In this document: in pieces, positions 1 to 62,897 of the stretch | Numbering within the stretch: position 1 is the first letter of the stretch | Layout of the letters: the number at the start of each line of letters is the position of its first letter | IMG/VR virus record: IMGVR_UViG_3300025030_000106 | Span: 1 to 62,897 of that record | DNA from: a virus | Taxonomy: Duplodnaviria > Caudoviricetes | DNA length: 62,897 nucleotides | Reading direction: 5' to 3' (one strand) | Position numbers and translations under genes: made by a program | Notes under the pieces: model-generated | The model's input: the letters and a program-made list of their open reading frames with translations, nothing else | Told to the model about the DNA's origin: nothing | The model's database searches: none

Positions 1-2
1 GA

Positions 3-281
3 AGGTTTTTCCCAAGTACGAAGCTCTGTATGGCGTGTGGTCAGCTGCATGACATGCCGTTAAATAAGAGAACTTTCCAGTGCTCTTGTAATGGTGTCTC
101 TATTGATAGAGACCTTCACGCAGCTCAAAATATACTACGGGCGGGTTGCCCGAACGTCAAGCCTGTGGAGAGAGAAGCGCTGATTCTTGGGCAATTGCCC
201 GAGAATGAAACTACTTTCTGGGAAGCAGGAAATGTACACAAATTCAATGGGTTTGAAGGAGCCCCTTGTAACTTTTTGTAA
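3..281 (+). CDS. tnpB: TnpB RNA-guided nuclease, C-terminal part (copy A, truncated by window start)
   Basis: Reads RFFPSTKLCMACG...FQCSCNGVSIDRDLHAAQNI (zinc finger plus RuvC-III Asp); near-identical to the copies at 33.2-34.4 kb and 61.8-62.9 kb. Confidence 0.9.
   Translation, partial: RFFPSTKLCMACGQLHDMPLNKRTFQCSCNGVSIDRDLHAAQNILRAGCPNVKPVEREALILGQLPENETTFWEAGNVHKFNGFEGAPCNFL
150..275 (+). ncRNA. Putative omegaRNA (scaffold plus guide) of tnpB copy A
   Basis: Overlaps the tnpB 3' end; conserved with copy B through GAAGCAGGAAAT and again at ATGRGTTTGA (ends 256), then diverges; boundaries approximate. Confidence 0.55.
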
Positions 282-300
282 GTTACATAAACCAGTCAAT

Positions 301-1050
301 ATGCTTAAAAAAATAATCGTTCTGGGGTTTCTCTTAGGGATCGCCCCAACTGTCTGGGCGCAAGGGTTCTCTACTCCGTTTGGGACTCAACCTGAGATCG
401 CGATCAGCACCGACTGCTCTTCATTCATTGCTGATGGGAAGCTCTGTTGGGATTCTGACAACGATCTGCTCTATGTTGGAAACGGTACTACCGCGGCCTT
501 GGTGGATATCACCAGCGGTGCCGACACCCCATACACTACCACCAGCACCGTAACTGACTCAATCCGCTGGAACGCTGCCGGGACAGCCGGGGATGGGGTG
601 TATTGCGGATATGCCAACCTGGTTCAGATCAACTCCGGGCCGTATCAGTATTCCATCATTTGCCAAGATAGCGACAGTTCCACCATCTACGGCAACACCG
701 TCATGCGCGACGGTTGGAACGCCGGGACGATCACTTTTGAACTTGAGTATGTCCAGACCGCCGCCGACACCGGGCCGTTGAACTCAGATATTACCTGCGC
801 CTGCCGAGGGCCGGGAGAGACGATCAACTCCACCTGGGGCACGGAGATAGCCATCGATGACGCGGCTGTGACCGGGAGCAGCGGAGTGGACCATACGACA
901 TCCGCCGCCGTGACCTGCAACGGGCCATGCGCTGCCGGGGATACCCTCTATTGGCGCTGGCAGATGGATGCGGCCGGGACCACGACCGCAGTGGCGACGC
1001 TCAACATTTTAGGCGTCAAGGCCGAGTATACTGCAATGTTGGGGGATTAA
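301..1050 (+). CDS. Tail-fibre/appendage-like protein with N-terminal signal peptide, Cys-rich
   Basis: MLKKIIVLGFLLGIAPTVWA signal; DGKLCWDSDNDLLYVGNGTT resembles a fibre N-terminal motif; beta-rich C-terminal domain. Confidence 0.55.
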   Translation: MLKKIIVLGFLLGIAPTVWAQGFSTPFGTQPEIAISTDCSSFIADGKLCWDSDNDLLYVGNGTTAALVDITSGADTPYTTTSTVTDSIRWNAAGTAGDGVYCGYANLVQINSGPYQYSIICQDSDSSTIYGNTVMRDGWNAGTITFELEYVQTAADTGPLNSDITCACRGPGETINSTWGTEIAIDDAAVTGSSGVDHTTSAAVTCNGPCAAGDTLYWRWQMDAAGTTTAVATLNILGVKAEYTAMLGD

Positions 1051-1051
1051 G

Positions 1052-3229
1052 ATGCGACGATTTCTCCATACTCTGCTGGTCGCCCTGCTGATTGCGGGGC
1101 TTGGTCTTCCTGCCAACGCTGAGCAGTTCATCGGTGGTGCTTCACAACCGCAGTTGACTGCGGACCTGATCACCTCCCTTGAGTACAAAGGTACTCCGAC
1201 CGGTGGCACCGCCACCTTCACCCGAGGTTCCGCCCGAGTCTTCGAGGACTGGGAAGGCAACTACGTCCGCACCACCAACGTAAACGAGGCAGTATTCAAA
1301 GCCCGGCGGGTAGCGAACCTGCTTGCTGCGGATTCGAGTGAGGATTTCTCGGTCGCGAGTTGGGGCACAACCTCGGCAACTGTAGCGTCTAACGGGGATG
1401 GGTCTTACAGGGTAACAGCAACAGGAGCAACCGCGAATATCAGACAAGCGGTTACAGTTTCTAGCGGAGATGTGCGGACATTCAGAAACTCCATCTGGAT
1501 TAAGCGGGCAAGCGGGACCGGGACAATATCGCTGATGGACCCAAACCTTACGGCTGTAGGTGTACCAGTAACCAGCAGTTGGGTAAGGTATAGTGTGGCA
1601 GATTTTGGGTTAGCATCGTCCGCTAATATAAGAGTTATCATAAGCACCAGCGGTGATGCAGTAGATGTAAAAAACGCTCAGCTTGAGGAAGTCACGGGCC
1701 AGAGCATAACCGCACCTTCTGAGTACAGATCAACTCACCAGTATTATGGGGGTCAACCTCATAAAGGGGTGGATTTCCTCGCATACGAGAACGGCAACAC
1801 GGTAGATGCCAACGGCGTTGTGACCGAGGCCCAGGGCGAAGCGATCCCCGAGGCCCAGCTTACCGGATACCAGTATGACGGAGCGAGCACCAACAAGATT
1901 GCCGGGGCTTACAATGCCGTTGGGCCGGATATGCTGTCCACTACGAATATCTATGCAAGCTATGATTTTACGAGTGGGTGGAGCGCAAGCAGCGCGACGA
2001 TAAACGATGCGAACACTTTTACGACTACGGGCGCAAACGGGAAGATATATAAAACAGGATCAACTAATACCGGGAAGAGATACAGGCTAACAGTCGCAGG
2101 TACGGTTTCCACCGGTGTTTTTGAGGTTAGGAGTCCTAGTACCGGAGCACTGTATATGACGGGCTTCGGAACGGTAGATTTTACGGCTGATGCGACGATC
2201 GGGCCGCTATTGCAGACCGCTACAAGTGGAGCAGTAGTAGACATCACCGCCCTCACCTTGTACGAGATCGGCGCTGCAAACCTCGCAGGCACTTTCGTCT
2301 CCGGCCTCGGCACCGGGGCAAAGAACACCGCAGCAGCTACCGCAGCTATCCCCGGCCAAACTCACGGCGGGACCGGCTCGACCACTGTCACCGATGTCAG
2401 CGCGGTAATCACCAATACCAACAAGTACAAGAGATTAACCCCAGCTACGAAGTGGTACGTCACTACGGCCAGTGGCGGGGATGCAACGGTGGACTTTACC
2501 GGGGCACTCTCTGCTGCGACGCATACCCTCTCTCTGGTTGCCTACGGGGCCACGGCAAGCGATGTGCTGACCCTCGGTACAAATACAGTCGGAGGTACCC
2601 CGCAGACCGTAACTACTGCGCCTGTGCTGTACTCGCAGACCCTGACCGCGAACGCCAGCGACACCATGCGCCTGACCGTAGCCGATGGCGACACGATAAC
2701 GTGGTGTCTGATGCAAGCGGAAACCGGCTACGTCCCAACAAGCAGAATCGTCGTGGAGGGTGCCGCTGCTTCTCGGAGTAGAGACAACTTGACCATCCCG
2801 GTTGCAGATGGCACGAACTTCAGGCAACGGGAAGGTACTGTTTCTGTTGACATTACCTGGGGGTTCGGGAGTGCGAGTATTCCTGTGGCAGCATATGTGC
2901 CAATTTTTAGTTTATCAAACAGGGTTGATTCAATTCTTTATTTACAGAATTCGGCTGGAACTGTCTACCTGCGGAACGATGATTCTACAAATGCTCCATT
3001 CGTCGCAACAGGCGCGTTCGTTACTGGAGACACTGATGCGTTAGAGACAACCTGGTCAGTAAGCAAAAATAAATTAAGGACTAAATTTAATGCAACCTGG
3101 TCTTCGGCAACTGCGTATGATGGTAGTTACAATTTAGGTACATCGTGGGTTTTAAGTTATAACGGAGCCTACCCCTTCGCCCTCAAAAACCTGCGGGTAT
3201 TAGGCACCGCTGATCCGGGAGGGATGTAA
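1052..3229 (+). CDS. Spike/fibre-like protein with carbohydrate-binding and LamG-like modules and a signal peptide
   Basis: MRRFLHTLLVALLIAGLGLPANA signal; ATFTRGS, AQLEE..PSEY and QAETGYVPTSRI..AASRSRD motifs typical of phage spike/fibre proteins; 725 aa, Thr/Gly/Ala-rich. Confidence 0.65.
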   Translation: MRRFLHTLLVALLIAGLGLPANAEQFIGGASQPQLTADLITSLEYKGTPTGGTATFTRGSARVFEDWEGNYVRTTNVNEAVFKARRVANLLAADSSEDFSVASWGTTSATVASNGDGSYRVTATGATANIRQAVTVSSGDVRTFRNSIWIKRASGTGTISLMDPNLTAVGVPVTSSWVRYSVADFGLASSANIRVIISTSGDAVDVKNAQLEEVTGQSITAPSEYRSTHQYYGGQPHKGVDFLAYENGNTVDANGVVTEAQGEAIPEAQLTGYQYDGASTNKIAGAYNAVGPDMLSTTNIYASYDFTSGWSASSATINDANTFTTTGANGKIYKTGSTNTGKRYRLTVAGTVSTGVFEVRSPSTGALYMTGFGTVDFTADATIGPLLQTATSGAVVDITALTLYEIGAANLAGTFVSGLGTGAKNTAAATAAIPGQTHGGTGSTTVTDVSAVITNTNKYKRLTPATKWYVTTASGGDATVDFTGALSAATHTLSLVAYGATASDVLTLGTNTVGGTPQTVTTAPVLYSQTLTANASDTMRLTVADGDTITWCLMQAETGYVPTSRIVVEGAAASRSRDNLTIPVADGTNFRQREGTVSVDITWGFGSASIPVAAYVPIFSLSNRVDSILYLQNSAGTVYLRNDDSTNAPFVATGAFVTGDTDALETTWSVSKNKLRTKFNATWSSATAYDGSYNLGTSWVLSYNGAYPFALKNLRVLGTADPGGM

Positions 3230-3912
3230 TGCGCTTCCGGTTCGACTGCTGGCTCATTGCCCTCGGGTGCTTATGCGGGTTGGTTTTGATCTGCAAGATA
3301 GCGCAGGGCGATACGCTGGTTGTTTCCGGCTCATGGGCTGAACGGAATTGCCACCAGGAATGGTCAATGTGGGCGCTGAATGCAGCAAGTCAACTCCCCG
3401 GCCCAACAACTGCACTCGCTACCCCGATTGGACAGGCAGTAATTGATAACGCGGTTGGAAAATCTAATTTTTACATGGCCGCGCACAGTGACCACTACAT
3501 ATCATGGCCCGGATGCGATATGGTTGATCCTTGGAAAGATGAGTTAAGGGCCGACGCATTCGATATCAAGGAGCCGTTTGATTTTGCGTTCATCGCCGGG
3601 TGCGGGGCGTTGTGCAGAACCGGTTTTGGAACTTTTGCAAACATCGCAATAGATGCGGTCGGATACTGTGACATGGCCGCGCCTCAGTGTGCGGGCTGCT
3701 GGTCTGTCAGCGCGTTGTCGTTTCAGGACTTCATGTTCATGGAAATGGCTGACGGGCGACCAGTCGGTGAGGCACACCAGGCCGCGCTGAATCGGTTTCC
3801 AGAATGTCAGGGGTGTATCAGGTACTCGCACCACGATATGCCTATTCCTACACTGGAGAAAAATCAGATAGTCATGACAATAATAGTCCCGTGGCTGATG
3901 AGGAAACGATGA
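3229..3912 (+). CDS. Exported Cys-rich protein with hydrophobic-basic C-terminal tail
   Basis: Signal-like N-terminus; ends IVMTIIVPWLMRKR; start overlaps the upstream stop (TAATG). Confidence 0.6.
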   Translation: MRFRFDCWLIALGCLCGLVLICKIAQGDTLVVSGSWAERNCHQEWSMWALNAASQLPGPTTALATPIGQAVIDNAVGKSNFYMAAHSDHYISWPGCDMVDPWKDELRADAFDIKEPFDFAFIAGCGALCRTGFGTFANIAIDAVGYCDMAAPQCAGCWSVSALSFQDFMFMEMADGRPVGEAHQAALNRFPECQGCIRYSHHDMPIPTLEKNQIVMTIIVPWLMRKR

Positions 3913-4271
3913 TGAAAGCCCTGTTGCTGACCGCCCTGCTGCTCATGTCAGGCTGTACACTCGGTCTGCCGCAAAACAACCTGCTTCCGGTCCTGGTGGA
4001 GAAGCACGACAACAAGCCACTGGACCCGCTGACCGAAGTGGATATCCGGGCGGAAGTGATCGGACCAGGCGTCTATACCAACTGCGGGCCGAAGGGGTAT
4101 CTGGCCCTCATCACCGGCGGGGCTCTGTTCGGGTGCGCTCGGCTCGGGTGCGCAGGGATCAAGAGGTGGCAGACAGATAAAATCTGTACCTGCCAGATAT
4201 ACCTGATGTTCGACTGGGATACGATCCGAAACCACGAATACAAGCATTGTCTTGGGTATGGCGAATTATGA
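3909..4271 (+). CDS. Lipoprotein with HExxH motif
   Basis: MMKALLLTALLLMSGC lipobox; HEYKH near C-terminus; ATGA overlap with upstream stop. Confidence 0.6.
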   Translation: MMKALLLTALLLMSGCTLGLPQNNLLPVLVEKHDNKPLDPLTEVDIRAEVIGPGVYTNCGPKGYLALITGGALFGCARLGCAGIKRWQTDKICTCQIYLMFDWDTIRNHEYKHCLGYGEL

Positions 4272-4353
4272 AATTTATTCTGTTGATAGCCTGCATTATA
4301 GCGGCCCTTGCGGCTGGCGATACATGGGGAAAAATCAAGGAACGGAGGAAAAA

Positions 4354-5115
4354 ATGAAACACATTCTTGCGCTGATACTGGCGCTGCTGCTGGCCGGGAA
4401 CTGCGAGGCGTATTCCATGGGCTACTTCCCGAAAGATGACCCGCCGGCCGTGCCTGTTCCGGTTCCAGATCCGGTGCCTACTCCAACGGTAACGACCGAA
4501 CAGGGTACGCGCTCCATCTCCGGGAACGAGGTTGACTTCTACTTCAGCAAGCCAATCACGAGCTACGGCAAGTTCGACCTGCGCACCGGCGGCAAAAAGT
4601 ACACGATCAAGGGATCGTACAAGGACGGTAACATCGAGGTCCGCAACTCCCAGACCAAAGGTAATATGGTGGTCATTGCCGGGCCTGCATATAAGGGCGC
4701 AACTGCTACCGTGATTTACCCTTCAACCGATGCGCCGACTGTGCCAGACGCTACCCCGCCCCCGGTGACACCCCCTGCCGATGAAGCGACGACATCAAAA
4801 CGATTTGCCCATATCAACCACATGTCATGGCGCGGCCAGGGCACCACCATCGTCTTCTGCGCCGGGGATGACGTAACCAGCGTGACCTTCCACGACACTG
4901 CGTTCCACTTCCACATGAAAGACGGACTCGACAAGGGACCGGGCAGAGAGCAATGGACCAACCATTACTTCCGGGGCAAGAGTGAAACCGGCACAGCTGG
5001 CATGTTCGTCTGGACCATCGGCGGGAAGAAATATCAATATTATTCCGATGGCCGGGGTGATGGGCTTACCGATTATCAGAAGCATACCGGCGACTGCTAC
5101 CAAAAATATAAATGA
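4354..5115 (+). CDS. Exported protein with Pro-rich linkers
   Basis: GGAGG RBS; MKHILALILALLLAGNCEA signal; two Pro/Thr-rich linkers. Confidence 0.65.
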   Translation: MKHILALILALLLAGNCEAYSMGYFPKDDPPAVPVPVPDPVPTPTVTTEQGTRSISGNEVDFYFSKPITSYGKFDLRTGGKKYTIKGSYKDGNIEVRNSQTKGNMVVIAGPAYKGATATVIYPSTDAPTVPDATPPPVTPPADEATTSKRFAHINHMSWRGQGTTIVFCAGDDVTSVTFHDTAFHFHMKDGLDKGPGREQWTNHYFRGKSETGTAGMFVWTIGGKKYQYYSDGRGDGLTDYQKHTGDCYQKYK

Positions 5116-5122
5116 GGAGGGG

Positions 5123-5329
5123 ATGATGAAAAGGGTATTTTGGATTCTTCCGTTGATGCTTCTGGCCGGCTGCGCTGATAGTAGCCGAAACCTGACGGTA
5201 CAGGTGTATGGCGGCGGGGTGTTGACGATCTGCCACTCTACCATTTCGCCGGAAGTGCTGAAGTCTGGCACCGACGAGCGGGCCACGAATACGCCGTCGA
5301 TTTCGCCGAACTTCCCAATTGTTCCGTGA
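5123..5329 (+). CDS. Small lipoprotein (possible spanin-like)
   Basis: GAGGAGG RBS; LLAGC lipobox; next to the lysis genes. Confidence 0.55.
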   Translation: MMKRVFWILPLMLLAGCADSSRNLTVQVYGGGVLTICHSTISPEVLKSGTDERATNTPSISPNFPIVP

Positions 5330-5339
5330 GGAGGACCAC

Positions 5340-5567
5340 ATGACTATTATCGAAGCAATGGATGGAAAGAAAGTCAACGCCAGTATGGTGCTTGTCATCG
5401 TTGCTGCTTTACTTATGCCGGTGATCGCTGACGGGGTAGCCCTTGCCGGATATCCAGAATGGGCGGCACTCATCCGGCGCGTTGCTGAGATATTTGTCGG
5501 CGTCGGCGCAGGCGGCGGGGTAATCGGGCTGGCGGACAAGGCCAGGAAGTCTTCAGGAGCTGACTAA
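5340..5567 (+). CDS. Holin-like two-TM protein
   Basis: Two hydrophobic segments, basic C-terminus, GAGGAGG RBS. Confidence 0.5.
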   Translation: MTIIEAMDGKKVNASMVLVIVAALLMPVIADGVALAGYPEWAALIRRVAEIFVGVGAGGGVIGLADKARKSSGAD

Positions 5568-5830
5568 TGCAATATGCCAGGTGCAAATGTGGGAAGCAAG
5601 AGCGGTGGGACTCTGGCTATCCAATTTTCCCCTGCCAAGGGTGCGAAGACTGCCAGGCTACTCTGGCAAGAGGGCCAAGCGGGCATAAGCCACTCGCTCC
5701 TCACAAGATGCAGCGTCACGAAGAAAAGAGAACTGTTGACGGCAAGGAGGTGTCTTCACGAACTTGGGACGTGTGCTCAGTCTGCGGAGATATAGAAGAA
5801 GTCAAACCGGAACAGTCTGTGATCTCTTAG
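5567..5830 (+). CDS. Small Cys-rich zinc-finger protein
   Basis: CxC, CxxCxxC and CxxC motifs. Confidence 0.55.
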   Translation: MQYARCKCGKQERWDSGYPIFPCQGCEDCQATLARGPSGHKPLAPHKMQRHEEKRTVDGKEVSSRTWDVCSVCGDIEEVKPEQSVIS

Positions 5831-5855
5831 ATCCGGGCAAAGGAGTGGTGAGGTG

Positions 5856-6263
5856 ATGGATTTTGATACACTGGTAGCGGTTGCGGCGCTGTTGGCTTCG
5901 GCTTTGGCGATTATCACTGTCTGGAGAAAGTCTGGGGCGATCGAGGGGAAGATCCTTGAGCGATTGGATAACCAACAGGAGTGGCTTCGAGGACATGAGC
6001 AACGGCTCCAAGGGATCGAGCAGGCCAACTACATCACTGAAGAGATCCACGAGAAACAGTCACTCCGCTGTGTGCAGAGTATCACCAAACAAATTGATGA
6101 AAACCACTCGAACCTGGCGAAGCTCGAAATAACTACCAGTACAATGGAGGCAGCCAGGCACAGTGCCAGAGAGATCGACAACCAGCGTTGGTGCAGGATT
6201 GAAGTGACTCTGGGAAAGTTGGAGGAGTTCATCGCGACGTTGAAAAAGGGTAATGGAATATGA
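5856..6263 (+). CDS. Single-TM coiled-coil protein (holin/spanin-like)
   Basis: N-terminal TM followed by a heptad-rich region. Confidence 0.5.
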   Translation: MDFDTLVAVAALLASALAIITVWRKSGAIEGKILERLDNQQEWLRGHEQRLQGIEQANYITEEIHEKQSLRCVQSITKQIDENHSNLAKLEITTSTMEAARHSAREIDNQRWCRIEVTLGKLEEFIATLKKGNGI

Positions 6264-6973
6264 CTGTCATCATGAAAGACGGCACTGAGGTGCTCGACAG
6301 TCGGCTCGGGCGGCTTGTTGACTTCGACGCCCGGAGCAAGGGCTTTCCGATCAGGTCAACTTTTGAGACCAAGACGCCGAGAGCAAACTACTGGCGGTGC
6401 CGTTTACGTCTTGATCAGGGTGTTGATGGAATGTGTACCGGTGCCGGCGTTTCTCACGAATTGGCTGCCTGCCCGGCGGAAGTTCCCGGGTTGGACATCA
6501 ACTTCGCCCGGGAGAAAATCTACTGGGAAGCGCAGAAAGAAGACCCTTGGGAAGGAGGAGCTTACCCGGGGGCCAGCCCCAGATATGAGGGGTCAAGTGT
6601 TCTGGCCGCGGTAAAAGTGGCCCAACGACTGGGCTATTTTGATAACTATCGCTGGGCGTTCAGCCTACAGGACCTGATCCTTGGTGTAGGCTACAACGGG
6701 CCTGCAGTCATGGGCACCGTCTGGTATGAGGGCATGTCCGACCCCGACGTCGACGGCTTGATCCGGCCCGCCGGCCGGTTAATCGGCGGCCACTGCTACC
6801 TTATCGACCAAGTCATTCCCAAAAAGAAACTGTTTGGCGGCCTCAATAGCTGGGGCACAAAGTTTGGCGTTGACGGCCGGTTCTACATCTCGTTCGACGA
6901 TATGGAGATGCTCCAGCATGAAGGCGGGGAAGCGGTATTTATGTTGAAGCGGCACTGCAGGCCCAGAGGGTGA
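6260..6973 (+). CDS. Papain-like (C1) cysteine peptidase
   Basis: DQG..GMCTG, GGHC and NSWG catalytic motifs. Confidence 0.85.
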   Translation: MTVIMKDGTEVLDSRLGRLVDFDARSKGFPIRSTFETKTPRANYWRCRLRLDQGVDGMCTGAGVSHELAACPAEVPGLDINFAREKIYWEAQKEDPWEGGAYPGASPRYEGSSVLAAVKVAQRLGYFDNYRWAFSLQDLILGVGYNGPAVMGTVWYEGMSDPDVDGLIRPAGRLIGGHCYLIDQVIPKKKLFGGLNSWGTKFGVDGRFYISFDDMEMLQHEGGEAVFMLKRHCRPRG

Positions 6974-6976
6974 GTT

Positions 6977-7420
6977 ATGTTCAGCGGGCGAGTCAAAGCT
7001 GAGTGGCTGGACGACGGGCGCAACATGTGCCTGCTAGAGACGTTGACGTTTATCGACTCCGCTGGTAAACTCTGGGAGGCACCGGCCGGCAGTGTGATCA
7101 ACGGCGCGAGCGTCCCCGGGATCTTCTGGCAGATCATCGGCTCTCCCTATACCGGCAAGTACCGTCGGGCCGCTGTGATTCATGACGTCTACTGTGGCTG
7201 CCGCACCGAGCCGCACCGGGCCGTCCACAAGGTGTTCAACGAGATGATGGAGTTTGACGGCGTGGATGATCTCCGGCGGATCAGGATGTTCAAAGCGGTC
7301 TGGTACTTTGGCCCGAAGTGGTCGCCGGCCCTGCGTCGAACTCAAGATCATCCCGAGATGCTGCCGATGAACTTGGAGGTTATAACAAAAATATTGGATG
7401 CTAAGCCGTGGCCATTATAA
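6977..7420 (+). CDS. DUF1353-family protein
   Basis: PAG..INGASVP.IFW...G.Y.RAAVIHD.Y motif. Confidence 0.8.
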   Translation: MFSGRVKAEWLDDGRNMCLLETLTFIDSAGKLWEAPAGSVINGASVPGIFWQIIGSPYTGKYRRAAVIHDVYCGCRTEPHRAVHKVFNEMMEFDGVDDLRRIRMFKAVWYFGPKWSPALRRTQDHPEMLPMNLEVITKILDAKPWPL

Positions 7421-7776
7421 TTCCGTTCACGTCGACGATACTCCCGACGTCTGGCGCCCTGAGAGAGCAGCAGAAACTCCTCGTCAGGGCGTCAGGTTGG
7501 CGGCCACTCCGGGAAGATTTTATTGTCGCCCACCCGGCCTGTGCCGCCTGTGGCGCCGTCGAGCTTATGATGCAGGTGCATCATATCAAGTGTGTCCACC
7601 TGTTTCCGGAACTGGAGTTGGTCTGGGGCAATCTGATCACGCTCTGCAGCAAACATCATCTGATTCTCGGACATGGAGGAAATTGGAAACTCTGGAACAA
7701 GAACATTGTCGAAATCTGCCGACTGATGTCGGAAGGCGTCGTGGTGGGTCGTGAAGATCTCCGAATCGTCGCATAA
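7408..7776 (+). CDS. Small HNH endonuclease
   Basis: CxxCG...VHHI...NLITLC..HH. Confidence 0.8.
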   Translation: MAIIIPFTSTILPTSGALREQQKLLVRASGWRPLREDFIVAHPACAACGAVELMMQVHHIKCVHLFPELELVWGNLITLCSKHHLILGHGGNWKLWNKNIVEICRLMSEGVVVGREDLRIVA

Positions 7777-8061
7777 AGACTGCCGGTGCAATCACGGCAC
7801 ACCTGTCGGGCGGAACTGTCCGTACTGCTTTGCCGTTCTACGAGTGGGACAGGCTCAGGAACGGCTGACCTTTATTGATTTTTCAAGTTTTGTCCATCGC
7901 AAGAAGGCCCTCTCCGGATCAGGAAATGGCAAGGAGTAGACTAATGACGAGGCCCGAAAATACCCCAATCCTGACTCTGACAAAGCTGTTGCTCCGCTCC
8001 TGCTCCACCTGGGAACAATACTGTTCCGATCTCGAGTACATCAAGAATTTCAGGAGAAGAA

Positions 8062-8568
8062 ATGAATTTTCCGGAAACATTTTTATTCGCGATGGTGTTC
8101 CTCTTTCAGGAAGAGGGGGGGACTAACGCTGATCCTCTGGACCGTGGGGGCTTTACAAACTTTGGGCTCTCTGAGAAACAGTACCCTGACCTCGACTTGA
8201 AGAATATTACTCGGGAGCAGGCGCTGGAGATCTACTATCTTGACTACTGGCTCAAGCAACAGTGCCACATGTTCTTGTCGCCCATCGCCGTCGCTCTGTT
8301 CGACTCCTCGGTGAACTGTGGCCCGGGCACGGCCGCCAAGTGGCTGCAGAAGTCAATCAACCAAGGGAACAACTTTCTCAACGTCGACGGCAACGTCGGG
8401 CCCAAAACGATCTTGGCGTCAACCGGCCCCCCGCCGTATCGAGTAGCCGGGGGGCTGATCGGGTACCGAGTGAGTCACTATGCTGACCTGCTGGACCGGT
8501 ACCCGGAGCAAGTGCGGTTTATCAAAGGCTGGAACCGCCGAGCGGGCCGGCTGTTGAATTATATTTGA
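8062..8568 (+). CDS. Endolysin, GH108 lysozyme with peptidoglycan-binding domain
   Basis: EGG...DRGG.TNFG, FDSSVNCG, DG.VGP.T and F.KGW.RR motifs. Confidence 0.92.
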   Translation: MNFPETFLFAMVFLFQEEGGTNADPLDRGGFTNFGLSEKQYPDLDLKNITREQALEIYYLDYWLKQQCHMFLSPIAVALFDSSVNCGPGTAAKWLQKSINQGNNFLNVDGNVGPKTILASTGPPPYRVAGGLIGYRVSHYADLLDRYPEQVRFIKGWNRRAGRLLNYI

Positions 8569-9643
8569 GGCAGCTTTCCAGACTGCCGGATCTTGTTGGC
8601 TTTCTTCTTGGCCAGCTTGTAGACCCTGCGCCCGTCGCTGGCGACGATTTGTAACGTCCGTGGATGCCGGAACCTCTTAGGGTCGTCGACGTTGACGTTG
8701 ACGTCTCGGAGGGCCTTGCGCAGTTTCTTAATTGATTTCCCGCTCATCGCTTTGCCTCCTGCATCGCTTTCATAATCTTCAGCATCTCGCCAGCTTTCTT
8801 CATCCGTGCTTGGTTGAACGCCGACGTGATCATAAAGGTACACATATAGAGCCAGGCCGGTACCAAGATAAAGAGCCCCAACACAAAGGCCACGAATTCA
8901 TACCATTCCATTATTTGATCCTCACAGTTTTTGGGTCAGTGTACCTCCCGGCGTCGAGAAGATCTATGATCTCCCGAGCTTTGGTATACACAGGCTCAGG
9001 ATCAGACGTCAGCCCACGAACTCTGACCAGGACCTTTCCTCTTTTTGTCCCCTTCCCGCTGGACTTTTTCAAAATTGGGAAGACCCCAACAGAAAAAGTC
9101 TCCGAGTTAAAGGGCTCTTTGCCAGGCGTCCAGCTACCGTCAAACCCATGAAGAATCTTTTCCATACATCCGCCTCTCATATTTGGTTGGTTCAGGGATC
9201 CGGCTCAGGTTGTGATCCCGAGGCCGGCCTTTCAGGTTTCCCCAGTTTGATTTCATTTCCAGCTTGTCTTGGTACTCTTTCAGGTTATTCTCGACGAGCT
9301 TCCCGACGATCCACGTCCTGGGGTTGTCGGGCCCGTGCTTGTGCAGTCTCTTAGCAAATGACGGGACAGAGACCTGAAGCTTCTTAGCACAGTAAGCGTA
9401 TGTCTGGAGGCCCCACTCAGGGGTCTGTACCGTCCGGGTGGCCAGGGGTTCACGGGAACTATATTCTCGCAACTTGGTGTACCGATCCCAAAGCGGCCGG
9501 CCGTCGGTTACCCACCGGCACATCACCGGCCCGGTCACGCCGACAATATCAGCGGCAGCCTGCCGGGTTGTTTCGCCAGACCTTATCTGCTCTTCCAACG
9601 TGTTCAGGATTTCTTTTGTCAGCCTGCGATTCAGCTTCATCAC
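8559..9643 (-). other. Four small CDS: 8559-8747 basic protein, 8744-8911 TM protein (not in ORF track), 8911-9165 hypothetical, 9140-9643 HTH-like protein
   Basis: Overlapping, RBS-preceded ORFs; 9140-9643 has an HTH-like RQAAADIVGVTGPVMCRW segment. Confidence 0.55.
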
Positions 9644-9649
9644 CCCTCC

Positions 9650-10267
9650 TCACATCATCAAGGTTGCTCTTGCGATCCGGTCCGTCAATCGGAAGTCATA
9701 CCGCCGATCGGCACAGTTGGTAATTTCTTCTTCGTGGCTCACGATCAGGAACTGGAGGTCGAACTCTTTCGACAGCATGCGCAACATCTCCGCCGCGGCC
9801 GGCTGGAGGTCCTCAGACAGGTGGCGGAAGGGCTCGTCGAGCAGGATGAACGGCGCCGTCGAGGACAACAGCCAGTAGCTGATCCGCAAGGTGAAGGAAG
9901 CGACGTCGGCAGCACCGTGGCCGGCACTCTCCAGCGGGTCGTAATCCTCACCGCCGCGGGAGAACAATAGGTCGCACTCGGTAGAATTCCTGCGCTCAAC
10001 GAACTCCACCTTGAATTCGTAGGGGTCTGGGAACACTAGCGATAGCGCCTGCGTGACGATGTTCGAGATCTTGTATTTGAGCTGCTCCTGCGTCAGGGCA
10101 ACGGCCCTCTGGATCAACCCCCGGCAGTCAACGGCGAGCTTCTGCTGTTTCTCTGCGCTGACGAGCAGGCATTGCTGCGCGTCGGCCTGCTGCCGGAGAT
10201 CCTCGATCTTCCAAAGCTTCTTGTCGACCTTCTCCTTGAACTCGGCAAGTTTAGAGGAGTGCGGCAT
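9650..10267 (-). CDS. sbcC: SbcC/Rad50 C-terminal half (signature and Walker B)
   Basis: SAGHGAAD signature-like segment, ILLDEPF Walker B, IVSH H-loop. Confidence 0.85.
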   Translation of the reverse strand: MPHSSKLAEFKEKVDKKLWKIEDLRQQADAQQCLLVSAEKQQKLAVDCRGLIQRAVALTQEQLKYKISNIVTQALSLVFPDPYEFKVEFVERRNSTECDLLFSRGGEDYDPLESAGHGAADVASFTLRISYWLLSSTAPFILLDEPFRHLSEDLQPAAAEMLRMLSKEFDLQFLIVSHEEEITNCADRRYDFRLTDRIARATLMM

Positions 10268-10487
10268 ATCGCGTCTCCAGATCCTTGACGGCGATGTCGA
10301 TCTCGACGTCGAGCTTATCCAGTTCCTCATCCATCTTGGCAATAGCTTTGTCGGCCTCAGGCACAGTGTCATAGCCCAACGTCTTCAACTGGTCGAACGC
10401 CGACTCCAATTGGCCTTCGACCTTGGCCTTCTCCTTCTGCTTTTCTTCCAACACCGACTTCAACTTCTTCAGTTTCTCCAAGCTCAT
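10251..10487 (-). CDS. Small coiled-coil protein, possibly a middle piece of the split SbcC
   Basis: 78 aa, heptad pattern, between sbcD and the sbcC C-half. Confidence 0.6.
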   Translation of the reverse strand: MSLEKLKKLKSVLEEKQKEKAKVEGQLESAFDQLKTLGYDTVPEADKAIAKMDEELDKLDVEIDIAVKDLETRYAALL

Positions 10488-11413
10488 CGAATACCCTCCA
10501 GATTTTTTCGTGCCGTGGTTAATACATCCCTTGTCATTGCGGCTAGCTCGACGTCTTCAGCCTCAGCAACGACACCGTCGAGGATCTTGAAGAAGTCAGG
10601 CCGGTCTTCCTTCTTGGCCATGGCATCCCGCAGACCGTTGGTACTGACGGAAATATCATGCTGGGCCTGTTTCTCGATCCGCTCATCATTCCAGACGTCG
10701 CTCTTGACGTCGAGGTACAGAGGTTCAATCTCCGCGGTATCAGTGTCAATCAAGTACACCCGGGGCCGGTAATCCCGTTTATCAATACTGGACCTGAGCA
10801 TGGGCCCGGGGTTGACCAAGAACGCGCCGTCGCGCTCAGCGATGAACGGATCGTGATAGTCGCCGGAGAGCACGAGGTCAAAGTTATACAGGGTCTCCAA
10901 GGTCTTCTGTGCCGGCGTGGCGTCCTTCAAGAAAAACGGCGGCTCGCCAGGGGTGATGGTTCGGTGCAAGAGCAAGACGTCGACGATGTTGTCGGTCTTC
11001 TCCATGGGCATGGGAATATCCTGACCCCAGCCAGAGCCGTAGAACCTGACGTTGCCAATGGTAATGCCCAGAGCGCCAGGCACTTCAATACCGCCACCGA
11101 CGAACAGCGTGTAGTACGGCGAAGTCTGCAGGTTCGGGTTATGGTAGGTCATGTCGTGCTGACCGTGACACGCAAGGACCCTGACCTTCAGCAACCTGAT
11201 CATCTGCAGGACCTTGTTCGTCAGTTGATACGGGATCTTCGACAACTTCGACGTGTCCCACAGGTCCCCGGAGACGGTCAAGACCGCGTCGTGTTCCTTG
11301 ACCAGGGCGAGGATCTGGCTGAACTTATCCAGCACGGTAGCCTCGTAGTCGTCAATCCTATTGACTGGCCGGGCGGTTGTCATATGGAGGTCGGCGGTGG
11401 CTATGATTTTCAT
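10484..11413 (-). CDS. sbcD: SbcD/Mre11 metallophosphoesterase nuclease
   Basis: ADLH, GDLWD, GQHD, GDYH and NPGP motifs. Confidence 0.9.
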   Translation of the reverse strand: MKIIATADLHMTTARPVNRIDDYEATVLDKFSQILALVKEHDAVLTVSGDLWDTSKLSKIPYQLTNKVLQMIRLLKVRVLACHGQHDMTYHNPNLQTSPYYTLFVGGGIEVPGALGITIGNVRFYGSGWGQDIPMPMEKTDNIVDVLLLHRTITPGEPPFFLKDATPAQKTLETLYNFDLVLSGDYHDPFIAERDGAFLVNPGPMLRSSIDKRDYRPRVYLIDTDTAEIEPLYLDVKSDVWNDERIEKQAQHDISVSTNGLRDAMAKKEDRPDFFKILDGVVAEAEDVELAAMTRDVLTTARKNLEGIR

Positions 11414-11610
11414 ATCAAACCCTTCTTCTCTACCAGCCATTCCGGGATCACCAATGTCATAGTGCCGTCGACAGGCATAATCTCAGTCTCATCATCGATC
11501 TGTGATTTGGGAATCCAGTAATCTGTCTCGTCATCGTCAGTGATGCAGATTGCCAGATCAGTCTCAGCTACCAGCCTGCAATAGATTTCAACCATCTTAA
11601 CGTCGGTCAT
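11410..11610 (-). CDS. Small hypothetical phage protein
   Basis: ETDLAI...WIPKSQI...IPEWLVEKKGL. Confidence 0.6.
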   Translation of the reverse strand: MTDVKMVEIYCRLVAETDLAICITDDDETDYWIPKSQIDDETEIMPVDGTMTLVIPEWLVEKKGLI

Positions 11611-11963
11611 GCGAATCGCCCTCCGTTGACAGGTTTCCCTGCACTGGCCCCGGCCGGATCGGCTTTCCAATCCCGGGCCAAGACTTGAGCAATCACAGCC
11701 GCGATCTCTTCCTCGGCGTCCAGCCCGAGAATAGACAAAAGCTGCAGCCCGTAGATCACTGTGTCAGCAACCCCGTCAGCGATCTCTGCCTTGTTGAGGC
11801 CATTAACCCCACCACGGATGCCTTGGGTTCCTTTCAGAACGTGATGACAGACCTCACCAACTTCCTCAGCCATACCCAGAGCGCACTTGAGAAGGTCGTC
11901 ATTATGGCTGCCAAAGTTTCTCTTCTGCCACTGGTCAAGTTCTTTCTGTCGTAGATCAATCAT
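11607..11963 (-). CDS. mazG: MazG-like all-alpha NTP pyrophosphohydrolase
   Basis: GMAEEVGEV...DGVADTVIY. Confidence 0.85.
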   Translation of the reverse strand: MIDLRQKELDQWQKRNFGSHNDDLLKCALGMAEEVGEVCHHVLKGTQGIRGGVNGLNKAEIADGVADTVIYGLQLLSILGLDAEEEIAAVIAQVLARDWKADPAGASAGKPVNGGRFA

Positions 11964-11986
11964 TCTCGTGTTCCTTTGTGTTGGGT

Positions 11987-12388
11987 TTACTGGCAGCTAT
12001 TTCCATAAAGTACCGCCTGAAACAACGCAATTCGATCAGCTTTAGCTAATAGATTAAGCTTTTTTGCAACACTCGTTGCAGCAAGAAATTTCTTTGCAAA
12101 TTCTGGGCTGTCGGTAACTATTAAATTAAGGTCATCGCTTTTGCGCCTGAAAGAGGTAAACAGTGTCAACTCTTTTCTTTGCTCTAGTTTGTTTGCTGGC
12201 ACGGAACCTCCAACCTCAAAACCTTCGCGGATAGCTACGCTTAGAAACTCGTGCCAGTCTCCTGTAAGGCAAAGCCAGTCTGAGTCAGTGTTCATCACAG
12301 GTGGCGAGCATGTTACCCGGCTCCCAACCTCGTGTATCCCGGTGCAAAGAGCCAAAAAGGGGACCGTCCAATTTGGTAGTATGTTCAT
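11987..12388 (-). CDS. Putative minimal Pol-beta-type nucleotidyltransferase
   Basis: VGSR...TDSDW (GS...DxD) and a later acidic strand DLNLIV. Confidence 0.5.
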   Translation of the reverse strand: MNILPNWTVPFLALCTGIHEVGSRVTCSPPVMNTDSDWLCLTGDWHEFLSVAIREGFEVGGSVPANKLEQRKELTLFTSFRRKSDDLNLIVTDSPEFAKKFLAATSVAKKLNLLAKADRIALFQAVLYGNSCQ

Positions 12389-12717
12389 TTCCCCAACCCC
12401 ATAAAAGCTGGCGCCGGCATCGACGCTTTCAGTTCTTTTTCTTTGTCCTCCATCTTCTTCCGGCGCAGCACCCTCTTCAGAATCAGATAGCCGACAAGGT
12501 CAAGCTCAGTATCATCACCGTGGAACTCGTTGCCCTTGGCGATGCGGGAGAGCTTGTCGTCGATCCGGATATCAATCTGGGCCAGCGGGTCGGCCTTGGA
12601 AAAAATCCTGACCGGTTCGGCCGCAGAGTTGCCATAGGCCTTGTTCTTCTCAATAAGAAAATTCGCCAGCTTCTCGCACTCGAGAGTGATCAGTTCTTGC
12701 ATTCTCAGGTTATTCAT
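12385..12717 (-). CDS. DUF1599-like nucleotide-modification-associated protein
   Basis: KNKAYGNS...RIDDKLSRI...DTELDLVGY. Confidence 0.7.
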   Translation of the reverse strand: MNNLRMQELITLECEKLANFLIEKNKAYGNSAAEPVRIFSKADPLAQIDIRIDDKLSRIAKGNEFHGDDTELDLVGYLILKRVLRRKKMEDKEKELKASMPAPAFMGLGK

Positions 12718-13901
12718 TCGCAGCATCCTTCTGTAAAGTTATTACCACACACCGGGCAGACGCCGAGGTCGACTTTGAGGGCCTCATAGGCCTCTTCAGC
12801 ATCAACCAGAGCAAGCTCGGCAGCCTTCAATTTTCCCTGCCATTTATCAACAGCGACCAGGGCGCCACGCAGGGTGGATCTGCCGGCGGTGAGGTCGCGT
12901 TTCTTGATCTCGAAGCCGGCGACGTCGGGCATGACGTCAACGTCAGGCAGGACGTCGAGTTTCTCTTGAAGTTGGGCGATCCGTTGACGTGCATCAACAA
13001 GGTTCTTTCGCGCCAGTTCTACCACGGCACGAGTCTCACAAAGGTCAATCCCGACCTCAACGTCGGAGATACTGATCTCAGGGAATTTCTCAATAACCTG
13101 CTGCAAGACGTCAACCCGGTCAACGGCGTTCATCAGGGCAGTGCCCTGGGCAAAGAGATCATCACGACGTTGCTGTTGGGCGAGGATGTCTTCGATATAT
13201 GTCAATCCTGACATATCTGGAAACTGGTCCAGTTCAGAGCTAATGTCGGTGATAGTGCCGATGACCCCAATGAGACTCTCTTTTGTCGATGAGAGCCTAT
13301 CATAGGCTTCCTGCAGCCCAACCCCCTGGTCAACTAGTTTCTTCGCCTCAGCGACCCACTGCAGCCCGTCCAGCTGGTCGTTGATCCCAGTGATTGACAT
13401 CTTGATGACGTTGACGTTGCCGTCGGCGTCTCGCACAAGAGCATTTACGGTCTTTAACGACTCATCCATGATACTCAGGTCAGCAACCTCGTTCAGGCGC
13501 TTGGCCACATTCCCTCCGGTTTCATCCAAGAGAAAATAATGGGGATGCTGCCACTGGCAGTTGTCCAGAGTGACCCCATGGAACTTGCTGACCTCGGCAG
13601 GGACGTCGGCCTTGATCGCTTTGAAGACGTCGCCGTTGAACTGGTACTGGTTCACCTTTGGACCTCGCTCCCGGATCAGGACGTCGCCAGTGTCGTAGGT
13701 CAGGGTAACCCGGGTCGTGCCCTTGCGGTCCAGCATAAAGTTGCCCTTGGGCGCCCGGTTGAAGAATACCCACCGTAACGCCCGGACCAACGATGATTTC
13801 CCAGAGTCGCTAGAGCCAGTGATCAGAGTGATCGCGTCAAGCTCAAGCTCGGTGTGCTGATGGGCTTGAAAGTTCTCAAGCAGGATCTTGGTGAGTTTCA
13901 T
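12714..13901 (-). CDS. sbcC: SbcC/Rad50 N-terminal half (Walker A, coiled coil, terminal zinc hook)
   Basis: LENFQAH, GSSDSGKSS Walker A, ends CPVCG. Confidence 0.88.
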   Translation of the reverse strand: MKLTKILLENFQAHQHTELELDAITLITGSSDSGKSSLVRALRWVFFNRAPKGNFMLDRKGTTRVTLTYDTGDVLIRERGPKVNQYQFNGDVFKAIKADVPAEVSKFHGVTLDNCQWQHPHYFLLDETGGNVAKRLNEVADLSIMDESLKTVNALVRDADGNVNVIKMSITGINDQLDGLQWVAEAKKLVDQGVGLQEAYDRLSSTKESLIGVIGTITDISSELDQFPDMSGLTYIEDILAQQQRRDDLFAQGTALMNAVDRVDVLQQVIEKFPEISISDVEVGIDLCETRAVVELARKNLVDARQRIAQLQEKLDVLPDVDVMPDVAGFEIKKRDLTAGRSTLRGALVAVDKWQGKLKAAELALVDAEEAYEALKVDLGVCPVCGNNFTEGCCE

Positions 13902-14371
13902 ACCTTCCCCACTCGTTGAAGATTACCAAACACCCCCAGCAGCAAGGCGTCCGCCAGAGCTTGGCCTTTGCCTTTGAAGTCAAGATCAGAGATCCCAGGA
14001 AAGAGTTGAATAGCCCGGGCCCGGGCAGCATCCTTGTCCTGACTGATGAGGCCCGCCCATTTCTTCCACGCCTGCGGAGTAATCAACGACAGTGGTATGT
14101 GAGAACCAGTCACAATACCCTCCACAAGCCCTGCAGAATGGCCAAATGAGAATACGGAAGACACCCCTTGGCCTGGCATGGAATGAACCGCCTCCAGGTA
14201 GCAATGATCGATCTTATACTGTTCCAGCCAGCGGGTAATGGCGGCGCCGTTGACCCGGTTCCGCTTCCCGATCTTGGTTGAGGGCATGAACAAGTGGTCG
14301 ACGTGGACGTTGTTCTCATCCAAAAGGGCAAGGCAGCCGCTGATACCCGGGTCAATTGCGAGAATAATCAT
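13898..14371 (-). CDS. ruvC: RuvC-like Holliday junction resolvase
   Basis: AIDPG, YLEAV.SMPGQGV.S.F.FG, P..WKK, ADALL. Confidence 0.9.
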   Translation of the reverse strand: MIILAIDPGISGCLALLDENNVHVDHLFMPSTKIGKRNRVNGAAITRWLEQYKIDHCYLEAVHSMPGQGVSSVFSFGHSAGLVEGIVTGSHIPLSLITPQAWKKWAGLISQDKDAARARAIQLFPGISDLDFKGKGQALADALLLGVFGNLQRVGKV

Positions 14372-14835
14372 ATTTCACCCTCCGGCATGTAGATTGTCAG
14401 CATCTTGACCGAGGCCCGGGCAGCATAAGGTTTCTGCCCAACCGACTCAACAATCTGATAGTCGAACTGAACGTTGTCGATCCTGATGCTGTGCTCGTTG
14501 AAGATCTCTTTGGCGAGTTCGTGCAGTTTCTTGTTGATGGCTGCTTCTACTGATGTTTCCATGTCGGCTCCTCAAACTCTGTTTGTTCGAGCAACTGGGC
14601 GGTCAGGTCCACCTGTAGTGCGGCGTTCTTGAACAACTGGCGCCTGCACTAACTCCAACTGGGGCTCGTCAAACTGACCAGCCTCTCTGATTGCTCCCTC
14701 TTTCAGGTCTTTTGGTTGTACCCGATACACGTTGCAGTTGTACAGCCATTGAGTTCTAGCCACAATGACACCAGAAAAACCAGTAATCAAGTCTTTCACT
14801 TCCGAACCAAGAGCAAACTTAAACTCTGTCATCAA
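14368..14835 (-). other. Two small hypothetical CDS (14368-14562, 14572-14835)
   Basis: RBS-preceded ORFs within the operon. Confidence 0.55.
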
Positions 14836-17800
14836 ACTACCTCCTCATTTGTTAGCGGCCACTCATATTTTTTACAATCGGCATAGTTCGGCCCGACCTC
14901 AGGGGTACTCGTTGTCGGGATACCCATCGAGCCATAAGGAATGCACACGCAGTCTCGCAAGATAGGGACGACGACGTCAACGTCGCCTTTGTGAATTCTG
15001 TTGACGACTTCATCGTGTACCGAGGTCACCGGGGAGCACCGATACAGAAAGAACACCTCGGACCGCCAAAGGGCGCCCATAATCAATTTTGTCTGCTCAG
15101 ATGCTGAACCTTGGATCCGAAAACTCCAAGCCCACCGGCCAGCTTTGGCCCGGTAGAACTTATCATTCGTCGAGAACGGCACATGCAAGTGACGGCGCCC
15201 GCCAAGAAACGTCAACGAGTACTTCCGCTTCTCACATTCAGCAATGTATTTCTCAACGTGGGGCATCAGGCCGGGGAATGCTGCTGCCTTGGCGTCCATG
15301 AATGCCTGGGCCTCATCTTCAGGAACACAAAGCATGTTGCCCAGCTTCTTCGCCATGCAAAGATACGACGTGGAGAAATTGGTCTCCTTGCCTTGATGGT
15401 AGACCCTGGCGGCGATCTCGTCGTCGGCGTTGACCGCTGCTTGGAACTCCTCATAAGTGGCCCAACGCTTTTCTTTTTTCTGATCAATGCTGAACCCGGT
15501 CAACGAGTGGAGCTTCCGCTTATTCTCTCCGATATAGCAAGACAAGAAATTGACGTCCTGCGAATCCCAAGCCTGGAGCTTAAGCTCCTGCCCATCTATG
15601 TCGAGCTTGCAGATAACGTGGTCGTCGTCGCCGGCAGTCACAATGCCCCGCATTTCCTTCCCCTTTTTCTTGGGCATCTGAGCGAGGTTGGGAGCCCCAT
15701 GGGAGAAACGTCTTGTTGACGTCGACGACTGGTTGAGGTGGTGATGGAGCTTGCCGTCCTTCCAATGCACCAACACGGGGTACTTGTCATAGAAAAGCGA
15801 GAAGCGAGTGATGATCTTCTTCAACTCCAGCAGCGTCTTGAAAGCATCTTCGTACTGCCCGACGTCACCGAAAGCGATGGCGTTCTTGACCGCCTCTTCG
15901 TCAGTCGAGGGTGTGCCGCCGCGCCCTTCCTTGCGCATCTTGTCAGTGGGCTTGTTCCTGATCCTGACAGGCATATTCAGGGCGTCGTACATCAGCCGAG
16001 TGACGTCCATCGGGCTGCCGGGGTTGAAGTTGGGGCTGGGCACCCACCGGGCCTCATACTCGGCGTTAACCTTGTCCAGATCCCCAGCGGCAATAGCCTC
16101 AGCCAGAGGGGCCTCGGTGAAGAACGCAGCCAGTGCATCCAGATTCCGGGCCTGACATTTGAATGGTTCGCCGTAGAGGACTCCGTACATCCTCTTGATC
16201 TGGACGCCGTTGAGTTCAGTCAAGGGCTCGAAATAGGTCCCGGGCCAACGATGCTGGGTTGCCTTCGGAATCTTCTTTCCGTCAACCTCAACAAGCTCCC
16301 GAGTCTCCCAAGATAGATCCATCAAGAAGTTAAAGAACTTCTGCCAGTGCTCATCATAAGCAGCCTGGTCCCGGGCAGAAAGTTCTTCAACTTTATCAAG
16401 GTCGCAGTCAACACCACGGTGCATAGCCAAGGCAGCAGTGTATTGGCAGTCCTGCTCAACGGTGACAAAGACATCCAAAGTACGTTCATACTCCATGATG
16501 GCTGTGAACAGGTTCCACAGAGAGTCCGTGCAAAGAGTATCGTCAAGGCCGTAGTTGAGGACCTCCTGCCCGGTGACTTCAAACATACCGGACCGGCCGG
16601 CCAGGGTCTCCTCATAGGTCAGCTGCGTGTAGTGCAACCACTTCTTTGACAGTGACTTCAGGCCGGTGATCGGCGTGTTCTCGTCGACATAGTTGGCAGC
16701 AATCTTGGTGTCGTGAACATTTGGGAGGAAGCCGTGATCGCCGAAGGTCTGGTCTTCGCCAAACTCCCGAAACAGCACCGGCAACTCGAATCCCCCTGCC
16801 CGATGGCAGAGGATCGGGGTCGTCTTTGGGATCCACCTGAGGACCTCTTTCAAGTCCTCGACGTCGACGTTGTCAGTGTCCTTGTGCCGGATCGGGAAGT
16901 AGAAGCTGTGCGGGCCGGCCGTCAGCCCGCAGCCGGCGAGTTCCGAGCCAAAGGTATCAATCTTCTCACCGTTTTTCTCCAACCAAACCTTCGACTCCGG
17001 AGGCGTGTCAGTCTCGATATCGAGAGCGACGTGTTGAGCAGACTCCAGCGCCTTGCGAATTGTCTCGGCCCGGGTCTCGATATTGGCGTCGGTGATCAGC
17101 CGGCGAGACGGCCACCATTTCTCCATGCCGGGCTCGAAGCGGAGTTTCTGCACTCCGCCTCCCCACTTCACTTTGTAGGCCGGCACATGCTGGAAAGAGA
17201 ACAGTGCCCAGGCTGTGTAGGCCGTCTGCATGTCGTCCAGGATCAACTGTAGGCATGGCAAGTCAGCGACGTCTTCAGAGAGCCGGTGCAGTTCGTCGTT
17301 CTCAAGCAGTTCTGCCATCAAGTCCAAGCCGTCGGCGCCGAAGGCCTCGATCAGCTGCATGAATTTCTGCTGACCGAAGCCCTTGACTGAGGGGACGTTG
17401 TCAGAGGAATCGCCCTTGACCAAGACCTTCCAGACCTTGATGTGGTTGGGCTCAATCAATCCGGAGGGGTGAGGAGGGTTGAGTTGCCCCTCAAGAAAGA
17501 TGTCGCCTTCAAGGCACTGGAGGTCCCGGTCCCGCGTCCAAATGATTGTGTGCCGGAACCTGTTTGAAATCTCGGCGATCAAATCGTCAGCTTCGTAGCC
17601 TTCTTTGGGCGTGGCAACAATCCCACCAAAATCCTTGATCAGGGTCTCTGCCTTTTCCATCGCCGCGGAGTACGCCGCATACCACTCAGGTGGCCGGGGC
17701 TCACGATTGGCTTTGTATTCGGGAAAAATCTTGACCCTGTTGCCGCGAGAATTGACCGGGTCTTTGACGAAGATGACGTCCGCCGGGCTGAATTTCAGAT

Positions 17801-17990
17801 CCGTCAACGTCTTGGTCAACGTCCCTTTGAACGTGTCGTAGATGTCGACGTCGGTTTGGACGTGGTACTTACGGCCCTCGAAGATGATCTCGGTCTCGTC
17901 TTCTTCATGGCGGATGTAGGCACAGGCTGTCATGACTGACGAGGCGTCGATCACGAGCCGAGGTTTGTGGACTCCGGGAAGGTCAAGCAT
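14832..17990 (-). CDS. polA: Family A DNA polymerase with 5'-3' and 3'-5' exonuclease domains
   Basis: EYKANR, EADD and GDSSDN (5' nuclease); LDIETD and YGLDD (3' exonuclease); motifs A LDIDGQEL, B KETNFSTSY, C VHDE. Confidence 0.95.
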   Translation of the reverse strand: MLDLPGVHKPRLVIDASSVMTACAYIRHEEDETEIIFEGRKYHVQTDVDIYDTFKGTLTKTLTDLKFSPADVIFVKDPVNSRGNRVKIFPEYKANREPRPPEWYAAYSAAMEKAETLIKDFGGIVATPKEGYEADDLIAEISNRFRHTIIWTRDRDLQCLEGDIFLEGQLNPPHPSGLIEPNHIKVWKVLVKGDSSDNVPSVKGFGQQKFMQLIEAFGADGLDLMAELLENDELHRLSEDVADLPCLQLILDDMQTAYTAWALFSFQHVPAYKVKWGGGVQKLRFEPGMEKWWPSRRLITDANIETRAETIRKALESAQHVALDIETDTPPESKVWLEKNGEKIDTFGSELAGCGLTAGPHSFYFPIRHKDTDNVDVEDLKEVLRWIPKTTPILCHRAGGFELPVLFREFGEDQTFGDHGFLPNVHDTKIAANYVDENTPITGLKSLSKKWLHYTQLTYEETLAGRSGMFEVTGQEVLNYGLDDTLCTDSLWNLFTAIMEYERTLDVFVTVEQDCQYTAALAMHRGVDCDLDKVEELSARDQAAYDEHWQKFFNFLMDLSWETRELVEVDGKKIPKATQHRWPGTYFEPLTELNGVQIKRMYGVLYGEPFKCQARNLDALAAFFTEAPLAEAIAAGDLDKVNAEYEARWVPSPNFNPGSPMDVTRLMYDALNMPVRIRNKPTDKMRKEGRGGTPSTDEEAVKNAIAFGDVGQYEDAFKTLLELKKIITRFSLFYDKYPVLVHWKDGKLHHHLNQSSTSTRRFSHGAPNLAQMPKKKGKEMRGIVTAGDDDHVICKLDIDGQELKLQAWDSQDVNFLSCYIGENKRKLHSLTGFSIDQKKEKRWATYEEFQAAVNADDEIAARVYHQGKETNFSTSYLCMAKKLGNMLCVPEDEAQAFMDAKAAAFPGLMPHVEKYIAECEKRKYSLTFLGGRRHLHVPFSTNDKFYRAKAGRWAWSFRIQGSASEQTKLIMGALWRSEVFFLYRCSPVTSVHDEVVNRIHKGDVDVVVPILRDCVCIPYGSMGIPTTSTPEVGPNYADCKKYEWPLTNEEVV

Positions 17991-18265
17991 TATTTGGTTC
18001 CTTCTTCAACAAGTTTCAATTTACAAACGTCTGGCCAATACACTGTGGGGCGGTCAGGCAAAATCGCCGGCTTCATAACAATAAAGCTATCATAGTTTCT
18101 TGGTTTCTCTGACCCCCAAGCACGATGAAACATAGGAAGCTGAAGCTGTCTGAGAGTGCGTCTGAAATCCTCCCCTTTATGAACTGCAGCAATGATACTC
18201 CCAGACTTTTTTCTCCGCTCCGGGATCAAGCCATCTTCCCACTCAACCGTGTCACCAACTTTCAT
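17990..18265 (-). CDS. Hypothetical protein
   Basis: GGAGG RBS then MKVGDTVEW. Confidence 0.6.
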   Translation of the reverse strand: MKVGDTVEWEDGLIPERRKKSGSIIAAVHKGEDFRRTLRQLQLPMFHRAWGSEKPRNYDSFIVMKPAILPDRPTVYWPDVCKLKLVEEGTK

Positions 18266-18340
18266 TTGTTCCTCCATCCAAAGGCAAAGCTGGAGCCCCC
18301 GAGAGGGCTCCGTGACTCCGTCCACACATGGTGGATGAGC

Positions 18341-18378
18341 TAAAATTGGGCGGGCAGGATTCAGATCTGCCCGCCCAA
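18341..18378 (-). terminator. Intrinsic terminator-like hairpin
   Basis: TTGGGCGGGCAG-N9-CTGCCCGCCCAA followed by TTTT on the minus strand, just after the 279-aa gene. Confidence 0.7.
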
Positions 18379-18395
18379 CGGTTAAAGGTTAAAGT

Positions 18396-19235
18396 TTATT
18401 CAAAGTTGAAGCAGGAGAACGTGTTGCCGCTGTAGGTCTTGACGACGACCGTGGCCGTAACCACTTTCAAGTCCTCGACCTTCATCTTACCCATCTTGAC
18501 CTGGACCGCAGCCTGCACCTTGAAGCCGTTCCACGCCTTGACTGACTCCGGCGACAACGACAACATCGCCAGCTTGTTGAGAGCCGGGTCGTTGTCAGGG
18601 AGTTTCTCGGCGCTGAGGACGATGCCGAAGAGTTCGATGTACCGCTTGATCGACGCATCGGTATAGCCAGCCTCCTGGGCCTCTTTAAGCGCCTGCTGCA
18701 GCGTCATGGAACCGTCGGTACACATCTCATTGTCGTAGGAGAACTTCAAGAACTCCTTGGCTTCCTCATCTTTGGAGTTTGGGGCCATCATGTAGGAGTA
18801 GTTCCACGACACCGGCTCGAACTGGATCCAAGACCCAACCAGCTTCTTATCCTGGTTCATTACCTGGCCGTTGCTGGCGGTATACCGCGGGATACTGCCA
18901 AAGGTCAGCTCACCCGGGGGGATGTTGCCCTCCAGAGAGTCAAACGGCGAAGACAGGCCCATACCTCCACCAGACGTCGCCGGGGGCTTGGCAGCCGGCC
19001 GGGCAGCGACGGCGGTTTCGACAGGGGCCTCGACCTTGGTCTCTTCCGGGGGCAGAACCTCGGGAGTAACCTCAGGCGCAGGCGCCCCAGCTGACGGCGA
19101 CGCCCCTTTGCGCAAGCGAGTACTCGGCTTGCCCGTGGGGGTGTCGGTAGCCATAGGGACGTCGGTCTCGACGTCGGCGCCGGTGTCAGGGGAAGAAGTA
19201 GGGGAAGGGGCAGCATTGTTTCGTTTTAAAGCCAT
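18396..19235 (-). CDS. Probable ssDNA-binding/replication accessory protein with Pro-rich N-terminus
   Basis: Between polymerase and primase; preceded by TTGACT-N17-TACAAA; function inferred from position only. Confidence 0.4.
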   Translation of the reverse strand: MALKRNNAAPSPTSSPDTGADVETDVPMATDTPTGKPSTRLRKGASPSAGAPAPEVTPEVLPPEETKVEAPVETAVAARPAAKPPATSGGGMGLSSPFDSLEGNIPPGELTFGSIPRYTASNGQVMNQDKKLVGSWIQFEPVSWNYSYMMAPNSKDEEAKEFLKFSYDNEMCTDGSMTLQQALKEAQEAGYTDASIKRYIELFGIVLSAEKLPDNDPALNKLAMLSLSPESVKAWNGFKVQAAVQVKMGKMKVEDLKVVTATVVVKTYSGNTFSCFNFE

Positions 19236-19327
19236 TTTCTTTACCTCATTTTCATTGTGTTAATCAAAGTCAGCATCATTACCATTGTCATTTTGTATTG
19301 CCTTTCCAAGTTAAAGTCAAGCCCTTT

Positions 19328-19931
19328 TCAATCACCTCCTTCTTTTATTGTTTCACTGGTAACCTTAACGCCACAGCCCAAGATCCAGCCAGCCAATTTG
19401 AACAGGGCTGTGGCAATGATCAGCCGAAGCCTGAACATCTCGGAGATCGTGATCTTGACCTCAAGCTGGTGCTTTGGGGTCAGCTTGCCAATTGTTATTC
19501 CATCGACTTTCATCCTTGTCCTCTCAAAGCGCCCTCGGATAAACGACCCGAAGGCCCTCGAATGTTTTTGGATAGGCAGCAATCACTGGCTTACCTGTGA
19601 GAAAGTCAGAAAACTGATAGCACTGCCCTTTATCAACGGAGACATCAATGGCTGAGCCGTACCGTTTCGCCCACTTTTTATTGACCCGTTTCTTATGGTG
19701 ACCCCGAGCTTGTTTTGTTGGCCAAGACATCCGGATCAGTTTTGGGGATACTGGTACTGCAGGCATCGAATACAGCTTCTGCCTCATCTCCAGTATCTTG
19801 GCAAGAGTAAGCGCTTGGGTAGTTGAGGCTGCTTCAGTCGTTGTACAGGCTTCAGGCAGGCTGCCACTCATCAGCTTAATAAACTCCATCTCTATTTCAT
19901 CTTTCCACATTTTAACCGTTGCGCCTCTCAA
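19328..19931 (-). other. Two small hypothetical CDS (19328-19513, 19524-19931)
   Basis: ORF track; start codons uncertain. Confidence 0.45.
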
Positions 19932-22609
19932 TTATGCCCTACCAACCTGAGCCCGGCATAGCACCAGCACCCTTTGTGATAGATGGCAGAGTACTTTTTA
20001 TCCATAGCCTCAACAAAGGCCTGTTTTTGAATCAGCCTGTTATGTGATTTCTCGCACCAGTCACTGTAAGCGTGGAAGATGGCGTCGCGATTAACAATGC
20101 TATTGACGTCATGGATAACGTAATCACCGTCAGAGACGAAGCCGGTCACCGGGTTGATCCTGATCTGCCACTGATCCATGATGTGATTATGTGTCTTGGT
20201 ATGCGTGAAGTGGTTTTGCTCCAGCAGTCGGGAGGCCCCCTCCAGCGCCCAGTTTAAGATGCCTGGGCCCTCGGCCTCGGCAACGATCCTGCCAAAGTCG
20301 CTGATCCTGTCCTCCTCGCTGATCACGGAGTCAAAACCCATAAACAGCCACCGTCGGAGCATGCCCTCGGAAGCGTCGTCGGAGTCGATGAAATAGTTGG
20401 AGGAGAAAACCTGTGAGCAGATCGGAACAAAAGAAAACGGCGCCTCGTAGAGACGCCGGGCGGAAACGAGTGAGCTGTCAACGATCTGCTTGAAGATCTC
20501 TCCTGGGATCTTTTTGCTCGAGGGCAGCTCCGGCACGAGGTTGAGCAACTTCCCGGCCATGCTCGCCCGATACGACCCCTCTTTCATATCAAAAGGCGAA
20601 ATCACGCAGACATAATCCTGCGGGACGATATGCCGGATGATATTGAACATAACGCCTTTGCCGTTGGCGCCCGGCCCCTTGAACAGCACTGCTTTATGAA
20701 ACTGGTAGTTCAGGATCCCAAACAGGATCGCGCCAAAGATCTCTTGCATGAGGTCGATCTGTGTCGGATCATTCTGAAATGCCCACTGCAGGAACCCGTC
20801 AAACATCTGGATAGAGCAGTTGGGGTCGGCGTCAACCTTAAACATGTGCCTGATCTTGTATTTGGAGTCATGCCTGGTCTCGTTGATATCCTTGCCGTTG
20901 ACGATATAGCAGGCAGAGGGCGTGGCGAAACAGGGTTGATGGTTGACAAAAAACAACTCGTCCTTGAGCTTGTCGTAGATGTGGACGGCAATAGCTTTAT
21001 AGTCCTGCTTCCGGGAGCACCTGGCCACGCCGTCAAAGCTGGAGATCATCCCCTGTTGCACGGCGTTGAGGTCCAGACTTTCCCAGACGCACTTGCCATT
21101 GTACTGGTAGACAGCCCCCTCGGCGCCGACGACATCCTTGGGCAATTGTTTGATATACAGTTCAGCAATTTGGTCATGCGTAAGGTCCTCGTCATCATCA
21201 GGAGGAACAAGGCCGGCAAGGTAGCCGTTCTCACCGACCTTGTTCTTAAGCTCTACAGCCTCCCTCTCCGCTTTCTTGAAGCCAGTCAAATCCTTACGCA
21301 GGACCGTGACGCTGACGCCAAGGGCGATCTTTAACCTCTCGAGTAATTTAGCCTCAGCTACCGCGGAGTCAGAGGCAGAGGCCACCATCCTGAGCCAGTT
21401 GTCCTCTATCTCCTTGCCTGAGGCGTTATTCAGCCACTCATCAAAGGTCGCCTCGTCATGCTTGAGCCTGAAGGTCCGTCCACCGTGGGCAAATGAATTA
21501 CAGATGATGCTGCCGTCTTCGTTGACGAAGATCTTGGCCTTTGACTTGCCGTACTCAGGTTCCAGCGGGTCCCGGAAAGACATTCCGACGAACGACTGCG
21601 GATCGTTCAGAATATCCTTGACGGAGACGTAGCCGTCTTCGTCGGTCTGGAGCCAATCCTGTGACAAGAGGTAGCCGTCGTACCGGCTGTTGATAACTTT
21701 CTTGGCGGTAACGACTGCCAATCCACCGGTCTTTGCGAGAGACTCGGCCTGCTTCTGGATATAGACCTTCCTGACCCGGGAGATCTCGTTGCTGAGTTCT
21801 GCCTTTTTCTTGGCGATCAGCACCTTGACCGGGGCGAGAAAGTTGGAATTGAGAAGCTCAACCTTCTTCAGATCTATTGTCTTCCCCGGGTAGAACTCCG
21901 TCTTTGGCAACTTCTGCGTCAGGCCCGACGTCAATTGGGCGCCGGCCTCAAACACCAACCGCTCCGGAGAGAATACCGCGGTGTCAAAAATCACCCGCTC
22001 AAGGGCCGTGCCGGCTGCCGAGATCATGATCCAGCCCAGCTCCTTGAACCAGCACTCACACTTCAAGGTGGTGATGAAAGGAACGAGGCCTTCTGGATTC
22101 TCGCAGGGGACATACACATGCTGACCTGTCAACCCGGTCAATTCTTTCTCCCCATCGTAAATGAACGACGACGACGACGGGCGCCACAGCATCGCCACGT
22201 CACTCAGCGCCGGATGCAGCGACCGCAACTTCGCGATCAACCCCTCTTTCGTCAGCGGCGTTTTGCCAGGCGGCGGGTCATAGTCGAAGTAGATCATAAA
22301 CCGGTCAGCAAACCTGAACTCTTCTTTCGTCCTGGTGATGGCCCCTGGGTGTTTATCCTGCATCCCGACAGCCACCAGATCACCACTTGAAACCGTGGGC
22401 ACTCCCAAAGTAATGGCTTGGTTTAAAGCCAAGCCATCCAGAATCTCCCCAACACTCTCGAAAGTAACGTCAACGCGCTCAACAGAACCTTCTGTCAGTT
22501 TGCATTTACTTGAATCTTTCTTGAGTATCCCCTCTTCGGTCAGTGAGAATTCTTTTGTCAGGATGCCTTGGTTTTTCGTGATGATCGAAAAACCTATTGC
22601 ATCTGACAT
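19928..22609 (-). CDS. Primase-helicase (PrimPol-like N-terminus, P4/D5 SF3 helicase, C-terminal winged helix)
   Basis: YFDYD and GQHVY primase-like motifs; GPGANGKG Walker A; SSN and LRRW motifs. Confidence 0.9.
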   Translation of the reverse strand: MSDAIGFSIITKNQGILTKEFSLTEEGILKKDSSKCKLTEGSVERVDVTFESVGEILDGLALNQAITLGVPTVSSGDLVAVGMQDKHPGAITRTKEEFRFADRFMIYFDYDPPPGKTPLTKEGLIAKLRSLHPALSDVAMLWRPSSSSFIYDGEKELTGLTGQHVYVPCENPEGLVPFITTLKCECWFKELGWIMISAAGTALERVIFDTAVFSPERLVFEAGAQLTSGLTQKLPKTEFYPGKTIDLKKVELLNSNFLAPVKVLIAKKKAELSNEISRVRKVYIQKQAESLAKTGGLAVVTAKKVINSRYDGYLLSQDWLQTDEDGYVSVKDILNDPQSFVGMSFRDPLEPEYGKSKAKIFVNEDGSIICNSFAHGGRTFRLKHDEATFDEWLNNASGKEIEDNWLRMVASASDSAVAEAKLLERLKIALGVSVTVLRKDLTGFKKAEREAVELKNKVGENGYLAGLVPPDDDEDLTHDQIAELYIKQLPKDVVGAEGAVYQYNGKCVWESLDLNAVQQGMISSFDGVARCSRKQDYKAIAVHIYDKLKDELFFVNHQPCFATPSACYIVNGKDINETRHDSKYKIRHMFKVDADPNCSIQMFDGFLQWAFQNDPTQIDLMQEIFGAILFGILNYQFHKAVLFKGPGANGKGVMFNIIRHIVPQDYVCVISPFDMKEGSYRASMAGKLLNLVPELPSSKKIPGEIFKQIVDSSLVSARRLYEAPFSFVPICSQVFSSNYFIDSDDASEGMLRRWLFMGFDSVISEEDRISDFGRIVAEAEGPGILNWALEGASRLLEQNHFTHTKTHNHIMDQWQIRINPVTGFVSDGDYVIHDVNSIVNRDAIFHAYSDWCEKSHNRLIQKQAFVEAMDKKYSAIYHKGCWCYAGLRLVGHN

Positions 22610-22806
22610 TCCTCTGTCCCCTTCACCCAGTCTTCAAAGTTACCTACCGCCCCACCAGTTGCCTCTTTGACTTTGATCAGCCCAGTAATATCAGGAACCC
22701 GGGAGAGTTCACACCAGCGGAAAACAGTCACCCGGGATTTCCCGACCCTCCTGCCGAACTCGGCTTTGGAGATAGCATGCAATTGCAGGTACTTAGAAAG
22801 TTTCAT
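22594..22806 (-). CDS. Cro-like HTH regulator
   Basis: ISKAEFGRRVGKSRVTVFRW...RVP...IKEATGGAV. Confidence 0.8.
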   Translation of the reverse strand: MKLSKYLQLHAISKAEFGRRVGKSRVTVFRWCELSRVPDITGLIKVKEATGGAVGNFEDWVKGTEECQMQ

Positions 22807-22880
22807 AGGCGGCTACCATTGAAGATTTTTATGAACGAGATGTTTTTATCTTATGAGCTTTGATACCGTAAAGTCAACTT

Positions 22881-23749
22881 TTATTTCTGATTTTTCAAAT
22901 AGTCGGGTTTCCCTGAGTACTTAGCCAAGGCTTTGTTGGCTTTCTGGGCGATCCGGCGCAACTGCGCGACAAAGCCCTCTGGCGAGAGCAGCAAATGATG
23001 GGCACCGTGGAGCGCGATGTGCTGCTCAAAGGCGTCATAGACCCGCCGCATGGCTGCGTTATCCTTGAGCAGGGCCATCAGGCCCGGCTTTGACAGCAGG
23101 AAATTCCTGACCAATGCCTCCTCAGAGGCGCCCTCATCCGCAGCCATCACCGTGTGCGTCACCAGGAACATCCTGAACGCCCGCTCCTTGTCCCGAGAGT
23201 CCTTGGCGTCGATGAATTCGTCCTTGCATTTCCGGCTGATCTCCTCCAGCCTGTCGGCCGACGTTTCTATCTCTGCCAACGGCAACGGCTCGTCGAACGG
23301 CACTAGCTCATTGTTATCTTCAGTCATGAGATTCTACAAGCTCCTTCAGTTTATCAATAGCAAATTGGAACCTCATCATTACATATTCTTCATTGAAATG
23401 GAGCAATTCTTCTGGAGAGAAATTAATCGCAGAGACGTAACCAATTTTATTCACAGTCATAGATAACTGAACTTCAATCAGACCGTCAAACATTCTGATG
23501 ATCATTTTGCAGTTGTCACCAAATTCTCTTTGCAATATTTTCATTGCATCAAATAGATCAAACTTCATTATCACCCTCCTGGATTCTTTCTGTAGAAAAC
23601 GCTGTGGTTACTGTTAACGTTATAGTATAATCTTTGTCACAGTTCGGACATGAAGCAACCCAATCGTCTCCATCGTCTTTCGGAGAGAGCCCATCTGCCC
23701 AATCAAAGTCAATAAAATTACAATAGGGACAGACCGGTAAAGGATTCAT
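22881..23749 (-). other. Three hypothetical CDS (22881-23327, 23320-23574, 23558-23749 zinc ribbon)
   Basis: Overlapping ORFs; CPYC and CPNC in the last. Confidence 0.55.
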
Positions 23750-23768
23750 ACAGTAGTCTAGATTGTTG

Positions 23769-24308
23769 TTACCCACGTTTTCCACTTGTCCCCCTATTAA
23801 GTTCAGCAATGAGAAGGTCTTGTTCAGCCCGACGTAGTTCCTGACGTCGACGTTCCTCTTCAGGATCAGGCTCGGGTTGGAAGTCCGGCAGCCGGTACTG
23901 AAGATTGTCTCTGTTTGCCGCAATCAAGACGTTGGCCTCTTCCAAGGTATTGACGGCAAGCTCCAGCCCATCAAAACACCACCCGCCCCTGTAATGGACC
24001 AACCGATGCTTCTGCTGCAGACGCTCCATCAAAAACATCTTCGGTGGAGTATAGTTGGTATGGTAGGTCGCGTTATGCTCATACCAAGCATAGAATATCT
24101 GCAGCAGCATATCCCGGGACAGCTTGCCGCCGGGCTTCTCCCGCAGCATGATGTTCATAAACATGTCCGTGATCTCCAGGTCAGTCCGGAACCCGGCACT
24201 GCCAATCGGCTGAATAAATGATCTATGGCAATTCTGAGTATACTCCTTCAGGAATTTCTGCATCCACTTGTTAAATGGATCCTGAGAGAGCAGTCGCTCA
24301 AGATTCAT
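23769..24308 (-). CDS. Stand-alone paralog of the primase-helicase C-terminal winged-helix domain
   Basis: RDMLLQIFYAWYE...FLMERLQQKHRLVHYRGGWCFDGLEL aligns with primase RDAIFHAYSDWCE...FVEAMDKKYSAIYHKGCWCYAGLRL. Confidence 0.65.
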   Translation of the reverse strand: MNLERLLSQDPFNKWMQKFLKEYTQNCHRSFIQPIGSAGFRTDLEITDMFMNIMLREKPGGKLSRDMLLQIFYAWYEHNATYHTNYTPPKMFLMERLQQKHRLVHYRGGWCFDGLELAVNTLEEANVLIAANRDNLQYRLPDFQPEPDPEEERRRQELRRAEQDLLIAELNRGTSGKRG

Positions 24309-24672
24309 CTGGGGCTCCCTTATGTGGCAGATCCAGCAGCAATGGTGCTTTGTCGTCGAGGTCAAAGACCTCCTTATTAGAAGCGATCCTCAAGAGATCC
24401 TCAGCAGCCTCCACCTGGGCTTGAAGGATCTTTATCTGCCGGCGCTTCCGGGCAGCATAGGATTCATAGGCCTGCGCTTTTGTTTCACAAGCCCACTTCT
24501 TATGGGCCTTGAGATTGACAAACTTCTTATCGCTCCTCCAACCGAGATCAATCCACACCCCGCAAGGAGTTCTCTTGAGGATCAGATATTCCTGAGGTTT
24601 CTTGTGACGATTCCAAGGATAGTCTCGCACATCGGAATCTTCAAACCGATAGAGATACTCGACCTTATTCAC
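24298..24672 (-). CDS. Hypothetical phage protein
   Basis: KRTPCGVWI...KKWACETK.QA.ESY.ARK.RQI. Confidence 0.6.
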   Translation of the reverse strand: MNKVEYLYRFEDSDVRDYPWNRHKKPQEYLILKRTPCGVWIDLGWRSDKKFVNLKAHKKWACETKAQAYESYAARKRRQIKILQAQVEAAEDLLRIASNKEVFDLDDKAPLLLDLPHKGAPDES

Positions 24673-24845
24673 GGCACGACCTCTGCCTTCTTGTTTTTCT
24701 TGGCCTCGAGCCCGACCTTGACCAGGACCGCGATCATGTTCGAAACTGTCCGCCCGTCCTCAATTGCCAGGTCCTGCACCTGTTTATAGAGTTCCCAGTG
24801 CATTGATACTGACGACGTCACCCTCGTTCTTTTTACCGTGTTCAT
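24669..24845 (-). CDS. Arc/CopG-like ribbon-helix-helix protein, 58 aa (not in ORF track)
   Basis: Manual translation MNTVKRTRVTSSVSMHWELYKQVQDLAIEDGRTVSNMIAVLVKVGLEAKK; GGAGG RBS. Confidence 0.7.
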   Translation of the reverse strand: MNTVKRTRVTSSVSMHWELYKQVQDLAIEDGRTVSNMIAVLVKVGLEAKKNKKAEVVP

Positions 24846-27452
24846 GCCTGAACCTCCGAATTCGGAACACTGTTGTTTGTCAACTGCCGCGCATCACCAC
24901 CCCCGGGCCCCGCCATAAGAGCATCGAGTTTAGCCCTGACGGCGTCGTGCCCGACGTCATCACCGAACTTCTGCCCTTGCAGGTAGGTCTCGTTCATAAA
25001 CTGCCCATTCCCATTCAACAGCCAACGTAGACGTCTGGCGTCTGCTGCATCACTTCGATCAATACTCATTGTTTCTCTCCTTGAGTTCGTCAAAACTTTG
25101 AGGTTGTTCTGACAGTTGTTTAAAACACTCGCCACACAGCGTGTCAACACCCTCTTCAATCACCAAGACCCACTTTCCGCAACCGGCACAGCGGATCTTG
25201 TATGTCTCCAACCCAGGTTCAGTCATTTTGAGTCCTCCTCATCAACTGAAGGGACTCTGTGAAAAACACCCTCCTCATCAGCATAAACGATACTCCCGTT
25301 CAAAAAATCTGGGATGAACCGGTACTCCACGTTCAGGTCATTCAAGTCAACCGGGGCTGGCACCTTCATGTAAAACCCTAACGGCATACGTCGATAAACT
25401 CCTGGTCCGGTAGGATCCCCTGCTTCCGACCAAGATGTTCCTGAGATATACCCTCCGATGACAGAGAGCAAAAAGCCCATTACCGCGATGGCTACACCAA
25501 GGAATACAAGAATAGCTGGATCAATGTGTTTCATTTTGCCTCCGGGGGTTCAGGTAGCGGTTGCCAGTGGATTATACAGGTATATCCAGCCACTCGGTCG
25601 GGTTTTGGATGTGTGTTCTTGGGCCACCCAGTCGAAACCAACCTGCCGGCACAGCAAGAAACGTTGTCCCGTCAATGACGCGCTCGGGTCGCCTGTATCT
25701 CCACTGCACCAAATCAGGTAGCCCCTTTCCCTCGCGGATCAAAATTGGCCTGTCCATTGGTGATGTCCCTATCGGTTGCCACTGAGAGGCGCGGGTGTTC
25801 CGCGCAAGCTCGGCTTCGAGATGCTGGGCTTTCCTAATAAATCTATCCATAGTCCACTCGTCTGGACGATCTGCTCGCCATGCGGATAAGTCATTTGTCA
25901 GTGTTTTTCCTTTATGATCTTCGGCACAATGTTTGCACATATCTCTCCTTAAAGTGTACGGCGGGCAGAGAATCGAACTCTGCACTGTGCGGAAATACGC
26001 AATACCCTTTCTTGCGCCACCGCCGTACTATTTTATTTCAGCCTTTCCGTTACTGCATCAAGCCGGTTTTGGCATAATAAAAATCAACCAGAGCATTGAA
26101 CATTTTCCAACCTCGTACAATATCTTCTTTCACTTGCTCCGTGCCTCCATGGCCCTGTCGGCTATCGTTACAAAAATACGATACGCACTACTCAGCTCAT
26201 CTTTCCCGTGGGTCAGCTCATCTTCCACACAAGTTTCAGCGATTGTTTCTATCTCCATCAGCGCCTCATCCTTCCGCGCAAGCTCGGCTTCTAGATGCTG
26301 GATGCGGCCGTATGCCTCGCCGCCATAACAGGCGCAATCATGATCCTGACACATAGCCCCTCCTCAGCAATCCCTCGAATCTATGATAGCAACGATTATC
26401 CAAAACGCTGAGTATAAAACTCCTATATCGTCACCATCCCCGAGAAAGGTGTTCAAACCAAGGGCAATCAATATCATTACCAATGAGAAGAATTTCATCC
26501 CAACTCCTCCTCAACCACCACCACCTCCAAAACCATCCTGGGCCCGGGCAGGCACTTCTGCTCCCATTGGAAGTCCGGCGCAACGTTAACGTCGACGTTA
26601 TGGTCCCGGAGGAATCCCATAATCTCATCATAGGGTATTCGGGAAGCCCTGCCAAACTCCATCAGGGCGCCCATCAACATCTGGGTATTCTGCCGCTCCT
26701 CGGCAACTTTATCAGACAGATACTCTGAGCCTTTGTTCCGACGGAGCAGCCGGGCGGTCAGCAACCACTTGCCAAACCCCAAGGCAGTCTTTTTGAACTG
26801 TTCAGATTTCAACACACTCATTTCTGATCCTCCTCGTTGATAAATTCAGCAACACTCTTGTCATACGGCGGCACTGAGACGTTCCAAGCCGCACAAAATT
26901 TCAGGCTGATCTGCTGCAGGACCTCCTCCACCCGCACTTGGCAGACTTGAGCATGCAAGGTGCTCTCCTCTGCCAAGACCCTCTCGTAGTGGTTGGTCGT
27001 CAGGATATTCCCAAACCAGGCCCCGACGCCAAACACACTGCAGATGAACAGAAATTTTAGCCACCACTTCATCAGGGCTCCTGATACCGCTGTAAGAAAT
27101 CACAAACCCGGGCCCGGGCAGCCGGAGACAACTTGCTGATGCAATCACTGGGCAGATCTCCGTGCCAAGCATTATCAAGATAGGACTCCAGATCATCCCA
27201 GATCTGCCCGAACCACCAACCGTTGGAGAAAAAGTGCTCAATGATACCTTGGCAGTCGACACAGACCTTGTAATTCCTGGCGGTCCCTTCACCAAAGCAG
27301 GTGTGATAGTAATACTCCTGTCCCTTCTTAATCTGGACTGAGCACTCACCACAAATATGGTCCTTGCCGGCATGCTTGATGTGTCTCACGCCCCAGTGCC
27401 AGTCCTCAGACTCTTCCATATAGCCAATAGCATTGCAGGAGCAATTCATCAT
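24842..27452 (-). other. Cluster of small hypothetical CDS (24842-25069, 25223-25534, 25572-25940, 26130-26354, 26495-26821, 26818-27072, 27072-27452)
   Basis: RBS-preceded, often overlapping ORFs; several TM or Cys-rich; WQPIGTSP motif in 25572-25940. Confidence 0.55.
25956..26028 (-). ncRNA. tRNA-like element 1 (acceptor stem and T arm, no canonical anticodon arm, no encoded CCA)
   Basis: GTACGGCGG/CCGCCGTAC stem, TGGCG after the 5' strand, GCAGAG-TTCGATT-CTCTGC T arm. Confidence 0.6.
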
Positions 27453-27500
27453 TTCATCGCCCTCCTGACTTCTTAGATTGTAGCATAATTGTTATTTCTA

Positions 27501-28913
27501 TTACAAGAGAAAATCTTGCAACGACTTCTTATCACCAATGACATCAGACAGAACTTTGTCCTTAACGATCAGATTGTCGTAGATCCTTTCTTGGATTGTG
27601 CCAGCGGCCAGGAATATGCTCACGAACTGCTTCCGCGCCTGGCCATCTCTGTGGATCCGCCCGACGGCCTGCTTAAACGTCGGCGGATCAGGTGGAATCT
27701 CGATAAAAATCTCGTGCCGAGCATGCTGCAGATCCAGTCCGACGCCACCAGACTTGCAGTGTGCGACCATTCTGTTGACGTCGGCCTTAAAAGCGTCCTC
27801 ACTCTTGTTCTTTTGCATCTGCGTAAAGTCGCTCCACAGCCCGACGGCAGTATTACCAAGATGCTGAAGGACCCTCCGGTTCGTGTCGATGAAGTGACCG
27901 TAGATGATGACCTTCTCGTCGGGCCCAAGTTCCTCAAGACGTTCATCGAGCAGTTCCAGATACACCGGCGGAAACTCGGCGCCAAACATCTCCGGGTTCG
28001 TCACCATCTGCTGGAGCCTGGTGAACAACGAGTCAATTTCCTTCCCGTTCTTGGCTGCATATGCTGGAAATTCCGCAACCGCGGTGCTGGTCATCTTCTG
28101 GTAGAGCCTCAAGTGCCTATGATCGAGGTCATACTTGATCGGAATGTAGGTGATCGGCGGAATGTCCAGCAACTCGTCGGCGTTGGCGTCAAACCTGCGG
28201 AGTTTGAAATTGGTCTCCAAGAGGTCCATATTCTTGAACACCCTGGGCTTCTTGTACTGGTCAAACTTTGCCACGTGCAGATGGTTGAATTGCTCCTGGG
28301 TTTTGTACACGAACGGCGTCAACGTCTTGATGTAGCCATACGCCTGGCCCGGGTTCGACACCGGCGTCGCGTTCAGCAGCGTGAATGGCTTCACCGGATC
28401 GTCCGTGTCCAAGGCATTCAGTTGCTTCACAGTCAGCACATTGTAAAACAGTTGCCGCAGATTCTTGAATGTCTTGGAGCCTGAATCGCGGAGGCTAACC
28501 TCGTCACAGATCACATATACCTTCCGAGCCTTCATCTGAGTGTAGACCTTGTCAAAGTCTTTCAGGAAGATCTGGTAGCCCATGATGATGATGGCCTCGG
28601 TAAGATTCATCTTGGCTCGCTCCTTCGGGCTGCCCTGATAGGCACAGGTTGAAGGAATATTCTCAAACTCTTTGACAAACTCGTGCCACTTCCTGATCAG
28701 AGTCGGCGGGCACAAGATCAAGATCTGCGTCGTGTCTCCTACAATTGACGAGCCCAGGGCCAAGAACCACGACACGATCGTCTTCCCGGTCCCGACGTCC
28801 ATCTTCTCCAGCGACGTCGAGTCAGCGCCGGCGTCGAGGATAATCTGACGTTGGAAGGGGTAGGGTGTGTACCTTGAGGGGAACTCCTTCCCGACCTTAT
28901 CTACGATGTCCAT
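27501..28913 (-). CDS. SNF2-like SF2 helicase
   Basis: MDVGTGKT, CDEVS, NATP, GGVGLDLQ and QAVGRIHRDGQ motifs. Confidence 0.9.
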   Translation of the reverse strand: MDIVDKVGKEFPSRYTPYPFQRQIILDAGADSTSLEKMDVGTGKTIVSWFLALGSSIVGDTTQILILCPPTLIRKWHEFVKEFENIPSTCAYQGSPKERAKMNLTEAIIIMGYQIFLKDFDKVYTQMKARKVYVICDEVSLRDSGSKTFKNLRQLFYNVLTVKQLNALDTDDPVKPFTLLNATPVSNPGQAYGYIKTLTPFVYKTQEQFNHLHVAKFDQYKKPRVFKNMDLLETNFKLRRFDANADELLDIPPITYIPIKYDLDHRHLRLYQKMTSTAVAEFPAYAAKNGKEIDSLFTRLQQMVTNPEMFGAEFPPVYLELLDERLEELGPDEKVIIYGHFIDTNRRVLQHLGNTAVGLWSDFTQMQKNKSEDAFKADVNRMVAHCKSGGVGLDLQHARHEIFIEIPPDPPTFKQAVGRIHRDGQARKQFVSIFLAAGTIQERIYDNLIVKDKVLSDVIGDKKSLQDFLL

Positions 28914-28922
28914 ACTTGGGCC

Positions 28923-30884
28923 TCAATTCTTGATCTCCTGTAGTTTTTGATCCTTACATTTCTTGAGATACTCCCCTATAGCTTTTTGGCTGTGCTCCTC
29001 ACCCGGGTGCCTTATAAAATAAAGGATAACATCAGCACCACATTCAAGTCCGAGGTTAAAGCCTGCAGTAAAGCCCCGCTCGTATTCAGTCTCAGGTGTC
29101 TCGACGTCAACGCCGACTTCCTGTAACTTTTGTTTATCCACGCACTCGAACCAATAGGCGCCCCGGACGAGTGTTCCCCCCTGCCGCTTGCAACTGGAGG
29201 AGGCCAACCAAAGAGCCGAAGCAAAAATTATGGCTACCCAGAGCAAACCTAATATCCAAAGGCCTTTCATTCCTCCCCCTCCCTGACGTGGGCTTCCAGT
29301 TTCTCAAACGCCCGCCGACCATCATCACCAAACATCTGGTGAAAATCCGACAGGCCCAGGCAGTACACATACCCGGGCGACTTGAACGCCGGCTTGGTCC
29401 GGTGCCGGAGCAACAGCCCTGCCGACAGCCCCACATCCATGGCAGAGCCGTCGGCGTTCTCCTTAAGGATCTTCGAGACCATGCACTCGCTCGGAACCAT
29501 GGCGAAGACGTCATAGCCACACAGCAGCTCCGGGATATACGAGACCGAGCAAGTCTTCCCAACCTTCAGGTCGAGCACGTCGAGGACCACGTCCTTATTG
29601 ACGATGTTGATTCCGGTGACCCTGAGATTCGTCAGGATATTGGGGACCGCGCTCCCGGAGAGGATGTTGTACACGACCAACAGCTTGCCGTGGAACACCC
29701 TGACAATAGCCAGGTCACCGAACTGTGCATAGTGCCGTTGCTCATCCTGGCTCATCTGCTCGATGTAATATTTACTGATCTCGTTTCGTTCTAGAATTTT
29801 ACTCATCCTCCCACCTCCTTGGGATCTTTGAAATCCTTATGATATGGGTTCATTTTGAGCAGGAACACCTCCTCACCCTTCTCCAGCAGCGAGCCGAACC
29901 GGACTTGGATCACGTTACCGTCCTGAGAAAGCGAGCCACGTTGATATTTCTTCCACTGCAACGCCCTCGCCAGCACAACGTCGAGGACAAGGTCAACGTC
30001 GCCGTACCAGTAGCGAGTGACGCCCAGCGCCGGCAGATCGCTGAGGTTGGCTTTGAAAAAATCAAACATCTGGACCGGGCTCAGCTCCGAACACAGTCTC
30101 TCCACGGTCCTGCCCCCGACGATCTGCCCCAGGGTCTCTTCATAAAGGAAGTCTTTGTCGAGGGTAAAAAAATGATGAAGGCCATCATTCCCAGGCTCAT
30201 ACTGAAACGGGACCGTACTGGCCCGGGTGACCAGATTGAACAACACCGGCGACCGACCAAAGTATGTGCTGTAGATCCCGGCCTGGCGCCCTTCACACAT
30301 AATATCGTACTTCTCGAGTGGTTGTACTGTTGCAAAAATCATGGGCTGTTGTCTCCTATTTACGTTTCAGATGAATCGGCAAGTTTTTAACAACCTCGAC
30401 GTCAGGACAGCCGTAGGCACGTTTATAATCCTTGAGCAGGAAGTCTTCCGGGACCGTGTCGGTGACGATTTTCTCCCGTGGGAACTTGACCCAGTCGTCT
30501 TTCTTGCTGCCGAAGATGAACGGGATCAACGCCGCCATCAACTGCCCTTGCTGGTTCTGCTGCGGCACGACCCTGGCGGCGTTCTTGATCATGATATTGT
30601 CCTCGTCGTGATAGGCAACCTCGGCGATGACGCTGACGTAGCCTTCAACGAGGAGCAACTGAATCTCTGCAACTTTCTCAGCCATTTTGAACCTCCGTTT
30701 AATCTTTAAAAAGTATGACTATTAAAACCATAACAACACAAAATTCCTGAAACTCAACTTCAGCTACCGGCCGCAACCAGAAATCAGCAGCAGATGGAGA
30801 GATCACTGGCCCAACAATAACCAACAGGCCAAACAAAAAGACGCAAAAGATTGTCATATAAACTTTTCCCAAAGAATCTCCCAT
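28923..30884 (-). other. Five hypothetical CDS (28923-29270, 29267-29806, 29803-30342, 30356-30685, 30699-30884)
   Basis: Overlapping ORFs with RBS; 30356-30685 is possibly an Sm-like beta barrel. Confidence 0.55.
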
Positions 30885-30893
30885 AGCACCTCC

Positions 30894-31478
30894 TCAGTGA
30901 AGATCAAACACAACGTCATAGCCGAGCTTGACGATATCCCAGCATTTGTAGCACTCATCACACCTGCCCGGGCACTTGAAGTGAAAGTTCGGTCGGCGCT
31001 TGTCAATCGATAGCCAGGCCCGAGGGAAATCGTCAAACCCTTTCGGGTTCCGGAGCCCGGGCCACATCGACAAGATGATTGAAAAATTATCAGGGATTTT
31101 TTCCCCAAGAGGTAACAGATCCCACCGTTTTGTGAACATCATGAACTTGATGTCAGGAAAGATCCGGGCGGTTTGCATAACCCATTCAGCATAAGCAACG
31201 TCAGGCATGTCACCGCTGACATGCCAGCGGAAATGGGTCGGCCGGTGTTCTCTCAACCAAGTCTCAATTGCGATGAAATACTGTGCCGCCCCATAGGCTT
31301 GCAGGAACTGCCAGTTCTCCAACCAAGCTTTCCGCACTGACGGATACAGCCGCATCGCTTTCTGCGCATAGCATTGCTTGGCGCAGGGGACCTTCGGCCG
31401 GCAGGTCACCGCCGGCGGCAAGGAGATGTTTGGGATCTTGCCCAACTTCATGTTTCCTTTCGAGATGTGCAACTTCAC
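30894..31478 (-). CDS. Gp88-family protein (radical-SAM-like Cys cluster)
   Basis: GN.KLG..SLP...TC....C..CYA, FRWHVSGD, CPG.C..C..CW. Confidence 0.8.
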   Translation of the reverse strand: MKLHISKGNMKLGKIPNISLPPAVTCRPKVPCAKQCYAQKAMRLYPSVRKAWLENWQFLQAYGAAQYFIAIETWLREHRPTHFRWHVSGDMPDVAYAEWVMQTARIFPDIKFMMFTKRWDLLPLGEKIPDNFSIILSMWPGLRNPKGFDDFPRAWLSIDKRRPNFHFKCPGRCDECYKCWDIVKLGYDVVFDLH

Positions 31479-31713
31479 TCACTGACCTCCTCATAACTTT
31501 CTGATTCGGGATTCCAGTGGAACCCCAGTTTTACCGCTTCCTCTGCCTCCAGATCATCCAACGTCGCGATCACGTCCTCTTTCAGTTCAGCCAGGACAAC
31601 GTCGACGTCTTCGTCGGGCCCGACCTCGACCTTCATCCAGAATTCGGGCCCGATAATAACGTAGGGCTTGAGACGCACCGAGCGCTTCATCCCCATAGCC
31701 ATCTCAAGGATCT

Positions 31714-32264
31714 TCACGGCCCAGCCTCGATCGCGGACTCCAGCCCCGCGGCGAACTTGGTTAAAACCCTGCCGCGAGTGAAGGCCTTCGTGATGGCCTC
31801 TCTGACGGCGTCTTCTCGGGTCCGGCCCACCCCGGTGACCGACAGCCCCAGAAACGCCAACGAAGGAGGATTCAGCCGGCACTGAAAGGCGCCCTTCGCC
31901 ACCCAGATCAGCCCGACGTACTCGCCGTTGACGAGCACGACTTGATGGGAGAGCAGTTTATCGCCGGGGACTTTCACAAAGATGATCATGACTGCAACTC
32001 CAAAAGCTTGGCGATGAAATCAGCCTCAGCAGCCAAAGCCGCGGCGTCCCTCCTGGCGTTGCTGACAGCGTTTTGGATGGCCTCTTGTACTGTATTCCCC
32101 GAGCCGTTCATCGACATCCAGCCCGGGGCCTGGAGCAAGGAACCACACCGCAGCTGGCACTGGAAGCCAAATTGAGTGCTCCAGACCTCACCTATTTCGT
32201 CGCCGTTGACGACGACCTTCTGCCGATTGATTTTCTCCGGGGATACGTCTTTGAATTCGATCAT
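31714..32264 (-). other. Tandem paralogous small CDS (31714-31989, 31986-32264)
   Basis: Shared VNG...G..W....FQC.L and G.G.T...A...A pattern. Confidence 0.6.
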
Positions 32265-32314
32265 GTTCTGGTCCTCCTACTTTAGTTTGACATTCCTATT
32301 TGATGTTGTTAAGA

Positions 32315-32659
32315 TTACTGTACAGAAAAATTAAAATTCTGGTACACCTCCTTACATTGTGTGGCGCCAAAGAGTTTGGTGTCAAAAAAACCTGTGGGGC
32401 ATTGCAGGAATATCTTTTCTCCCTCCGAGGTAAGGACACTGCAGGTGCCATACCCATCCCCACCTGAATCTCCTGCACATGTAATCCTCTTCACTTTCAT
32501 GCCATTTTGAGAAATAAACATCTTGGCTGCCACCATCGCCCGCCGCTCGGTTGCCCCACGATTATTCAGCCCAACACCCCCGATAAGGCTGGCAAAGATG
32601 CCGACAACCGCAGCCACTAGCAGTACCTCAACTATTGTAAACCCTTTCTCATTCATCAC
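32315..32659 (-). CDS. Type IV pilin/pseudopilin-like protein
   Basis: NEKG-FTIVEVLLVAAVVGIFASL class III signal (G-1, F+1, E+5); four Cys in the globular part. Confidence 0.8.
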   Translation of the reverse strand: MMNEKGFTIVEVLLVAAVVGIFASLIGGVGLNNRGATERRAMVAAKMFISQNGMKVKRITCAGDSGGDGYGTCSVLTSEGEKIFLQCPTGFFDTKLFGATQCKEVYQNFNFSVQ

Positions 32660-32681
32660 ATCTTAACCTCTGTTTGACTGT

Positions 32682-32787
32682 TGGTGGGGCGGGCAGGATT
32701 CGGACCTGCATGAGAGCCTCTTTGTGGATTTTGGGTCTGCAGACCCCTTCTCTCGCCACGTCGCGGGTGCCATTACGCCACCGCCCC
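32682..32787 (-). ncRNA. tRNA-like element 2 (106 nt, encoded ACCA, aberrant central region)
   Basis: GGGGCGG/CCGCCCC acceptor stem plus ACCA; D arm TGGCGTAATGGCACCCGC; T arm GCAGG-TCCGAAT-CCTGC. Confidence 0.7.
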
Positions 32788-32798
32788 ACATTCCTGAC

Positions 32799-33149
32799 CT
32801 ATTTCTTCGGTTCCCTCAAGCTGTAATACTGAGACACACTGGACAGCTCCACGGCACCTTTCGACTCCAACGTCGTGACCAACGCCGCGCCGCCGAACTC
32901 TTTGATCTTGCCAAACGCGATCGTGGCCCGAGCAATGAACTCATCTTTGCCCATCTCCTTGACCACGACGTCTTTGTCGGTGACTTTCCAGTTCTCGCGA
33001 GTGTTGAAGATCAGGGTGCCATACTTGGTCTCGACCTTGCCTGGGGTCCCGTGCTCCTTGATGCACTTGGCCTGGGCCGTGTCTGCCTGTTCTTCCAGCT
33101 TTTTGATTTCGGATTTGATTCTTGCCAAATCAGTGAAGCAGCGGTTCAT
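32799..33149 (-). CDS. Hypothetical protein with coiled-coil N-terminus
   Basis: AGGAG RBS; 116 aa. Confidence 0.6.
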   Translation of the reverse strand: MNRCFTDLARIKSEIKKLEEQADTAQAKCIKEHGTPGKVETKYGTLIFNTRENWKVTDKDVVVKEMGKDEFIARATIAFGKIKEFGGAALVTTLESKGAVELSSVSQYYSLREPKK

Positions 33150-33184
33150 AGTGATTCTCCTGTTAATAGTGATTTACTTTCTAC

Positions 33185-33330
33185 GCTGATGTTACTGTGG
33201 TTTATCAAACTCATGAAGCTAATAACCCCTTCTGTTGATTTCCTGCTTCCTTGAAAGTAGTTTCGTTCCCAGGCAATTGCCCAAGAACCAGAGCTTCTCT
33301 CTCCACAGGCTTAACGTCCGGCAAACCCTG
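33185..33330 (-). ncRNA. Putative omegaRNA of tnpB copy B
   Basis: Same scaffold as copy A, ending near ATGAGTTTGA and followed by TAAACCACAGTAACATCAGCG; boundaries approximate. Confidence 0.55.
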
Positions 33331-34380
33331 CCATAGTATATTTTGAGCTGCGTGAAGGTCTCTATCAATAGAGACGCCATTACAAGAGCACTGGAAAGTT
33401 CTCTTGTTTAAAGGCATGTCATGCAGCTGACCACAACTTATACAGAGCCTTGTGCTTGGGAAGAACCTCCCCACGACGTGAACTCTAATAGATTTATAAA
33501 CGAGTTGCCTTCTAATCTCAGAAAAAGAGGCGTCTTGGATACTCTTTGCAAGACGTCGATTCTTTGCCATTCCTGATGTATTCAGATCCTCTATACAAAT
33601 GTCTGAATAGTTATCAGCAAGGTATGACGTCAACTTATGCAAAACGTCTTTCCTGACGTTACTGATTCTAGCGTGCAGAAGGCCCAGTTTCTTTTTTGCT
33701 TTTTCTCGGTTACTGCTACCTTTCTTTTTCCTGGCCAGGGATTTATTGAGCCGTCGAAGTCTCTTTTGATATTTCTTTGTCGTCTTGGGATTCTCAAAAG
33801 TTATCCCGTTAGAGAGCGCTGCCAATTTATCTATCCCAAGGTCAACGCCAACGGCTGAATACACTTGGCTATCGCTACATTCAGAGCCGTCTGGAATCTC
33901 TACCGTGATAGACACAAACCAACCTGCTGCTTCCTTACTCACCGTTGCTGACAAGAGCCGGCCCGGGAGCCTCAGAGACTCCTGCATTCTTACCCAGCCC
34001 AGCTTCGGTATCTTGATGCTCTTGCCATTGAGCTTGAAGTTTCCGTTGTCAAGATAAAAAGAGTCTTGTTGACCTTTCTTTTTAAATTTTGGGTACCTTG
34101 ACGCCTTTTTGAAGAAGTTCTTGAAAGCTTTTTCCAGGTCAGAAAATGCCCTTTGTGTAGCACACTTTGTAACTTCATAAACAAAAGGAAACTCTGACTT
34201 CTTCACAACGTTGAATTGCTTATCAAGCCCAAAAGCAGAGGGCTTCTCGCCGGCTTCATATTGCCTTTGCCACTCCACCAGACCCCAATTAAAGGCCAGA
34301 CGTCGAACGCCACAAGCTTTCTTGAAGTAGGTAGCTTGCTTATTGTTTGGCTTTAATTTTATCTTGTGGGCTCTTTGCAC
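33211..34380 (-). CDS. tnpB: TnpB RNA-guided nuclease (copy B, complete)
   Basis: GTG start MQRAHKIKLKPN; RuvC GVDLG, IEDL and DRD all intact; zinc finger. Confidence 0.95.
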   Translation of the reverse strand: MQRAHKIKLKPNNKQATYFKKACGVRRLAFNWGLVEWQRQYEAGEKPSAFGLDKQFNVVKKSEFPFVYEVTKCATQRAFSDLEKAFKNFFKKASRYPKFKKKGQQDSFYLDNGNFKLNGKSIKIPKLGWVRMQESLRLPGRLLSATVSKEAAGWFVSITVEIPDGSECSDSQVYSAVGVDLGIDKLAALSNGITFENPKTTKKYQKRLRRLNKSLARKKKGSSNREKAKKKLGLLHARISNVRKDVLHKLTSYLADNYSDICIEDLNTSGMAKNRRLAKSIQDASFSEIRRQLVYKSIRVHVVGRFFPSTRLCISCGQLHDMPLNKRTFQCSCNGVSIDRDLHAAQNILWQGLPDVKPVEREALVLGQLPGNETTFKEAGNQQKGLLAS

Positions 34381-34486
34381 GTTTCTGATTCCAGTATTTG
34401 CTTTTGCAGCTTGGGCATTTAGCCGGGCTTTTTGGCAACCTCGGGTACCACTGGTGACCACACCTGAGACACTTTAAAGTTTGCAT
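34340..34486 (-). CDS. Small zinc-ribbon protein overlapping the tnpB start
   Basis: AGGAGGTG RBS; MQTLKCLRCGHQWYPRLPKSPAKCPSCKSKYW. Confidence 0.7.
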   Translation of the reverse strand: MQTLKCLRCGHQWYPRLPKSPAKCPSCKSKYWNQKRAKSPQDKIKAKQ

Positions 34487-34507
34487 TCTTTCATCACCTC
34501 CTTTCTT

Positions 34508-34536
34508 AATATTACCCATCATGGGTAATATGTCAA
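34508..34536 (-). promoter_or_regulatory. Sigma70-like promoter with embedded palindrome, upstream of zinc ribbon and tnpB
   Basis: TTGACA (34531-34536), TAATAT at 16 nt spacing; palindrome ATATTACCCAT-C-ATGGGTAATAT (34509-34531). Confidence 0.7.
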
Positions 34537-34564
34537 CTATATTTGTGTGTCTCACACCTCCAAT

Positions 34565-37500
34565 TTATTTATCTCGCCAGACCCTGATACCACCCTCAAC
34601 CTTGCGAGCACTAAACCTTTTCGGTGCAAGCCTCTGGGTCGCCGATGAGGCTGCTCCTCTGATGCCTTTATATGCCTCGCCAATTGGAACAAAAAACGAG
34701 TCACCAACTTTCATAGATCTCCAAGGATATATTGCCTCACGCCCCGGGCCCCTCGATCTCTCAGGCTTAGTAATCCCTTTCTCGATTTTGAACATGTCAC
34801 ACCTCCCCAAAAAATTTGTTGATATGCCAGCCGATGAAGACCCCAGCCACGGTGTCGATCAGGTCCTTATTGACAGTGCTCTTGTCAATCGCAGCCCGGA
34901 TAGCCCCTGCCGGGGATTTTGACTCGACGTGAAACGTCAACGGCCCTTCAGTCCTGTGCATCAAGACGACTGTGAATTTCATTCGTTGGCCTCCTCACAT
35001 TGAGCCACGTTGGCAGCCACAGTCGAGCAACGACCCACAGTTGGGGCAATCATTCAGCTGCTGAGTGCTGATGACTCCATGGGCGATCAACCACTCCTTC
35101 GGGTCGTCAGGCCCGAGCAAGATCTCTCTGATAATTTTACTCCAAGTAGCCTCAATTTCTTGTTTGACGTCGGCGTCAATAGCATACCATTCGCGTTTCA
35201 ACCCTCTTCGGTCAGAAAGGTCCAAAATGATCGCCTCAACGGCAACGTCGATAAGTTTTGAAAATTGGTCTTCGATTTCTTTGTTCATTCTTCACCCTCA
35301 GTGTAGGTTTTGCACCACTCAAGTGCCTCAGACGCAGGGCCCGAGAACAACACCTTCTCAGCAGCATCACAGACCTCAACGTTGGGATCTCTCCCATCAT
35401 TTTCAGACACCTTATAGATGAATTCTTCCCAGACATCCCGAGTGCCCGGCGCCATCAAATAAATATGTCCGGGCTCAGTCTTGAAGTGAGCAACAACTTG
35501 AGCCGCCAAGCACCCCATCCCGTTGGCGATCCTCGGCCCATCTACCATGCTGATCCCGTTCACGATCTTCATGCCGGCCAGAAACTCGGCAAGTTCTTTG
35601 CCGTGCCCCTCCGGATAGCCATCCATCTGCCGGTACATCACAGCGAAATCCTTGCCGGTGTCGTCCACAAACACTGTTAAACTTCTTGTTCCCATTTTCT
35701 GACCTCCTACTTTAGTTTGATCCTACCAACTGGACTTGTAGTAATAATCCGCCTGATCTTCTTCATCAGAGACTCCAAAGATTGGCTTCAACTGCTCGAC
35801 AGTGTTCTCGATGTCCTGCCAGTAGCCTTCATCTATCTCAGTGCCTCCAAAGAAGAACCCGGACTGCGGCGGCAACTCATCCACGGCCACAACGTCACTC
35901 CGTTTCTTGAGAAGATTCTCACACAGATCGAGAAGCTCCCGCAGCTGCCTCCGATTGACATAGGCACGTTGACACTCGTCAACCCCATCTTGGGCGTTAT
36001 CCACGAACCATTTATGGATCGCATTTGCTTTCCGCCAATAGGCCACGCCCTCAGTTACGGATTTGACCTTGTCAGGATCCACGCCAGGGATCTTGATCTT
36101 GACTTTATCCATACCTTTGCGATAATGCCTGAACTCCTTCATTCCGATGTACGTGTCTCTCTCAAGATACATATCTAAGCCCATGGTGATCCTCCTGTTT
36201 ATTTGACGTTGATAGTGATAACAACTTTGCCGTTGACGTTGACGTCAACAACACCTTTGTACCCGGTCGCTGCTTGGATGTTATCCCGGTACTGTTTGGC
36301 CTGCTCCATCTGCCCATAGAACTTGTCCCTCTCCCCTCTGTAAATCTCAGCCAAGTTCTGAGCCTCATCCAGGTCAACTTCATACTGGGCGTTGGCAGCC
36401 TGCATCCGGTCCACGGACTCTTGCAGGAGCTTGTTTTTGTTTTTGAGATCCTTAGCCAATTCAATAGCTTCGTCGCGGCGTTCTACAACCCGGCAGAGTC
36501 TCGAGTTGAGAGACTTCACCAGAGCCACCGCTGCATCACGATCGACCTCCGATCGGTTGAGCCGCTCTTTAATACTGATCTTTTTGTCTGTCATTTTCAC
36601 TCCCTAGTAAAGTTGACTTTTTTGGATCCTTGCCCACAACGGCCGGGTCCAGCCTGAGCCCGACGTCGACAGCCACACCCGGCCCCTACCGCGGCAGATG
36701 TGACAGCCGTTTTCATCCCCAACGTTGGCGCCAAAGCCCTTGCACCGCGGGCAGTAGGTCAGGATCGCCGGTTCGGCTTTGACCTTACTTTTATTCCAGA
36801 CTTTCTCGTTTCTTGGCATGGCTATTCTCCCAGGATTCCACACGGACAAGCAGCAATCTCCGAGACTTCCCGGACCGGCCGCTTCCGCCAATGTTTGTCA
36901 AAGTCGACCTCGAACATGCCTCGGAGTTTGATCTCCTTCAATTCCGAGAGTGAGAAATACCCCCACTCTGCATTCTGCTGGTCGCCCAAGCAGACGAATC
37001 CGAAGAACGTGTCACCATCCTCGTGGTCAAATTCCGTGACCCACCAATCGCAGCTGGCCACAAAGAAGTGGCCGTGGACGATCTTGTCGCCGGTCTTGAC
37101 ATCTTTGGTTGAGTACAGTTTGGGAATTCTTTCCAGATCTCTTTTTGTCGGTTTCGCCCACATGATTGATCTCCTTTATGTTGTTGATTTTAATACGGAT
37201 TGTCCCAATTTTCATAGGCCCACTCACTGATCTCGCCGTCCTTGCACAGCCCGTCTGTGTAATCGTTCCAGGCTTCCCGGATTGCGATCTCGTCGTCTTT
37301 TCCATACTTCTCCACGACGTAAGGCAGGACGTTCTCCTCAAAGTCGGCCTGGACGTCCTCAAAGCTTCGGAAGTCGTCGTTGTCGTCTTCATACTCCTCA
37401 AGGATGACGTTGTTGAAGTGCTCGCTGGCAGCCTGGTAAATGCCGGGAATCTGGAGCATGTCATACACCTCCATACCGCTCAGGCACTCAGCCAGCCGCC

Positions 37501-40500
37501 GGTCATATTCCTTGTCCGAGATCGGACCAAATTTTGCAGTACTCATTTCTGTTCCTCCCTATGTGGGGCGCCCCACATGCTGATGTTTAATCCTCGCCCG
37601 CCATCGGCGGGTCAAATTCGTCGTCGCGCAGGCCCTGGAGCGTGATCACGTGGCCGGACTCGTCCACGGCCTCGACCTCGCAGCAGTTTGAAACTGCTGC
37701 CGGTCTGGAGTCAAAACCTTTAACCGAGCCGTATTCATATTCCCCGATCCCGAAGTCGATCACGACCACAGTACAAGGCTGACCACAACGGGTGCAGATG
37801 CCGGTCATTGCAGGCCTCTGCAAACCACCAAAGCCAGCATCGCCGCAGCCAGGAGATTTGCTATGCCCAAGAGCAACATGAACCAGGAACTCTTGATAAA
37901 CTTCTTCATGTTGATTACCCCACTACATAGAGAACTTTTTGATAATAATCCCGATGCCGTTTAGCCCACTCCAACAACCGCAACTCAGTCAGATACACTG
38001 CTTCCTCCGGGTCATGGGTGTCCAGCCCTGCTGCCTTATGCCCGAACCCATTTTTGAAGGCGTCATACGTGAACCACCCGTAAGAATAAGGGCTTGAGCT
38101 TACCACAATCCGAAAAGGGTACTCAGTCCGTATGACAATAGACCTTGGCAACGGGGTAACGGTATCCAAAAACTCAGACCGAATAATGGTCCATGTCAGC
38201 TTCGGGGTGAAAGACACCGGATTGAACGAGCCTACATTGTACTCGCCATCACAGATTCGCGGAAAGCCCCGCAAAGGTCGTAAGGACTGCTCCCAGCCAT
38301 GGACGACCACTCTGCCAGAACCGGCATTCACCTGCTCCCACCGGCCATGAGAGGCTTCCCACCCATTAGGTCCCACCACAGGCTCATACTCAAAATAAAA
38401 TATGGTATTATCAGCATTGGTAGCACTCCATTTCGCCCAAACATAAGAGTCCATCAAAATATCCTCTTTTTACTCCAGCTTTTTGATTGTGCCGTTGGCA
38501 GCCCGATAGTACAGCCGGCCCGCGTTGTGGAGATCAGCCGCGATCTCGACCAAATCGAGGATCTCGACCTCGCCAGCGGTAGCCTTGCAGGAGTTCACCC
38601 ATTCCCGGACCTTGTTAATTCTGGATTCGATCTCTTTGGCAATTTTTTCAATTGGATTAGTAAAATGAAAGTGTTTGTTAAAGGTAATTATAGTTGAAAA
38701 TGCTCCCCAAGTAAAATTTTCTTCATGATGGTAGATAAAAAGATTCCCACAGCTACAGCCCGTCAGTTTCCGGGTCGTTTCCGCATTGATGCTCTTGCCG
38801 TCGACCAAGATCGTGACGTTGCCGTTGTCATCAATGATTTTCTCGATTTTCATTTTGATCCTCCTGTCTTGAATTCCGCAATTTTGCGCAAGCCGTCGTA
38901 CCTGATAAAGACCGCTGCGCATTCCTTGGTCAGGTCCTGCTTGTTTGCCGGCTTTCCTGAATAAGGGTGGCCGAGGCTGGCGATGATAAAATCTTTGCCA
39001 GCATCAAAATCCTTTTGGACCGCTGCTTTTGATTTGTACTGCCGCCCGTAGGCGGGGGTTAATGTGATCATTTTTTGACCTCCTAATATCCACACTCAGT
39101 GCAGATGATCTTGAGCTGAGAACCATTATGGATAATGACGTTGTTGCCAAGGTTATTCCCGAAGGTAACGTGGTGACCACAATCAAGTTCGAACTTCTGA
39201 TTTTTGAGGGCATCCAGCGCCCGCCTGAGTTCACTTGCCGGCTGATACTTTGACTTCTGCGTTGCTGTCATTGTTGATCTCCTCTTGTTTCTGATTTAAT
39301 CACAAACCCTGCCGTGGACCTGAGTAGCACCCAGTCCCTGGGGAACCCCTTGTAATTCCCATTCAACCACGCTTCGTGGATCTCGGCCCGCCAGTGGCGC
39401 CCGTAAAAAGCCTTGGCTTCTCTCAGGACCTCAATTTCGATGTCGGTTGGAGTTTTCATACCCCGTCCCTCAACCTGCATGAAAATCTGATATGATTTCA
39501 GTTGGCTCTTTAAAATTCTCCGGCCGCAGTTCTTCACAGGTTGTGTGGGTTTTCAACTCCCAGATTTTCCCCTCATCACCAGTCTCCAGATTGGCTTCTT
39601 TTCTAGCTATTTCTTCTGACGGGGCTATAACCAGTTTTGCATCATAAGCGTCATATATCACATGATCAGAGATTCTGGTTAACAACCAAAACTTCATTTT
39701 CTTTTTCATCCCTTTACCTCCTCATAAACGCCCAAGATCGCGACCTCATACTGGATCTCCTCAAGAGCCTTCTCCTTGGCCTCAGCAGCGGAATCTGCTT
39801 TCAGTTCCAAATATCCGTATTGGTCATAATCAACAGTTCGGTCAGCTGACTTGATCGGAGCCACAGCCACGACATAGTTTTTCATCCCGTCACCTCCTTC
39901 TCAATTCTCCTGCAGGTCTCGATCTCACCCTGAGTTTCAAGTTCAAAGCAAATGACATATACGACGCCGTCGTCGATTCCGTTGATTTCGTAGTCAGTTC
40001 CGACCTGCTCCTCAAACTGTGTTGCAAAGGCATCCGCTTGAACAGGGGTCATCATGCCGGTTTCATATTCCATTTTTTGTCGCCTCCTTGAATTTCTCCA
40101 GAGCCAAAAAATAGTCCAGAGCCACACCGGCGCCGGCTTCTGTGTGATGAACTCGACCCCGCTCAAAAACCACAGGCACGACGGGCCCACCAAACTCGTC
40201 GCACTGGATTTCGTGATAGGTTCCGTCGCCCGGACAGACAAAGACATAAGACGTGTGCAGGCTCTCGGTTTCCGAGAACCCGGTCAACGGCACAGGATAT
40301 CCAAGCTTTTCCAGTTCTTGAATGAAACGCCAGCCGTCTTCCATCGGATATGAGCACCAAGCAGCTCCTTTGTCTTCATAAGGCTGAATATCCTCGGCGT
40401 AGTCCTCGACGTCAAGGCCCAAGGCCTTCAACTTGGTGGCGTCTTCGTCTCTGATTTCAATCCGTGCGTAAATTGAGCTGCTCATTTTACACCTCGTATG

Positions 40501-43500
40501 GCCAGGGTTCAGCCATTATATGACCCTTGAATATGGCCAAGACGGCATAGTCACGACCCTTGGCGGAAACCACTCCATCAGCCTTGACCACTTCTTTTCT
40601 GGCAGCCTTGACCGCGACGTCGACGTTAACCTCATCCACGAAAGCGGTGTAGATGTCAAACCCGAAGTTGTCCGTAGCGTAGTCCGGGCGCTGCAGGATT
40701 ATTGTGTACTTCATTTCAGACCCTCCTCGCATTTTTGAACGCATGCAGGACCCGGCTCAAGGTCTCAGCATGTCCCCGGAGCCAGATCAAGGTCTCGGCC
40801 GCGGTCGCACCTTTCAGAGCGTTGGTGCCGTACCAGCCCTCGAAATCAAGGATAGCCTGGTGCTGGTCGGCTTCCTCTTTTGAATTGAATTCCCGGCCGT
40901 CCGACGTCTTATACGACGTCACCGTCGACGGAGTCCTAAACTTTAATAGTGCCGCCATTCTTGACCTCCTAGCATTGGTTATCCTGCATTAAACGAAGCA
41001 CAAATCACACCTTGTTTGGTGCCTTTCACAGCCTTCCCTAGAAACTTGACTATTACATCATCTGGACTATTGCACCAAGCATCAGAGGGTTCACTAAACA
41101 CTTTTGGCAGCCCGGTTGAAGGGTCCATATGTTTTGCGATTTTAGCACTTTTTGCTGCAACAACTGCAGAATCAAAAGTCTCATAGCCCCAATTAGTCGA
41201 TTGCGAGATTAGATACAGTCGCATTCTTGACCTCCTCAAAGAATTTTTCGTCACTCCAGCTTTCAGTGTCGAGTATAATCCTGAGCCCGATCAAGTCATT
41301 AACCATAGTCAGGTTACTCTCCAAGCAGGTCGGGATCGTGAATTGATTGATGGCTCGGGTCAAGCTCTTGCGCTGCTTTTTGAGCAACTCCAAGTCCACG
41401 TTTTTAATGATCAGATCGGACATCAGGTTACCTCCTTCAGAAAGCAATCTTTCAAAGTGTTCCGGCGGATTCTGACTGTCACATGATCCCCCAGACTCTC
41501 CAAGCACAAAGGCTTCAGCTGAGTAACCAGGAAGTGTGACCGGCCTTTGCCGTCGGAAAAATGGATCGGCCGGGTTTCGATCTGCATCCCGACTTTGAGT
41601 TTGAACACCTTGCCCTTGGCAATATTATCCCAACACTTCCGACGCCACTCCAAGGCATACTCGTGGGCAGTGGGCGTGAGCAGGTTCAGGATCCGTTCCG
41701 GGCACTGAGCCTCGCATGGACCGACGGATTCGTCCATATCCTTGTAGCCGGTGTCGTAATCGTCTTTCGGTCGGTAATCCAAGAGAAAGACGTAGGCCAC
41801 GACATAGGGGTCTTGACCCGCCCGGGTGATCCTCACCGCCATGTAGGCCGTCCTGAACTTGACAATAGCGCAGTCGAGCATCTCCCATTTTGTGCCTTTG
41901 TCATTTGTGCAGTCGGTCTCTCCTCTGAGAAATTCCTTAATCGGTTGCGTTCCGCGGTGCGTGTATGTCCAGCCCATATTTATGCCTCCTCGGTTGCTTT
42001 CTTTATTGCATCTTCGATAGGCTGCTTGTTTTTGCTGCAGATTAGGAGCGCACGAGCCAATTTACATGCCTCCAACAAGTCAGGAGCAGCGGCCATAAGG
42101 GTAGCGTGTTCCTTTTCGTAGGTTACGGCAATATTGTTGCCTTTGTCGTCGACGACCAGCCCTTGATGGTTTCCTGTCTTTGCTACATGCCACATAATCA
42201 GATCCTCCTATTTGATTTGACAAAGCCCAGCTTCGATCAGGCCTATTGCCATCCGCTGATACGACCCCTGCAGTTGCCAGACGATTCCGAAATCGATCAG
42301 GCTTTGAAACCCCTCGATCACGGCGTCTTCGTCAAGCCGGCCGTCTTCGTAGGCATTAATAAAGCTGACGACGTCGACGTTGCTCATGCTCAGATCTCCT
42401 CTTTTAACTTGATTTCTGTTTCTTCTCGGATTTCTTTCCAGTCGATTTCTTTTTCATCCCTCGGTAGATCCTTGACCCAGTCGTCAAGTTTGACACAAAA
42501 TTCAGAGCAATATCTCCAGAATTTACTTGGGTTGAGAGTCCCGTCTTTTCGAAGAATTTGTCTGGCGCCGGGGAGAAATCTGGGTTCTTGCATCAAATAC
42601 AAGGCCATCATCCACGTTCCTGCATTTGTCCAGCCTTGATATCGAATTTCTGCCTGACGTTTCTTTTGAGCCTCATTCCGGATTATCCAAGGTTTGTGCC
42701 CGGGGGTATGCCCGGCCGGAACACCATAAGGTTCAAGATCAGAACTCCAGATCTCCCGCGGGTACCAATCTGTTTCCCAGTGGCACCAAGGCTGGGAATA
42801 CCCATCAAGGCGAATTTGCACATTACCAACTTGGGATTTGTTACACTTATCAGGAGGGGCGTCAACGACTCGCCCCCACTCTCCTTGGGCACAATACAGA
42901 TATCGATCTCCAAACAAGCTTGTTTTGAAAATGTTTCTGGTGACCCTGACGATGTCGCCGAGGTGGAAGAAATGGCCACGGCAGCCATCTGGGTAATACG
43001 TGGTTCTCATGCCCGCGCCCTCTTTCGATTTGCTTCCATGGTAAAGACCTGAAATTCGACTACGCGCTGGCCGGTGGGCCGAAACGTGGTGACCGCCTTG
43101 ACCGGGCGCTTTCTCTTGTCCTCAAAGTACTGTACTGCACAAACCTGACGCTCTGTTTTCATTTTGATTCTCCTTTTTGTCTGGGTAGTTTTAAACTACT
43201 GGTTACCTAAACTATTTTCGAGTTCCCGAAGTCGATCGTGCTCCCAAGGTGTGGCCAGCTTCCCACGGCAGGCCCGACGTAAATAATCCATCTCGCGCAG
43301 GTTGTTTATTCTGTGCATATGCCCAATAGCGTCCGGGTAGTTTGCAGCCATGTTGTGCCAGTCGTCGGCGGTTAAGTGTGGGAACATCGTTCACCTCACG
43401 CCGCGGCAGTGGCCAGGAGTCCAAGAATGAGCAGACCCCGGGCGGTTATCGGATAGGGAACGCCGCCGAGCGGATACTCGTCGTAGCTCCAAACGAAATG

Positions 43501-44004
43501 GGGAACCACGTCAAATCCGCGTTCCGCCATGCGATCCACCCAAGGTTGCGGCAGGGCATTGTCGAACACTTTCAGGCCTTTTGATTTTGCAACTTCATCT
43601 TTTGTCGGCATGGTTCAGTCCTCCTTTAGTTTCCAGATCAGCCATGGTGTGGTGCGTTCTGTTGTGAAACTCGTGCCACCATCTTGGAAGGTGTGCATAA
43701 GCTCTCTGTCAAAGTGGCTGAAGTGCCTGGGCAGCCATTGGGCGACGGCGTAGTCCTTGACGTAGACCTTGGCGTCTGTAGCCAGGTCGGGCAGGGGCGC
43801 TGTTTCTTTGGGGAGAGGGAACTCGTGCCAATAGAGATCGGGATAGAGATCCCGGTGATCAAATTTACCCTTAAGATTGTACCATCTTTTGAAATCTTCC
43901 CTAAAAATGACCTCGATATCGTCGACGTAAATGTTACTGATCACGCCCCAGCCCGACGTCACTGACCAGACTTTGTCACCAATCTTCACATTTTTGAATT
44001 TCAT
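34565..44004 (-). other. Array of about 30 small early genes, mostly hypothetical
   Basis: Dense RBS-preceded ORFs, e.g. 34565-34795 (YPWRSMKVGDSFFVP), 35285-35695 (DGYPEGHG), 35723-36184 (YWRKANAIH), 41423-41977. Confidence 0.6.
36822..37163 (-). CDS. DUF2958-like protein
   Basis: WWVTE.D....FFG.V.......EWGYFSLSEL. Confidence 0.7.
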   Translation of the reverse strand: MWAKPTKRDLERIPKLYSTKDVKTGDKIVHGHFFVASCDWWVTEFDHEDGDTFFGFVCLGDQQNAEWGYFSLSELKEIKLRGMFEVDFDKHWRKRPVREVSEIAACPCGILGE

Positions 44005-44711
44005 TTCTCAACCTCCTGGAATAATTGATAAATTATGGAGTTAAATTCAATTCGAGCAGCGTCCCAAGCAGCATCCCGAGCAGCGTCCCAAGCAGCGTCC
44101 CAAGCAGCGTCCTGAGCAGCGTCCCGAGCAGCGCCCCGAGCAGCGCCCCAAGCAGCGTCCCGAGCAGCGCCCCGAGCAGCGCCCCAAGCAGCGTCCCGAG
44201 CAGCGCCCCGAGCAGCGCCCCAAGCAGCATCCCAAGCAGCGTCCCAAGCAGCGTCCCAAGCAGCGGCCCAAACAGCGTCCCGAGCAGCGCCCCAAACAGC
44301 GCCCCAAACAGCGTCCCGAGCAGCGCCCCGTAGGGATTCGTCAGCTGTCTTGAGGTAGTTTAGAACTACCTCCGGGCAGTTGGGACAGAGATGAATAATG
44401 CTCAGAGCTTGATCACAGGCGAAACGCCGCAGGAGTTGAGTGACATTGATAGATTGCAGGATAATGCGCTCGCGCCCGACCCATTTGTCGATAGGATTTC
44501 CATGCGAAATCATTTTTCCTCTGAGTTTGACATGGTGAAGAATGGCTCCTGGAGCAAATTGTAAGGCGTCAAAAGGTTCCTCGCTCATATGCAAACCGGA
44601 TTCGCAGGGGATGACAGCACCTTTGTGCCGGAGGATCTTCCCGACGTCAGGAATGGTTGAGCCATCTCGAAGGGTGTTATTTGTGAAATGCCAGCCGAGT
44701 TTTGTTTGCAT
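44001..44711 (-). CDS. Protein with C-terminal AA[RWQ][DGA] tetrapeptide repeats
   Basis: CESGLH N-terminal domain, LRRFAC helix, about 23 repeats. Confidence 0.8.
   Translation of the reverse strand: MQTKLGWHFTNNTLRDGSTIPDVGKILRHKGAVIPCESGLHMSEEPFDALQFAPGAILHHVKLRGKMISHGNPIDKWVGRERIILQSINVTQLLRRFACDQALSIIHLCPNCPEVVLNYLKTADESLRGAARDAVWGAVWGAARDAVWAAAWDAAWDAAWDAAWGAARGAARDAAWGAARGAARDAAWGAARGAARDAAQDAAWDAAWDAARDAAWDAARIEFNSIIYQLFQEVEK
44053..44329. repeat. 12-bp coding minisatellite
   Basis: Minus-strand units GCT-GCT-(CGG/TGG/CAG)-(GAC/GGC/GCC/GAT), occasionally GCT-GTT. Confidence 0.95.
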
Positions 44712-45035
44712 TGCAAACCTCCTCTTTGTTAAATTTCCCGGAAGTATAGGTTTTGTCTATAGCACCGTAGACGTCTTCGCATTCGTAAACTTGTACGTTT
44801 TGTGCAACGTCTGGCGTTGGCGTCAGGCAGTTGAGGATCATCCCCAGGGTTAACCCCAGGGTGAGGCTAATAAGGATTGCTTTTAGCATGCTGCCTCCTT
44901 TCATTCTGAGCCAGACATCTCTGGATCTTTTCTTCTTTCTTAATAGCAGGGTCTTCCGGTTTATAATCTCGACGGAATTCCCGACGTTGACGTTGCTCTC
45001 TTGTGGGGAATTGGATGATCATGATGTGGCCTCCT

Positions 45036-45614
45036 CTACTTTGAGTCTGTGACCATTCTGATGAGCTGCTCACACTGTTTTTGTCGAGCAGCGTCCTGAG
45101 CAGCGTCCTGAGCAGCGTCCTGAGCAGCGTCCTGAGCAGCGGCCTGAGCAGCGGCCTGAGCAGCGTCCTGAGCAGCGCCCCAAGCAGCGCCCCAAGCAGC
45201 GCCCCAAGCAGCGCCCCAAACAGCGCCCCGAGCAGCGGCCTGAGCAGCGCCCCGAGCAGCGCCCCAAGCAGCGTCCCAAGCAGCGTCCCAAGCAGCGTCC
45301 TGAGCAGCAGTTAATTCTTCTGCAGTGGCCTGCCCGTGGGCAAATCGTTCAGCAACGTTGCAGGCAGCAATACTGCGCGGATCCGGATCTTTGATAAGTT
45401 TCAAGGCTTCTCGGGCACACCAAACTGCAAAAAGTCTCAGTGTCTTCGAATCAATGGCCTCTTCCCTGAGCACGACCCAAAGCCGATCCTCGATAGGAAC
45501 GTTGTCAGCTCTGAGGACGTCAAGAGCGGTCCCTTGCCAGTCCTTGGGGATGAACTTGATCGGGTCATAACATGGATCCCAAGAGCAAATGAGTTTGTAC
45601 GTTAACGTTTTCAT
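45036..45614 (-). CDS. Imm5-like-domain protein with AA[RWQ][DGA] repeats
   Basis: LRLFAVWCA...DPRS.AAC.VAERFA.G then about 18 repeats. Confidence 0.8.
   Translation of the reverse strand: MKTLTYKLICSWDPCYDPIKFIPKDWQGTALDVLRADNVPIEDRLWVVLREEAIDSKTLRLFAVWCAREALKLIKDPDPRSIAACNVAERFAHGQATAEELTAAQDAAWDAAWDAAWGAARGAAQAAARGAVWGAAWGAAWGAAWGAAQDAAQAAAQAAAQDAAQDAAQDAAQDAARQKQCEQLIRMVTDSK
45085..45309. repeat. 12-bp coding minisatellite (second array)
   Basis: Same unit and codons as 44053-44329. Confidence 0.95.
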
Positions 45615-46136
45615 AGTAGTGGTCTCCTGTTTGGTTTTAAAGGTCCCCTCTGGGGGCTGGAATGACTCTTCCTGCTCTTTTTGGAATTTTAGGGTAGGGT
45701 GGGCTGGGTTTTGAGTTCCAGTTCGTGTATGAGCACTTTGATGGCCAGGATGAGGTCTCGTTTAATCCAGTAGCAGGCTTTGTCTGTTTCTGCATTGGCA
45801 TACCTGTAGTAGAGAGACCTTCCACGATTGCCCCAGCAACCTTTAGAATGGTATCGTTGGGATCTTGGTGGTTCAGGATCCCAAACAGTTCTTAATGGAC
45901 AAACAGGTTCACATTCACAATGTCTTTGATTTGAGCCTACTGTGATGCCAGAGTAGTTTTGAACTACCCACTCGCAGGCCGGCCAGTTGTTGTAATACTC
46001 AGGTGTTTGCTGCGGATTATTCGGGGGAAATGTGTCTGAGAATGCTTCTGTGAACCGCAGGCACTCTTTCAGGCATTCTTCGAGTGTGAATTTCATTGGG
46101 TTTAAGGTCCTGCTTGAGTTTTGATTCGAGTCCGAA

Positions 46137-46877
46137 TTATGAACGGTGAACAATGGTTTGCCGTCTGCCAGCAATGCCTCCAGCTCGTGAGAGAAATGAG
46201 TTCTCAGGTGTGTAGCCTTTGTTACAGTCTTTTCTGAGGACGTATTTCTTGCCGTTGTAGTCAGGATCAAAGACTTCTCCGAAGTTTGGTTGGGAAATGG
46301 CCCAACCGAGAAACCAGACGAAATCCTGTGCCCAAAGAGGATCCATTGAGGTTCTGAGCCGCTTGGACCTTTCTCTTATTTTAGTCCAGGTGGTATACAT
46401 TTCGTGCTTAGTTTTGCAGGTGTTAAAGATGTCTTTAGGCCAGGCACCCTTTTCCGGGCCGATGCAGCCGCAAGACAGAATTGAATGCGGATTCTTGGAT
46501 CGCTTGGTGAACCTTTTGCCACAAAGGCAGAGTCCGGTGTAGACGTTTTTGTGACGCCGGAGCTGGCTCCAGAAGTTGTATTTGATGTTTTTCTTCAAGT
46601 CTTCGGCGTACTCCTTTTGGAGTTCGATTCGCTGGGGATATCTTTTGCAGCCGCAACTTTCAGTGTGTCCTGAAACCAAATTTCGTCTCAAAACTGAAAA
46701 TGATTCGGAGGTGTTGCATTCACAGGTTACAAGCCAGGCTGTTCTTCCGAGATATCTTTCCACAGTGAGCTTGCCAAACTTCTTGCCAGTGAGATCTTCC
46801 TTGAGTGGTCGTCCCAAAAGAGTCTTATTTACGTAAGTGCTTAGAATATCTACAATTGGTGGTTTTTTTGATCCCAT
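46137..46877 (-). CDS. HNH-type homing endonuclease-like protein
   Basis: DLTGKKFGKLTV...CEC...L.SG.T.SCGC repeats; W..DF..FL.WA and D.NKGYTPEN. Confidence 0.7.
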   Translation of the reverse strand: MGSKKPPIVDILSTYVNKTLLGRPLKEDLTGKKFGKLTVERYLGRTAWLVTCECNTSESFSVLRRNLVSGHTESCGCKRYPQRIELQKEYAEDLKKNIKYNFWSQLRRHKNVYTGLCLCGKRFTKRSKNPHSILSCGCIGPEKGAWPKDIFNTCKTKHEMYTTWTKIRERSKRLRTSMDPLWAQDFVWFLGWAISQPNFGEVFDPDYNGKKYVLRKDCNKGYTPENSFLSRAGGIAGRRQTIVHRS

Positions 46878-47460
46878 GAATGGCTCCAGAGAAGAAAGGG
46901 GTTATTAGATAATGATAGAATAGCACAGAGATAACAGAAATACTAGGTAAAATGTCACCCTACCAGGGCTTGGAAAATCTTTACTATATAAAAAAAAATT
47001 CTCTATGTACCCCTCGAATTTTTCCCTCGCGAAGGACTTTTTATAGTAGTGGTAGGGTAATAGTAATAAAGTAAAAATGTTAACCTATTGTTAATGGGGC
47101 ATTTTGAGGTTCAGAAATAGTTCTCTCGAGTTTGGCCAAAAAACTGACTTTTAGGCCCGATGCTCTGTCATTCCTGGCATAGTTTATTTTTTAGCTATTT
47201 TTGTGTGCATATGCTCAGAATGTTTTTTATAAAATACTATGTCATTTTTGACACACTTATTTTTTTGATTAAACTTTTGGGCCTGAAGCTCGACAGAAAT
47301 CTTTTACAAGGTTTATGAGTCTCTAGAAAACATTATGCGACATTGGAGAAGAATTTTTGGGACTATTTCAGGAAAGTGAAAAACATTATGCGACATTGTG
47401 GACGTTAACGTCGACGTCTTGAGGATGTTAGGCCGGCCCACTCGCCAAAAAATTTCTATG
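46878..47460. other. AT-rich non-coding region with direct and inverted repeats (candidate origin or control region)
   Basis: No ORF; AAAACATTATGCGACATTG at 47327-47345 and 47380-47398; A/T tracts. Confidence 0.4.
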
Positions 47461-47461
47461 C

Positions 47462-47597
47462 TTGACAGGATGAAAAAAAGACTGTAACGTCACGATTGAC
47501 GTTACAAAACACGAAAAAAGGGGCGCCCAATCGAGCACCCCTTTTTTTATTGTTGACAGGCTAGAAAAAAGTTTGTAACGTCACGATTGACGTTACA
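47462..47597. terminator. Three consecutive hairpins (two identical 24-bp palindromes around a bidirectional terminator)
   Basis: TGTAACGTCA-CGAT-TGACGTTACA at 47483-47506 and 47574-47597, each with a minus-strand T tract; AAAAAAGGGG...CCCCTTTTTTT between them. Confidence 0.7.
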
Positions 47598-47922
47598 AGA
47601 CACGTCGACGTTTATAGCAACTTCCATTCATCCAGACAACTCCAGGCGAATCATCAGCCGGCATGTTTTGGGCCCTTCCTGAACCTGTCCATTGGTATCT
47701 TGTTTGCTCCCTTTTCTGTGCCAGATATTCCTCACTCACTCCTATATAGTGGCGTAAAATTCCACCATGTTGACGTCGATACTCCTGACATTGTTCTTTT
47801 GATTTTCCCTCGAAGATTGTCACACCGGCCAGGTCAACGAACCATCTTTCTTTAGCTGGTTTCGGCTGTCTGACATCCTCATCCTTGAAGGGCCAATTTG
47901 TTCCCAGCAGATTCCATGTCAT
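47593..47922 (-). CDS. Hypothetical immediate-early protein
   Basis: AAGGAG RBS; 109 aa. Confidence 0.65.
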   Translation of the reverse strand: MTWNLLGTNWPFKDEDVRQPKPAKERWFVDLAGVTIFEGKSKEQCQEYRRQHGGILRHYIGVSEEYLAQKREQTRYQWTGSGRAQNMPADDSPGVVWMNGSCYKRRRVL

Positions 47923-47951
47923 TGTGTTCTCCTTTTACTGTCTGGCGAGCT

Positions 47952-48045
47952 GTTGACGTTGACGTTGACGTTGACGTTGACGTTGACGTTGACGTTGACG
48001 TTGACGTTGACGTTGACGTTGACGTTGACGTTGACGTTGACGTTG
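47952..48045. repeat. Perfect tandem array (GTTGAC)15 plus GTTG
   Basis: Read directly; intergenic; bracketed by CGAGC/GCTCG. Confidence 0.97.
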
Positions 48046-48074
48046 CTCGGTAGTTTAAAATTGCCTTGTTAGGT

Positions 48075-48197
48075 CTAGATTACTTTTAAAATTCTTGCGC
48101 AGATTAACAGAACAGCTTGCAATACTTCGCCCTCTGTTCTCAATCCCTCGTCATATGCGGTCAGAATTTCTTTAATTTCTGTTATTGCATTCTTCAT
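48075..48197 (-). CDS. 40-aa hypothetical protein (not in ORF track)
   Basis: AGGAGG RBS; MKNAITEIKEILTAYDEGLRTEGEVLQAVLLICARILKVI. Confidence 0.55.
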   Translation of the reverse strand: MKNAITEIKEILTAYDEGLRTEGEVLQAVLLICARILKVI

Positions 48198-48368
48198 TTT
48201 TGTTCCTCCTAGGTAGTTTAAAACTACCGTCTTGCACACTTTGTGCTATTTGTTACTTCCCGCCTTGCGTTTGTGTTATCGGCATTTCCGATACTCCAAA
48301 CGCAAGGCGGGCAGGGTGAACAATCACCCTGCCCGCTCCCTCCTCTGAGGTAGTTTTAAACTACCCTG

Positions 48369-48950
48369 CTACATGCAAGCCACCATGACGGCAATATTGG
48401 TGGCGCTGACTTCTTGCCCTTTCTGGGACAGGATAGCACGGGCGCGTTGCTCCTTCTCGTCATGCGCGATAGCCTCGGCTTTTTCGCGCAACTCCTTGGT
48501 AGCATCGCGCAGAGCAACAGCCGCCTTGCTGTGCATGGCTTTCATGGTGTCAATGACATGAGCCGGGACACTCTCCCCCAGGACGTCCCATGCATCACTG
48601 AGCTTGTCCTTCTCGATGCGCGCAACATGAGCGATGACCGTGCAGTTATCGCCGGCGAAATGCAGGCTGTACGTCTCATCGCTGGCTTTTACCATGGCCA
48701 GACCGAGGGAGCGCTTAAGCGACTGTTTGGCGGCCTTTGTTCCGGTAAAGACAGCCATGGACAGGGACAGGTGGTCAACGAGGAGGGCATGATCTTTACC
48801 GTACTCGCCAATCATGGCCACGCGTTCCACCGACAACGCTTTGTTGCTCGCTGTCACGGCTTCCCTGTTCACGAGGTTCGCGGCGGTACGACTGAAGTGG
48901 TTCAACCAGTCAATCGTCGTGAGGTCTGTTGCTGTTGCTTTCTTTTTCAT
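48369..48950 (-). CDS. Hypothetical immediate-early protein
   Basis: AGGAG RBS; 193 aa. Confidence 0.7.
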   Translation of the reverse strand: MKKKATATDLTTIDWLNHFSRTAANLVNREAVTASNKALSVERVAMIGEYGKDHALLVDHLSLSMAVFTGTKAAKQSLKRSLGLAMVKASDETYSLHFAGDNCTVIAHVARIEKDKLSDAWDVLGESVPAHVIDTMKAMHSKAAVALRDATKELREKAEAIAHDEKEQRARAILSQKGQEVSATNIAVMVACM

Positions 48951-48979
48951 GATGTTGTCTCCTGTTGTCTGATGTTAAA

Positions 48980-49404
48980 CTACTTGATTGATAACCCTTC
49001 TACCTTGTAGGTATCCCCATCAGCGGACTCGACAGGGTGGAGGGTAAACGCTACTGTTACCTTGTCGCCTATGGCGTAGTGTGCCTGGCTTGTTGCCCCC
49101 CATACCTCTGACCCTACCTGCAAGCACACCACATTTTTCGGGGCGTTCTCGATACAAGGTCGGACTGTGGCTGTTCCTGTTAACGTCATACCCTGTTGCA
49201 ATGATGCTATCATTACCGCTGTCAATAACAAGTTGCCCATGATTACACCCCTAATGTTAAATTATAGAAGGATTGATAGCCTAATGCAATTACCCGTGCC
49301 AAGTACTTTCCGACCAAAGGGCGTAACCAAACACGTATGTGTAATGGGTTTAGATAGTGGCGCACTTGGTCGGCGTTGGTAGTGTGATGGATTGATGTCG
49401 TCAT
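48980..49404 (-). other. Two small immediate-early CDS (48980-49240; 49243-49404, not in ORF track)
   Basis: First ORFs after the strong promoter; AAGGAG RBS before 49404. Confidence 0.5.
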
Positions 49405-49448
49405 GGCCTAGTGCTCCTTTGTTCTGATTGTTCTTCTCTCTTACTTAT

Positions 49449-49477
49449 AATATACGACATCGTTACCAAGATGTCAA
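49449..49477 (-). promoter_or_regulatory. Strong sigma70 early promoter
   Basis: TTGACA-N17-TATATT with AT-rich upstream tract. Confidence 0.8.
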
Positions 49478-49717
49478 CAAATAATTTGTTGTCGATAACT
49501 TTTTTTTCTGCTCTTTGTTATTGTATAGCTTAACGTTAAGACGTATACCGCCTACAATGTGGTAGCTCGCCCAGGGCGGCCCACGAGGTACCCCCAGAAA
49601 CCTGACAACTTTTTCTGCAGAATGTAGCATAAAATTACACCAAGCCCGACAGTAACGTCAACGTCCTCAAGACGTCGGGAGCAGGAGCAGGCAAGACGTT
49701 CCCAGACACAAGACGTC

Positions 49718-49747
49718 TTGACAAACGTCAATAGAAACGCCTATACT
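49718..49747 (+). promoter_or_regulatory. Sigma70-like promoter of terS (probably leaderless)
   Basis: TTGACA-N18-TATACT, ending 7 nt before the ATG; no SD. Confidence 0.65.
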
Positions 49748-49754
49748 GGGCAGT

Positions 49755-50057
49755 ATGAACGTCGACCTCAACGCTGAAATAAACGCACAATTGAAGCGCT
49801 GCAAGGACTTGGCTGATGACGCCACGGAAGACGGCGAGAGCCCTCTCAGTCAACGCGCCGCCGCCCTGACAACGCTCAATAACCTGCTCAAAGAGATCAC
49901 GAAGTCGCAGTTGGAAGTGATCAACATGTCACGGTTGCAAGCACTGGAACAGACACTGATTGACCTACTGCCCGAGTTTCTCTCAGACGACCAGACACAA
50001 GAGTTTATGGCGGAATATGAGCGCCGCCTGACCCTACTGGAACATAGGGATGAATGA
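49755..50057 (+). CDS. terS: Terminase small subunit (putative)
   Basis: Helical 100-aa ORF overlapping terL; assigned by position. Confidence 0.65.
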   Translation: MNVDLNAEINAQLKRCKDLADDATEDGESPLSQRAAALTTLNNLLKEITKSQLEVINMSRLQALEQTLIDLLPEFLSDDQTQEFMAEYERRLTLLEHRDE

Positions 50058-51801
50058 CCTTTACTCCAGGCATTTCACCCGTCTTTCAGCAGGCCTCTCT
50101 CGAACAAAGATCAGCCTTTCTGACTATATCACGCGCTACACCTACCTCGGCGTCAAGCGCTTTTCCTATGTCAACCACGAGTATCAGCCCTATATCATCA
50201 GCAAGATTAACGCCGACCCCGATATCAACCTTCTTCTCTACAAGTGCTCGCAGTTGGGCGTCTCAGAGGTGTTTCACCGGCTGATTCTGTCAATGATGGG
50301 TATTGAACCAGGCTTTTCCACACTCCTGGGCATGCCGTCACAGACTTTCTCTCAAGAGGTGATGAAAACAAGAATTTCTCAAATAGTGAGAAGTTCGAAA
50401 GTCCTGAGAGAACTCAGCGATCCACGAGTAGACTCAGCATCCGTCAAGCAATTCATCAACGGCTCTATCCTGTATGCCTTGGGCGCCGGCGAGCAGTCGG
50501 GCGAATCTTCCTTGATCAACCGCCCGATCAAATTGGTGTGTATCGACGAGTTGGACAGATGCTCGATGGATATCGTAACTGGTTTCCGTTCCCGGCAGAC
50601 GCATTCTGTCCACAAACCCCGCATCTACATCTCAACACCGACTTATGAGGGCCTGGGTATCGACGGCGAGAGTGAGGATGCTGAAATTCACAGGAATGTG
50701 GTCAAGTGCTGCCATTGCTCCCACCATTTCTTTCCTGATTACTATGAACACGTGTGCTTGCCCGGGTTTGACCAGCCTCTTGAGCTTCTCACCAAGGCCG
50801 ACGTCGACAGCAACGTCGCTATCAACCTTGACGAAGCGTATTTATTCTGCCCAAAGTGCTTAAAACAGCCGGATTTGAGCCCAAAACACCGTGAGTTCGT
50901 CATAGAAACAGCCCAAAAATCAACGATTGAGCGGAAAATTTGTATCAAACTGAGCCCTTTTGACGCACCCGGTTTCATCAAAACACCTGATTTAATCCGC
51001 TCAAGCTTTATTTATTCAGACAATAACGAGTTTCGCAACCAGGCATTGGGGCTGCCGGTCAAGGCTTCCGACAGTTCTATCGACAGAAACCTCCTCAGAT
51101 TTGAGAACGTCGAGGTCCCGAGCGACGCCGTGACTGTGGCCGGGCTTGATATGGGCAAGTTGTGTCACCTGATCCTGCTCTCGATCACCCCTAGCAACCA
51201 CATCATCGTGCACTCGCCGGAGATCATCCCCTTGGAATTGATCCCGGAAGAGATGCAGGACCTTTTCCATGGCCCTAGCAGCCGGCACATCGCCTCGTTG
51301 GTCGTTGATAGCCAGCCCTATACCGACACCGTGAACAAGTTGGTGACCTTGCATCCGCAGGTTTGGTCAGCGCTCTACTCCGTCCCCGTGCAGCCCAAAC
51401 CCGAACTCTATTGGTTGAAGACTGAAGAAGAACCGGAAGACGCCAACAACCCTTACAAGATCGCGAACAGGGTCGCGGACTACAAAGTGCGCCAGATCAC
51501 GATCAACAAAAACCCCTTTTTCGACTACACCGCAGGGCTGCTGCAGTCGGAGCAGCTCAAATTCAAGTCCGGACCCTATGACCTGCAGGTCTTGAACCAT
51601 GTTCTTGATATGCGCAGGATCAGGGACCACAGATACTCTGACATGCGGTACAAATGGGTGAAATCGAAAAAAGGCGCGGACCACTTCTTTCATGCGATCA
51701 ACTACGGGATTGCGGCATTTAAGCTCATAGACACCATCAATTCTACAGTTATCTTGCCCAGAGTCCTCCTCCATCGCATTAAAATGACCAATCAACTGTA
51801 A
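50050..51801 (+). CDS. terL: Terminase large subunit, lambda gpA-like
   Basis: KCSQLGVSE Walker A, CIDELD Walker B, ISTPT, CxHC/CPKC, GLDMG nuclease, DHFFHA. Confidence 0.92.
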   Translation: MNDLYSRHFTRLSAGLSRTKISLSDYITRYTYLGVKRFSYVNHEYQPYIISKINADPDINLLLYKCSQLGVSEVFHRLILSMMGIEPGFSTLLGMPSQTFSQEVMKTRISQIVRSSKVLRELSDPRVDSASVKQFINGSILYALGAGEQSGESSLINRPIKLVCIDELDRCSMDIVTGFRSRQTHSVHKPRIYISTPTYEGLGIDGESEDAEIHRNVVKCCHCSHHFFPDYYEHVCLPGFDQPLELLTKADVDSNVAINLDEAYLFCPKCLKQPDLSPKHREFVIETAQKSTIERKICIKLSPFDAPGFIKTPDLIRSSFIYSDNNEFRNQALGLPVKASDSSIDRNLLRFENVEVPSDAVTVAGLDMGKLCHLILLSITPSNHIIVHSPEIIPLELIPEEMQDLFHGPSSRHIASLVVDSQPYTDTVNKLVTLHPQVWSALYSVPVQPKPELYWLKTEEEPEDANNPYKIANRVADYKVRQITINKNPFFDYTAGLLQSEQLKFKSGPYDLQVLNHVLDMRRIRDHRYSDMRYKWVKSKKGADHFFHAINYGIAAFKLIDTINSTVILPRVLLHRIKMTNQL

Positions 51802-51839
51802 CACTCCCGGCAACACATCAATAAAAATCACTGCATCGC

Positions 51840-51868
51840 TTGACTTTTTACCTGCTTTCCTCTACACT
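51840..51868 (+). promoter_or_regulatory. Sigma70-like promoter upstream of the portal gene
   Basis: TTGACT-N17-TACACT. Confidence 0.55.
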
Positions 51869-51944
51869 TATCTCAGGACGTACTAGAGTACTTGACTTTT
51901 ACAGTACTTTAGACAGCAACTTCGGGAGAGAAAGAGACGACTAC

Positions 51945-53441
51945 GTGGCTTTGAATAACCCTTTCAGCGGGATGCTGACGTCGATCAAGAAAGTAAAGAC
52001 CAAAGGGCTGGCTCTTCCATCATATCTCCGTTCCGCAACGACCCGCAGTGGCGCCGACATCAGCAACACGACCCCTGATGTCACCAACATCGACCTCACT
52101 CAATATCGCAACCTCTCGACCAAGCTCGACGTCATCAAGTCGTTGTCGTATGCGTCACCGGATTGGTCGCAGGCGATCAATTCGTTGTTAAGATTTGCCA
52201 TCACCGACGCCTACCAGATCGTCGCTTACACCTTCGACGGCAAGGTCGACGTCAACGCCACGAACTACACGCAAGCACTGGCTGCACGGTTTGACTGTCT
52301 CCCTCCTGACTACGACGGTTTCTACACACAGACAGACCTGAGGTCAACATCCGAGTCTTTACTTCGCCAACTTGTCACCTACGGAGCTATGTCGAGTGAA
52401 CTGGTCCTCTCACAGGCCCGAGACGCCTCCCACATTCGGGCCATCTCCGTAAAAGATCTCAAGTTTGAGAATAAAGGCAACAGAGCGGTCCCGTATCTGC
52501 AGTTGAACACTGGTGGCGCCAACAATAAGCTGTCGCTCGACTCGCCGCTGTTCTTCTACACGTCGCTCGATCAGGATCTTGATGAGGCCTACCCGATATC
52601 CCCCATGACGTCGGCCGTACAGCCCGTGCTTGCTAACGAGGAGTTCAAAAATGACCTTCGCCGGGCGTTCCGCAAAGCAGCGCTGCCTCGAATCAAGGCC
52701 CTGATCAAGACCAAAGAATTCCAGGAATCTCTGCCGGCGGCCGTCCGTTACGACGAGACCAAGCTCAAGGCCTACATGGACAACTTGATCACGGATCTCG
52801 AAACCAAACTCAACGGCTTGAACCCTGAAGACGCCTTGGTCTTTTTCGACATCTTGGACATCGAGCACCATTCCGCCGGGAACATCAGCTTTCACGAGAA
52901 TGTGAAAGAGTACGGGAACCTCATCAACGCCAACGTTGCTGCTGGCGTCAAGACCCTGCCCAGCGTCCTCGGCCGAGGTGAGTCTCAAAACGTGGCTTCA
53001 ACGGAATCAATGCTGTACCTGCGCTATGTCGAGGGCATGCAGGAAAAACTGAACACCCATTACTCAAAAAAATTCACCCTGGCAGCTCGTCTCTCCGGGT
53101 TTGACGTCTACTGCAACTTCAAATATGCGGACCCGGAACTTCGGCCGAAGTCGGAACTGGCCACGTTCGAGTCCATGAAACAAAGCACGGTCCTGGAGCG
53201 GCTCAGTCTCGGGTTCGTTTCTGACGAAGAAGCTTCGGTTCAACTCACTGGCCGGCTGCCATCAGGGGAGTTTACGCCACTGTCGGGGACCGGGTTCTTC
53301 GAGGCGAAAGCGCCGGTGGAAAACCCCTACTCCAACACCTCCGTCTCCGGTGAGGGCGTGACCGCGACCAAAAACCAAAAAGACACCAAATCGACCGCAC
53401 CCACCGGCACCAAGCGCACCGGCGGGCAGCAGGGGAGATAG
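51945..53441 (+). CDS. Portal protein
   Basis: About 500 aa between terL and the protease; GTG start chosen manually. Confidence 0.8.
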   Translation: MALNNPFSGMLTSIKKVKTKGLALPSYLRSATTRSGADISNTTPDVTNIDLTQYRNLSTKLDVIKSLSYASPDWSQAINSLLRFAITDAYQIVAYTFDGKVDVNATNYTQALAARFDCLPPDYDGFYTQTDLRSTSESLLRQLVTYGAMSSELVLSQARDASHIRAISVKDLKFENKGNRAVPYLQLNTGGANNKLSLDSPLFFYTSLDQDLDEAYPISPMTSAVQPVLANEEFKNDLRRAFRKAALPRIKALIKTKEFQESLPAAVRYDETKLKAYMDNLITDLETKLNGLNPEDALVFFDILDIEHHSAGNISFHENVKEYGNLINANVAAGVKTLPSVLGRGESQNVASTESMLYLRYVEGMQEKLNTHYSKKFTLAARLSGFDVYCNFKYADPELRPKSELATFESMKQSTVLERLSLGFVSDEEASVQLTGRLPSGEFTPLSGTGFFEAKAPVENPYSNTSVSGEGVTATKNQKDTKSTAPTGTKRTGGQQGR

Positions 53442-53442
53442 C

Positions 53443-54894
53443 ATGAACAAAAACCACTTACGCCGCAAGATCTGCCTGATTTCGGAAGGTTCGGAACAGG
53501 AACTGCTCAGCCTAGAGAACCGGATCTTCGAGTTGCAAGGGGACAGTGGGGCCCTTGCGGCGTACTCTCTTCAGCAAGATGAGGCCGAGGAGAAGAAAGA
53601 ACGGCCCTATCAAGTCCACGAGGGGGTCGCGATCATCGAGATGAAGGGGCCGCTCGTCGCCAGGACGACCTGGATGTCGCGGTTCATGGGGGCCATGTCC
53701 TACGAAGACCTCCGCGCCCAGTTCGTTGAAGCGGTCATGGACGAGGAAGTGCAGAGCATCCTTATCGACGCCGACACCCCGGGCGGGCAAGTGAATGGGC
53801 TCGGAGAATTGTCCGGGCTCTTAGACAAGATCAAAGGCATCAAGCCCATCGACACCTACGTCGCTGGCGGACTTCTGTCCGCGGGTTACTGGGTGGGGGT
53901 GACGGCTCGGAAAATCTACGCATCCGAGACAGCTTTCGTCGGCTCGATCGGCGTCGTGATCACCCACGCGTCCTATGAAAAAGCCTACGAGAAGGAAGGG
54001 ATCAAGATCACCAAGATCAAGTCTGGTGAGAAGAAGCAAGTAGGCTCTTCCGAGAAAGACCTCTCTGCCGAGGACAAAGCATACCTGCAGGCCCAGGTCG
54101 ACGACTTGTTTGGCTTGTTCAAGAAACATGTGCTCGCACATCGGGCACAGGTCAATCCCGACACCTTTGACGGGTCGGAGTTTGTAGCGGATAAAGCCTT
54201 GGCAATGGGGCTTGTGGATAGAGTTATGACGTTTGACGACGTCCTGGCTCATATTGTTACTCAACGTGAATCCAATGGAGGTTCAACTATTATGAAGAAA
54301 GGTTTTACAGCAGAACAGGTAGCGGCGGCAGCAGCCTCCGGTGCCAAGCTGGAGGATCTCGAGCTTGCCGGCGGAGGAGCGGATCCCGACGCCGAGGCTC
54401 TGGCTGCCAAGGAGAAGGCTGAAGCCGACGCCAAGGTCGCTGCTGACGCTGAGGCCAAAGCTAAGGCCGATGCTGAGGCCGCGGCAGCCGCTGCAGGCAC
54501 TGAGGCTCCACCGGCAAAGGCTGAGGGTGAGACAGTATCTGCCTATCTCGAGTCCCAGCTCGCGAAGTCGGCCGACAAGATCGCTGATCTGACGGTCGAA
54601 AACAAGGAACTCAAAGCCAAACAGGCCCGGACTGAAGAGGTCCTGCCCAAGCTGAAGACCATCGTGTCCGAAGCCATCAATCGGATGCACGTCGCCCTGG
54701 GCATGACCAGGACTGATATGGCAGCCATGGATGAGGGCGCCCTGATCAAGCAGTATGAAGCGACTTGCGAGCAGTTCAGCAAGACGTTCAAGACCGGGGG
54801 CCTGACCGCAGGTGCGGATATGCCAGACACCGAGAAGAACAAGGCGAAGATCACCAACATCGACGAAGCTCGCTGCAAGTCGGTTGGTTTGTAA
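53443..54894 (+). CDS. S49 prohead protease with C-terminal scaffold (nested start at 54292)
   Basis: DTPGG, SAGYW, VGSIGV and SGEKK motifs; GGAGG-preceded internal ATG as in lambda C/Nu3. Confidence 0.9.
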   Translation: MNKNHLRRKICLISEGSEQELLSLENRIFELQGDSGALAAYSLQQDEAEEKKERPYQVHEGVAIIEMKGPLVARTTWMSRFMGAMSYEDLRAQFVEAVMDEEVQSILIDADTPGGQVNGLGELSGLLDKIKGIKPIDTYVAGGLLSAGYWVGVTARKIYASETAFVGSIGVVITHASYEKAYEKEGIKITKIKSGEKKQVGSSEKDLSAEDKAYLQAQVDDLFGLFKKHVLAHRAQVNPDTFDGSEFVADKALAMGLVDRVMTFDDVLAHIVTQRESNGGSTIMKKGFTAEQVAAAAASGAKLEDLELAGGGADPDAEALAAKEKAEADAKVAADAEAKAKADAEAAAAAAGTEAPPAKAEGETVSAYLESQLAKSADKIADLTVENKELKAKQARTEEVLPKLKTIVSEAINRMHVALGMTRTDMAAMDEGALIKQYEATCEQFSKTFKTGGLTAGADMPDTEKNKAKITNIDEARCKSVGL

Positions 54895-54927
54895 ATAAAA
54901 CACGAAATTTCCAGGAGGAATTGAATC

Positions 54928-55374
54928 ATGTCAAAGTTTACTTTCAAGGCAATGGTCGCTGAAGGCGACCTGACAACCGCCAAACTCGGAACCGGCACTG
55001 TGGCGGCTTCCGGCGACCTCAACGGTAACGACATCGGCAAGCCGGTCAAGCTGACCGCGGCCGACACCTACGGCCTGTGCTCCAATGGTGACCAGATCGA
55101 CGGTTTCCTGTATTCCGTGGAGTCCTACACCGCTGATGGCTATGCTGTCGGCACCGTACAGCTGAGCGGCCGGCGCCGGGTGGAGCTGGGCGGCAACAGC
55201 GCCGTCGGCACCCTCGTGCAGTCTGGCACCAACGCGGCGCGGACCGTGGCGCCGACCAATGGCCTGGGCGTTGTCGTCGAGCACACCCATGTGACAGCGA
55301 CCCGCAAACTGTGGCGTGTAATCTCCGGGACTGGCCTGTCCGGCGACACTACCTGCATCATCGAGAAACAGTAA
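54928..55374 (+). CDS. Head decoration/cement protein
   Basis: DIGKPVKL...GDQIDG; between protease and capsid. Confidence 0.65.
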   Translation: MSKFTFKAMVAEGDLTTAKLGTGTVAASGDLNGNDIGKPVKLTAADTYGLCSNGDQIDGFLYSVESYTADGYAVGTVQLSGRRRVELGGNSAVGTLVQSGTNAARTVAPTNGLGVVVEHTHVTATRKLWRVISGTGLSGDTTCIIEKQ

Positions 55375-55404
55375 CTCATCGAGCCTATTGGAGGGCAAAC
55401 AAAA

Positions 55405-56604
55405 ATGGATAAGACAAAGGTATATTTCACCGATGCAGCAGGGCTTCGCCAGGAGGCGTCTTTTGGTCCCAGCCTGTACCGGGCCGCCATGGACAAGAAC
55501 ATGACGGTTCGGCAGTACATCAACAGCGAATTCCCGACCGCGGCCGACGCCAAGCACGACACCTTCGTGCAGATGTGCGCCTCGGCGGGCCTGCAGTTTA
55601 AGCAGGACAAGACCCTGGGCGTCAACAGCGCCCCGCTGCGGGTTATTCTTGACGGCCCGGTCAGCCCTGATGCCGCCGGCATCACCGGCAACACCAACCC
55701 GGTTCAGTCCCGCATCCTGTTCCCGGCAGCGATCCTCGAGTACATCGAGAACGCGATGGCCGTCGACCGCACCTCGGTCATCTCGGCCTTTGACCAGACT
55801 GTGGCCCTGACCACCACCGTGCCCAATGCCCGCATCGAGCGCCCGGTGATCAGCTATGCTGGTAAAGACGGCCCGCAGGACTCCCGTTCCCAGGTCATCT
55901 CTCAGTTGACCAAGCCGCCGGCGATGTTGTCCATCACCGCGTCCGAGGTCACCAAGAAGATCCCGACCCGGTCGATCGGCCTTGAGGTCTCTGATGAGGC
56001 CCTGCAGTCGACCACCCTGGATCTGGTTGGGCTGGCCCTGCGCCGGCAGACGGAGGTAGAGGGCTATGCTATGGCCGGCGAGGCGCTCATCGATATGCTG
56101 AGCGGCGACGTTGACAACGGGCAGTCTGCCCTGTCTCAGGTAAAAGCTGACACGCTGGATTCTACCATCGTGGCGGCCGGGGCGCTGACTCAGTCTGCAT
56201 GGGTGCAGTGGCTCTACACCAACCTGCAGTCCCGCCAGATCGACTGGGTCTTCACCGACCTGGCCGGCGCCCTGGCCATCGAGAACCGGACCGGCAAGCC
56301 GGTTATCACCGGGGATGATCCCAACAGTCCGCGGATCGACACCATCTTCAACATTGCCTTCCCGCAGTTGGTGAAGAATGTGAAGATGTTCATCGTGCCC
56401 TCTGACTGGGGTTGGACGGCCAACACCATCATGGGCATTCAGAGCGCCTACGCCATTCACAAGTTTGTGAATTCCTCGGCCGAGTATTCTGCCATGGAGC
56501 GATTCGCTCTGCGGAAGGGTCAGGGCCTGCGCTTTGACTTCGGCAATATGTACGAGCGTATGTTCGACGGCGCATTCTCCGTGCTGAGCTTGACGTTGAC
56601 CTAA
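55405..56604 (+). CDS. Major capsid protein
   Basis: 399 aa, position in head module, strong codon bias, downstream hairpin. Confidence 0.85.
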   Translation: MDKTKVYFTDAAGLRQEASFGPSLYRAAMDKNMTVRQYINSEFPTAADAKHDTFVQMCASAGLQFKQDKTLGVNSAPLRVILDGPVSPDAAGITGNTNPVQSRILFPAAILEYIENAMAVDRTSVISAFDQTVALTTTVPNARIERPVISYAGKDGPQDSRSQVISQLTKPPAMLSITASEVTKKIPTRSIGLEVSDEALQSTTLDLVGLALRRQTEVEGYAMAGEALIDMLSGDVDNGQSALSQVKADTLDSTIVAAGALTQSAWVQWLYTNLQSRQIDWVFTDLAGALAIENRTGKPVITGDDPNSPRIDTIFNIAFPQLVKNVKMFIVPSDWGWTANTIMGIQSAYAIHKFVNSSAEYSAMERFALRKGQGLRFDFGNMYERMFDGAFSVLSLTLT

Positions 56605-56619
56605 ACTTACACCCCGAGA

Positions 56620-56646
56620 GCGGGCCCGACGTCGGGCCCGCCTTTC
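56620..56646 (+). terminator. Palindromic hairpin after the capsid gene
   Basis: GCGGGCCCGACGTCGGGCCCGC perfect 22-bp palindrome with a short T tract. Confidence 0.6.
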
Positions 56647-56659
56647 TCAAGGAGTCATT

Positions 56660-56881
56660 ATGGCAAGGTTGAAAAAAGAAGACTCGGAAACCTCCGAAGC
56701 GGCCCCGGAGGAGAAGGTGGAGAAGGTCGAGAAGAAGGTCCGGCGCTTTGTCGGCAAAAGGTTCGCTTATTACCACCCCTTCCAGAACAAGGCCATCCCT
56801 TTGGGTGGCGACGGGGTTGTGTTGGAGATGGATAGCTGGCTGGACTGTCAGGTCAAGGCCGGCTATATCGTTGAAGTTTAG
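56660..56881 (+). CDS. Small hypothetical protein
   Basis: AAGGAG RBS; follows capsid gene. Confidence 0.6.
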   Translation: MARLKKEDSETSEAAPEEKVEKVEKKVRRFVGKRFAYYHPFQNKAIPLGGDGVVLEMDSWLDCQVKAGYIVEV

Positions 56882-56896
56882 GTTGAGGGACTCCCT

Positions 56897-57574
56897 GTGA
56901 ATATCACGACCTATACCAGCTATGCGGAAGTCAGGGCAGTTCTGGGCGTTTCTGCCTTGGAACTCACTGACACCCAGCTGGCTCTTGGTATTTATGGGGA
57001 GTTTCTTTATCAAGAACTGTCTTCGATCAGTGGCATCTTGGCGCCGGACACGGTGTCCAGAAACCTGATCGAGCAGTTTACTTTTCTCTCAGCAGTATCT
57101 TCCGTAAGCCCGAGCAGCAGCCCAAGCAGCAGTGTGAGCAACAGCCCGAGCAGTTCAGCAAGCCCAAGTGCTTCTGTTTCGGCGAGCCCGAGCGAGTCGA
57201 ACAGCACCAGCCCGAGTGGCTCAGTCTCATCGAGTCCGAGTGCTTCTGCTTCAACTGCACCGGTTGCACAGCCGACGGCAAATCAAAGCCTGCTGCTGAG
57301 CTACATCAGGACCTTTGCCACCTATACAGTGGCGGCGAACGTCTCCGGGTCGATATCACTGCTGGCGCCGAAGACGATCTCCGACGGCAAGGCACTGACG
57401 ACACGGTTCTCTTCCGAGCGTACTTTCGAGGCAGTAGTTGCTGATGTCAATTATCGAAAGTCCGATCTGAAGCGAAAGATCCAAGATTTGTTCGGAACTA
57501 CGCTGGCAGACAAGTCCTATCTGGGTGTGGTTGCTCCGGCGATTGACGTTGTGACCAACGCGGCTTACGAGTAG
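56897..57574 (+). CDS. Head-tail adaptor with Ser/Pro-rich insertion
   Basis: YTSYAEVRAVLGV N-terminus; position; about 50-aa S/P insert. Confidence 0.65.
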   Translation: MNITTYTSYAEVRAVLGVSALELTDTQLALGIYGEFLYQELSSISGILAPDTVSRNLIEQFTFLSAVSSVSPSSSPSSSVSNSPSSSASPSASVSASPSESNSTSPSGSVSSSPSASASTAPVAQPTANQSLLLSYIRTFATYTVAANVSGSISLLAPKTISDGKALTTRFSSERTFEAVVADVNYRKSDLKRKIQDLFGTTLADKSYLGVVAPAIDVVTNAAYE

Positions 57575-57581
57575 GGTTGCC

Positions 57582-58415
57582 ATGGACTTGCGAGACGCCG
57601 CCAAGTTCTTTGACAAAGAGATTTTCAAGGACTATTACAGCTCCTCGACGTTTTACGGGCAGGTTGGCCCGTTCGCTGAGAGCACCAGGTCAGGGCCGGC
57701 AACACCGCGGCGGGTCTTGTCGGTGGCGCCTGACGTTTCTATCCCGGCCCGGAAAGTGGTCAAGATGGTCAGTTCCGGCCGGAATTACATCGTCGGGATC
57801 CTCAACGAGGACTACTGGTTTAATGGGGTGATCCGGAAGAAGTATCCGATGATCCCAGTGGATACGCAGGTACGACTGGGCAATGTCGGAACGCACCTCG
57901 CCGGGTCCGGGTACTCATCAGACGTCTTCATGTTCCTGACATATGTCCGCCGGGTGCCACTGGAGGAGGAGTCCTCGCTGTTTTACGCCGGGTATGAGAT
58001 CCACTTCTCGGCATATGAAACTGTTGCCAACGACAGCATCATCAAGTTTGGCAACGACTATTTCCGGGTAAAGGTGGCAGCGTCAATCGACGGCGCCGGC
58101 TTCGGGATGTGCGAGGCGGTGAAACTGGAGTCGCCGATGACGACGGTGACCTACACGAAGAAGGGCACGGTTTACGATCCGGCGACGGACACGCACGGAT
58201 CAACAGTGCTCGCGGGGGTAGCAGCCTTCATCGAGCCGACGAGGTTCAACTTCCTGTTCACTTACCCGGCGTTTGAGAAGGTCGAGCCAGGCGACAAGAC
58301 GGTCTCAGTGCTGAAGACAGCTGTGAACGCGGCTAAGGCTGGGGACACAGTTGATGCACGAAATGTTTTGGCAGTACGGGATGCTTCGACGTACTGGGTT
58401 CTTCACTGCAGGTAA
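57582..58415 (+). CDS. Head closure/neck protein (putative)
   Basis: Position; YDPATD motif. Confidence 0.55.
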   Translation: MDLRDAAKFFDKEIFKDYYSSSTFYGQVGPFAESTRSGPATPRRVLSVAPDVSIPARKVVKMVSSGRNYIVGILNEDYWFNGVIRKKYPMIPVDTQVRLGNVGTHLAGSGYSSDVFMFLTYVRRVPLEEESSLFYAGYEIHFSAYETVANDSIIKFGNDYFRVKVAASIDGAGFGMCEAVKLESPMTTVTYTKKGTVYDPATDTHGSTVLAGVAAFIEPTRFNFLFTYPAFEKVEPGDKTVSVLKTAVNAAKAGDTVDARNVLAVRDASTYWVLHCR

Positions 58416-58420
58416 GGGCT

Positions 58421-58945
58421 ATGGCTGGAGTCTTTCTCACCATCAACACAGATTTTAACGCTCAGGTAAAGCGTGAGATCCGGGAAATGGAACTCAAGCT
58501 GGGCCGGGTCTTTTCTGGCATTGTTGAGGAGGCCTTTGTCAATCTTGTGCTGGAGACGCCGCAGTATTCAGGAACGATGGCGGCATCGTGGAATATGACA
58601 GTGAACAGGGCCAGTTTCCGAGTTTCCGGAAATTTTCCTTTTCCGGAAAATCCCTATCAGAAGGGGGATCTGCCGGCAGTGATGGAAGCTCTGGGGAAGG
58701 CACAAGGGAAGTCAAAGTCGTTCAAAGACCGGTTCGAGGCCAAGGGCTGGACGATTGAAGTGGCCAATGGAGTTGACTACGCCTCGAATGTGAACGACGG
58801 AGACATCAAGCTCAGATCAGAGGTCGGGCACAGCCCGGGGTTTGTGGAGCAGTTTATGATGCGGGTGCAGGGCGCCGTGGCTTATTCTGATTCTGACTGG
58901 AACTACTATGCGAATACTGACTTTCTCGGGATAGGTGCAGCATGA
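58421..58945 (+). CDS. HK97 gp10-like tail completion protein
   Basis: TPQYSG.MAASW, N.V.YA..V..G. Confidence 0.7.
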   Translation: MAGVFLTINTDFNAQVKREIREMELKLGRVFSGIVEEAFVNLVLETPQYSGTMAASWNMTVNRASFRVSGNFPFPENPYQKGDLPAVMEALGKAQGKSKSFKDRFEAKGWTIEVANGVDYASNVNDGDIKLRSEVGHSPGFVEQFMMRVQGAVAYSDSDWNYYANTDFLGIGAA

Positions 58946-59346
58946 CGTTTGAAGAGTTGAGAGAGACGATTATGGCGGCCTTCCAAGCTGCGCACGATAC
59001 GTCGTACCCGACGACTCTAGTGGACTATCCGAACCGGCCCAAGGTCGACGTCGAGACTCAGGTTAATCCTTGGGTCAGGGTCGAGCTGGCGATCAATAAC
59101 CAGAAGCAGTTGTGCCTGGGCAGTGATTTCACCCGGGTGAGCGGGTGGTTGTATATTGTGACGAATGTTCAAACTGGGGAGGGCACGAGGTGGCAGACCC
59201 AGTATACGGATTTTTTAGACACCAATTTCTCGCTGAAGACGATCAATGAGATCCTTTTCAGGGAGCTTGTCCCATTGCCAGGGGTGAGTTATCCGGCTTG
59301 GCACACGGTTCGGAATGTGCTGCCATTTACTTTTGAAAAATATTAA
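58942..59346 (+). CDS. Tail terminator protein
   Basis: YPN...PWVR...G.L...V..G.G; directly before the tail tube. Confidence 0.7.
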   Translation: MTFEELRETIMAAFQAAHDTSYPTTLVDYPNRPKVDVETQVNPWVRVELAINNQKQLCLGSDFTRVSGWLYIVTNVQTGEGTRWQTQYTDFLDTNFSLKTINEILFRELVPLPGVSYPAWHTVRNVLPFTFEKY

Positions 59347-59361
59347 CGGAGGATCTTAAAC

Positions 59362-60681
59362 ATGCCTGCTTCTGCAAGTGCTGCTCAAGTACGATACCTT
59401 GAAGAAGTTGTCCGCGGGACAACTCCTTCCGGGAACCCTACTGAGATCAGGGTTACTGGTGAGTCCTTAAACCAGAGTGTCGAGTCTGCCGCCAGCCAGG
59501 AACTCCGTGATGACCGGATGACTCCTGACAGTATTTTGACTGGCGGTCAAGTTGGCGGAGCCCTGAACTTCGAGATGTCGTTTGAAACCTACGACACGTT
59601 CCTCGAAGCTCTGCTTGCCGGAACCTTTGCCACGATCGGGACCGACAGTACGGACCCGGTGGCGGATGCGACGTTCTCCTCAACGGATAACAGTCTGAAC
59701 TCTGCCGGCAACAGTATTCCTTACACCTTGATTGCTCTGGGGCAGTGGGTTCGAGTAGCAAGTGCCAGGACCGCGGCGAACGTTGGTATTTATCGGGCGT
59801 CAACGACTGTCGCTGCTACTGGTGCGAAGCTGCGGTTTGACACCGCGGTCAAGACGGTGACGACTGATGCCGTAGCGCATATGGCGACTATCTCCTCGGC
59901 CCGGCTGAAGAATGGTGTAGCTGCCCTACGGACATTCTCGATGGAAAAAGAGTTCACTGATGTCAGCCAGCACTTTATGTTTACCGGGTGTGGTGTTGAG
60001 TCAGCCAGCCTTGACTTCTCGACGGGGTCGATGCTGACCGGGTCGTTCAACTTCCTGGGACAAAGTTGTACCCGGGCGACCGCTACTCAGTTCCCCTCGG
60101 GGCTGGGTTCGGTAGTTGCAGCGACGACTTCACCGGTTATGAACTCTGTACAGGGGACCACGGTTCTTCTGGACGGGGCATCGCTGGGTGAGAGCTGTGC
60201 TGAGTCGTTTTCTCTGAATATCGGGACAGGGCTTCGCGGCATCCGATGTTTGGGCAGTGGCCTGGGGTTCTCAGCCCTTGTTCTGGGTACCTTTGAGATC
60301 ACGGCCAACCTTAACATTTTCTTCGGGGCGGCGTCTTCGGCTGCGGTTTATGACAAGATGATCCTGAATCAGCCGCTGTCGTTCGCGATCGCGGTCTCTG
60401 ATGCTAACGGTAAGGGGTATGGGTTCAACCTGGATCGGGCGAAACTGTCCAGCTGCGAAATCGTGGCCGGTGGGATCAATACCGACGTCATCATGAACCT
60501 GGGCCTGACGGCAACGATCGACACGGTTTCCAACGCGATGATCAGTATTGATCGTTTTGGTGACACCGGGCCGAGCGGGGCTGCCAGTGCGAGCCCGAGT
60601 TCTTCTAACTCTTCGAGCCCGACGACAAGCCCAAGTTCGAGTGTGTCGGCTTCACCTTCATCCAGCCCGAGCGCTTCTTAA
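59362..60681 (+). CDS. Major tail tube protein with Ser-rich C-terminus
   Basis: EE..GTTP, S.ELR.DR, GG.LNFE and FS.EK.F.D motifs. Confidence 0.85.
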   Translation: MPASASAAQVRYLEEVVRGTTPSGNPTEIRVTGESLNQSVESAASQELRDDRMTPDSILTGGQVGGALNFEMSFETYDTFLEALLAGTFATIGTDSTDPVADATFSSTDNSLNSAGNSIPYTLIALGQWVRVASARTAANVGIYRASTTVAATGAKLRFDTAVKTVTTDAVAHMATISSARLKNGVAALRTFSMEKEFTDVSQHFMFTGCGVESASLDFSTGSMLTGSFNFLGQSCTRATATQFPSGLGSVVAATTSPVMNSVQGTTVLLDGASLGESCAESFSLNIGTGLRGIRCLGSGLGFSALVLGTFEITANLNIFFGAASSAAVYDKMILNQPLSFAIAVSDANGKGYGFNLDRAKLSSCEIVAGGINTDVIMNLGLTATIDTVSNAMISIDRFGDTGPSGAASASPSSSNSSSPTTSPSSSVSASPSSSPSAS

Positions 60682-60706
60682 AGTACTCAGGTTTTCAAAG
60701 CTCAAC

Positions 60707-60741
60707 AAAAAGCAGGAGGCCTCAGGCCTCCTGCTTTTTTT
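60707..60741. terminator. Bidirectional intrinsic terminator
   Basis: AAAAAGCAGGAGGCCT-C-AGGCCTCCTGCTTTTTTT. Confidence 0.85.
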
Positions 60742-60901
60742 CTTGTTCCAGAACCCTGCCAAACAGGTCGTGTCCTTCGATCAACCGTTGAAGTACTGCT
60801 GAGTTGTTCAACCCGGTCTTGTTACAGATCAGCGCGAGCTTTTTCTGATGAAAAGGTGTGAGGGTTATCTGCACTATTTTGTTATCTTTCTTAATCGCCA
60901 C
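60722..60901 (-). CDS. 59-aa ribbon-helix-helix-like protein, antisense in the tail operon (not in ORF track)
   Basis: AGAGGT RBS, GTG start; MAIKKDNKIVQITLTPFHQKKLALICNKTGLNNSAVLQRLIE. Confidence 0.6.
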   Translation of the reverse strand: MAIKKDNKIVQITLTPFHQKKLALICNKTGLNNSAVLQRLIEGHDLFGRVLEQEKKQEA

Positions 60902-61024
60902 GCTTGACCTCTCTAGTAAAAGTTAATGACTCAATGACTTCTTTATATACGATTCCACTTGATATTGCAAGTTGCATCTGATATCTTTAGAGTAACTTTA
61001 ACCCCTCTATAGGAGATTGCAGTT

Positions 61025-61435
61025 ATGCTCGACATCGACAAGGTATTCGGTTTTGACGAAAAGATGGCCAAAGACGGCGTGAAGATGATCCTCGACATCA
61101 AAGGGGAGCAGTTCTTTCTCGTGCGCCGAACCCCTAACCCGGACTACGAGCGACAGCTGGGCCAGGAGTATCGCCGGTATGAGAAGGTCCTTAAGCTGAA
61201 GACCCCTGAGTCGGAGGAGCTGTCTCAGAAGCTGATGGCAGAAGTCTTGGCCAAGACCGTGCTGATTGGCTGGGGTGGAATCTCGGTCAAGGGCAAGAAG
61301 CTGGAGTTCACTGTCGAGAATGCCACCAAGCTCCTGCTTGACTACCCAGCGCTGCGGACGTCAATTATTGACTTCGCTCAAGAGGCCAGCAATTTCCGGC
61401 CCACGGACGACCCGGCTGAAATAAAAAAGCCTTAA
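61025..61435 (+). CDS. Tail assembly chaperone (gpG-like)
   Basis: NPDY...VLIGWGG...F..ENA..LL; ends in slippery A AAA AAG. Confidence 0.85.
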   Translation: MLDIDKVFGFDEKMAKDGVKMILDIKGEQFFLVRRTPNPDYERQLGQEYRRYEKVLKLKTPESEELSQKLMAEVLAKTVLIGWGGISVKGKKLEFTVENATKLLLDYPALRTSIIDFAQEASNFRPTDDPAEIKKP

Positions 61436-61812
61436 TTCCTTACATCGACTGGTCGGTCGAGTGGGGTGAACACATAGCGGTGCTTGAGAGTGCTGCCAAA
61501 TCTGGCAACATTCCTCAAGCACTTCGAAATCGTCCAACAGTGGAGTGGTGGCACATTTCACTGGTACATGACTTTTCAAGGCTTCACCAATCAAGAACAT
61601 ATGGCATGTCTGGGGCTAATCCCCTTGACTTGCCTTCTATTATTGCCTACAATGAAGCAGTCAGTAAAGAACCAATGGAGTTCTTTATCGACATCATGCA
61701 GGAGTTGGATAGCACTTTTCTGAAAGCTGAGAGAAAAAAGGCCGAAAGAAAAGGTAAAGCGAAAAAAGTAACTAACTCTTCCAGTACCAAGGGCCGGAAA
61801 TCGGGGCGGTAA
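61423..61812 (+). CDS. Tail assembly chaperone -1 frameshift extension (gpT-like)
   Basis: A AAA AAG at 61423-61429 leads into an open -1 frame ALIPYIDW...F.RLHQSR..GMSG.NPL. Confidence 0.8.
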   Translation, partial: KKALIPYIDWSVEWGEHIAVLESAAKSGNIPQALRNRPTVEWWHISLVHDFSRLHQSRTYGMSGANPLDLPSIIAYNEAVSKEPMEFFIDIMQELDSTFLKAERKKAERKGKAKKVTNSSSTKGRKSGR

Positions 61813-61816
61813 TTAA

Positions 61817-62897
61817 GTGCGAAGAGCTCACAAAATAAAGTTAAAGCCAAACAATAAGCAAGCCACTTTCTTTAAGAAAGCCTGTGGTGTCCGACGTCTG
61901 GCTTTTAACTGGGGTCTGGCGGAGTGGAAAAGACAATACGAAGCTGGGGAGAAGCCCTCTACCTCTGGAATCAGAAAACAGTTCAACGCTTTGAAGAGGT
62001 CAGATTTCCTGTTTGCTTATGAGACTCCTGCAGGAGTAACTGCCCAAGCGTTTTCTGATCTTGACACTGCCTTTAAGAACTTTTTCAGAAAGACGTCAAG
62101 GTACCCAAGATTCAAAAAGAAAGATCAACGAGATGCTTTTCGATTAGATAACCAAAAATTTAAGCTTGATGGTAAAAGTATCAGGATACCAAAGTTGGGC
62201 TGGGTAAGAATGCAGGAGTCTCTCAGACTCTCAGGTAAGCTCTTATCAGCAACGGTGAGTAAAGAAGCAACAGGTTGGTTTGTATCTATCTTGGTAGAGA
62301 TTCCAGACGGTTCTGAATGCAGCGATAGCCAAGTGTATTCAGCCGTTGGCGTTGATCTCGGGATAGATAAATTGGCAGTGCTCTCTAACGGGAGAATTTT
62401 TGAGAATCCCAAGACGACAAAGAAATATGAAAAGAGACTTCGACGGCTCAATAAATCCCTGGCCAGGAAAAAGAAAGGTAGCAATAATCGAGAGAAAGCA
62501 AAAAAGAAGCTGGGCCTTTTGCATTCTAGAATCAGAAACGTCAGGAAAGACGTTTTGCATAAGTTGACGTCATACCTTGCTGATAACTATTCAGACATAT
62601 GTATAGAGGATCTGAATACATCAGGAATGGCGAAGAACCGACGTCTTGCAAAGAGTGTTCAAGACGCCTCTTTTTCTGAAATTAGAAGGCAACTTGTTTA
62701 TAAATCTATCAGAGTTCACGTCGTGGGGAGGTTCTTCCCAAGCACAAAGCTCTGTATGAGTTGTGGTCAGTTGCATGACATGCCGTTAAATAAGAGAACT
62801 TTCCAGTGCTCTTGTAATGGTGTCTCTATTGATAGAGACCTTCACGCAGCTCAAAATATACTACGGGCGGGTTGCCCGAACGTCAAGCCTGTGGAGA
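61817..62897 (+). CDS. tnpB: TnpB RNA-guided nuclease (copy C, runs off window end; not in ORF track)
   Basis: GTG start MRRAHKIKLKPNNKQ, open to the end; GVDLG, IEDL and DRD intact. Confidence 0.93.
   Translation, partial: MRRAHKIKLKPNNKQATFFKKACGVRRLAFNWGLAEWKRQYEAGEKPSTSGIRKQFNALKRSDFLFAYETPAGVTAQAFSDLDTAFKNFFRKTSRYPRFKKKDQRDAFRLDNQKFKLDGKSIRIPKLGWVRMQESLRLSGKLLSATVSKEATGWFVSILVEIPDGSECSDSQVYSAVGVDLGIDKLAVLSNGRIFENPKTTKKYEKRLRRLNKSLARKKKGSNNREKAKKKLGLLHSRIRNVRKDVLHKLTSYLADNYSDICIEDLNTSGMAKNRRLAKSVQDASFSEIRRQLVYKSIRVHVVGRFFPSTKLCMSCGQLHDMPLNKRTFQCSCNGVSIDRDLHAAQNILRAGCPNVKPVE

Follow-up and report, generated by a model that had tools for sequence, protein, structure and literature searches.

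Over-use of the pentamer ACGTC in an uncultured groundwater phage and a few relatives, and ACGTC arrays ahead of the large terminase gene

An earlier note on this phage DNA had described an apparent genome-wide excess of a periodic GTYRAC/RACGTY motif, including inside coding sequence, and so raised the question of whether the motif is a DNA signal or a by-product of codon preference. The window (the whole stretch of DNA that was analysed, 62,897 bp) is a linear contig, 78% complete, that ends inside an IS copy; it is compared here with two related genomes, G2 and G3. The over-use is confirmed as real in this uncultured groundwater phage and a few relatives, and its unit is a shorter word than the one first described.

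Size and unit of the excess

All eight motif stretches listed in the earlier note read as quoted. Whole-window counts are 144 for GTYRAC and 200 for RACGTY, of which, by inspection, about 15 each are due to a single (GTTGAC)15.5 array; among individual words there are 34 GTCGAC, 100 GTTGAC+GTCAAC, 106 AACGTC+GACGTT and 81 GACGTC, the last against a zero-order expectation of 16.7 (O/E 4.9). For a codon-aware null, counts in 103 ORFs, amounting to 90% of the window, were compared with 400 shuffles preserving protein sequence, codon usage and every dinucleotide count. The claimed excess is strong in its RACGTY half (166 observed vs 116.1 shuffled, z 8.1; 0/400 shuffles as high) and weaker in its GTYRAC half (115 vs 93.5, z 3.9; 1/400 as high), where GTCGAC (SalI) is not enriched (31 vs 26.2) and GTTAAC (HincII subset) falls below expectation. 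Under the same shuffles GACGTC (77 vs 42.8, z 7.1), ACGTC|GACGT (277 vs 194.9, z 9.0), 9-mer chains (64 vs 31.7, z 8.5) and total ACGT (250 vs 225) are all raised, and the ACG-TCG codon pair is seen 18 times where codon usage predicts 3.2. The excess of GACGTC is found in all three reading frames (51/7/19 observed vs 30.0/3.2/9.6 shuffled), not in the single frame that the earlier note had named as pointing to codon preference; surviving shuffles that hold protein, codons and dinucleotides fixed, it is a DNA-level signal rather than a codon artefact. The effect is modest, 1.3-1.9-fold in codon-aware terms and 2.5-4.9-fold in zero-order terms. In an unbiased k-mer scan ACGTC ranks first of the 5-mers, and ACGTCG and GACGTC first of the 6-mers.

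The elementary unit of this excess is the pentamer ACGTC and not a palindrome, because multiplying two separate half-site preferences reproduces the number of GACGTC copies: 77 are observed, and independent pentamer halves predict 76.7. What stands on one side of ACGT does not depend on the other side (RACGTY 166, mixed 76 and YACGTR 8 fit p^2, 2pq and q^2 with p = 0.816), the maximal-order (order-4) Markov O/E of GACGTC is 0.95, and palindromic extension to 8-mers occurs no more often than expected (25 vs 25.6). Pentamers overlapping on the two strands make up both GACGTC and the "periodic" RAC-GTY chains.

Distribution along the genome and among relatives

The features needed to follow the dispersed copies are these:

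5853 to 61812, both strands: core genome (lysis/late, replication/early and head genes), with a dispersed ACGTC/GACGTC excess in three frames
187 to 5830, + strand: distal tail module, motif-poor (0 GACGTC, 0 RACGTY; ACGTC|GACGT 5 vs 3.4 under the null)
8685 to 8705, − strand: coding chain GTCGACGTTGACGTTGACGTC, in frame, conserved base for base in G2
12921 to 12956, − strand: coding mini-cluster in a Rad50-like gene, RACGTY copies 12, 6 and 12 nt apart
36232 to 36249, − strand: coding chain GTTGACGTTGACGTCAAC, frame 0
56621 to 56642, + strand: terminator-like hairpin GCGGGCCCG-ACGT-CGGGCCCGC, directly 3' of the major capsid gene

Core genes of the window hold 272 ACGTC|GACGT vs 191.7 (z 9.4) and 77 GACGTC vs 41.9 (z 7.8), with 0/200 shuffles as high in either case; the zero-order O/E of GACGTC is 5.7 in 6001-49300 and 3.95 in 49301-61800. 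The scarcity previously suspected in the first 5 kb is genuine, positions 1-6000 containing 1 RACGTY and 0 GACGTC at an ACGT O/E of 0.35. The tail module also has a codon usage unlike the remainder (GAT 58% vs 37%, GTA 24% vs 10%), the tetranucleotide signature of the tail modules correlates with the core at r 0.5-0.85 vs 0.83-0.97 within the core, and the orthologous tail genes of G2 are equally motif-poor. Ordinary intergenic spacers show no ACGTC excess (6 copies in ~4.7 kb), and 16 of the 22 noncoding core copies fall in the two control regions described below. The description "genome-wide" thus holds for the core genes but not for the tail modules or the ordinary spacers.

"Periodic" likewise holds at short range only: adjacent dispersed RACGTY copies are separated by 6 or 12 nt, with no pair at 9 or 15, the same spacing as in the arrays, whereas the long-range spacing of GACGTC is as random (CV 0.93 vs 0.98). 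Family hexamers are in excess only if clustered (144 vs 79.5, z 7.7; isolated copies 137 vs 129.7), and 8 of the 10 pairs with 12-nt spacing in coding sequence fall in frame 0, to which a protein periodicity of two residues could contribute. Strand polarity of the kind seen in Chi-like or polar "self" words is absent from most segments, non-palindromic copies being about equal on both strands; the sole skewed segment is 33-47.3 kb (7 vs 22, p 0.008), and its skew tracks the coding strand. Motif density per gene follows protein and codon make-up.

The excess is common to the three related IMG/VR contigs found, and two distant cultured relatives, Lana and SHOU24, have none; among 2080 hexamers GACGTC ranks 2 in the window, 1 in G2 and 8 in G3, vs 434 in Lana and 1412 in SHOU24. 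Only 1/51 unrelated bacterial loci has an O/E above 2, and these comparisons, of a kind the earlier note had proposed, mark the excess as specific to the phage lineage. The core of G2 repeats it (ACGTC 200 vs 152.3, z 7.1; GACGTC 52 vs 35.9, z 4.0), and the coding DNA of G3 shows it weakly (51 vs 42.8, z 2.2; GACGTC 10 vs 9.7). Individual sites turn over between relatives: 26 are shared and 25 and 19 private, so that about half differ at 80% genome identity. GACGTC is nevertheless conserved at 26/51 vs 31% for all hexamers (p 0.002), GAC-GTC is retained in 19/25 cases vs 331/752 matched pairs (p 0.002), and GAC is retained in 29/30 cases before GTC vs 224/289 otherwise (p 0.009); the 76% conservation seen for GAC-GTC is only marginally above the 58% that preferred-codon retention alone would give (p 0.05). 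At 12921-12956 the pattern is kept in G2 via different point substitutions. A microsatellite or slippage origin was considered for the chain loci and is ruled against, as 0/27 loci aligned with G2 differ by a hexamer unit and the differences are point substitutions; slippage applies only to the one long array, present in the window and absent from G2.

Arrays in the control regions

The right and left clusters comprise the following features:

49651 to 49766, + strand: ACGTC direct-repeat cluster, six copies (49655, 49661, 49672, 49713, 49725, 49759)
49718 to 49747, + strand: sigma-70-like promoter TTGACA-18-TATACT, 11/12 consensus matches, ending 7 nt before ATG 49755
49755 to 50057, + strand: 100-aa all-helical protein, putative small terminase (TerS) by position only, overlapping the start of TerL
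50050 to 51801, + strand: large terminase (TerL), gpA-type ATPase (PF05876, E 2.3e-15)
47952 to 48044, − strand: perfect (GTTGAC)15.5 array in the 5' leader of the − strand ORF 47593-47922
47482 to 47507, − strand: terminator-like hairpin TGTAACGTCA-N4-TGACGTTACA, followed by a T-run on the − strand
47573 to 47598, − strand: duplicate of that hairpin, overlapping the 3' end (final codons and stop) of ORF 47593-47922 on the − strand
47401 to 47429, unstranded: chain GACGTTAACGTCGACGTC plus CTTGAGG

The capsid-gene hairpin, the two palindromes near 47.5 kb and the dense patch at 49651-49766, all described previously, are present. An array over the promoter and 5' end of the small gene that precedes TerL is the densest, or close to the densest, concentration of ACGTC in each of the window, G2 and G3. 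In the window this cluster, which also holds ACGTT at 49696 and three CAAGACGTY repeats, covers the rightward promoter and codons 2-3 of that gene, with 10 pentamer hits in a 300-nt stretch (mean 1.51; Poisson 4e-6). The G2 array, its contig's top 300-nt window, has six ACGTC 5' of the ATG and one at codons 2-3, and that of G3 has 23 + strand copies in ~300 nt at gaps of 6/11/12/17/18 (34 pentamer hits, mean 1.6; Poisson 6e-33), 11-bp phased and uniformly oriented within longer nested tandem repeats. As at pac and cosB, the array adjoins terS/TerL in all three genomes (TerS by position) and consists of multiple short repeated motifs, here 6, 7 and 23 same-strand copies (nested in G3), spaced 6, 11-12 and 17-18 bp in the same orientation. 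Of the earlier suggestions, that of a site for TerS or another DNA-binding protein gains real support from these pre-TerL arrays. The 100-aa protein is conserved (83% in G2, 65% in G3); it has no credible Pfam match (best CCDC32, E 0.0063, 17 bits vs a cut-off of 27), no PHROG match and no detected HTH, and its AF2 model of four helices (pLDDT 69, pTM 0.36) is too weak for a fold search.

The left cluster lies 1.7-2.3 kb from the right one and is inverted. Positions 47412-47429 are 94% complementary to 49660-49677, and the two clusters are therefore inverted copies. The hairpin at 47482-47507 overlaps, on the + strand, a promoter-like pair TTGACA-N17-TAACGT. The (GTTGAC)15.5 array, 1.7 kb away, was not on the earlier note's list. 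Read on the − strand it is (AACGTC)n, the unit of the repeats upstream of the putative terS, inverted; it is missing at the homologous spot of G2, and independent Logan contigs enter it by ~30 nt from both sides and then stop, 15.5 units being the figure of the window contig. A second ACGTC cluster is seen in the window only, one cluster being present in the DNA examined of G2 and G3.

Among known systems, the pac sites of the Bacillus phages SPP1 and SF6, which the small terminase recognises, resemble the present arrangement in that ACGTC repeats here span the promoter and codons 2-3 of a small pre-TerL gene in three genomes. They differ in that the repeat here is only 5-6 bp, with at most 23 copies at 6/11/17-bp spacing, the putative TerS is a 100-aa, all-helical protein in which no HTH is detected, and the terminase is gpA-type. 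To our knowledge, enrichment of the pac word across core genes as well has not been reported for SPP1. Iteron arrays are also read by RHH and partition proteins, such as omega of pSM19035 and ParR at parC of R1, and share with the present arrays many 5-11-bp units, direct or inverted, with helical phasing and promoter overlap; no RHH, ParR or ParB-like protein was recognised among the proteins scanned in eight batches of ten, and no partition genes were seen. In lambda the R sites are ~16 bp long and three in number, with an IHF bend, and the large terminase belongs to the gpA family, to which the PF05876 match here corresponds. As outlined in PMC4669245, lambda cosB places three TerS sites (R3, R2 and R1, bound by gpNu1) beside the TerS gene Nu1; the likeness lies in several TerS-binding repeats of mixed orientation directly upstream of that gene, and the difference in the many 5-6-bp units found here, with no cosN-like element identified and no sequence similarity.

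Function of the word

Most likely ACGTC is a protein docking signal of a familiar kind and not a new genome-wide code, and the best reading is a pac/cosB-like or regulatory protein-binding word superimposed on a diffuse lineage-wide bias; that some protein of this phage clade reads it as a DNA word is given about an even chance. Against this reading count the modest size of the dispersed excess, its weakness in G3 coding DNA and its absence from ordinary spacers and tail genes, and also unrelated viral contigs of 60-64% GC, which likewise bear (ACGTCA)n arrays, with 0.8-1.1 GACGTC per kb. The arrays would then be the docking site of a putative phage protein, most likely a packaging-recognition site read by the putative small terminase or else a late-promoter control site; a transcription regulator fits as well, because the arrays overlap promoters. 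The dispersed coding copies would not be individually functional, because about half of them differ between the 80%-identical genomes; they may reflect a diffuse lineage-wide pressure for ACGTC and for short 6/12-bp mini-clusters, arising either from weak selection for low-affinity secondary sites or from a context-dependent substitution bias, which the tail modules would have escaped through a separate history. A stronger version, in which the packaging or replication protein that nucleates on the array also reads hundreds of low-affinity 6/12-bp mini-clusters in the vertically inherited core genes as a genome-wide "self" word, is doubtful. If true, it would mean that the phage machinery distinguishes its own DNA from that of the host, that selection shapes codon choice in three frames and even protein sequence, and that the word is a phage counterpart of Chi or HIP-type words.

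The main competitor is a purely compositional signature, a mutation or repair bias or codon-context preference of the phage-host system, with arrays that are slippage products or ordinary promoter-region repeats sharing no reader; this is possible, though clearly less probable than a word read by a protein. The scan score of ACGTC (z 8.5) is near those of the top context biases of phage Lana (GATCA 8.1, GCTGA 7.8), other words (CCCGG, GATCA, TCAA) are biased too, and the free turnover of sites, their random long-range spacing, the lack of overall strand polarity, the gene-by-gene dependence on protein and codon make-up, the deviant tetranucleotide signature of the tail modules and the absence of the 15.5-unit array from G2 all agree with it. 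It does not readily explain, however, why one word of 512 both tops an unbiased scan and builds the array before the putative terS in three genomes, why ordinary spacers have no excess, or why the chain loci lack repeat-unit indels, and the phased, uniformly oriented and nested G3 array cannot be put down to simple hexamer slippage. The arrays could also form a replication origin recognised by the primase-helicase, in which case they would be candidate iterons, the dispersed copies priming or loading sites, and the inverted clusters akin to ori and crr of P4. The inverted pair in a divergent early/late control region favours this, as does an 893-aa protein (19928-22609) matching PHROG DNA-primase families and DUF5906. 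It is nonetheless unlikely, as the G2 and G3 arrays abut or overlap the promoter and start of the putative terS and not an AT-rich unwinding region, and each of these genomes shows a single cluster in the DNA examined.

Two further readings are largely refuted and are now very improbable. HIP1 (GCGATCGC) and other cyanobacterial iterated palindromes, as described in PMC5861425 and PMC4390886, are likewise short words in excess within genes whatever the frame, confined to a lineage and conserved to some degree among relatives. GACGTC, which on this model would owe its creation or upkeep to methyltransferase-linked repair, or else be favoured by selection for palindromes, leads the 6-bp palindromes of the window in over-representation and is conserved above the average hexamer. 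HIP1, however, is 15-300-fold over-represented (PMC5861425) and tied to cognate methyltransferases, whereas GACGTC is 1.8-fold raised in codon-aware terms; the unit here is a non-palindromic pentamer, two independent copies of which account for the hexamer, and the deamination neighbours GATGTC/GACATC occur as often as expected (O/E 1.00). The methyltransferase families PF00145, PF01555 and PF02086 have no match in the 78%-complete contig, the control genomes being matched. The iterated palindrome offered by the earlier note is not supported. Restriction avoidance (of YACGTR, CACGTG, TACGTA and the like), or Asp/Asn-Val dipeptides, might instead push ACGT into RACGTY: YACGTR is under-represented (8 vs 17.8-19.9), numerous 6-bp palindromes hardly occur (GAGCTC 1 vs 16.7; CGTACG and CGCGCG 0), and DV and NV dipeptides are ~1.25-fold over expectation. 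But the mixed class is depleted as well and the flanks are independent, so that it is the single pentamer, rather than the hexamer wrong on both sides, that is under pressure; total ACGT rises, and neither holding the protein constant nor turning to frames 1 and 2 removes the excess.

Genome organization and the coding excess

The record is linear (62,897 bp; CheckV completeness estimate 78%), with a gene order similar to that of siphoviruses of the Lana/SHOU24 type, distant cultured phages whose proteins are only 23–31% identical to those of the window; TerL (large terminase), PolA and capsid of the nearest cultured phages fall in this same range of 23–31%, and no phage record matched in a nucleotide search. 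The genome is laid out as follows:

From 49.7 kb, rightward: small ORF, gpA-type TerL, portal-sized ORF, S49 protease, capsid and tube
0.2–8.6 kb: distal tail and late genes
8.6–49.2 kb, leftward: long early block with PolA, primase-helicase, SNF2 helicase, SbcCD-like and RuvC-like proteins and many unknowns
33211–34461 (−), 61817–62897 (+, cut by the window end) and 3–241: three pieces of TnpB (IS605 OrfB)

Two of the TnpB copies share 85% protein identity, and the start and end of the window are 96% identical over 169 nt, which indicates that assembly was interrupted within an IS copy; because both of its ends lie in copies of the TnpB element, the contig lacks the tape-measure region. G2 (contig G002, a related phage) has no TnpB insertion at 33.2–34.5 kb. 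The sequencing runs that contain window sequence are groundwater metagenomes, and a host search via TnpB relatives reached best identities of 44% in genome contigs and 66% (full-length) in metagenome contigs. The TnpB genes of the window carry 8–11 ACGTC per kb; in their nearest relative from metagenomes, at 66% identity, the word is not in excess, and none of 53 metagenome loci of at least 3 kb with TnpB relatives is ACGTC-rich (maximum O/E 1.46, median 0.31). Searches for tRNA and Rfam families gave no match, and Pfam or PHROG searches of eight sets of ten proteins left most early genes blank, with no HTH protein, RHH protein or modification enzyme among them. A 114-aa protein of the early region (32315–32659, −) has a prokaryotic N-terminal methylation (type IV pilin-like) motif.

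An earlier note had described a genome-wide excess of a periodic GTYRAC/RACGTY motif, including inside coding sequence, and every motif stretch that it quoted is present. Whole-window counts are 144 for GTYRAC, 200 for RACGTY and 81 for GACGTC, the last against a base-composition expectation of 16.7. For coding DNA, 103 ORFs covering 90% of the window were called and three nulls were applied: synonymous-codon shuffles within genes (n = 300), codon permutations (n = 300), and third-position shuffles that alter neither the protein nor its codon usage nor any dinucleotide count (n = 400). The 77 GACGTC counted compare with 34.3 under the first null (z 8.5), 25.3 under the second (z 11.1) and 42.8 under the third (z 7.1), where the three frames hold 51/7/19 against 30.0/3.2/9.6. 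Under the third null there is likewise an excess of RACGTY (166 vs 116.1, z 8.1), of ACGTC|GACGT, the pentamer on either strand (277 vs 194.9, z 9.0), and of GTYRAC (115 vs 93.5, z 3.9), and GTCGAC is not significant (31 vs 26.2). The excess in coding DNA thus survives all three nulls, and because GACGTC lies above the null in every frame it is not the effect of codon preference in a single frame.

In unbiased k-mer scans ACGTC tops the 5-mers, and ACGTCG and GACGTC top the 6-mers. With the same null, ACGTC in the window reaches z 8.5 (1.43-fold) and hexamers z 8.0–9.4 (1.8–1.9-fold), compared with z 8.1 for the top words of Lana (GATCA, 1.27-fold; hexamers z 5.8) and at most z 4.5 for the top word of SHOU24. 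Its dispersed excess places ACGTC among the strongest of the context biases ordinarily seen in phages, within their range.

Other words also deviate. The 7-mer AAGACGT has 33 sites on both strands of the whole window, where composition predicts about 6.5, and ACGTCTTG has the highest ratio to expectation of the coding 8-mers (11 vs 1.8); five copies lie in 49538–49713. The 12-mer palindrome CCCGGGCCCGGG occurs twice, at 14014 and 27107. Many 6-bp palindromes are extremely avoided in the whole window: GAGCTC occurs once against 16.7 expected, CGTACG and CGCGCG are absent, and GTGCAC, GCGCGC, ATGCAT, ACTAGT, TACGTA, CCTAGG and GCTAGC occur once each. CTAG is avoided as well (32 vs 244). GCCGGC, CCCGGG, TGATCA and CTGCAG are 2–3-fold over expectation, CCCGGG also in the codon-aware comparison (43 vs 24.4, z 5.8), and GAGCTC is not avoided in the tape-measure region of G2 (4 vs 3).

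The enriched unit and its distribution

Enrichment within the NACGTN hexamers is confined to GACGTC (1.80-fold) and AACGTC/GACGTT (1.3-fold), and the pentamers ACGTG and ACGTA are rarer than expected. Each flank of ACGT is independent of the other: the counts of RACGTY (166), mixed (76) and YACGTR (8) equal p^2, 2pq and q^2 with p = 0.816, and the 77 GACGTC are predicted from independent flanks (250 x 0.554^2 = 76.7). The order-4 Markov O/E of GACGTC is 0.95, and extension to palindromic 8-mers is no commoner than expected: the window has 25 against 25.6, and G2 has 16 against 22.9. From flank independence, Markov ratio and lack of palindromic extension it follows that the enriched element is the pentamer ACGTC on either strand, of which the GACGTC palindrome and the RAC-GTY chains are overlaps. 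The HIP1-like iterated palindrome suggested earlier is therefore not borne out, since the pentamer halves explain the GACGTC count and the 8-mers show no extension.

Several mutational origins were considered. A VSP/deamination signature is ruled out by the T-neighbours of GACGTC (O/E 1.00), and methylation-linked repair does not fit, given the same value and a negative methyltransferase search, in which three Pfam families were sought in the 78% complete contig and none was found. Perfecting of palindromes by template switching is ruled out by the total of 6-bp palindromes (935 vs 981 random) and by 8-mer extensions at expectation. Tests also spoke against a by-product of restriction avoidance and against causes at the protein level.

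The motif is periodic at short range only. Family hexamers with another within 24 nt number 144 against 79.5 (z 7.7), isolated ones show no excess (137 vs 129.7), except that isolated GACGTC retains a residual one (38–54 vs 26–34). Neighbouring RACGTY copies are separated by 6 or 12 nt, never by 9 or 15; over long range GACGTC spacing is random-like (CV 0.93 vs 0.98), which rules out a regular lattice. "Genome-wide" holds for the core genes (lysis/late, replication/early and head) but not for tail modules and ordinary spacers. The scarcity remarked near the window start is confirmed: the tail module at 187–5830, whose codon usage differs, has no GACGTC and no RACGTY, with an ACGT O/E of 0.35. 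Core noncoding DNA holds 22 ACGTC against 10.2 expected, 16 of them in two control regions (46878–47592 and 49241–49754); the remaining core spacers have 6 in about 4.7 kb. Motif density per gene tracks gene make-up (capsid 2, TerL 4, Rad50-like 20, PolA 28).

Relatives and turnover of sites

TerL searches of IMG/VR yielded three relative contigs, and a TerL alignment scan gave these three again. G001 and G002 look like one phage, as their match scores are identical, with 80% nucleotide identity to the window over 32 kb; G003 (here G3) is 16.5 kb long, with a TerL identity of 73%. The excess is common to the window, G2 and G3: GACGTC ranks 2, 1 and 8, respectively, among 2080 hexamers, against 434 in Lana and 1412 in SHOU24, and 1 of 51 unrelated bacterial loci has an O/E above 2. 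In codon-aware comparisons the G2 core has 200 ACGTC against 152.3 (z 7.1) and 52 GACGTC against 35.9 (z 4.0), the 25-kb tail region of G2 has no excess (33 vs 32), and the excess in G3 coding DNA is weak (51 vs 42.8, z 2.2). The tail genes of G2 include orthologues of window tail genes (33–78% identity) that are equally motif-poor. Tetranucleotide usage correlates at r 0.5–0.85 between tail modules and core and at 0.83–0.97 within the core, a difference that points to a separate history of the tail modules.

In their aligned DNA the window and G2 have 26 GACGTC sites in common, with a further 25 in the window alone and 19 in G2 alone. These sites are kept more often than the average hexamer (26/51 vs 31%; rank 21 of 333 words). 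Where both residues are conserved, GAC-GTC is retained in 19/25 cases against 331/752 matched pairs (p 0.002); if preferred codons were simply being kept, 58% would be expected (p 0.05). GAC is retained before GTC in 29/30 cases and otherwise in 224/289 (p 0.009). Differences between the two phages at 27 aligned chain loci are point substitutions only, and slippage in coding chains is ruled out, as none of the loci shows a unit indel. Turnover of sites, above-average conservation and change by point substitution, taken together, amount on sequence comparison to a standing pressure for the word without fixed sites.

Repeat arrays in the control regions

Each genome of the clade has its densest or near-densest 300-nt ACGTC window just upstream of a small ORF overlapping the TerL start, the putative terS, so named by position. 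The arrays are:

Window: ACGTC at 49655, 49661, 49672, 49713, 49725 and 49759, including three CAAGACGTY repeats; overlaps a TTGACA-18-TATACT promoter-like pair (49718–49747), with ATG at 49755
G2: (ACGTCA)x4 and two further copies, plus one at codons 2–3
G3: 23 ACGTC, all on the strand of the ORF, with gaps of 6, 11, 12, 17 and 18, in nested tandem repeats of periods 6, 11, 17, 35 and 46; stops some 45 nt short of a TTGACT-N18-TACAAT pair and the ATG

The G3 array has 34 pentamer matches against a mean of 1.6 (Poisson 6e-33). The 100-aa putative TerS has no credible family match in Pfam or PHROGs, and its AF2 model has four helices at low confidence. In Lana, the region upstream of the last genes holds neither an iteron array comparable to these nor a small protein like the putative TerS. 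The -10 hexamer of putative terS ends 7 nt before the ATG in both the window (49718–49757) and G3 (L069, about 1290–1330), so the late operon may start with a leaderless mRNA.

To the left of the terS array the window has a second ACGTC cluster in inverted orientation:

47401–47418: chain
Two hairpins, TGTAACGTCA-N4-TGACGTTACA
47952–48044: perfect 93-bp array that reads (AACGTC)n on the − strand and so has the repeat unit found ahead of putative terS

Positions 47412–47429 and 49660–49677 are 94% complementary. On the − strand T-runs follow both hairpins, which look like terminators of ORF 47593–47922. The homologous spot in G2 is without the long array; contigs of four groundwater runs reach about 30 nt into it from either side and none crosses, so its length as assembled is provisional. 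Elsewhere in IMG/VR, (GTTGAC)5 is found in 4 unrelated contigs and (ACGTCA)3ACGTC in 31 stretches, two being known relatives and four the (GTTGAC)5 contigs again. Four others examined (L163, L164, L174, L157) all lack this TerL and have 0.8–2.2 GACGTC per kb; GC content, measured for L163, L164 and L174, is 60–64%.

The ACGTC arrays would, in the proposed mechanism, be a docking site for a phage protein. PMC4737164 presents SPP1 pac as a known terminase recognition region, and PMC4669245 places three TerS sites of lambda cosB beside the TerS gene; as in these systems, the direct repeats of the window's clade run across the promoter into the beginning of the gene that precedes TerL. On this likeness to known terminase recognition regions the arrays are read as a candidate docking site for a protein, packaging recognition being its most likely role. 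The earlier proposal of a site for TerS or another DNA-binding protein gains from the arrays before TerL in three genomes, but the family search found no reader protein. Alternatively, the arrays may be the site of a regulator of the late promoter, or a replication origin. As to the dispersed copies, the top coding word is the array unit and the coding mini-clusters share the 6/12-bp array spacing, which suggests one reader behind both; a plain compositional signature is a strong rival to this reading. Either way, no new kind of system is revealed, the effect size being near the top of ordinary phage word biases.

If the packaging reading, or that of a late-control site, is right, the arrays name the word that is recognised in a lineage of uncultured groundwater phages, and since the control-region proteins have no known family, the ACGTC repeats offer a concrete handle for binding assays. 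The dispersed excess, with its codon-aware controls, indicates how far a lineage-specific word bias goes in a phage, and such bias tells mosaic modules such as the tail genes apart.

Further repeats lie near the second cluster. A palindrome, GGTAGTTTAAAACTACC (with variants), has three copies (48048–48066, 48212–48228 and 48349–48365) upstream of small − strand genes, one being kept at the homologous place in G2, and could act as an early promoter or an operator. The long noncoding stretch 46878–47592 holds an exact 19-nt direct repeat, AAAACATTATGCGACATTG (47327–47345 and 47380–47398, 53 nt apart). At 47453–47604 two copies of a 61-nt unit, 85% identical, flank a GC-rich hairpin (47514–47547) that resembles a bidirectional terminator; as each copy has TTGACA-N17-TAACGT on the + strand, a short + strand transcript or an antisense RNA to ORF 47593–47922 is conceivable.

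What the first reader, a model, noticed from the sequence alone, without database searches (positions are those of the whole stretch)
32682..32787. 106-nt tRNA-Leu-like RNA with encoded CCA but a rebuilt anticodon region
Seen: perfect 7-bp acceptor stem, A discriminator, CCA, Leu-like D arm and a T arm (loop TCCGAAT). The centre is about 50 nt with a GGGTC-TGCA-GACCC tetraloop hairpin nested in GTGG/CCAC or GAGAG/CTCTC, so no decodable anticodon loop. No G3-U70 pair or tag ORF, so not tmRNA. Known: E. coli LeuRS relies on A73 and tertiary shape rather than the anticodon. Inference: a possibly chargeable, non-decoding tRNA mimic (decoy for anticodon nucleases, aminoacyl donor or processing element), placed right before the pilin-like gene.
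Basis: partly seen in the sequence, partly recalled or inferred. Interest (0 to 1): 0.72.

Follow-up and report, generated by a model that had tools for sequence, protein, structure and literature searches.

The report
Non-decoding leucine-tRNA mimic in phage
A groundwater phage carries a gene for an RNA that has the body of a leucine tRNA but a small knot of interlocked helices where the codon-reading arm should be; it is one of a recurrent, unannotated group of such phage RNAs whose job is still unknown.

Summary
On the minus strand, 32787..32682, lies a 106-nt tRNA-shaped gene with a 7-bp acceptor stem, A73, encoded CCA, D arm and T arm. A 53-nt centre stands in place of the anticodon and variable arms.

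It derives from a bacterial-type tRNA-Leu. The best matches of its model in 152 Chloroflexota genomes are tRNA-Leu, and YCAAAAUCCAC aligns with positions 33-43 of tRNA-Leu(CAA/UAA). An 18-21-nt insertion sits 5' of the relic anticodon. It pairs with the 3' strand of the former variable arm, which interlocks with the anticodon stem as a pseudoknot.

A variant in two related contigs keeps the arms (50 of 54 nt identical, against 67% at third codon positions). Its interlocking helix differs by three double compensatory changes.

A pattern scan found at least 113 viral stretches with the same Leu-type D arm, T arm and over-long centre, including unannotated DNA in Bacteroides phage BS-TP2. Interlocked helices are about four-fold enriched over shuffled centres. 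ARAGORN calls none of 69 as a tRNA.

No coherent intron model exists. The link to the pilin-like gene is not conserved. Function is unproven: most likely the RNA is excised like a tRNA and is chargeable but cannot decode.

This scan noted the same architecture before on other DNA (e1-2653850, e1-5352277). Seven literature searches and Rfam gave no description.

The parts
32682..32787 (-). Whole 106-nt tRNA-Leu-derived RNA (G1 at 32787, A of CCA at 32682)
   Evidence: covariance model R1 127.5 bits
32781..32787 (-). Acceptor stem, 5' strand (GGGGCGG)
   Evidence: 7 of 7 pairs kept in both variants; identical to the 5' strand of a Chloroflexota tRNA-Leu(UAA)
32686..32692 (-). Acceptor stem, 3' strand (CCGCCCC)
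   Evidence: the homolog has G7-U66 in place of G-C
32763..32778 (-). D arm (GCG / 10-nt loop with A14 A15 G18 G19 A20a / CGC), tRNA-Leu type
   Evidence: 17 of 20 nt around it identical to tRNA-Leu(CAA) of a Dehalococcoidia MAG by my count; 24 of 26 nt identical between the two variants
32756..32760 (-). Helix a, 5' strand (CGUGG), the anticodon-stem equivalent
   Evidence: pairs with 32723-32727; 4 bp plus C.A in the window, 5 bp in the homolog; aligned with the tRNA-Leu anticodon stem
32723..32727 (-). Helix a, 3' strand (CCACA)
32750..32754 (-). Helix b, 5' strand (GAGAG), inside the insertion
   Evidence: pairs with 32712-32716; 3 of 6 aligned pairs changed on both sides in the homolog, same register
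32712..32716 (-). Helix b, 3' strand (CUCUC), at the place of the variable-arm 3' strand, 2 nt before the T stem
32733..32746 (-). Inner hairpin GGGUC-UGCA-GACCC (perfect DNA palindrome)
   Evidence: one compensatory G-C to A-U change; shorter in the homolog
32728..32733 (-). Relic of the anticodon loop: C34 A35 A36 A37 A38 then U39 (anticodon CAA; position 33 is C here, U in the homolog)
   Evidence: alignment with tRNA-Leu(CAA/UAA); the 10-nt block CAAAAUCCAC is invariant between the variants
32693..32709 (-). T arm (GCAGG UCCGAAU CCUGC)
   Evidence: the loop is UUCGAAU in the homolog
32682..32685 (-). Discriminator A73 and encoded CCA
32799..33149 (-). Upstream 116-aa gene of unknown function, co-directional; its stop lies 11 nt before the RNA
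   Evidence: 11 homologs at 62-90% identity; 1st+2nd codon positions 93.6% identical against 66.7% at 3rd positions; no Pfam or PHROG family
32315..32659 (-). Downstream pilin-like gene (N_methyl motif), a swappable cassette that is not part of the conserved module

Best explanation
The element is a real gene for a non-decoding tRNA-Leu look-alike. It descends from a bacterial-type class II tRNA-Leu with relic anticodon CAA. The acceptor stem, A73-CCA, D arm and T arm are kept under purifying selection. An 18-21-nt insertion sits on the 5' side of the anticodon loop and pairs with the 3' strand of the former long variable arm (helix b). Helix b interlocks with the anticodon stem (helix a), so that a compact pseudoknot plus a small hairpin replaces the codon-reading end. 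The RNA is a member of a recurrent, unannotated class of phage RNAs built this way.

Inferred mechanism: no promoter-like site was predicted just upstream, so it is probably transcribed inside the early operon. It would be cut out by the host's tRNA-processing enzymes, RNase P at G1 and 3' trimming to CCA. That cut also severs the mRNA of the 116-aa gene from the downstream cassette. The released CCA-ended RNA still shows LeuRS its identity marks but cannot enter decoding. It would then act in trans as a chargeable, non-decoding tRNA-Leu mimic: a sponge, a decoy or a leucine carrier.

Shown: anatomy, descent, conservation and the class. Inferred: excision, charging and the trans role. The confidence given is for the whole statement including the inferred trans role; for the shown part alone I would put it near 0.8.
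For: Descent from tRNA-Leu:
- The best match of model R1 in a Dehalococcoidia MAG is tRNA-Leu(CAA), 42.7 bits.
- In 151 Chloroflexota genomes, 5 had a match at E<=1e-7.
- Alignment A5 puts YCAAAAUCCAC on positions 33-43 of tRNA-Leu and shows an identical acceptor 5' strand.

Selection:
- The arms are 50 of 54 nt identical between the window and L003. The comparators are 78 of 117 third codon positions in the adjacent gene and 20 of 45 flanking intergenic nt.
- The binomial P of 4 or fewer differences is 7e-6 and 8e-14 respectively.

Structure:
- Helix b has 3 of 6 pairs changed on both sides and one G-C to G-U, all in one register. 96.7% of cells are paired, against 37-55% when the partner is slid.

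Class:
- These give 69 distinct sequences.
- Among 59 non-redundant centres, interlocked helices with a+b >= 11 bp and b ending 0-3 nt before the T stem occur in 36 of 59. The same holds for 175 of 1180 shuffled centres.
- Features outside the pattern, counted on 71 sequences including the window and L003: acceptor 7 of 7 paired in 67, A73 in 59, U48 in 69.
- ARAGORN default of 69 as a tRNA.
- One member is 100% identical to unannotated intergenic DNA of Bacteroides phage BS-TP2, between two early-operon genes on the same strand.

Charging plausibility: passages of PMC9976931 state that E. coli LeuRS needs A73, A15-U48, G18G19 and A20a, not the anticodon or the variable arm.

Operon context: there is no promoter-like site just upstream of the RNA and no T-run after it.
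Against: - No expression, processing or charging data exist. The only sequencing runs holding the DNA are DNA contigs.
- Only two sequence variants of the window's own type could be retrieved, so its covariation rests on one comparison.
- Each variant breaks one E. coli LeuRS-relevant contact: C55 in the window, C48 in L003.
- More distant relatives of the 116-aa gene lack the RNA. One of them carries a plain GC hairpin with a T-run at that place, so the slot can be filled by a simple hairpin.
- The same phage group holds other, simpler tRNA-derived elements that decay to hairpins. This favours a cis role or drift.
- The class was defined by a pattern that fixes the D and T arms, so their conservation is not a finding.
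- 18 of 71 sequences showed no a/b pair by the lax criterion (a >= 4, b >= 5), and about half of shuffled centres (175 of 355) passed that lax criterion.
- No partner protein gene recurs next to the class; the best cluster covers 5 of 58 RNA groups.
Confidence: 0.45

Rival explanations
1. Cis-acting tRNA-shaped punctuation mark, like a plant mitochondrial t-element. The only selected function is to be cut by RNase P and 3' nucleases, so that the operon transcript is split and the downstream cistron gains a short leader. The released RNA is a by-product.
For: - Intercistronic and co-directional: 11 nt after a stop codon and about 22 nt before the next start, with no promoter-like site predicted just upstream. 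The BS-TP2 member has the same kind of context.
- The window holds further tRNA-derived intergenic modules on the same strand: at 25956-26028, 5 nt before an AAGGAG, and at 18345-18379.
- In the related phage the 18.3-kb site is a 64-nt anticodon-less tRNA scoring 55.4 bits. In the window that element is reduced by a clean 32-nt deletion to an acceptor/T minihelix with a T-run.
- A distant relative has a plain hairpin with a T-run at the site of the 106-nt RNA.
- U at -1 occurs in both variants and in 44 of 71 class members. That U-1 suits bacterial RNase P is recalled, not tested.
Against: - A cleavage signal needs only the acceptor/T minihelix and the elbow. It does not explain why an elaborate interlocked centre is maintained with compensatory changes and recurs across about 59 diverse centres.
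- It does not explain why A73 and U48 are kept.
- Many class members lie beside canonical tRNA genes, like ordinary tRNA genes.
Confidence: 0.25
2. Decaying tRNA-Leu pseudogene with no function of its own, carried along with the neighbouring gene.
For: - It cannot decode, and the T loop has C55 in the window.
- Helix a has a C.A mismatch in the window.
- It is absent from relatives whose 116-aa protein is 62-67% identical.
- Sister elements in the same phages are visibly decaying.
- None of the three phage records holds a canonical tRNA: the only tRNA-model hits, 5 in all, are these odd elements.
Against: - The arms are as conserved as first and second codon positions (92.6% against 93.6%), while the flanks are about 45% identical (P <= 7e-6).
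- Helix b shows compensatory changes.
- The same architecture recurs in many unrelated phage contigs with intact acceptor pairing, 67 of 71.
Confidence: 0.08
3. Intron-bearing tRNA-Leu(CAA): the 18-21-nt insertion is removed at the RNA level and a decoding tRNA results.
For: - The homolog keeps U33-C34-A35-A36-A37-A38 next to the anticodon-stem 3' strand.
- With introns allowed, ARAGORN gives some call for 65 of 69 class members.
Against: - ARAGORN with introns finds nothing in the window or L003 at default thresholds. At 80% it gives different anticodons and intron sites in the two homologs.
- Removing the insert leaves an 8-nt loop or no U33 (my reading).
- No bulge-helix-bulge motif was found.
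- The insert is far too short for a group I or II intron (established knowledge).
- The window holds no RtcB or RNA-ligase family (the record is 78% complete).
- Across the class the 'anticodons' scatter over nearly all amino acids, with intron sites from 32 to 42, although the body is Leu-type. That is what a permissive search gives by chance.
- The window has C33.
Confidence: 0.05
4. Cis-acting 3' structure that stabilises or terminates the upstream mRNA without being excised; the tRNA shape is an accident of origin.
For: Plain GC hairpins sharing the CGGGCAG/CUGCCCG stem motif occupy comparable intergenic sites at 18.3 kb, 48.3 kb and in L170. They fold far better than shuffles (z -5.6 to -6.2).
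Against: - No T-run follows the 106-nt RNA.
- The D arm, A73 and CCA are conserved, which a hairpin function does not need.
Confidence: 0.07

Closest known systems
Bacterial class II tRNA-Leu (CAA/UAA isoacceptors)
   Same: Acceptor 5' strand, A73-CCA, 3-bp D stem with an A14 A15 G18 G19 A20a loop, T arm, the 3' half of the anticodon loop and stem, and the variable-arm 3' strand 2 nt before the T stem. These tRNAs are the best matches of the model in bacterial genomes.
   Different: There is no 7-nt anticodon loop. An 18-21-nt insert lies 5' of position 33. The variable-arm 5' strand is supplied from inside the loop, which gives a pseudoknot. ARAGORN does not call it.
Plant mitochondrial t-elements (Forner et al. 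2007, PMC1920247, search listing only; PMC11658184, passages read)
   Same: tRNA-derived, non-decoding and placed at the ends of coding regions in polycistronic transcripts. They are cut by RNase P/Z and CCA-tailed.
   Different: They are organellar. They have no interlocked centre. They are reported as not aminoacylated. Processing of the phage RNA is untested.
tmRNA tRNA-like domain with pseudoknots
   Same: Acceptor and T arm with CCA, joined to pseudoknotted RNA, with no anticodon.
   Different: G3-C70 instead of G3.U70, a full D stem, no tag reading frame, 106 nt, and no ARAGORN tmRNA call. The only Rfam hit is a chance-level 10.1 bits to the permuted tmRNA family.
Aminoacylatable tRNA-like structures of plant RNA viruses (TLS)
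   Same: Viral tRNA mimicry with a pseudoknot, chargeable by a host synthetase without decoding.
   Different: In TLS the pseudoknot builds the acceptor arm, at the 3' end of an RNA genome. Here the acceptor is canonical, the pseudoknot replaces the anticodon and variable arms, and the element is a gene in a DNA phage. The TLS description is recalled, apart from abstracts in listings.
YrlA / bacterial and phage Y RNAs; mascRNA
   Same: tRNA-like elbow modules without decoding function. mascRNA is excised by RNase P (recalled).
   Different: Rfam gave no YrlA match. The mascRNA model gives only sub-threshold hits, and those are to the sister elements (17.5-20.1 bits against a 42.5 cut-off). YrlA has the opposite topology, with the ends in the Ro-binding stem (recalled).
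Irregular allo-tRNA-like sequences (Mukai et al. 2017, as described in PMC7609411, passage read)
   Same: Class II-like odd tRNAs from environmental data, some with extra stems and not usable in translation.
   Different: Those have 8/4 or 9/3 acceptor/T geometry and Ser-type identity. This RNA is 7/5 and Leu-type.
Interlocked-helix tRNA mimics noted earlier by this scan (e1-2653850, e1-5352277)
   Same: Phage RNAs of 104-108 nt with a class II tRNA body and two interlocked helices in place of the anticodon arm. They were found in no database.
   Different: A later check of e1-2653850 called that family rare (1 of 51,332 phage records).

Membership tests
Canonical decoding tRNA (Rfam RF00005 / ARAGORN) | 7-bp acceptor stem, discriminator, T arm with a T-loop, D arm with G18G19 | tested here: met
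   the T loop has C55 in the window and U55 in L003
Canonical decoding tRNA (Rfam RF00005 / ARAGORN) | 5-bp anticodon stem closing a 7-nt loop with U33 and a free anticodon | tested here: not met
   the model skips 44 nt or 30 nt; ARAGORN gives 0 calls
Canonical decoding tRNA (Rfam RF00005 / ARAGORN) | Score at or above the Rfam gathering cut-off (29 bits) | tested here: met
   30.7 bits for the window and 36.8 bits for L003, by local alignment only; missed with default filters
tRNA-Leu identity set (E. coli rules, PMC9976931 passages) | Discriminator A73 | tested here: met
   both variants; 59 of 71 in the class
tRNA-Leu identity set (E. coli rules, PMC9976931 passages) | U8:A14, G18G19, A20a, A15:U48, G18:U55, G19:C56, U54:A58 | tested here: inconclusive
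   all are present except U55 (C in the window) and U48 (C in L003), by my reading; U48 occurs in 69 of 71 of the class
tRNA-Leu identity set (E. coli rules, PMC9976931 passages) | Leucylation by LeuRS | not testable with these tools
   needs an aminoacylation assay
tmRNA | G3.U70, tag reading frame, several pseudoknots, more than 230 nt | tested here: not met
   G3-C70; ARAGORN -m finds nothing; 106 nt
Intron-containing tRNA | A consistent intron site and the same anticodon in homologs; a splice motif (bulge-helix-bulge) or a self-splicing core | tested here: not met
   discordant models; no BHB motif; no intron family in Rfam
t-element-like processing signal | tRNA-derived, non-decoding, at cistron borders of a polycistronic transcript | tested here: met
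t-element-like processing signal | Cleaved by RNase P / RNase Z in vivo | not testable with these tools
   no RNA data
Phage class of pseudoknot-centred Leu-type tRNA mimics (defined here) | Leu-type D arm, GCAGGUNCGAAUCCUGC T arm, centre of 44-74 nt | tested here: met
   the window and L003 fit the pattern; L018 and L033 (the L003 type) are among its hits
Phage class of pseudoknot-centred Leu-type tRNA mimics (defined here) | Interlocked helices a and b, with the b 3' strand ending 0-3 nt before the T stem | tested here: met
   (36 of 59 real centres against 175 of 1180 shuffled at a+b >= 11)
YrlA / Y RNA | Rfam RF02553 match; Ro-binding stem formed by the 5' and 3' ends | tested here: not met
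   no match at E <= 10

The most novel reading that the evidence does not exclude
Phages of many lineages encode a dedicated class of leucine-accepting but non-decoding tRNAs. A fast-evolving pseudoknot plug replaces the anticodon domain, so the RNA is matured, CCA-ended and charged like tRNA-Leu but is barred from the ribosome. It then works in trans in the phage-host conflict over tRNA. It could be a sponge for host enzymes or defence toxins that act on the tRNA body or the CCA end, or a private leucine donor. The hypervariable centre would be the trace of an arms race.
Probability: 0.2. Interest if true: 0.85.

Novelty: new variant of a known kind. Interest (0 to 1): 0.6.

Why it matters
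tRNA is a main battlefield between phages and bacterial defences, and phage tRNA genes are usually read as codon-usage helpers or as replacements for cleaved host tRNAs. This RNA keeps everything a synthetase, RNase P, the CCA enzyme or EF-Tu would see, yet its decoding end is deliberately sealed. The same build recurs in at least 113 viral contigs and in a cultured Bacteroides phage. Neither Rfam nor GenBank annotates it, and ARAGORN at default settings does not call it. If the RNA is charged, it would be a cellular-virus counterpart of the plant-virus tRNA-like structures. If it is only cut, it would be a phage counterpart of organellar tRNA punctuation. Either way, annotation pipelines miss a real class of phage RNA genes. 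The member in Bacteroides phage BS-TP2 makes the question testable at the bench.

Tried and rejected
**tmRNA or tRNA-Sec.** ARAGORN -m found nothing. tRNA-Sec scored 12.7 bits on the wrong strand, and permuted tmRNA 10.1 bits. Both rejected.

**TnpB guide RNA.** The IS605-type tnpB at 33211-34461 is an insertion that L003 lacks. A link is rejected.

**Pistol-ribozyme resemblance.** CGUGG..CCACG-UUAAA recalled the pistol ribozyme from memory. No Rfam hit at E <= 10, and no sequence is conserved across the class. Rejected.

**Link to the pilin-like gene.** The downstream cassette differs in L003. Rejected.

**Partner enzyme.**
- Neighbouring ORFs gave only unknown or irrelevant Pfam hits.
- The window holds no RtcB, RNA ligase or CCA-adding family.
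- Across 111 class loci the best neighbour cluster covers 5 of 58 RNA groups.

**Pattern scans of viral contigs with window-specific motifs** returned only the window's relatives or chance hits.

**GenBank phages.** No match to the window region. Only T-arm-sized matches to L003. No match for L218.

**E. coli genomes.** No match.

**Prokaryote genomes.** No full-length homolog in 152 Chloroflexota genomes searched; ordinary tRNA-Leu only.

**Orthologs of the window's other elements.** The 25.9-kb element was not found in G001 or G002. For the 48.3-kb hairpin only a 19-nt match turned up.

**Expression.** No RNA holder listed. The four runs are DNA contigs of one groundwater study and may be the source of this DNA.

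**Folding energy.** Not significant for the window RNA alone.

**Literature.** Seven searches found no description of this RNA class. Supplements were not consulted.

**More variants of the window's own type.** The proteins P0001-P0009 mark contigs I could not fetch.
Full report
**1. What is there**

The window is a linear IMG/VR virus record of 62.9 kb, estimated 78% complete. It carries tailed-phage genes: terminase, family-A DNA polymerase, primase and helicase.

Read on the minus strand, 32787..32682 is a 106-nt tRNA-shaped sequence. Its parts are:
- a 7-bp acceptor stem, U8 and G9;
- a 3-bp D stem with a 10-nt loop holding A14, A15, G18, G19 and A20a;
- a 53-nt centre;
- a 5-bp T stem with loop UCCGAAU;
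- A73 and an encoded CCA.

ARAGORN finds no tRNA or tmRNA in the window. Rfam with its default filters finds nothing either. In a sensitive scan of 501 nt the Rfam tRNA model scores 30.7 bits against a cut-off of 29, but only by skipping 44 nt where the anticodon arm should be. Folding energy alone is unremarkable: z is -1.32, and 19 of 200 shuffles fold as well. Whether the thing is real had to be settled by comparison.

**2. Homologs and selection**

The 116-aa gene just upstream (33149..32799) has no Pfam or PHROG family. It does have relatives: two IMG/VR contigs at 91% identity and 11 database proteins at 62-90%.

In both contigs, which are identical over this stretch, a 104-nt homolog of the RNA follows the gene. 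It scores 36.8 bits with the tRNA model.

Identity between the window and this variant:

| Region | Identical |
|---|---|
| Acceptor, D and T arms with ACCA | 50 of 54 nt |
| Third codon positions of the gene | 78 of 117 |
| First and second codon positions | 219 of 234 |
| Flanking spacers | 20 of 45 |
| Centre | 30 of 53 columns |

If the arms drifted like third positions or like the spacers, 4 or fewer differences would have P = 7e-6 or 8e-14.

Most of the identical centre columns lie in three blocks (CGUGGC, CUGCAGA, CAAAAUCCAC) by my count.

Both variants occur in one groundwater run.

More distant relatives of the gene lack the RNA. In L169 (67%) the next gene overlaps. In L170 (62%) a GC-rich hairpin with a T-run sits at that place. 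Three other hits are cut off by contig ends.

**3. Structure of the centre**

The centre holds two interleaved helices.
- Helix a is CGUGG/CCAC(A or G). It is invariant, except that a C.A mismatch in the window becomes C-G in the homolog.
- Helix b is GAGAG/CUCUC in the window and AGGGGG/CCCUCU in the homolog, in the same register relative to fixed flanks.

In helix b, 3 of 6 pairs change on both sides and one goes from G-C to G-U. The inner hairpin has one further compensatory change.

Over the whole structure 96.7% of cells pair, against 37-55% when the 3' partner is slid by 1-3 columns. The shuffle control of that call is weak with two sequences: 34 of 500 shuffles reach the observed covariation.

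The order a-b-a'-b' makes an H-type pseudoknot, and the linker between a' and b' is A-rich. This part is inference from sequence. No tool here folds pseudoknots. The nested minimum-energy folds each use helix b or a slipped form of it.

**4. Origin**

I built a covariance model from the two variants (R1).
- In a Dehalococcoidia MAG that carries a fragment of the phage's 116-aa gene, its best match is tRNA-Leu(CAA).

The alignment shows three things:
- the acceptor 5' strand is identical to one of these tRNAs;
- the D arm is 17 of 20 nt identical to tRNA-Leu(CAA);
- the invariant block YCAAAAUCCAC lies on positions 33-43 of tRNA-Leu, that is U33 (C in the window), C34, A35, A36, A37, A38 and the 3' strand of the anticodon stem.

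Helix b's 3' strand, with the 2 nt before the T stem, lies where the 3' strand of the long variable arm lies.

So this is a tRNA-Leu(CAA)-type gene with an 18-21-nt insertion 5' of position 33. Its variable-arm 3' strand now pairs into that insertion.

I sampled only Chloroflexota, so this does not identify the host.

**5. Not an intron-bearing tRNA**

- ARAGORN with introns finds nothing at default thresholds. At 80% thresholds it proposes Ser(AGA) with a 21-nt intron at 39/40 for the window, and Phe(AAA) with an 18-nt intron at 34/35 for the homolog. These two models cannot both be right.
- My script found no bulge-helix-bulge motif.
- The window encodes no RtcB, RNA-ligase or CCA-adding family.

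**6. A wider class**

A scan for the shared T-arm and acceptor 3' half gave 19 stretches. ARAGORN called a tRNA in only 5 of the 17 I examined. One of them, L189, has the same build as the window RNA but with entirely different helix sequences.

I then scanned viral contigs for a Leu-type D arm, a 44-74-nt centre and the same T arm. From them I extracted 110 sequences, 69 of them distinct.

Among 59 non-redundant centres, including the window and L003, I looked for interlocked helices whose b 3' strand ends 0-3 nt before the T stem:

| Criterion | Real centres | Shuffled centres |
|---|---|---|
| a+b >= 11 bp | 36 of 59 | 175 of 1180 |
| a+b >= 12 bp | 21 of 59 | 90 of 1180 |

A laxer criterion separates poorly: 53 of 71 real against 175 of 355 shuffled.

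The pattern fixes the D and T arms, so their sameness is not evidence. Outside the pattern, on 71 sequences:
- the acceptor is fully paired in 67;
- the discriminator is A in 59;
- the nucleotide before the T stem (position 48) is U in 69;
- position -1 is U in 44;
- the 3 nt after the discriminator are CAA in 33 and CCA in 7.

ARAGORN of 69 without introns. With introns it of 69, but the anticodons scatter over most amino acids and the intron sites run from 32 to 42. That is what a permissive search gives by chance.

In 16 loci Rfam matches these RNAs only to the tRNA family, at 33-44 bits and lengths of 95-125 nt. Canonical tRNAs lie nearby, and one tmRNA.

No neighbouring protein family recurs: the best cluster covers 5 of 58 RNA groups.

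One member is 100% identical to 19550-19660 of Bacteroides phage BS-TP2. There it fills an unannotated gap between two same-strand early genes. It matches 2 of 50,697 GenBank phage records. The window's own type matches none.

**7. Context in the window**

Homology between the window and the related phage runs through the 116-aa gene and the RNA, and stops 1 nt after CCA. The next ~690 nt in the window (the pilin-like gene) and ~860 nt in L003 (a 178-aa ORF) are unrelated. Synteny then resumes. Upstream, the window has a tnpB insertion that L003 lacks. The RNA therefore sits at a cassette boundary, and its neighbour the pilin-like gene is incidental.

No promoter-like site lies just upstream of the RNA and no T-run follows it. 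It is probably co-transcribed with its neighbours.

The phage group carries other tRNA-derived intergenic elements (see Noticed in passing). In the three records the only hits of the tRNA model are these non-decoding elements.

**8. Reading**

Shown:
- a conserved, non-decoding RNA derived from tRNA-Leu;
- arms under purifying selection;
- a centre whose pairings are kept by compensatory change;
- membership of a recurrent phage class.

Inferred:
- excision by RNase P and 3' trimming, which would also cut the operon mRNA;
- recognition by LeuRS. By the passages I read in PMC9976931, E. coli LeuRS needs A73, A15-U48, G18G19 and A20a, not the anticodon or the variable arm.

Each variant lacks one contact: C55 in the window, C48 in L003.

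I favour a trans-acting, chargeable, non-decoding mimic, because a mere cleavage signal would not need the elaborate centre. The cis 'punctuation' reading is a strong rival. It is supported by the operon context and by sister elements that decay to hairpins. It also has a known parallel in plant mitochondrial t-elements, which are cut and CCA-tailed but not charged (PMC11658184, passages). The two readings are not exclusive.

**9. Prior notes and print**

This scan noted the same architecture on other DNA (e1-2653850, e1-5352277). It also noted the L003-type RNA itself (e1-6175207, e1-6187371). A later check of e1-2653850 judged that family rare and without evidence of expression. My counts agree with 'recurrent but rare': at least 113 stretches among 2.9 million contigs, and 2 of 50,697 GenBank phage records.

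Seven literature searches and Rfam 15 gave no description of the class.

Noticed in passing
L176:1501-1567 (-) (G001:C1:6917-6983); window 18345-18379 (-): A second tRNA-like element. In the related phage it is a 64-nt tRNA scaffold (Rfam tRNA 55.4 bits) whose anticodon loop is cut to 2 nt, which makes a perfect 12-nt palindrome. It has no CCA and is followed by a T-run. At the orthologous site the window has a clean 32-nt deletion that fuses the acceptor 5' strand to the T arm. The result is a minihelix/terminator hairpin with 3 changes in the T stem and loop, although the flanks are nearly identical.
   Followed up: yes
window 25956-26028 (-): A third tRNA-shaped element, a lead from first-reader note e1-6297122. 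It has a 9-bp acceptor-like stem, a 6-bp D-like arm, a 6-bp T arm with loop UUCGAUU, no anticodon arm and no CCA. AAGGAG lies 5 nt downstream. The Rfam tRNA model does not match it. No DNA counterpart was found in G001 or G002.
   Followed up: partly
window 48307-48336 (-); L170:3358-3392: Strong intergenic hairpins (z about -6) share the stem motif CGGGCAG/CUGCCCG with the acceptor and T stems of the tRNA-like elements. The one in L170 sits exactly where the window has the 106-nt RNA and is followed by a T-run. This suggests a continuum from tRNA-like element to plain hairpin.
   Followed up: partly
L179:526-947 (-): An unrelated viral contig has three tandem tRNA-model hits of 117-119 nt. 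ARAGORN at default thresholds reads them as tRNAs with 42-46-nt insertions in the anticodon loop. Two of the inserts share an AAUCC..GGAUU hairpin followed by GACAGCAA.
   Followed up: no
L183:3367-3463 (-): A tRNA-like RNA with the same acceptor and T arm, whose anticodon stem is extended to about 16 bp and ends in a 7-nt loop UUACGAC.
   Followed up: no
window 33211-34461 (-): An IS605-type tnpB (OrfB_IS605, HTH_OrfB_IS605 and Cas12f1-like TNB domains) is inserted upstream of the 116-aa gene. It is absent at this place in the related phage.
   Followed up: partly
window 32656-32672 (-): Between the RNA and the pilin-like gene, the GAGG ribosome-binding motif is followed after 5 nt by ATG-TGA, a start-stop pair that overlaps the GTG/ATG start region of the pilin-like ORF.
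   Followed up: no
L243:485-847 (+): A phage contig carries a tmRNA gene (97.7 bits) 77 nt downstream of a member of the Leu-type mimic class.
   Followed up: no

Follow-up and report, generated by a model that had tools for sequence, protein, structure and literature searches.

Why a tailed phage should carry three tnpB genes without a visible transposase, and what these genes do, is the question raised by this locus. TnpB is the ancestor of Cas12 and a compact scaffold for genome editing, tnpA-less copies are known in the IS607 family, and the biology of TnpB in phages has barely been studied. We consider it rather likely that the three tnpB-omegaRNA modules of this ~81-kb phage are non-autonomous elements of the IS607 lineage, maintained through selfish retention or homing. 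A tnpB without tnpA is a known kind of selfish element, and the unusual part here is the remodelled DNA-motif-reading pocket of one of the copies, C.

Three tnpB copies at three loci

The window, which is the whole stretch of DNA analysed (62,897 nt), is an IMG/VR record of class 'linear' with ~78% completeness, and it represents the larger arc of an ~81-kb tailed-phage genome. The first-pass annotation placed tnpB copies at 3-281, 33211-34380 and 61817-62897, and the open reading frames and Pfam domains bear this out.

1..281 (ORF 3-281), plus strand: copy A, 3' end of tnpB, cut at its 5' side by the record start; last 92 codons, stop TAA at 279-281
33211..34380, minus strand: copy B, complete tnpB, 389 aa, GTG start; D180, E264, D341; zinc motif CxxC...CxC
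61815..62897 (ORF 61817-62897), plus strand: copy C, tnpB cut by the record end; 360 of 390 codons, full length in P0006
62727..62897, plus strand: repeated terminal stretch, also at 1-171; assembly break point

Both B and C scored above the Pfam cut-offs for OrfB_IS605 (E values of 6.7e-28 and 2.3e-28, respectively), HTH_OrfB_IS605 (2.4e-13 and 3.3e-13) and Cas12f1-like_TNB (1.9e-10 and 5e-11), and the fragment of A matched the TNB domain only. At full length, A is a protein of 397 aa (P0004/P0005, both of which contain the 92 aa of the fragment). The match of the tnpB protein to the ISDra2 TnpB structure has an E value of 1.5e-53 and can be aligned over residues 3-353. The RuvC residues D180, E264 and D341 of B and C align with D191, E278 and D361 of ISDra2, which confirms that both copies keep the full D-E-D triad, as had been proposed; the A fragment retains the DRD motif, and the triad is invariant in A, B and C and in 117/117 homologues. 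With the triad intact in all copies, a role as TldR, the nuclease-dead repressor derived from TnpB, was rejected.

It could be argued that there are only two copies, with A and C as the halves of one gene split by the linearisation of a circularly permuted genome and their mismatches as strain variation. The frames do fit over the junction, where 62897 plus 1-2 make one codon, and the record ends (62727..62897 vs 1-171) share a 171-nt overlap. However, this overlap has 8 mismatches within its first 45 nt, followed by 126 exact matches, and the site of C and the gene downstream of A lie ~18.5 kb apart in the related phage G002, where positions 300-503 of the window map 18.5 kb further along. 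These ~18.5 kb, including the tape-measure gene that is found directly 3' of the tail chaperone in G001 and G002, are absent from the record between C and A. The full-length proteins also differ (397 aa for A vs 390 aa for C), with only 72% identity over the first 145 residues and with different C-termini. In Logan contigs from runs X1 and X3, the flanks had a depth of ~12 and the variant letters of the 3' part were ~21-38 deep, which is roughly the depth of two further copies, and one other copy was visible in the 5' part. Loose ends in these contigs match the 3' ends of A and of C separately and at similar depth, and the one at the 3' end of C agrees with the C-terminus of P0006. Run X5 gave only pieces of 33-220 nt on this stretch. 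Proteins identical to B (P0124) and C (P0006) are both found on contigs, the longest of 81,648 bp, and A-type proteins on contigs of 81,023-81,542 bp. A single split gene is thus highly improbable and was rejected on the overlap mismatches, the spacing in G002 and the differing full-length proteins. There are indeed three tnpB copies, each at a locus of its own, and the assembly broke within the tnpB repeats.

All three modules are intergenic, co-oriented with their neighbours and located just upstream of the start of the next gene. PHROGs gave no family for the neighbours of B (32799-33149, 34340-34555 and 34995-35288), nor for the two ORFs that follow A.

Element ends and the IS607 lineage

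No match to the resolvase family PF00239 or to the Y1 transposase family PF01797 was found across the 62,897 bases, in agreement with the initial observation that no Y1 or serine transposase is visible; a tnpA might still lie in the ~18.5 kb absent from the record. The closest outside relative, L004, has a 65%-identical tnpB whose start is overlapped by a 204-aa MerR-HTH/resolvase-like ORF. Since this nearest relative sits behind an IS607-type serine-recombinase tnpA, we regard A, B and C as non-autonomous elements of the IS607 lineage. The tnpB protein is nearer to ISDra2 TnpB than to chain 8iaz (E value of 1.2e-44), which we take to be an IS607 TnpB. Further likenesses to the IS607 systems described for CboIStron TnpB and for ISFba1 TnpB with its RAGATH-18-derived RNA are an omegaRNA that lies over the tnpB 3' end, the consecutive stem-loops within it and a candidate pseudoknot that would pair the stem-loop 1 loop with the scaffold 3' end (10.1101/2023.11.20.567912). 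What sets the present copies apart from those systems is the lack of tnpA in the window, the phage genome as host and the lack of a left end in B and C.

The right ends of L004, of the related locus L077 and of a remnant in the related phage G003 finish in ...CCAGG and so match the GG termini described for most IS607 elements (PMC13565253). Copy A ends in CCAG and then T, and B in CCAC and then A, so that neither finishes in GG. At the other side, a 30-nt loose end upstream of an A-like copy has 17 nt identical to L004:2297-2313, within the ACTTAT-repeat left end of L004. Copy A, whose 5' end is known only from this loose end and a collection protein, appears to keep the left-end motif. It would then have the canonical layout of a non-autonomous element (left end, tnpB, right end), open to mobilisation by a serine TnpA supplied in trans.

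34381..34386, minus strand: bases 5' of the B start codon, AGAAAC, shared with the copy taken as the 5' end of A; no further left end

The homology between B and C starts at the start codon, and both begin within 2-7 nt of it, with no left end. In C, whose GTG is at 61817, the insertion takes in just 2 nt ahead of this codon and abuts the stop of the tail chaperone, and the junction with the empty site of G001 falls at the same 2 nt. We infer that loss of the left end has made B and C unable to transpose; excision of the Cbo element needs ~40 bp of left end (10.1101/2023.11.20.567912). Since the left end is lacking, the 5' flanks of B and C are not junctions made by a transposase and cannot be read as TAMs, an idea that was dropped once the A-like copy showed left-end sequence absent from both.

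Near-identical IS copies in a host had been named earlier as a sign of ordinary recent transposition. No host genome with such copies was found in a genome collection of, by its description, 185,579 species, where the best tnpB match was 44% identical and the matches were taxonomically scattered.

The omegaRNA and its predicted guides

The omegaRNA scaffold overlaps the tnpB 3' end and reaches the right end of the element. The guide would be copied from the flank beyond it.

125..294, plus strand: copy A omegaRNA scaffold (nhmmer E value of 3e-44)
295..310, plus strand: copy A predicted guide-coding flank; homology to G002 starts here, boundary uncertain by 1 nt
33198..33346, minus strand: copy B omegaRNA scaffold, ending in GATAAACCA (nhmmer E value of 1.6e-36)
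33182..33197, minus strand: copy B predicted guide-coding flank; guide starts at 33197

The scaffold of A consists of stem-loop 1, a long-range helix, the conserved GAAGCAGGAAAT and a GGG/CCC stem-loop, and its 3' end is formed by a terminal hairpin (GTAACTT/AAGTTAC) followed by a terminal ATAAACCA that is common to L004, L077 and G003. The scaffold of B is ~22 nt shorter than those of A, L004, L077 and G003, having no GGG/CCC stem-loop and a terminal hairpin without its 5' arm, and the omegaRNA of C seems to stop before the AAACC of the candidate pseudoknot. With these losses, the RNPs of B and C may be impaired. In an alignment of only five sequences, from which the structure itself was derived, 93.4% of the cells of 36 pairs were paired, compared to 83% in shuffles (0/500 reached 93.4%) and 32-45% in slid controls, and 11/36 pairs showed compensatory change. 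Nothing in the whole window matched an Rfam family at gathering thresholds, the RAGATH-18, curated omegaRNA and group I intron families included.

These boundaries change which bases are predicted to be guides. The scaffold had been thought to end at ATGRGTTTGA, with the following 16-17-mers as putative guides. The quoted DNA strings are indeed present, but the omegaRNA continues beyond that point to the conserved hairpin and ATAAACCA, with guides starting at 295 (A) and 33197 (B), and the string quoted for A is a conserved omegaRNA stem-loop found also in L004, L077 and the G003 remnant. The three guide-coding flanks differ from one another, and that of A runs into the downstream gene, whose ATG is at 301-303. 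In the related phages, the predicted guide of B has a 15/16-nt match at the syntenic site in G001 and G002, and that of A has 3 mismatches to G002. Beyond the syntenic site, no match with two or fewer mismatches was found for the predicted guides in the window or in the scanned fetched loci. The 5 nt that precede the protospacer in G001 and G002, CAAGA, are unlike the 5' flank of B and also unlike the AGGAG/GAGGG reported for most of the IS607 TnpBs tested.

We also considered one-ended repair, in which a donor RNP cut an ectopic site and thereby gave rise to B and C. This predicts similar right flanks among the copies and was unsupported, as the 16-mer after the end of A has at least 3 mismatches elsewhere in the window and the flank of B is unrelated.

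A mosaic of high and low divergence

Copies B and C align without gaps, and the three amino acid clusters first noted as variable are exactly as quoted. In total, 52/360 residues differ, with 36 of the differences falling in residues 1-141, and the 3' two-thirds of the tnpB genes are ~94-97% identical in protein. By the Nei-Gojobori method, dS is 1.12 and dN 0.149 over codons 1-145, compared to 0.18 and 0.039 over codons 146-360. The earlier view that the copies diverged mainly at TAM-recognition segments is therefore correct on the amino acid level, but the synonymous divergence is high across all of the first 145 codons. Such a mosaic fits an old duplication and a later gene conversion of the 3' two-thirds between copies rather than localized positive selection, and with omega at or below 0.24 in the N-terminal windows, we read it as recombination and not as focused diversifying selection. 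Omega is 0.13 for the N-terminal third, which is saturated at synonymous sites, and 0.21 for the remainder, which from the sequence comparison places all copies under purifying selection (omega of about 0.13-0.21). Gene conversion could also keep the reading frames open without selection for function.

Two other explanations of the mosaic found no support. Against a collection of 5.8 billion proteins, the closest match to residues 1-145 of C was its paralog A (72%), followed by a match at 63%, so that import of this third from a sampled lineage is unsupported. A low dS caused by constraint on the omegaRNA was rejected because the scaffold spans only the last ~150 nt, while dS is low from codon ~146 on.

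The TAM-contact pocket of copy C

The positions that contact the TAM in ISDra2, Y52, S56, K76, F77, Q80, T123 and N124 (PMC10097598), correspond to F/S, D/R, K/A, C/G, Q/A, D/D and N/N in B/C. Thus, 5/7 of these positions differ between B and C, an overlap with a hypergeometric P of ~9e-4 over the whole protein and of 0.011 within residues 1-145, and mapping of the residues onto ISDra2 upholds the by-eye placement of the variable clusters at TAM-contact positions. At the first five of them, C has Ser, Arg, Ala, Gly and Ala. Its Ser50, Ala72 and Gly73 are each seen in 0/117 family members, and K72 is retained in 113/117 homologues. Copies A and B have the same TAM-contact residues, including Lys in the place of K76 and Gln in that of Q80, which leaves C as the sole outlier.

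We infer that the TAM read by C has changed, or that C no longer reads a TAM at all. The mutations K76A and Q80A both abolish cleavage by ISDra2 TnpB (PMC10097598), and judged by analogy with these, the K-to-A and Q-to-A changes of C may have made it inactive rather than retargeted. If the proteins are active, a comparison of A and B with C could reveal the residues that set TAM choice.

The pocket also bears on the reading preferred in the first-pass annotation, in which the phage keeps several RNA-guided nucleases, differing in TAM and guide, because they are of use to it, for instance against competitor phages or in cleaving host DNA. Purifying selection on all copies, the unique pocket of C, the three different guide-coding flanks and the near-perfect protospacer for the predicted guide of B in G001 and G002 speak for this reading. 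However, a difference in TAM/guide pairs could at most set C apart from A and B, since A and B share their contact residues, and the guides are simply neighbouring phage sequence, as for any TnpB element, and match nothing with two or fewer mismatches outside the syntenic site in the window and scanned loci. Close relatives, G001 and G002, also do without these copies. We therefore regard a phage-adapted function as quite improbable, and of the two alternatives first offered, we favour the family of non-autonomous elements over the adaptive nuclease toolkit.

Empty sites and remnants in related phages

The related phages lack all three insertions and carry other tnpB elements or remnants elsewhere, indicating a turnover of tnpB in this lineage. 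For C, a clean empty site is present in G001, G002 and G003. For B, no contig joining across the site was seen in runs X1, X3 and X5, which is uninformative either way since contigs drop rare variants.

55376..55391, plus strand: empty site in the window phage, at which G003 has a ~243-nt tnpB-less mini-element (left-end-like part and omegaRNA)

The mini-element of G003 directly follows GAGGG, a possible further likeness to IS607; this GAGGG belongs to the ribosome-binding site of the capsid gene, and the remnant may have inserted just behind it. An AAGTG that resembles C would be another candidate for its left-end start, but the likeness is probably coincidental, as insertion after GAGGG fits. 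In L077, the tnpB is frameshifted near codon 37.

Such remnants raise the prospect that A, B and C are themselves decaying leftovers of past IS607 transposition, immobile and inactive as nucleases, with frames held open by gene conversion and the short time elapsed. Besides the G003 remnant and the L077 frameshift, this would account for the missing left ends of B and C, the internal deletion of ~22 nt in the B omegaRNA, the truncated look of the C 3' end, the alanines of C at the two positions where alanine abolishes ISDra2 cleavage and the absence of tnpA (PF00239/PF01797) from the window. On the other hand, all three ORFs are intact (389-397 aa) and retain the catalytic triad and zinc motif, and the saturated N-terminal third, left unhomogenised by gene conversion, has an omega of only 0.13, against 0.21 for the remainder. 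A phage constrained by packaging would also be expected to shed 3.5 kb of dead DNA. On balance, we find decay rather unlikely.

Proposed homing and comparison with known systems

In the reading that we prefer, selfish retention or homing, each TnpB would load its omegaRNA, the last 16-20 nt of which would be transcribed from the flank beyond ATAAACCA. The RNP would cleave DNA in which that flank is joined to a TAM, the target being the uninterrupted allele in a co-infecting relative. The break would then either be repaired by recombination, with the module copied in, or cost the rival its genome. Cleavage of the empty donor joint by TnpB, and homing, have been shown for bacterial IS605 and IS607 elements (10.1101/2023.11.20.567912), and it is by analogy with these that A, B and C may be seen as selfish or homing nucleases. 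A 'transposon non-restorative homing' into co-infected phages is a category in a review (PMC13565253).

The free-standing homing endonucleases of T4-like phages (Seg and Mob) are similar in being compact nuclease genes wedged between conserved genes and present or absent among relatives, and their intronless homing and marker exclusion in co-infection offer a proposed analogue. The difference would be that the target is set by a guide RNA copied from the flank here and by the protein there. ISDra2 TnpB (IS200/IS605; PDB 8EXA and 8H1J) has the same domain order and catalytic triad, but ISDra2 has a Y1 TnpA and palindromic ends, whereas the nearest relative here uses a serine recombinase, and its zinc motif is CxxC...CxxC instead of CxxC...CxC.

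The gene is common in phages, with matches in 445/50,697 records and 4-5 matching places per record in Nodularia phages. Recorded cases include Nodularia and Microcystis cyanophages and Helicobacter phages, some of them beside IS607-type recombinases, but all are <60% identical to B (best 44.8%). In Anabaena phage A-1(L), the tnpB is identical to IS copies of the host (10.64898/2026.02.14.705889). For the window phage, in contrast, no host copies were found in the genome collection, and A, B and C are old mosaic paralogs as opposed to recent identical insertions.

More broadly, tnpB-omegaRNA modules without a left end might act in phages as free-standing, self-programming homing endonuclease genes that take guides from their own downstream flank, cut the uninterrupted allele of co-infecting relatives and are copied in by recombination without a transposase, the paralogs being kept distinct in the TAM-reading REC/WED module while gene conversion keeps RuvC and the omegaRNA uniform. 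This is a tentative proposal, which we think has a small chance of being right as a whole; if true, the TAM specificity of these copies would be adapting to particular loci in phages. One genome here offers a natural three-way comparison of nearly identical nuclease and omegaRNA cores with two pocket types, and the extent to which the transposon ends are preserved also varies among the three copies. Should the proteins prove inactive, the locus would be a commonplace case of IS decay with gene conversion in a phage. If they are active, the relatives with empty sites provide a ready test of transposase-independent homing between phages.

Three separate tnpB loci

The complete virus record of 62,897 bases (class 'linear', CheckV estimate 78% complete) has its terminase, tail-protein and tail-assembly chaperone genes on the + strand, while the - strand carries a long gene block. 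Pfam finds three TnpB domains in B and in C and the TNB domain alone in A.

tnpB-like ORFs in the window
A: 3-281, + strand, 5' end open
B: 33211-34380, - strand
C: 61817-62897, + strand, 3' end open

The first-pass annotation placed tnpB copies at three sites, and these are three separate loci in one genome. A and C as a single gene, with frames joining over the record ends, was rejected since mismatches, a missing stretch of ~18.5 kb and full-length proteins contradict it. The aligned record ends (first versus last 171 bases) have 8 mismatches, all in positions 1-45, while the other 126 bases are exact, which is what an assembler leaves on a contig stopping inside a repeat. The related phages G001 and G002 (~80% nucleotide identity to the window in structural genes) have a tape-measure ORF of >1,872 aa that starts at most 4 nt past the tail chaperone pair, and no such gene is present in the window. 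Window 300-503, in the first gene after A, aligns at G002 position 21745 and the chaperone end near G002 3258, so ~18.5 kb is missing between C and A, in agreement with 62.9 kb being 78% of ~81 kb. The protein record P0006 (390 aa) is identical to C across C's 360 codons, the 92 residues of A are contained exactly in P0004 and P0005 (397 aa each), and the exact B and P0006 proteins were each found on contigs, the longest of 81,648 bp.

Window 30000-38000 was also compared with Logan contigs of two runs labelled groundwater metagenome, which may include the source sample and hence are not independent support. The flanks had a depth of ~12. Where the 3' part of tnpB varied, alternative letters carried ~21-38, about what two additional copies would give, and the 5' part showed a single other copy, 87% like B. 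One loose end matches the 3' end of A and a third codes for the C-terminus of P0006; the 5' end of A and the 3' end of C are known from such 30-letter loose ends and the protein records. In run X1, a low-depth contig (2.3 versus ~12) has 38 other letters for the 226 bases of window 30677-30902, a minor population variant unconnected with tnpB.

Element family and relatives

The reported absence of a Y1 or serine transposase was borne out by profile searches, which gave zero matches for the resolvase and Y1 transposase profiles across the whole window. Phage genomes commonly have tnpB, with matches in 445 of 50,697 records, every one of them <60% identical and the best, in Nodularia cyanophages, 44.8%; the best identity in representative prokaryote genomes was 44% (52 loci). 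IMG/VR and metagenome contigs gave only L004 (65%; same sequence as L076 and L078) and L077 (66%), and a large protein collection gave a further match at 69% and many at 52-67%. In L004, the first 28 nt of tnpB are overlapped by the end of a 204-aa ORF that has a MerR-type HTH and a resolvase-like body. This is the IS607 arrangement; the region upstream has ACTTATAAAA repeats, then TTGACAGAG.

L004:2414-4236 and L160 (record G004) hold a complete IS607-type element, with a tnpA of 204 aa overlapping a tnpB of 382 aa and the ACTTATAAAA repeats on the left side. Directly upstream there is another tnpB, which is 57% identical to B, and L004:3-87 is a second omegaRNA-like stretch. At L077:2242-3311 (a 4.6 kb metagenome contig), the 66%-identical tnpB has a frameshift near codon 37 and no tnpA upstream; as at B, the preceding ORF extends into the start of tnpB and ends at the same conserved TAA. 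G001 and G002 have a different tnpB (29% identical, ORF of 379-383 aa) ~2 kb from the B site, at L067:1891-3030 (G001:22636-23694) and the equivalent position of G002; no tnpA-sized ORF lies beside it, and it has no counterpart in window ~37275-37676.

Right ends and guides

A, B, L004, L077 and a 243-nt insert in a third related phage, G003 (between homologues of window 55375 and 55392), share a finish of a hairpin plus (A/G)ATAAA(C/T)CA, beyond which the sequences diverge and flank homology starts where a relative is available. The terminal hairpin arms covary: GT..AC (A), CT..AG (L004), AC..GT (L077) and CA..TG (G003). RNAalifold with an explicit count gave an omegaRNA of 36 pairs with 93.4% of cells paired, compared to 83% in shuffles (0 of 500 reached the observed value) and 32-45% in slid controls, and 11 pairs had changed on both sides. 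In all five sequences, the first stem-loop has a loop GGUU that could pair with the terminal AACC (one G-U), a candidate pseudoknot supported by conservation but not covariation; one is described for IS605 and IS607 omegaRNAs (10.1101/2023.11.20.567912).

ATGRGTTTGA, earlier taken as the scaffold end, comes too early, since the conserved terminal motif and hairpin follow it in A and the terminal motif in B. The strings quoted as guides must also be withdrawn: the next 38 nt in A are the conserved stem-loop, hairpin and terminal motif. In B, the 7 nt after ATGRGTTTGA are the terminal motif, and ~22 nt comprising the GGG/CCC stem-loop and the 5' arm of the hairpin are lacking. Predicted guides start at 295 (A) and 33197, minus strand (B). 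The 3' end of C, seen in a 30-letter loose end only, runs through the stop codon to TATG where B has TAAACCA; C may abut the tape-measure start, with the last few scaffold bases absent. The B 16-mer occurs in G001 and G002 with one mismatch, at position 13, and the A site in G002 has 3 mismatches to the predicted guide. ISFba1 is inactivated by single mismatches at positions 1-13, making even the G001/G002 target of B uncertain.

Left ends and insertion sites

Upstream of the start codon, B and C can no longer be aligned. The empty-site alleles invoked earlier exist for C, whose insertion starts 2 nt before the GTG, right after the chaperone stop, compared with empty sites in G001, G002 and G003. 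At the B site, the relatives have an unrelated 102-aa Cys-rich ORF where the window has a promoter-like site, a 48-aa CxxC..CxxC ORF and tnpB; on this comparison it is a replacement, not a clean insertion. An A-like copy in the runs has 30 preceding letters, 17 of them identical to L004:2297-2313, which points to A being a tnpA deletion derivative in which a retained left end runs straight into tnpB. Upstream, B shares with this copy no more than the 6 nt that adjoin the start codon. The Cbo element needs a left end of ~40 bp (10.1101/2023.11.20.567912); if the same holds here, B and C would be immobile for a serine TnpA.

Within window 34340-34547 (-), the spacer of the TTGACA..TAATAT promoter-like site holds the palindrome TTACCCATGATGGGTAA; a strong ribosome-binding site follows, and the 48-aa ORF reaches 40 nt into tnpB. 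The whole block is absent from G001/G002 and from the upstream flank of C. The G003 mini-element (L062:298-540, ~243 nt, no tnpB; corresponding empty site in the window, 55376-55391) is found shortly before the homologue of the gene at window 55405-56604, follows GAGGG and finishes in CCAGG. Its 5' part of ~85 nt has a 9-bp hairpin (CAAGCATGA/TCATGCTTG) and an ACTTAA motif; its 3' part is complete and omegaRNA-like. Neither ORF after A (window 301-1050, 1052-3229) has a PHROG family. The first has a signal-peptide-like start, MLKKIIVLGFLLGIAPTVWAQG, conserved in G002, and with A inserted no Shine-Dalgarno-like sequence is left before its ATG.

Divergence and TAM contacts

Of 360 residues, 52 are not the same in B and C, and 36 of these fall within residues 1-141. 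Between the two copies, dS is 1.12 and dN 0.149 over codons 1-145, versus 0.18 and 0.039 over codons 146-360, and omega is ≤0.24 in N-terminal 30-codon windows. Amino acid clusters do fall in the TAM segments, where the first-pass annotation put most of the divergence, but synonymous change fills the whole first third, so the contrast reflects a different history and not local positive selection. An omegaRNA constraint as the cause of the low dS from codon 146 was rejected because the scaffold spans only the last ~150 nt.

Protein identity (residues 1-145; residues 146-348)
A-B: 87%; 96%
A-C: 72%; 97%
B-C: 74%; 94%
Outgroup: 59-66%; 68-74%

In the collection of 5.8 billion clusters, nothing closer than A turned up for residues 1-145 of C. 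Most simply, the gene triplicated long ago within this lineage, and its RuvC/TNB part later underwent gene conversion.

ISDra2 TAM contacts (Nakagawa et al., PMC10097598) and residues in A, B and C
Y52: B position 50; A F, B F, C S
S56: B position 53; A N, B D, C R
K76: B position 72; A K, B K, C A
F77: B position 73; A C, B C, C G
Q80: B position 76; A Q, B Q, C A
T123: B position 111; A D, B D, C D
N124: B position 112; A N, B N, C N

These contacts were mapped through a phmmer alignment (E 1.5e-53) of ~30% identity with an indel near 52-56, which makes the first two mappings less certain. In ISDra2, Y52A, K76A, Q80A and T123A each abolish cleavage (PMC10097598). Variable clusters at the contacts stand insofar as B and C differ at 5 of 7 (hypergeometric P 8.8e-4 for the whole protein, 0.011 for residues 1-145), but only C is an outlier. 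K72 is present in 113 of 117 homologues, and none has Ala72, Gly73 or Ser50 of C, which is also unique at the conserved positions P65, T71, G103 and Y109. The contact substitutions in C go toward small residues, which would fit loss of base contacts as well as retargeting.

Discussion

In IS605/IS607 elements, TnpB guided by its omegaRNA cleaves the joint that lacks the transposon (TAM plus right flank); recombination then restores or spreads the element (10.1101/2023.11.20.567912; PMC13565253). By analogy, each copy would take its guide from the region where the next phage gene starts, and its natural target would be the uninterrupted allele carried by a co-infecting relative. That all copies are under purifying selection points to some role for the proteins, and the damaged omegaRNA ends of B and C together with the pocket of C argue that decay is under way. 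That same damage would suit inert remnants, a reading that the purifying selection speaks against and that we think unlikely; a toolkit beneficial to the phage appears more improbable still. Our combined description with a selfish-nuclease function, by analogy to these elements, is the probable one.

Phage-borne tnpB, copies lacking tnpA, phages with several copies and homing by TnpB are already in print or in databases (10.1101/2023.11.20.567912; 10.64898/2026.02.14.705889; PMC13565253), and 'transposon non-restorative homing' into co-infected phages is listed as a category (PMC13565253). What is particular to this set of loci is the ORF-precise modules without a left end, the apparent conversion mosaic and the unique pocket of C.
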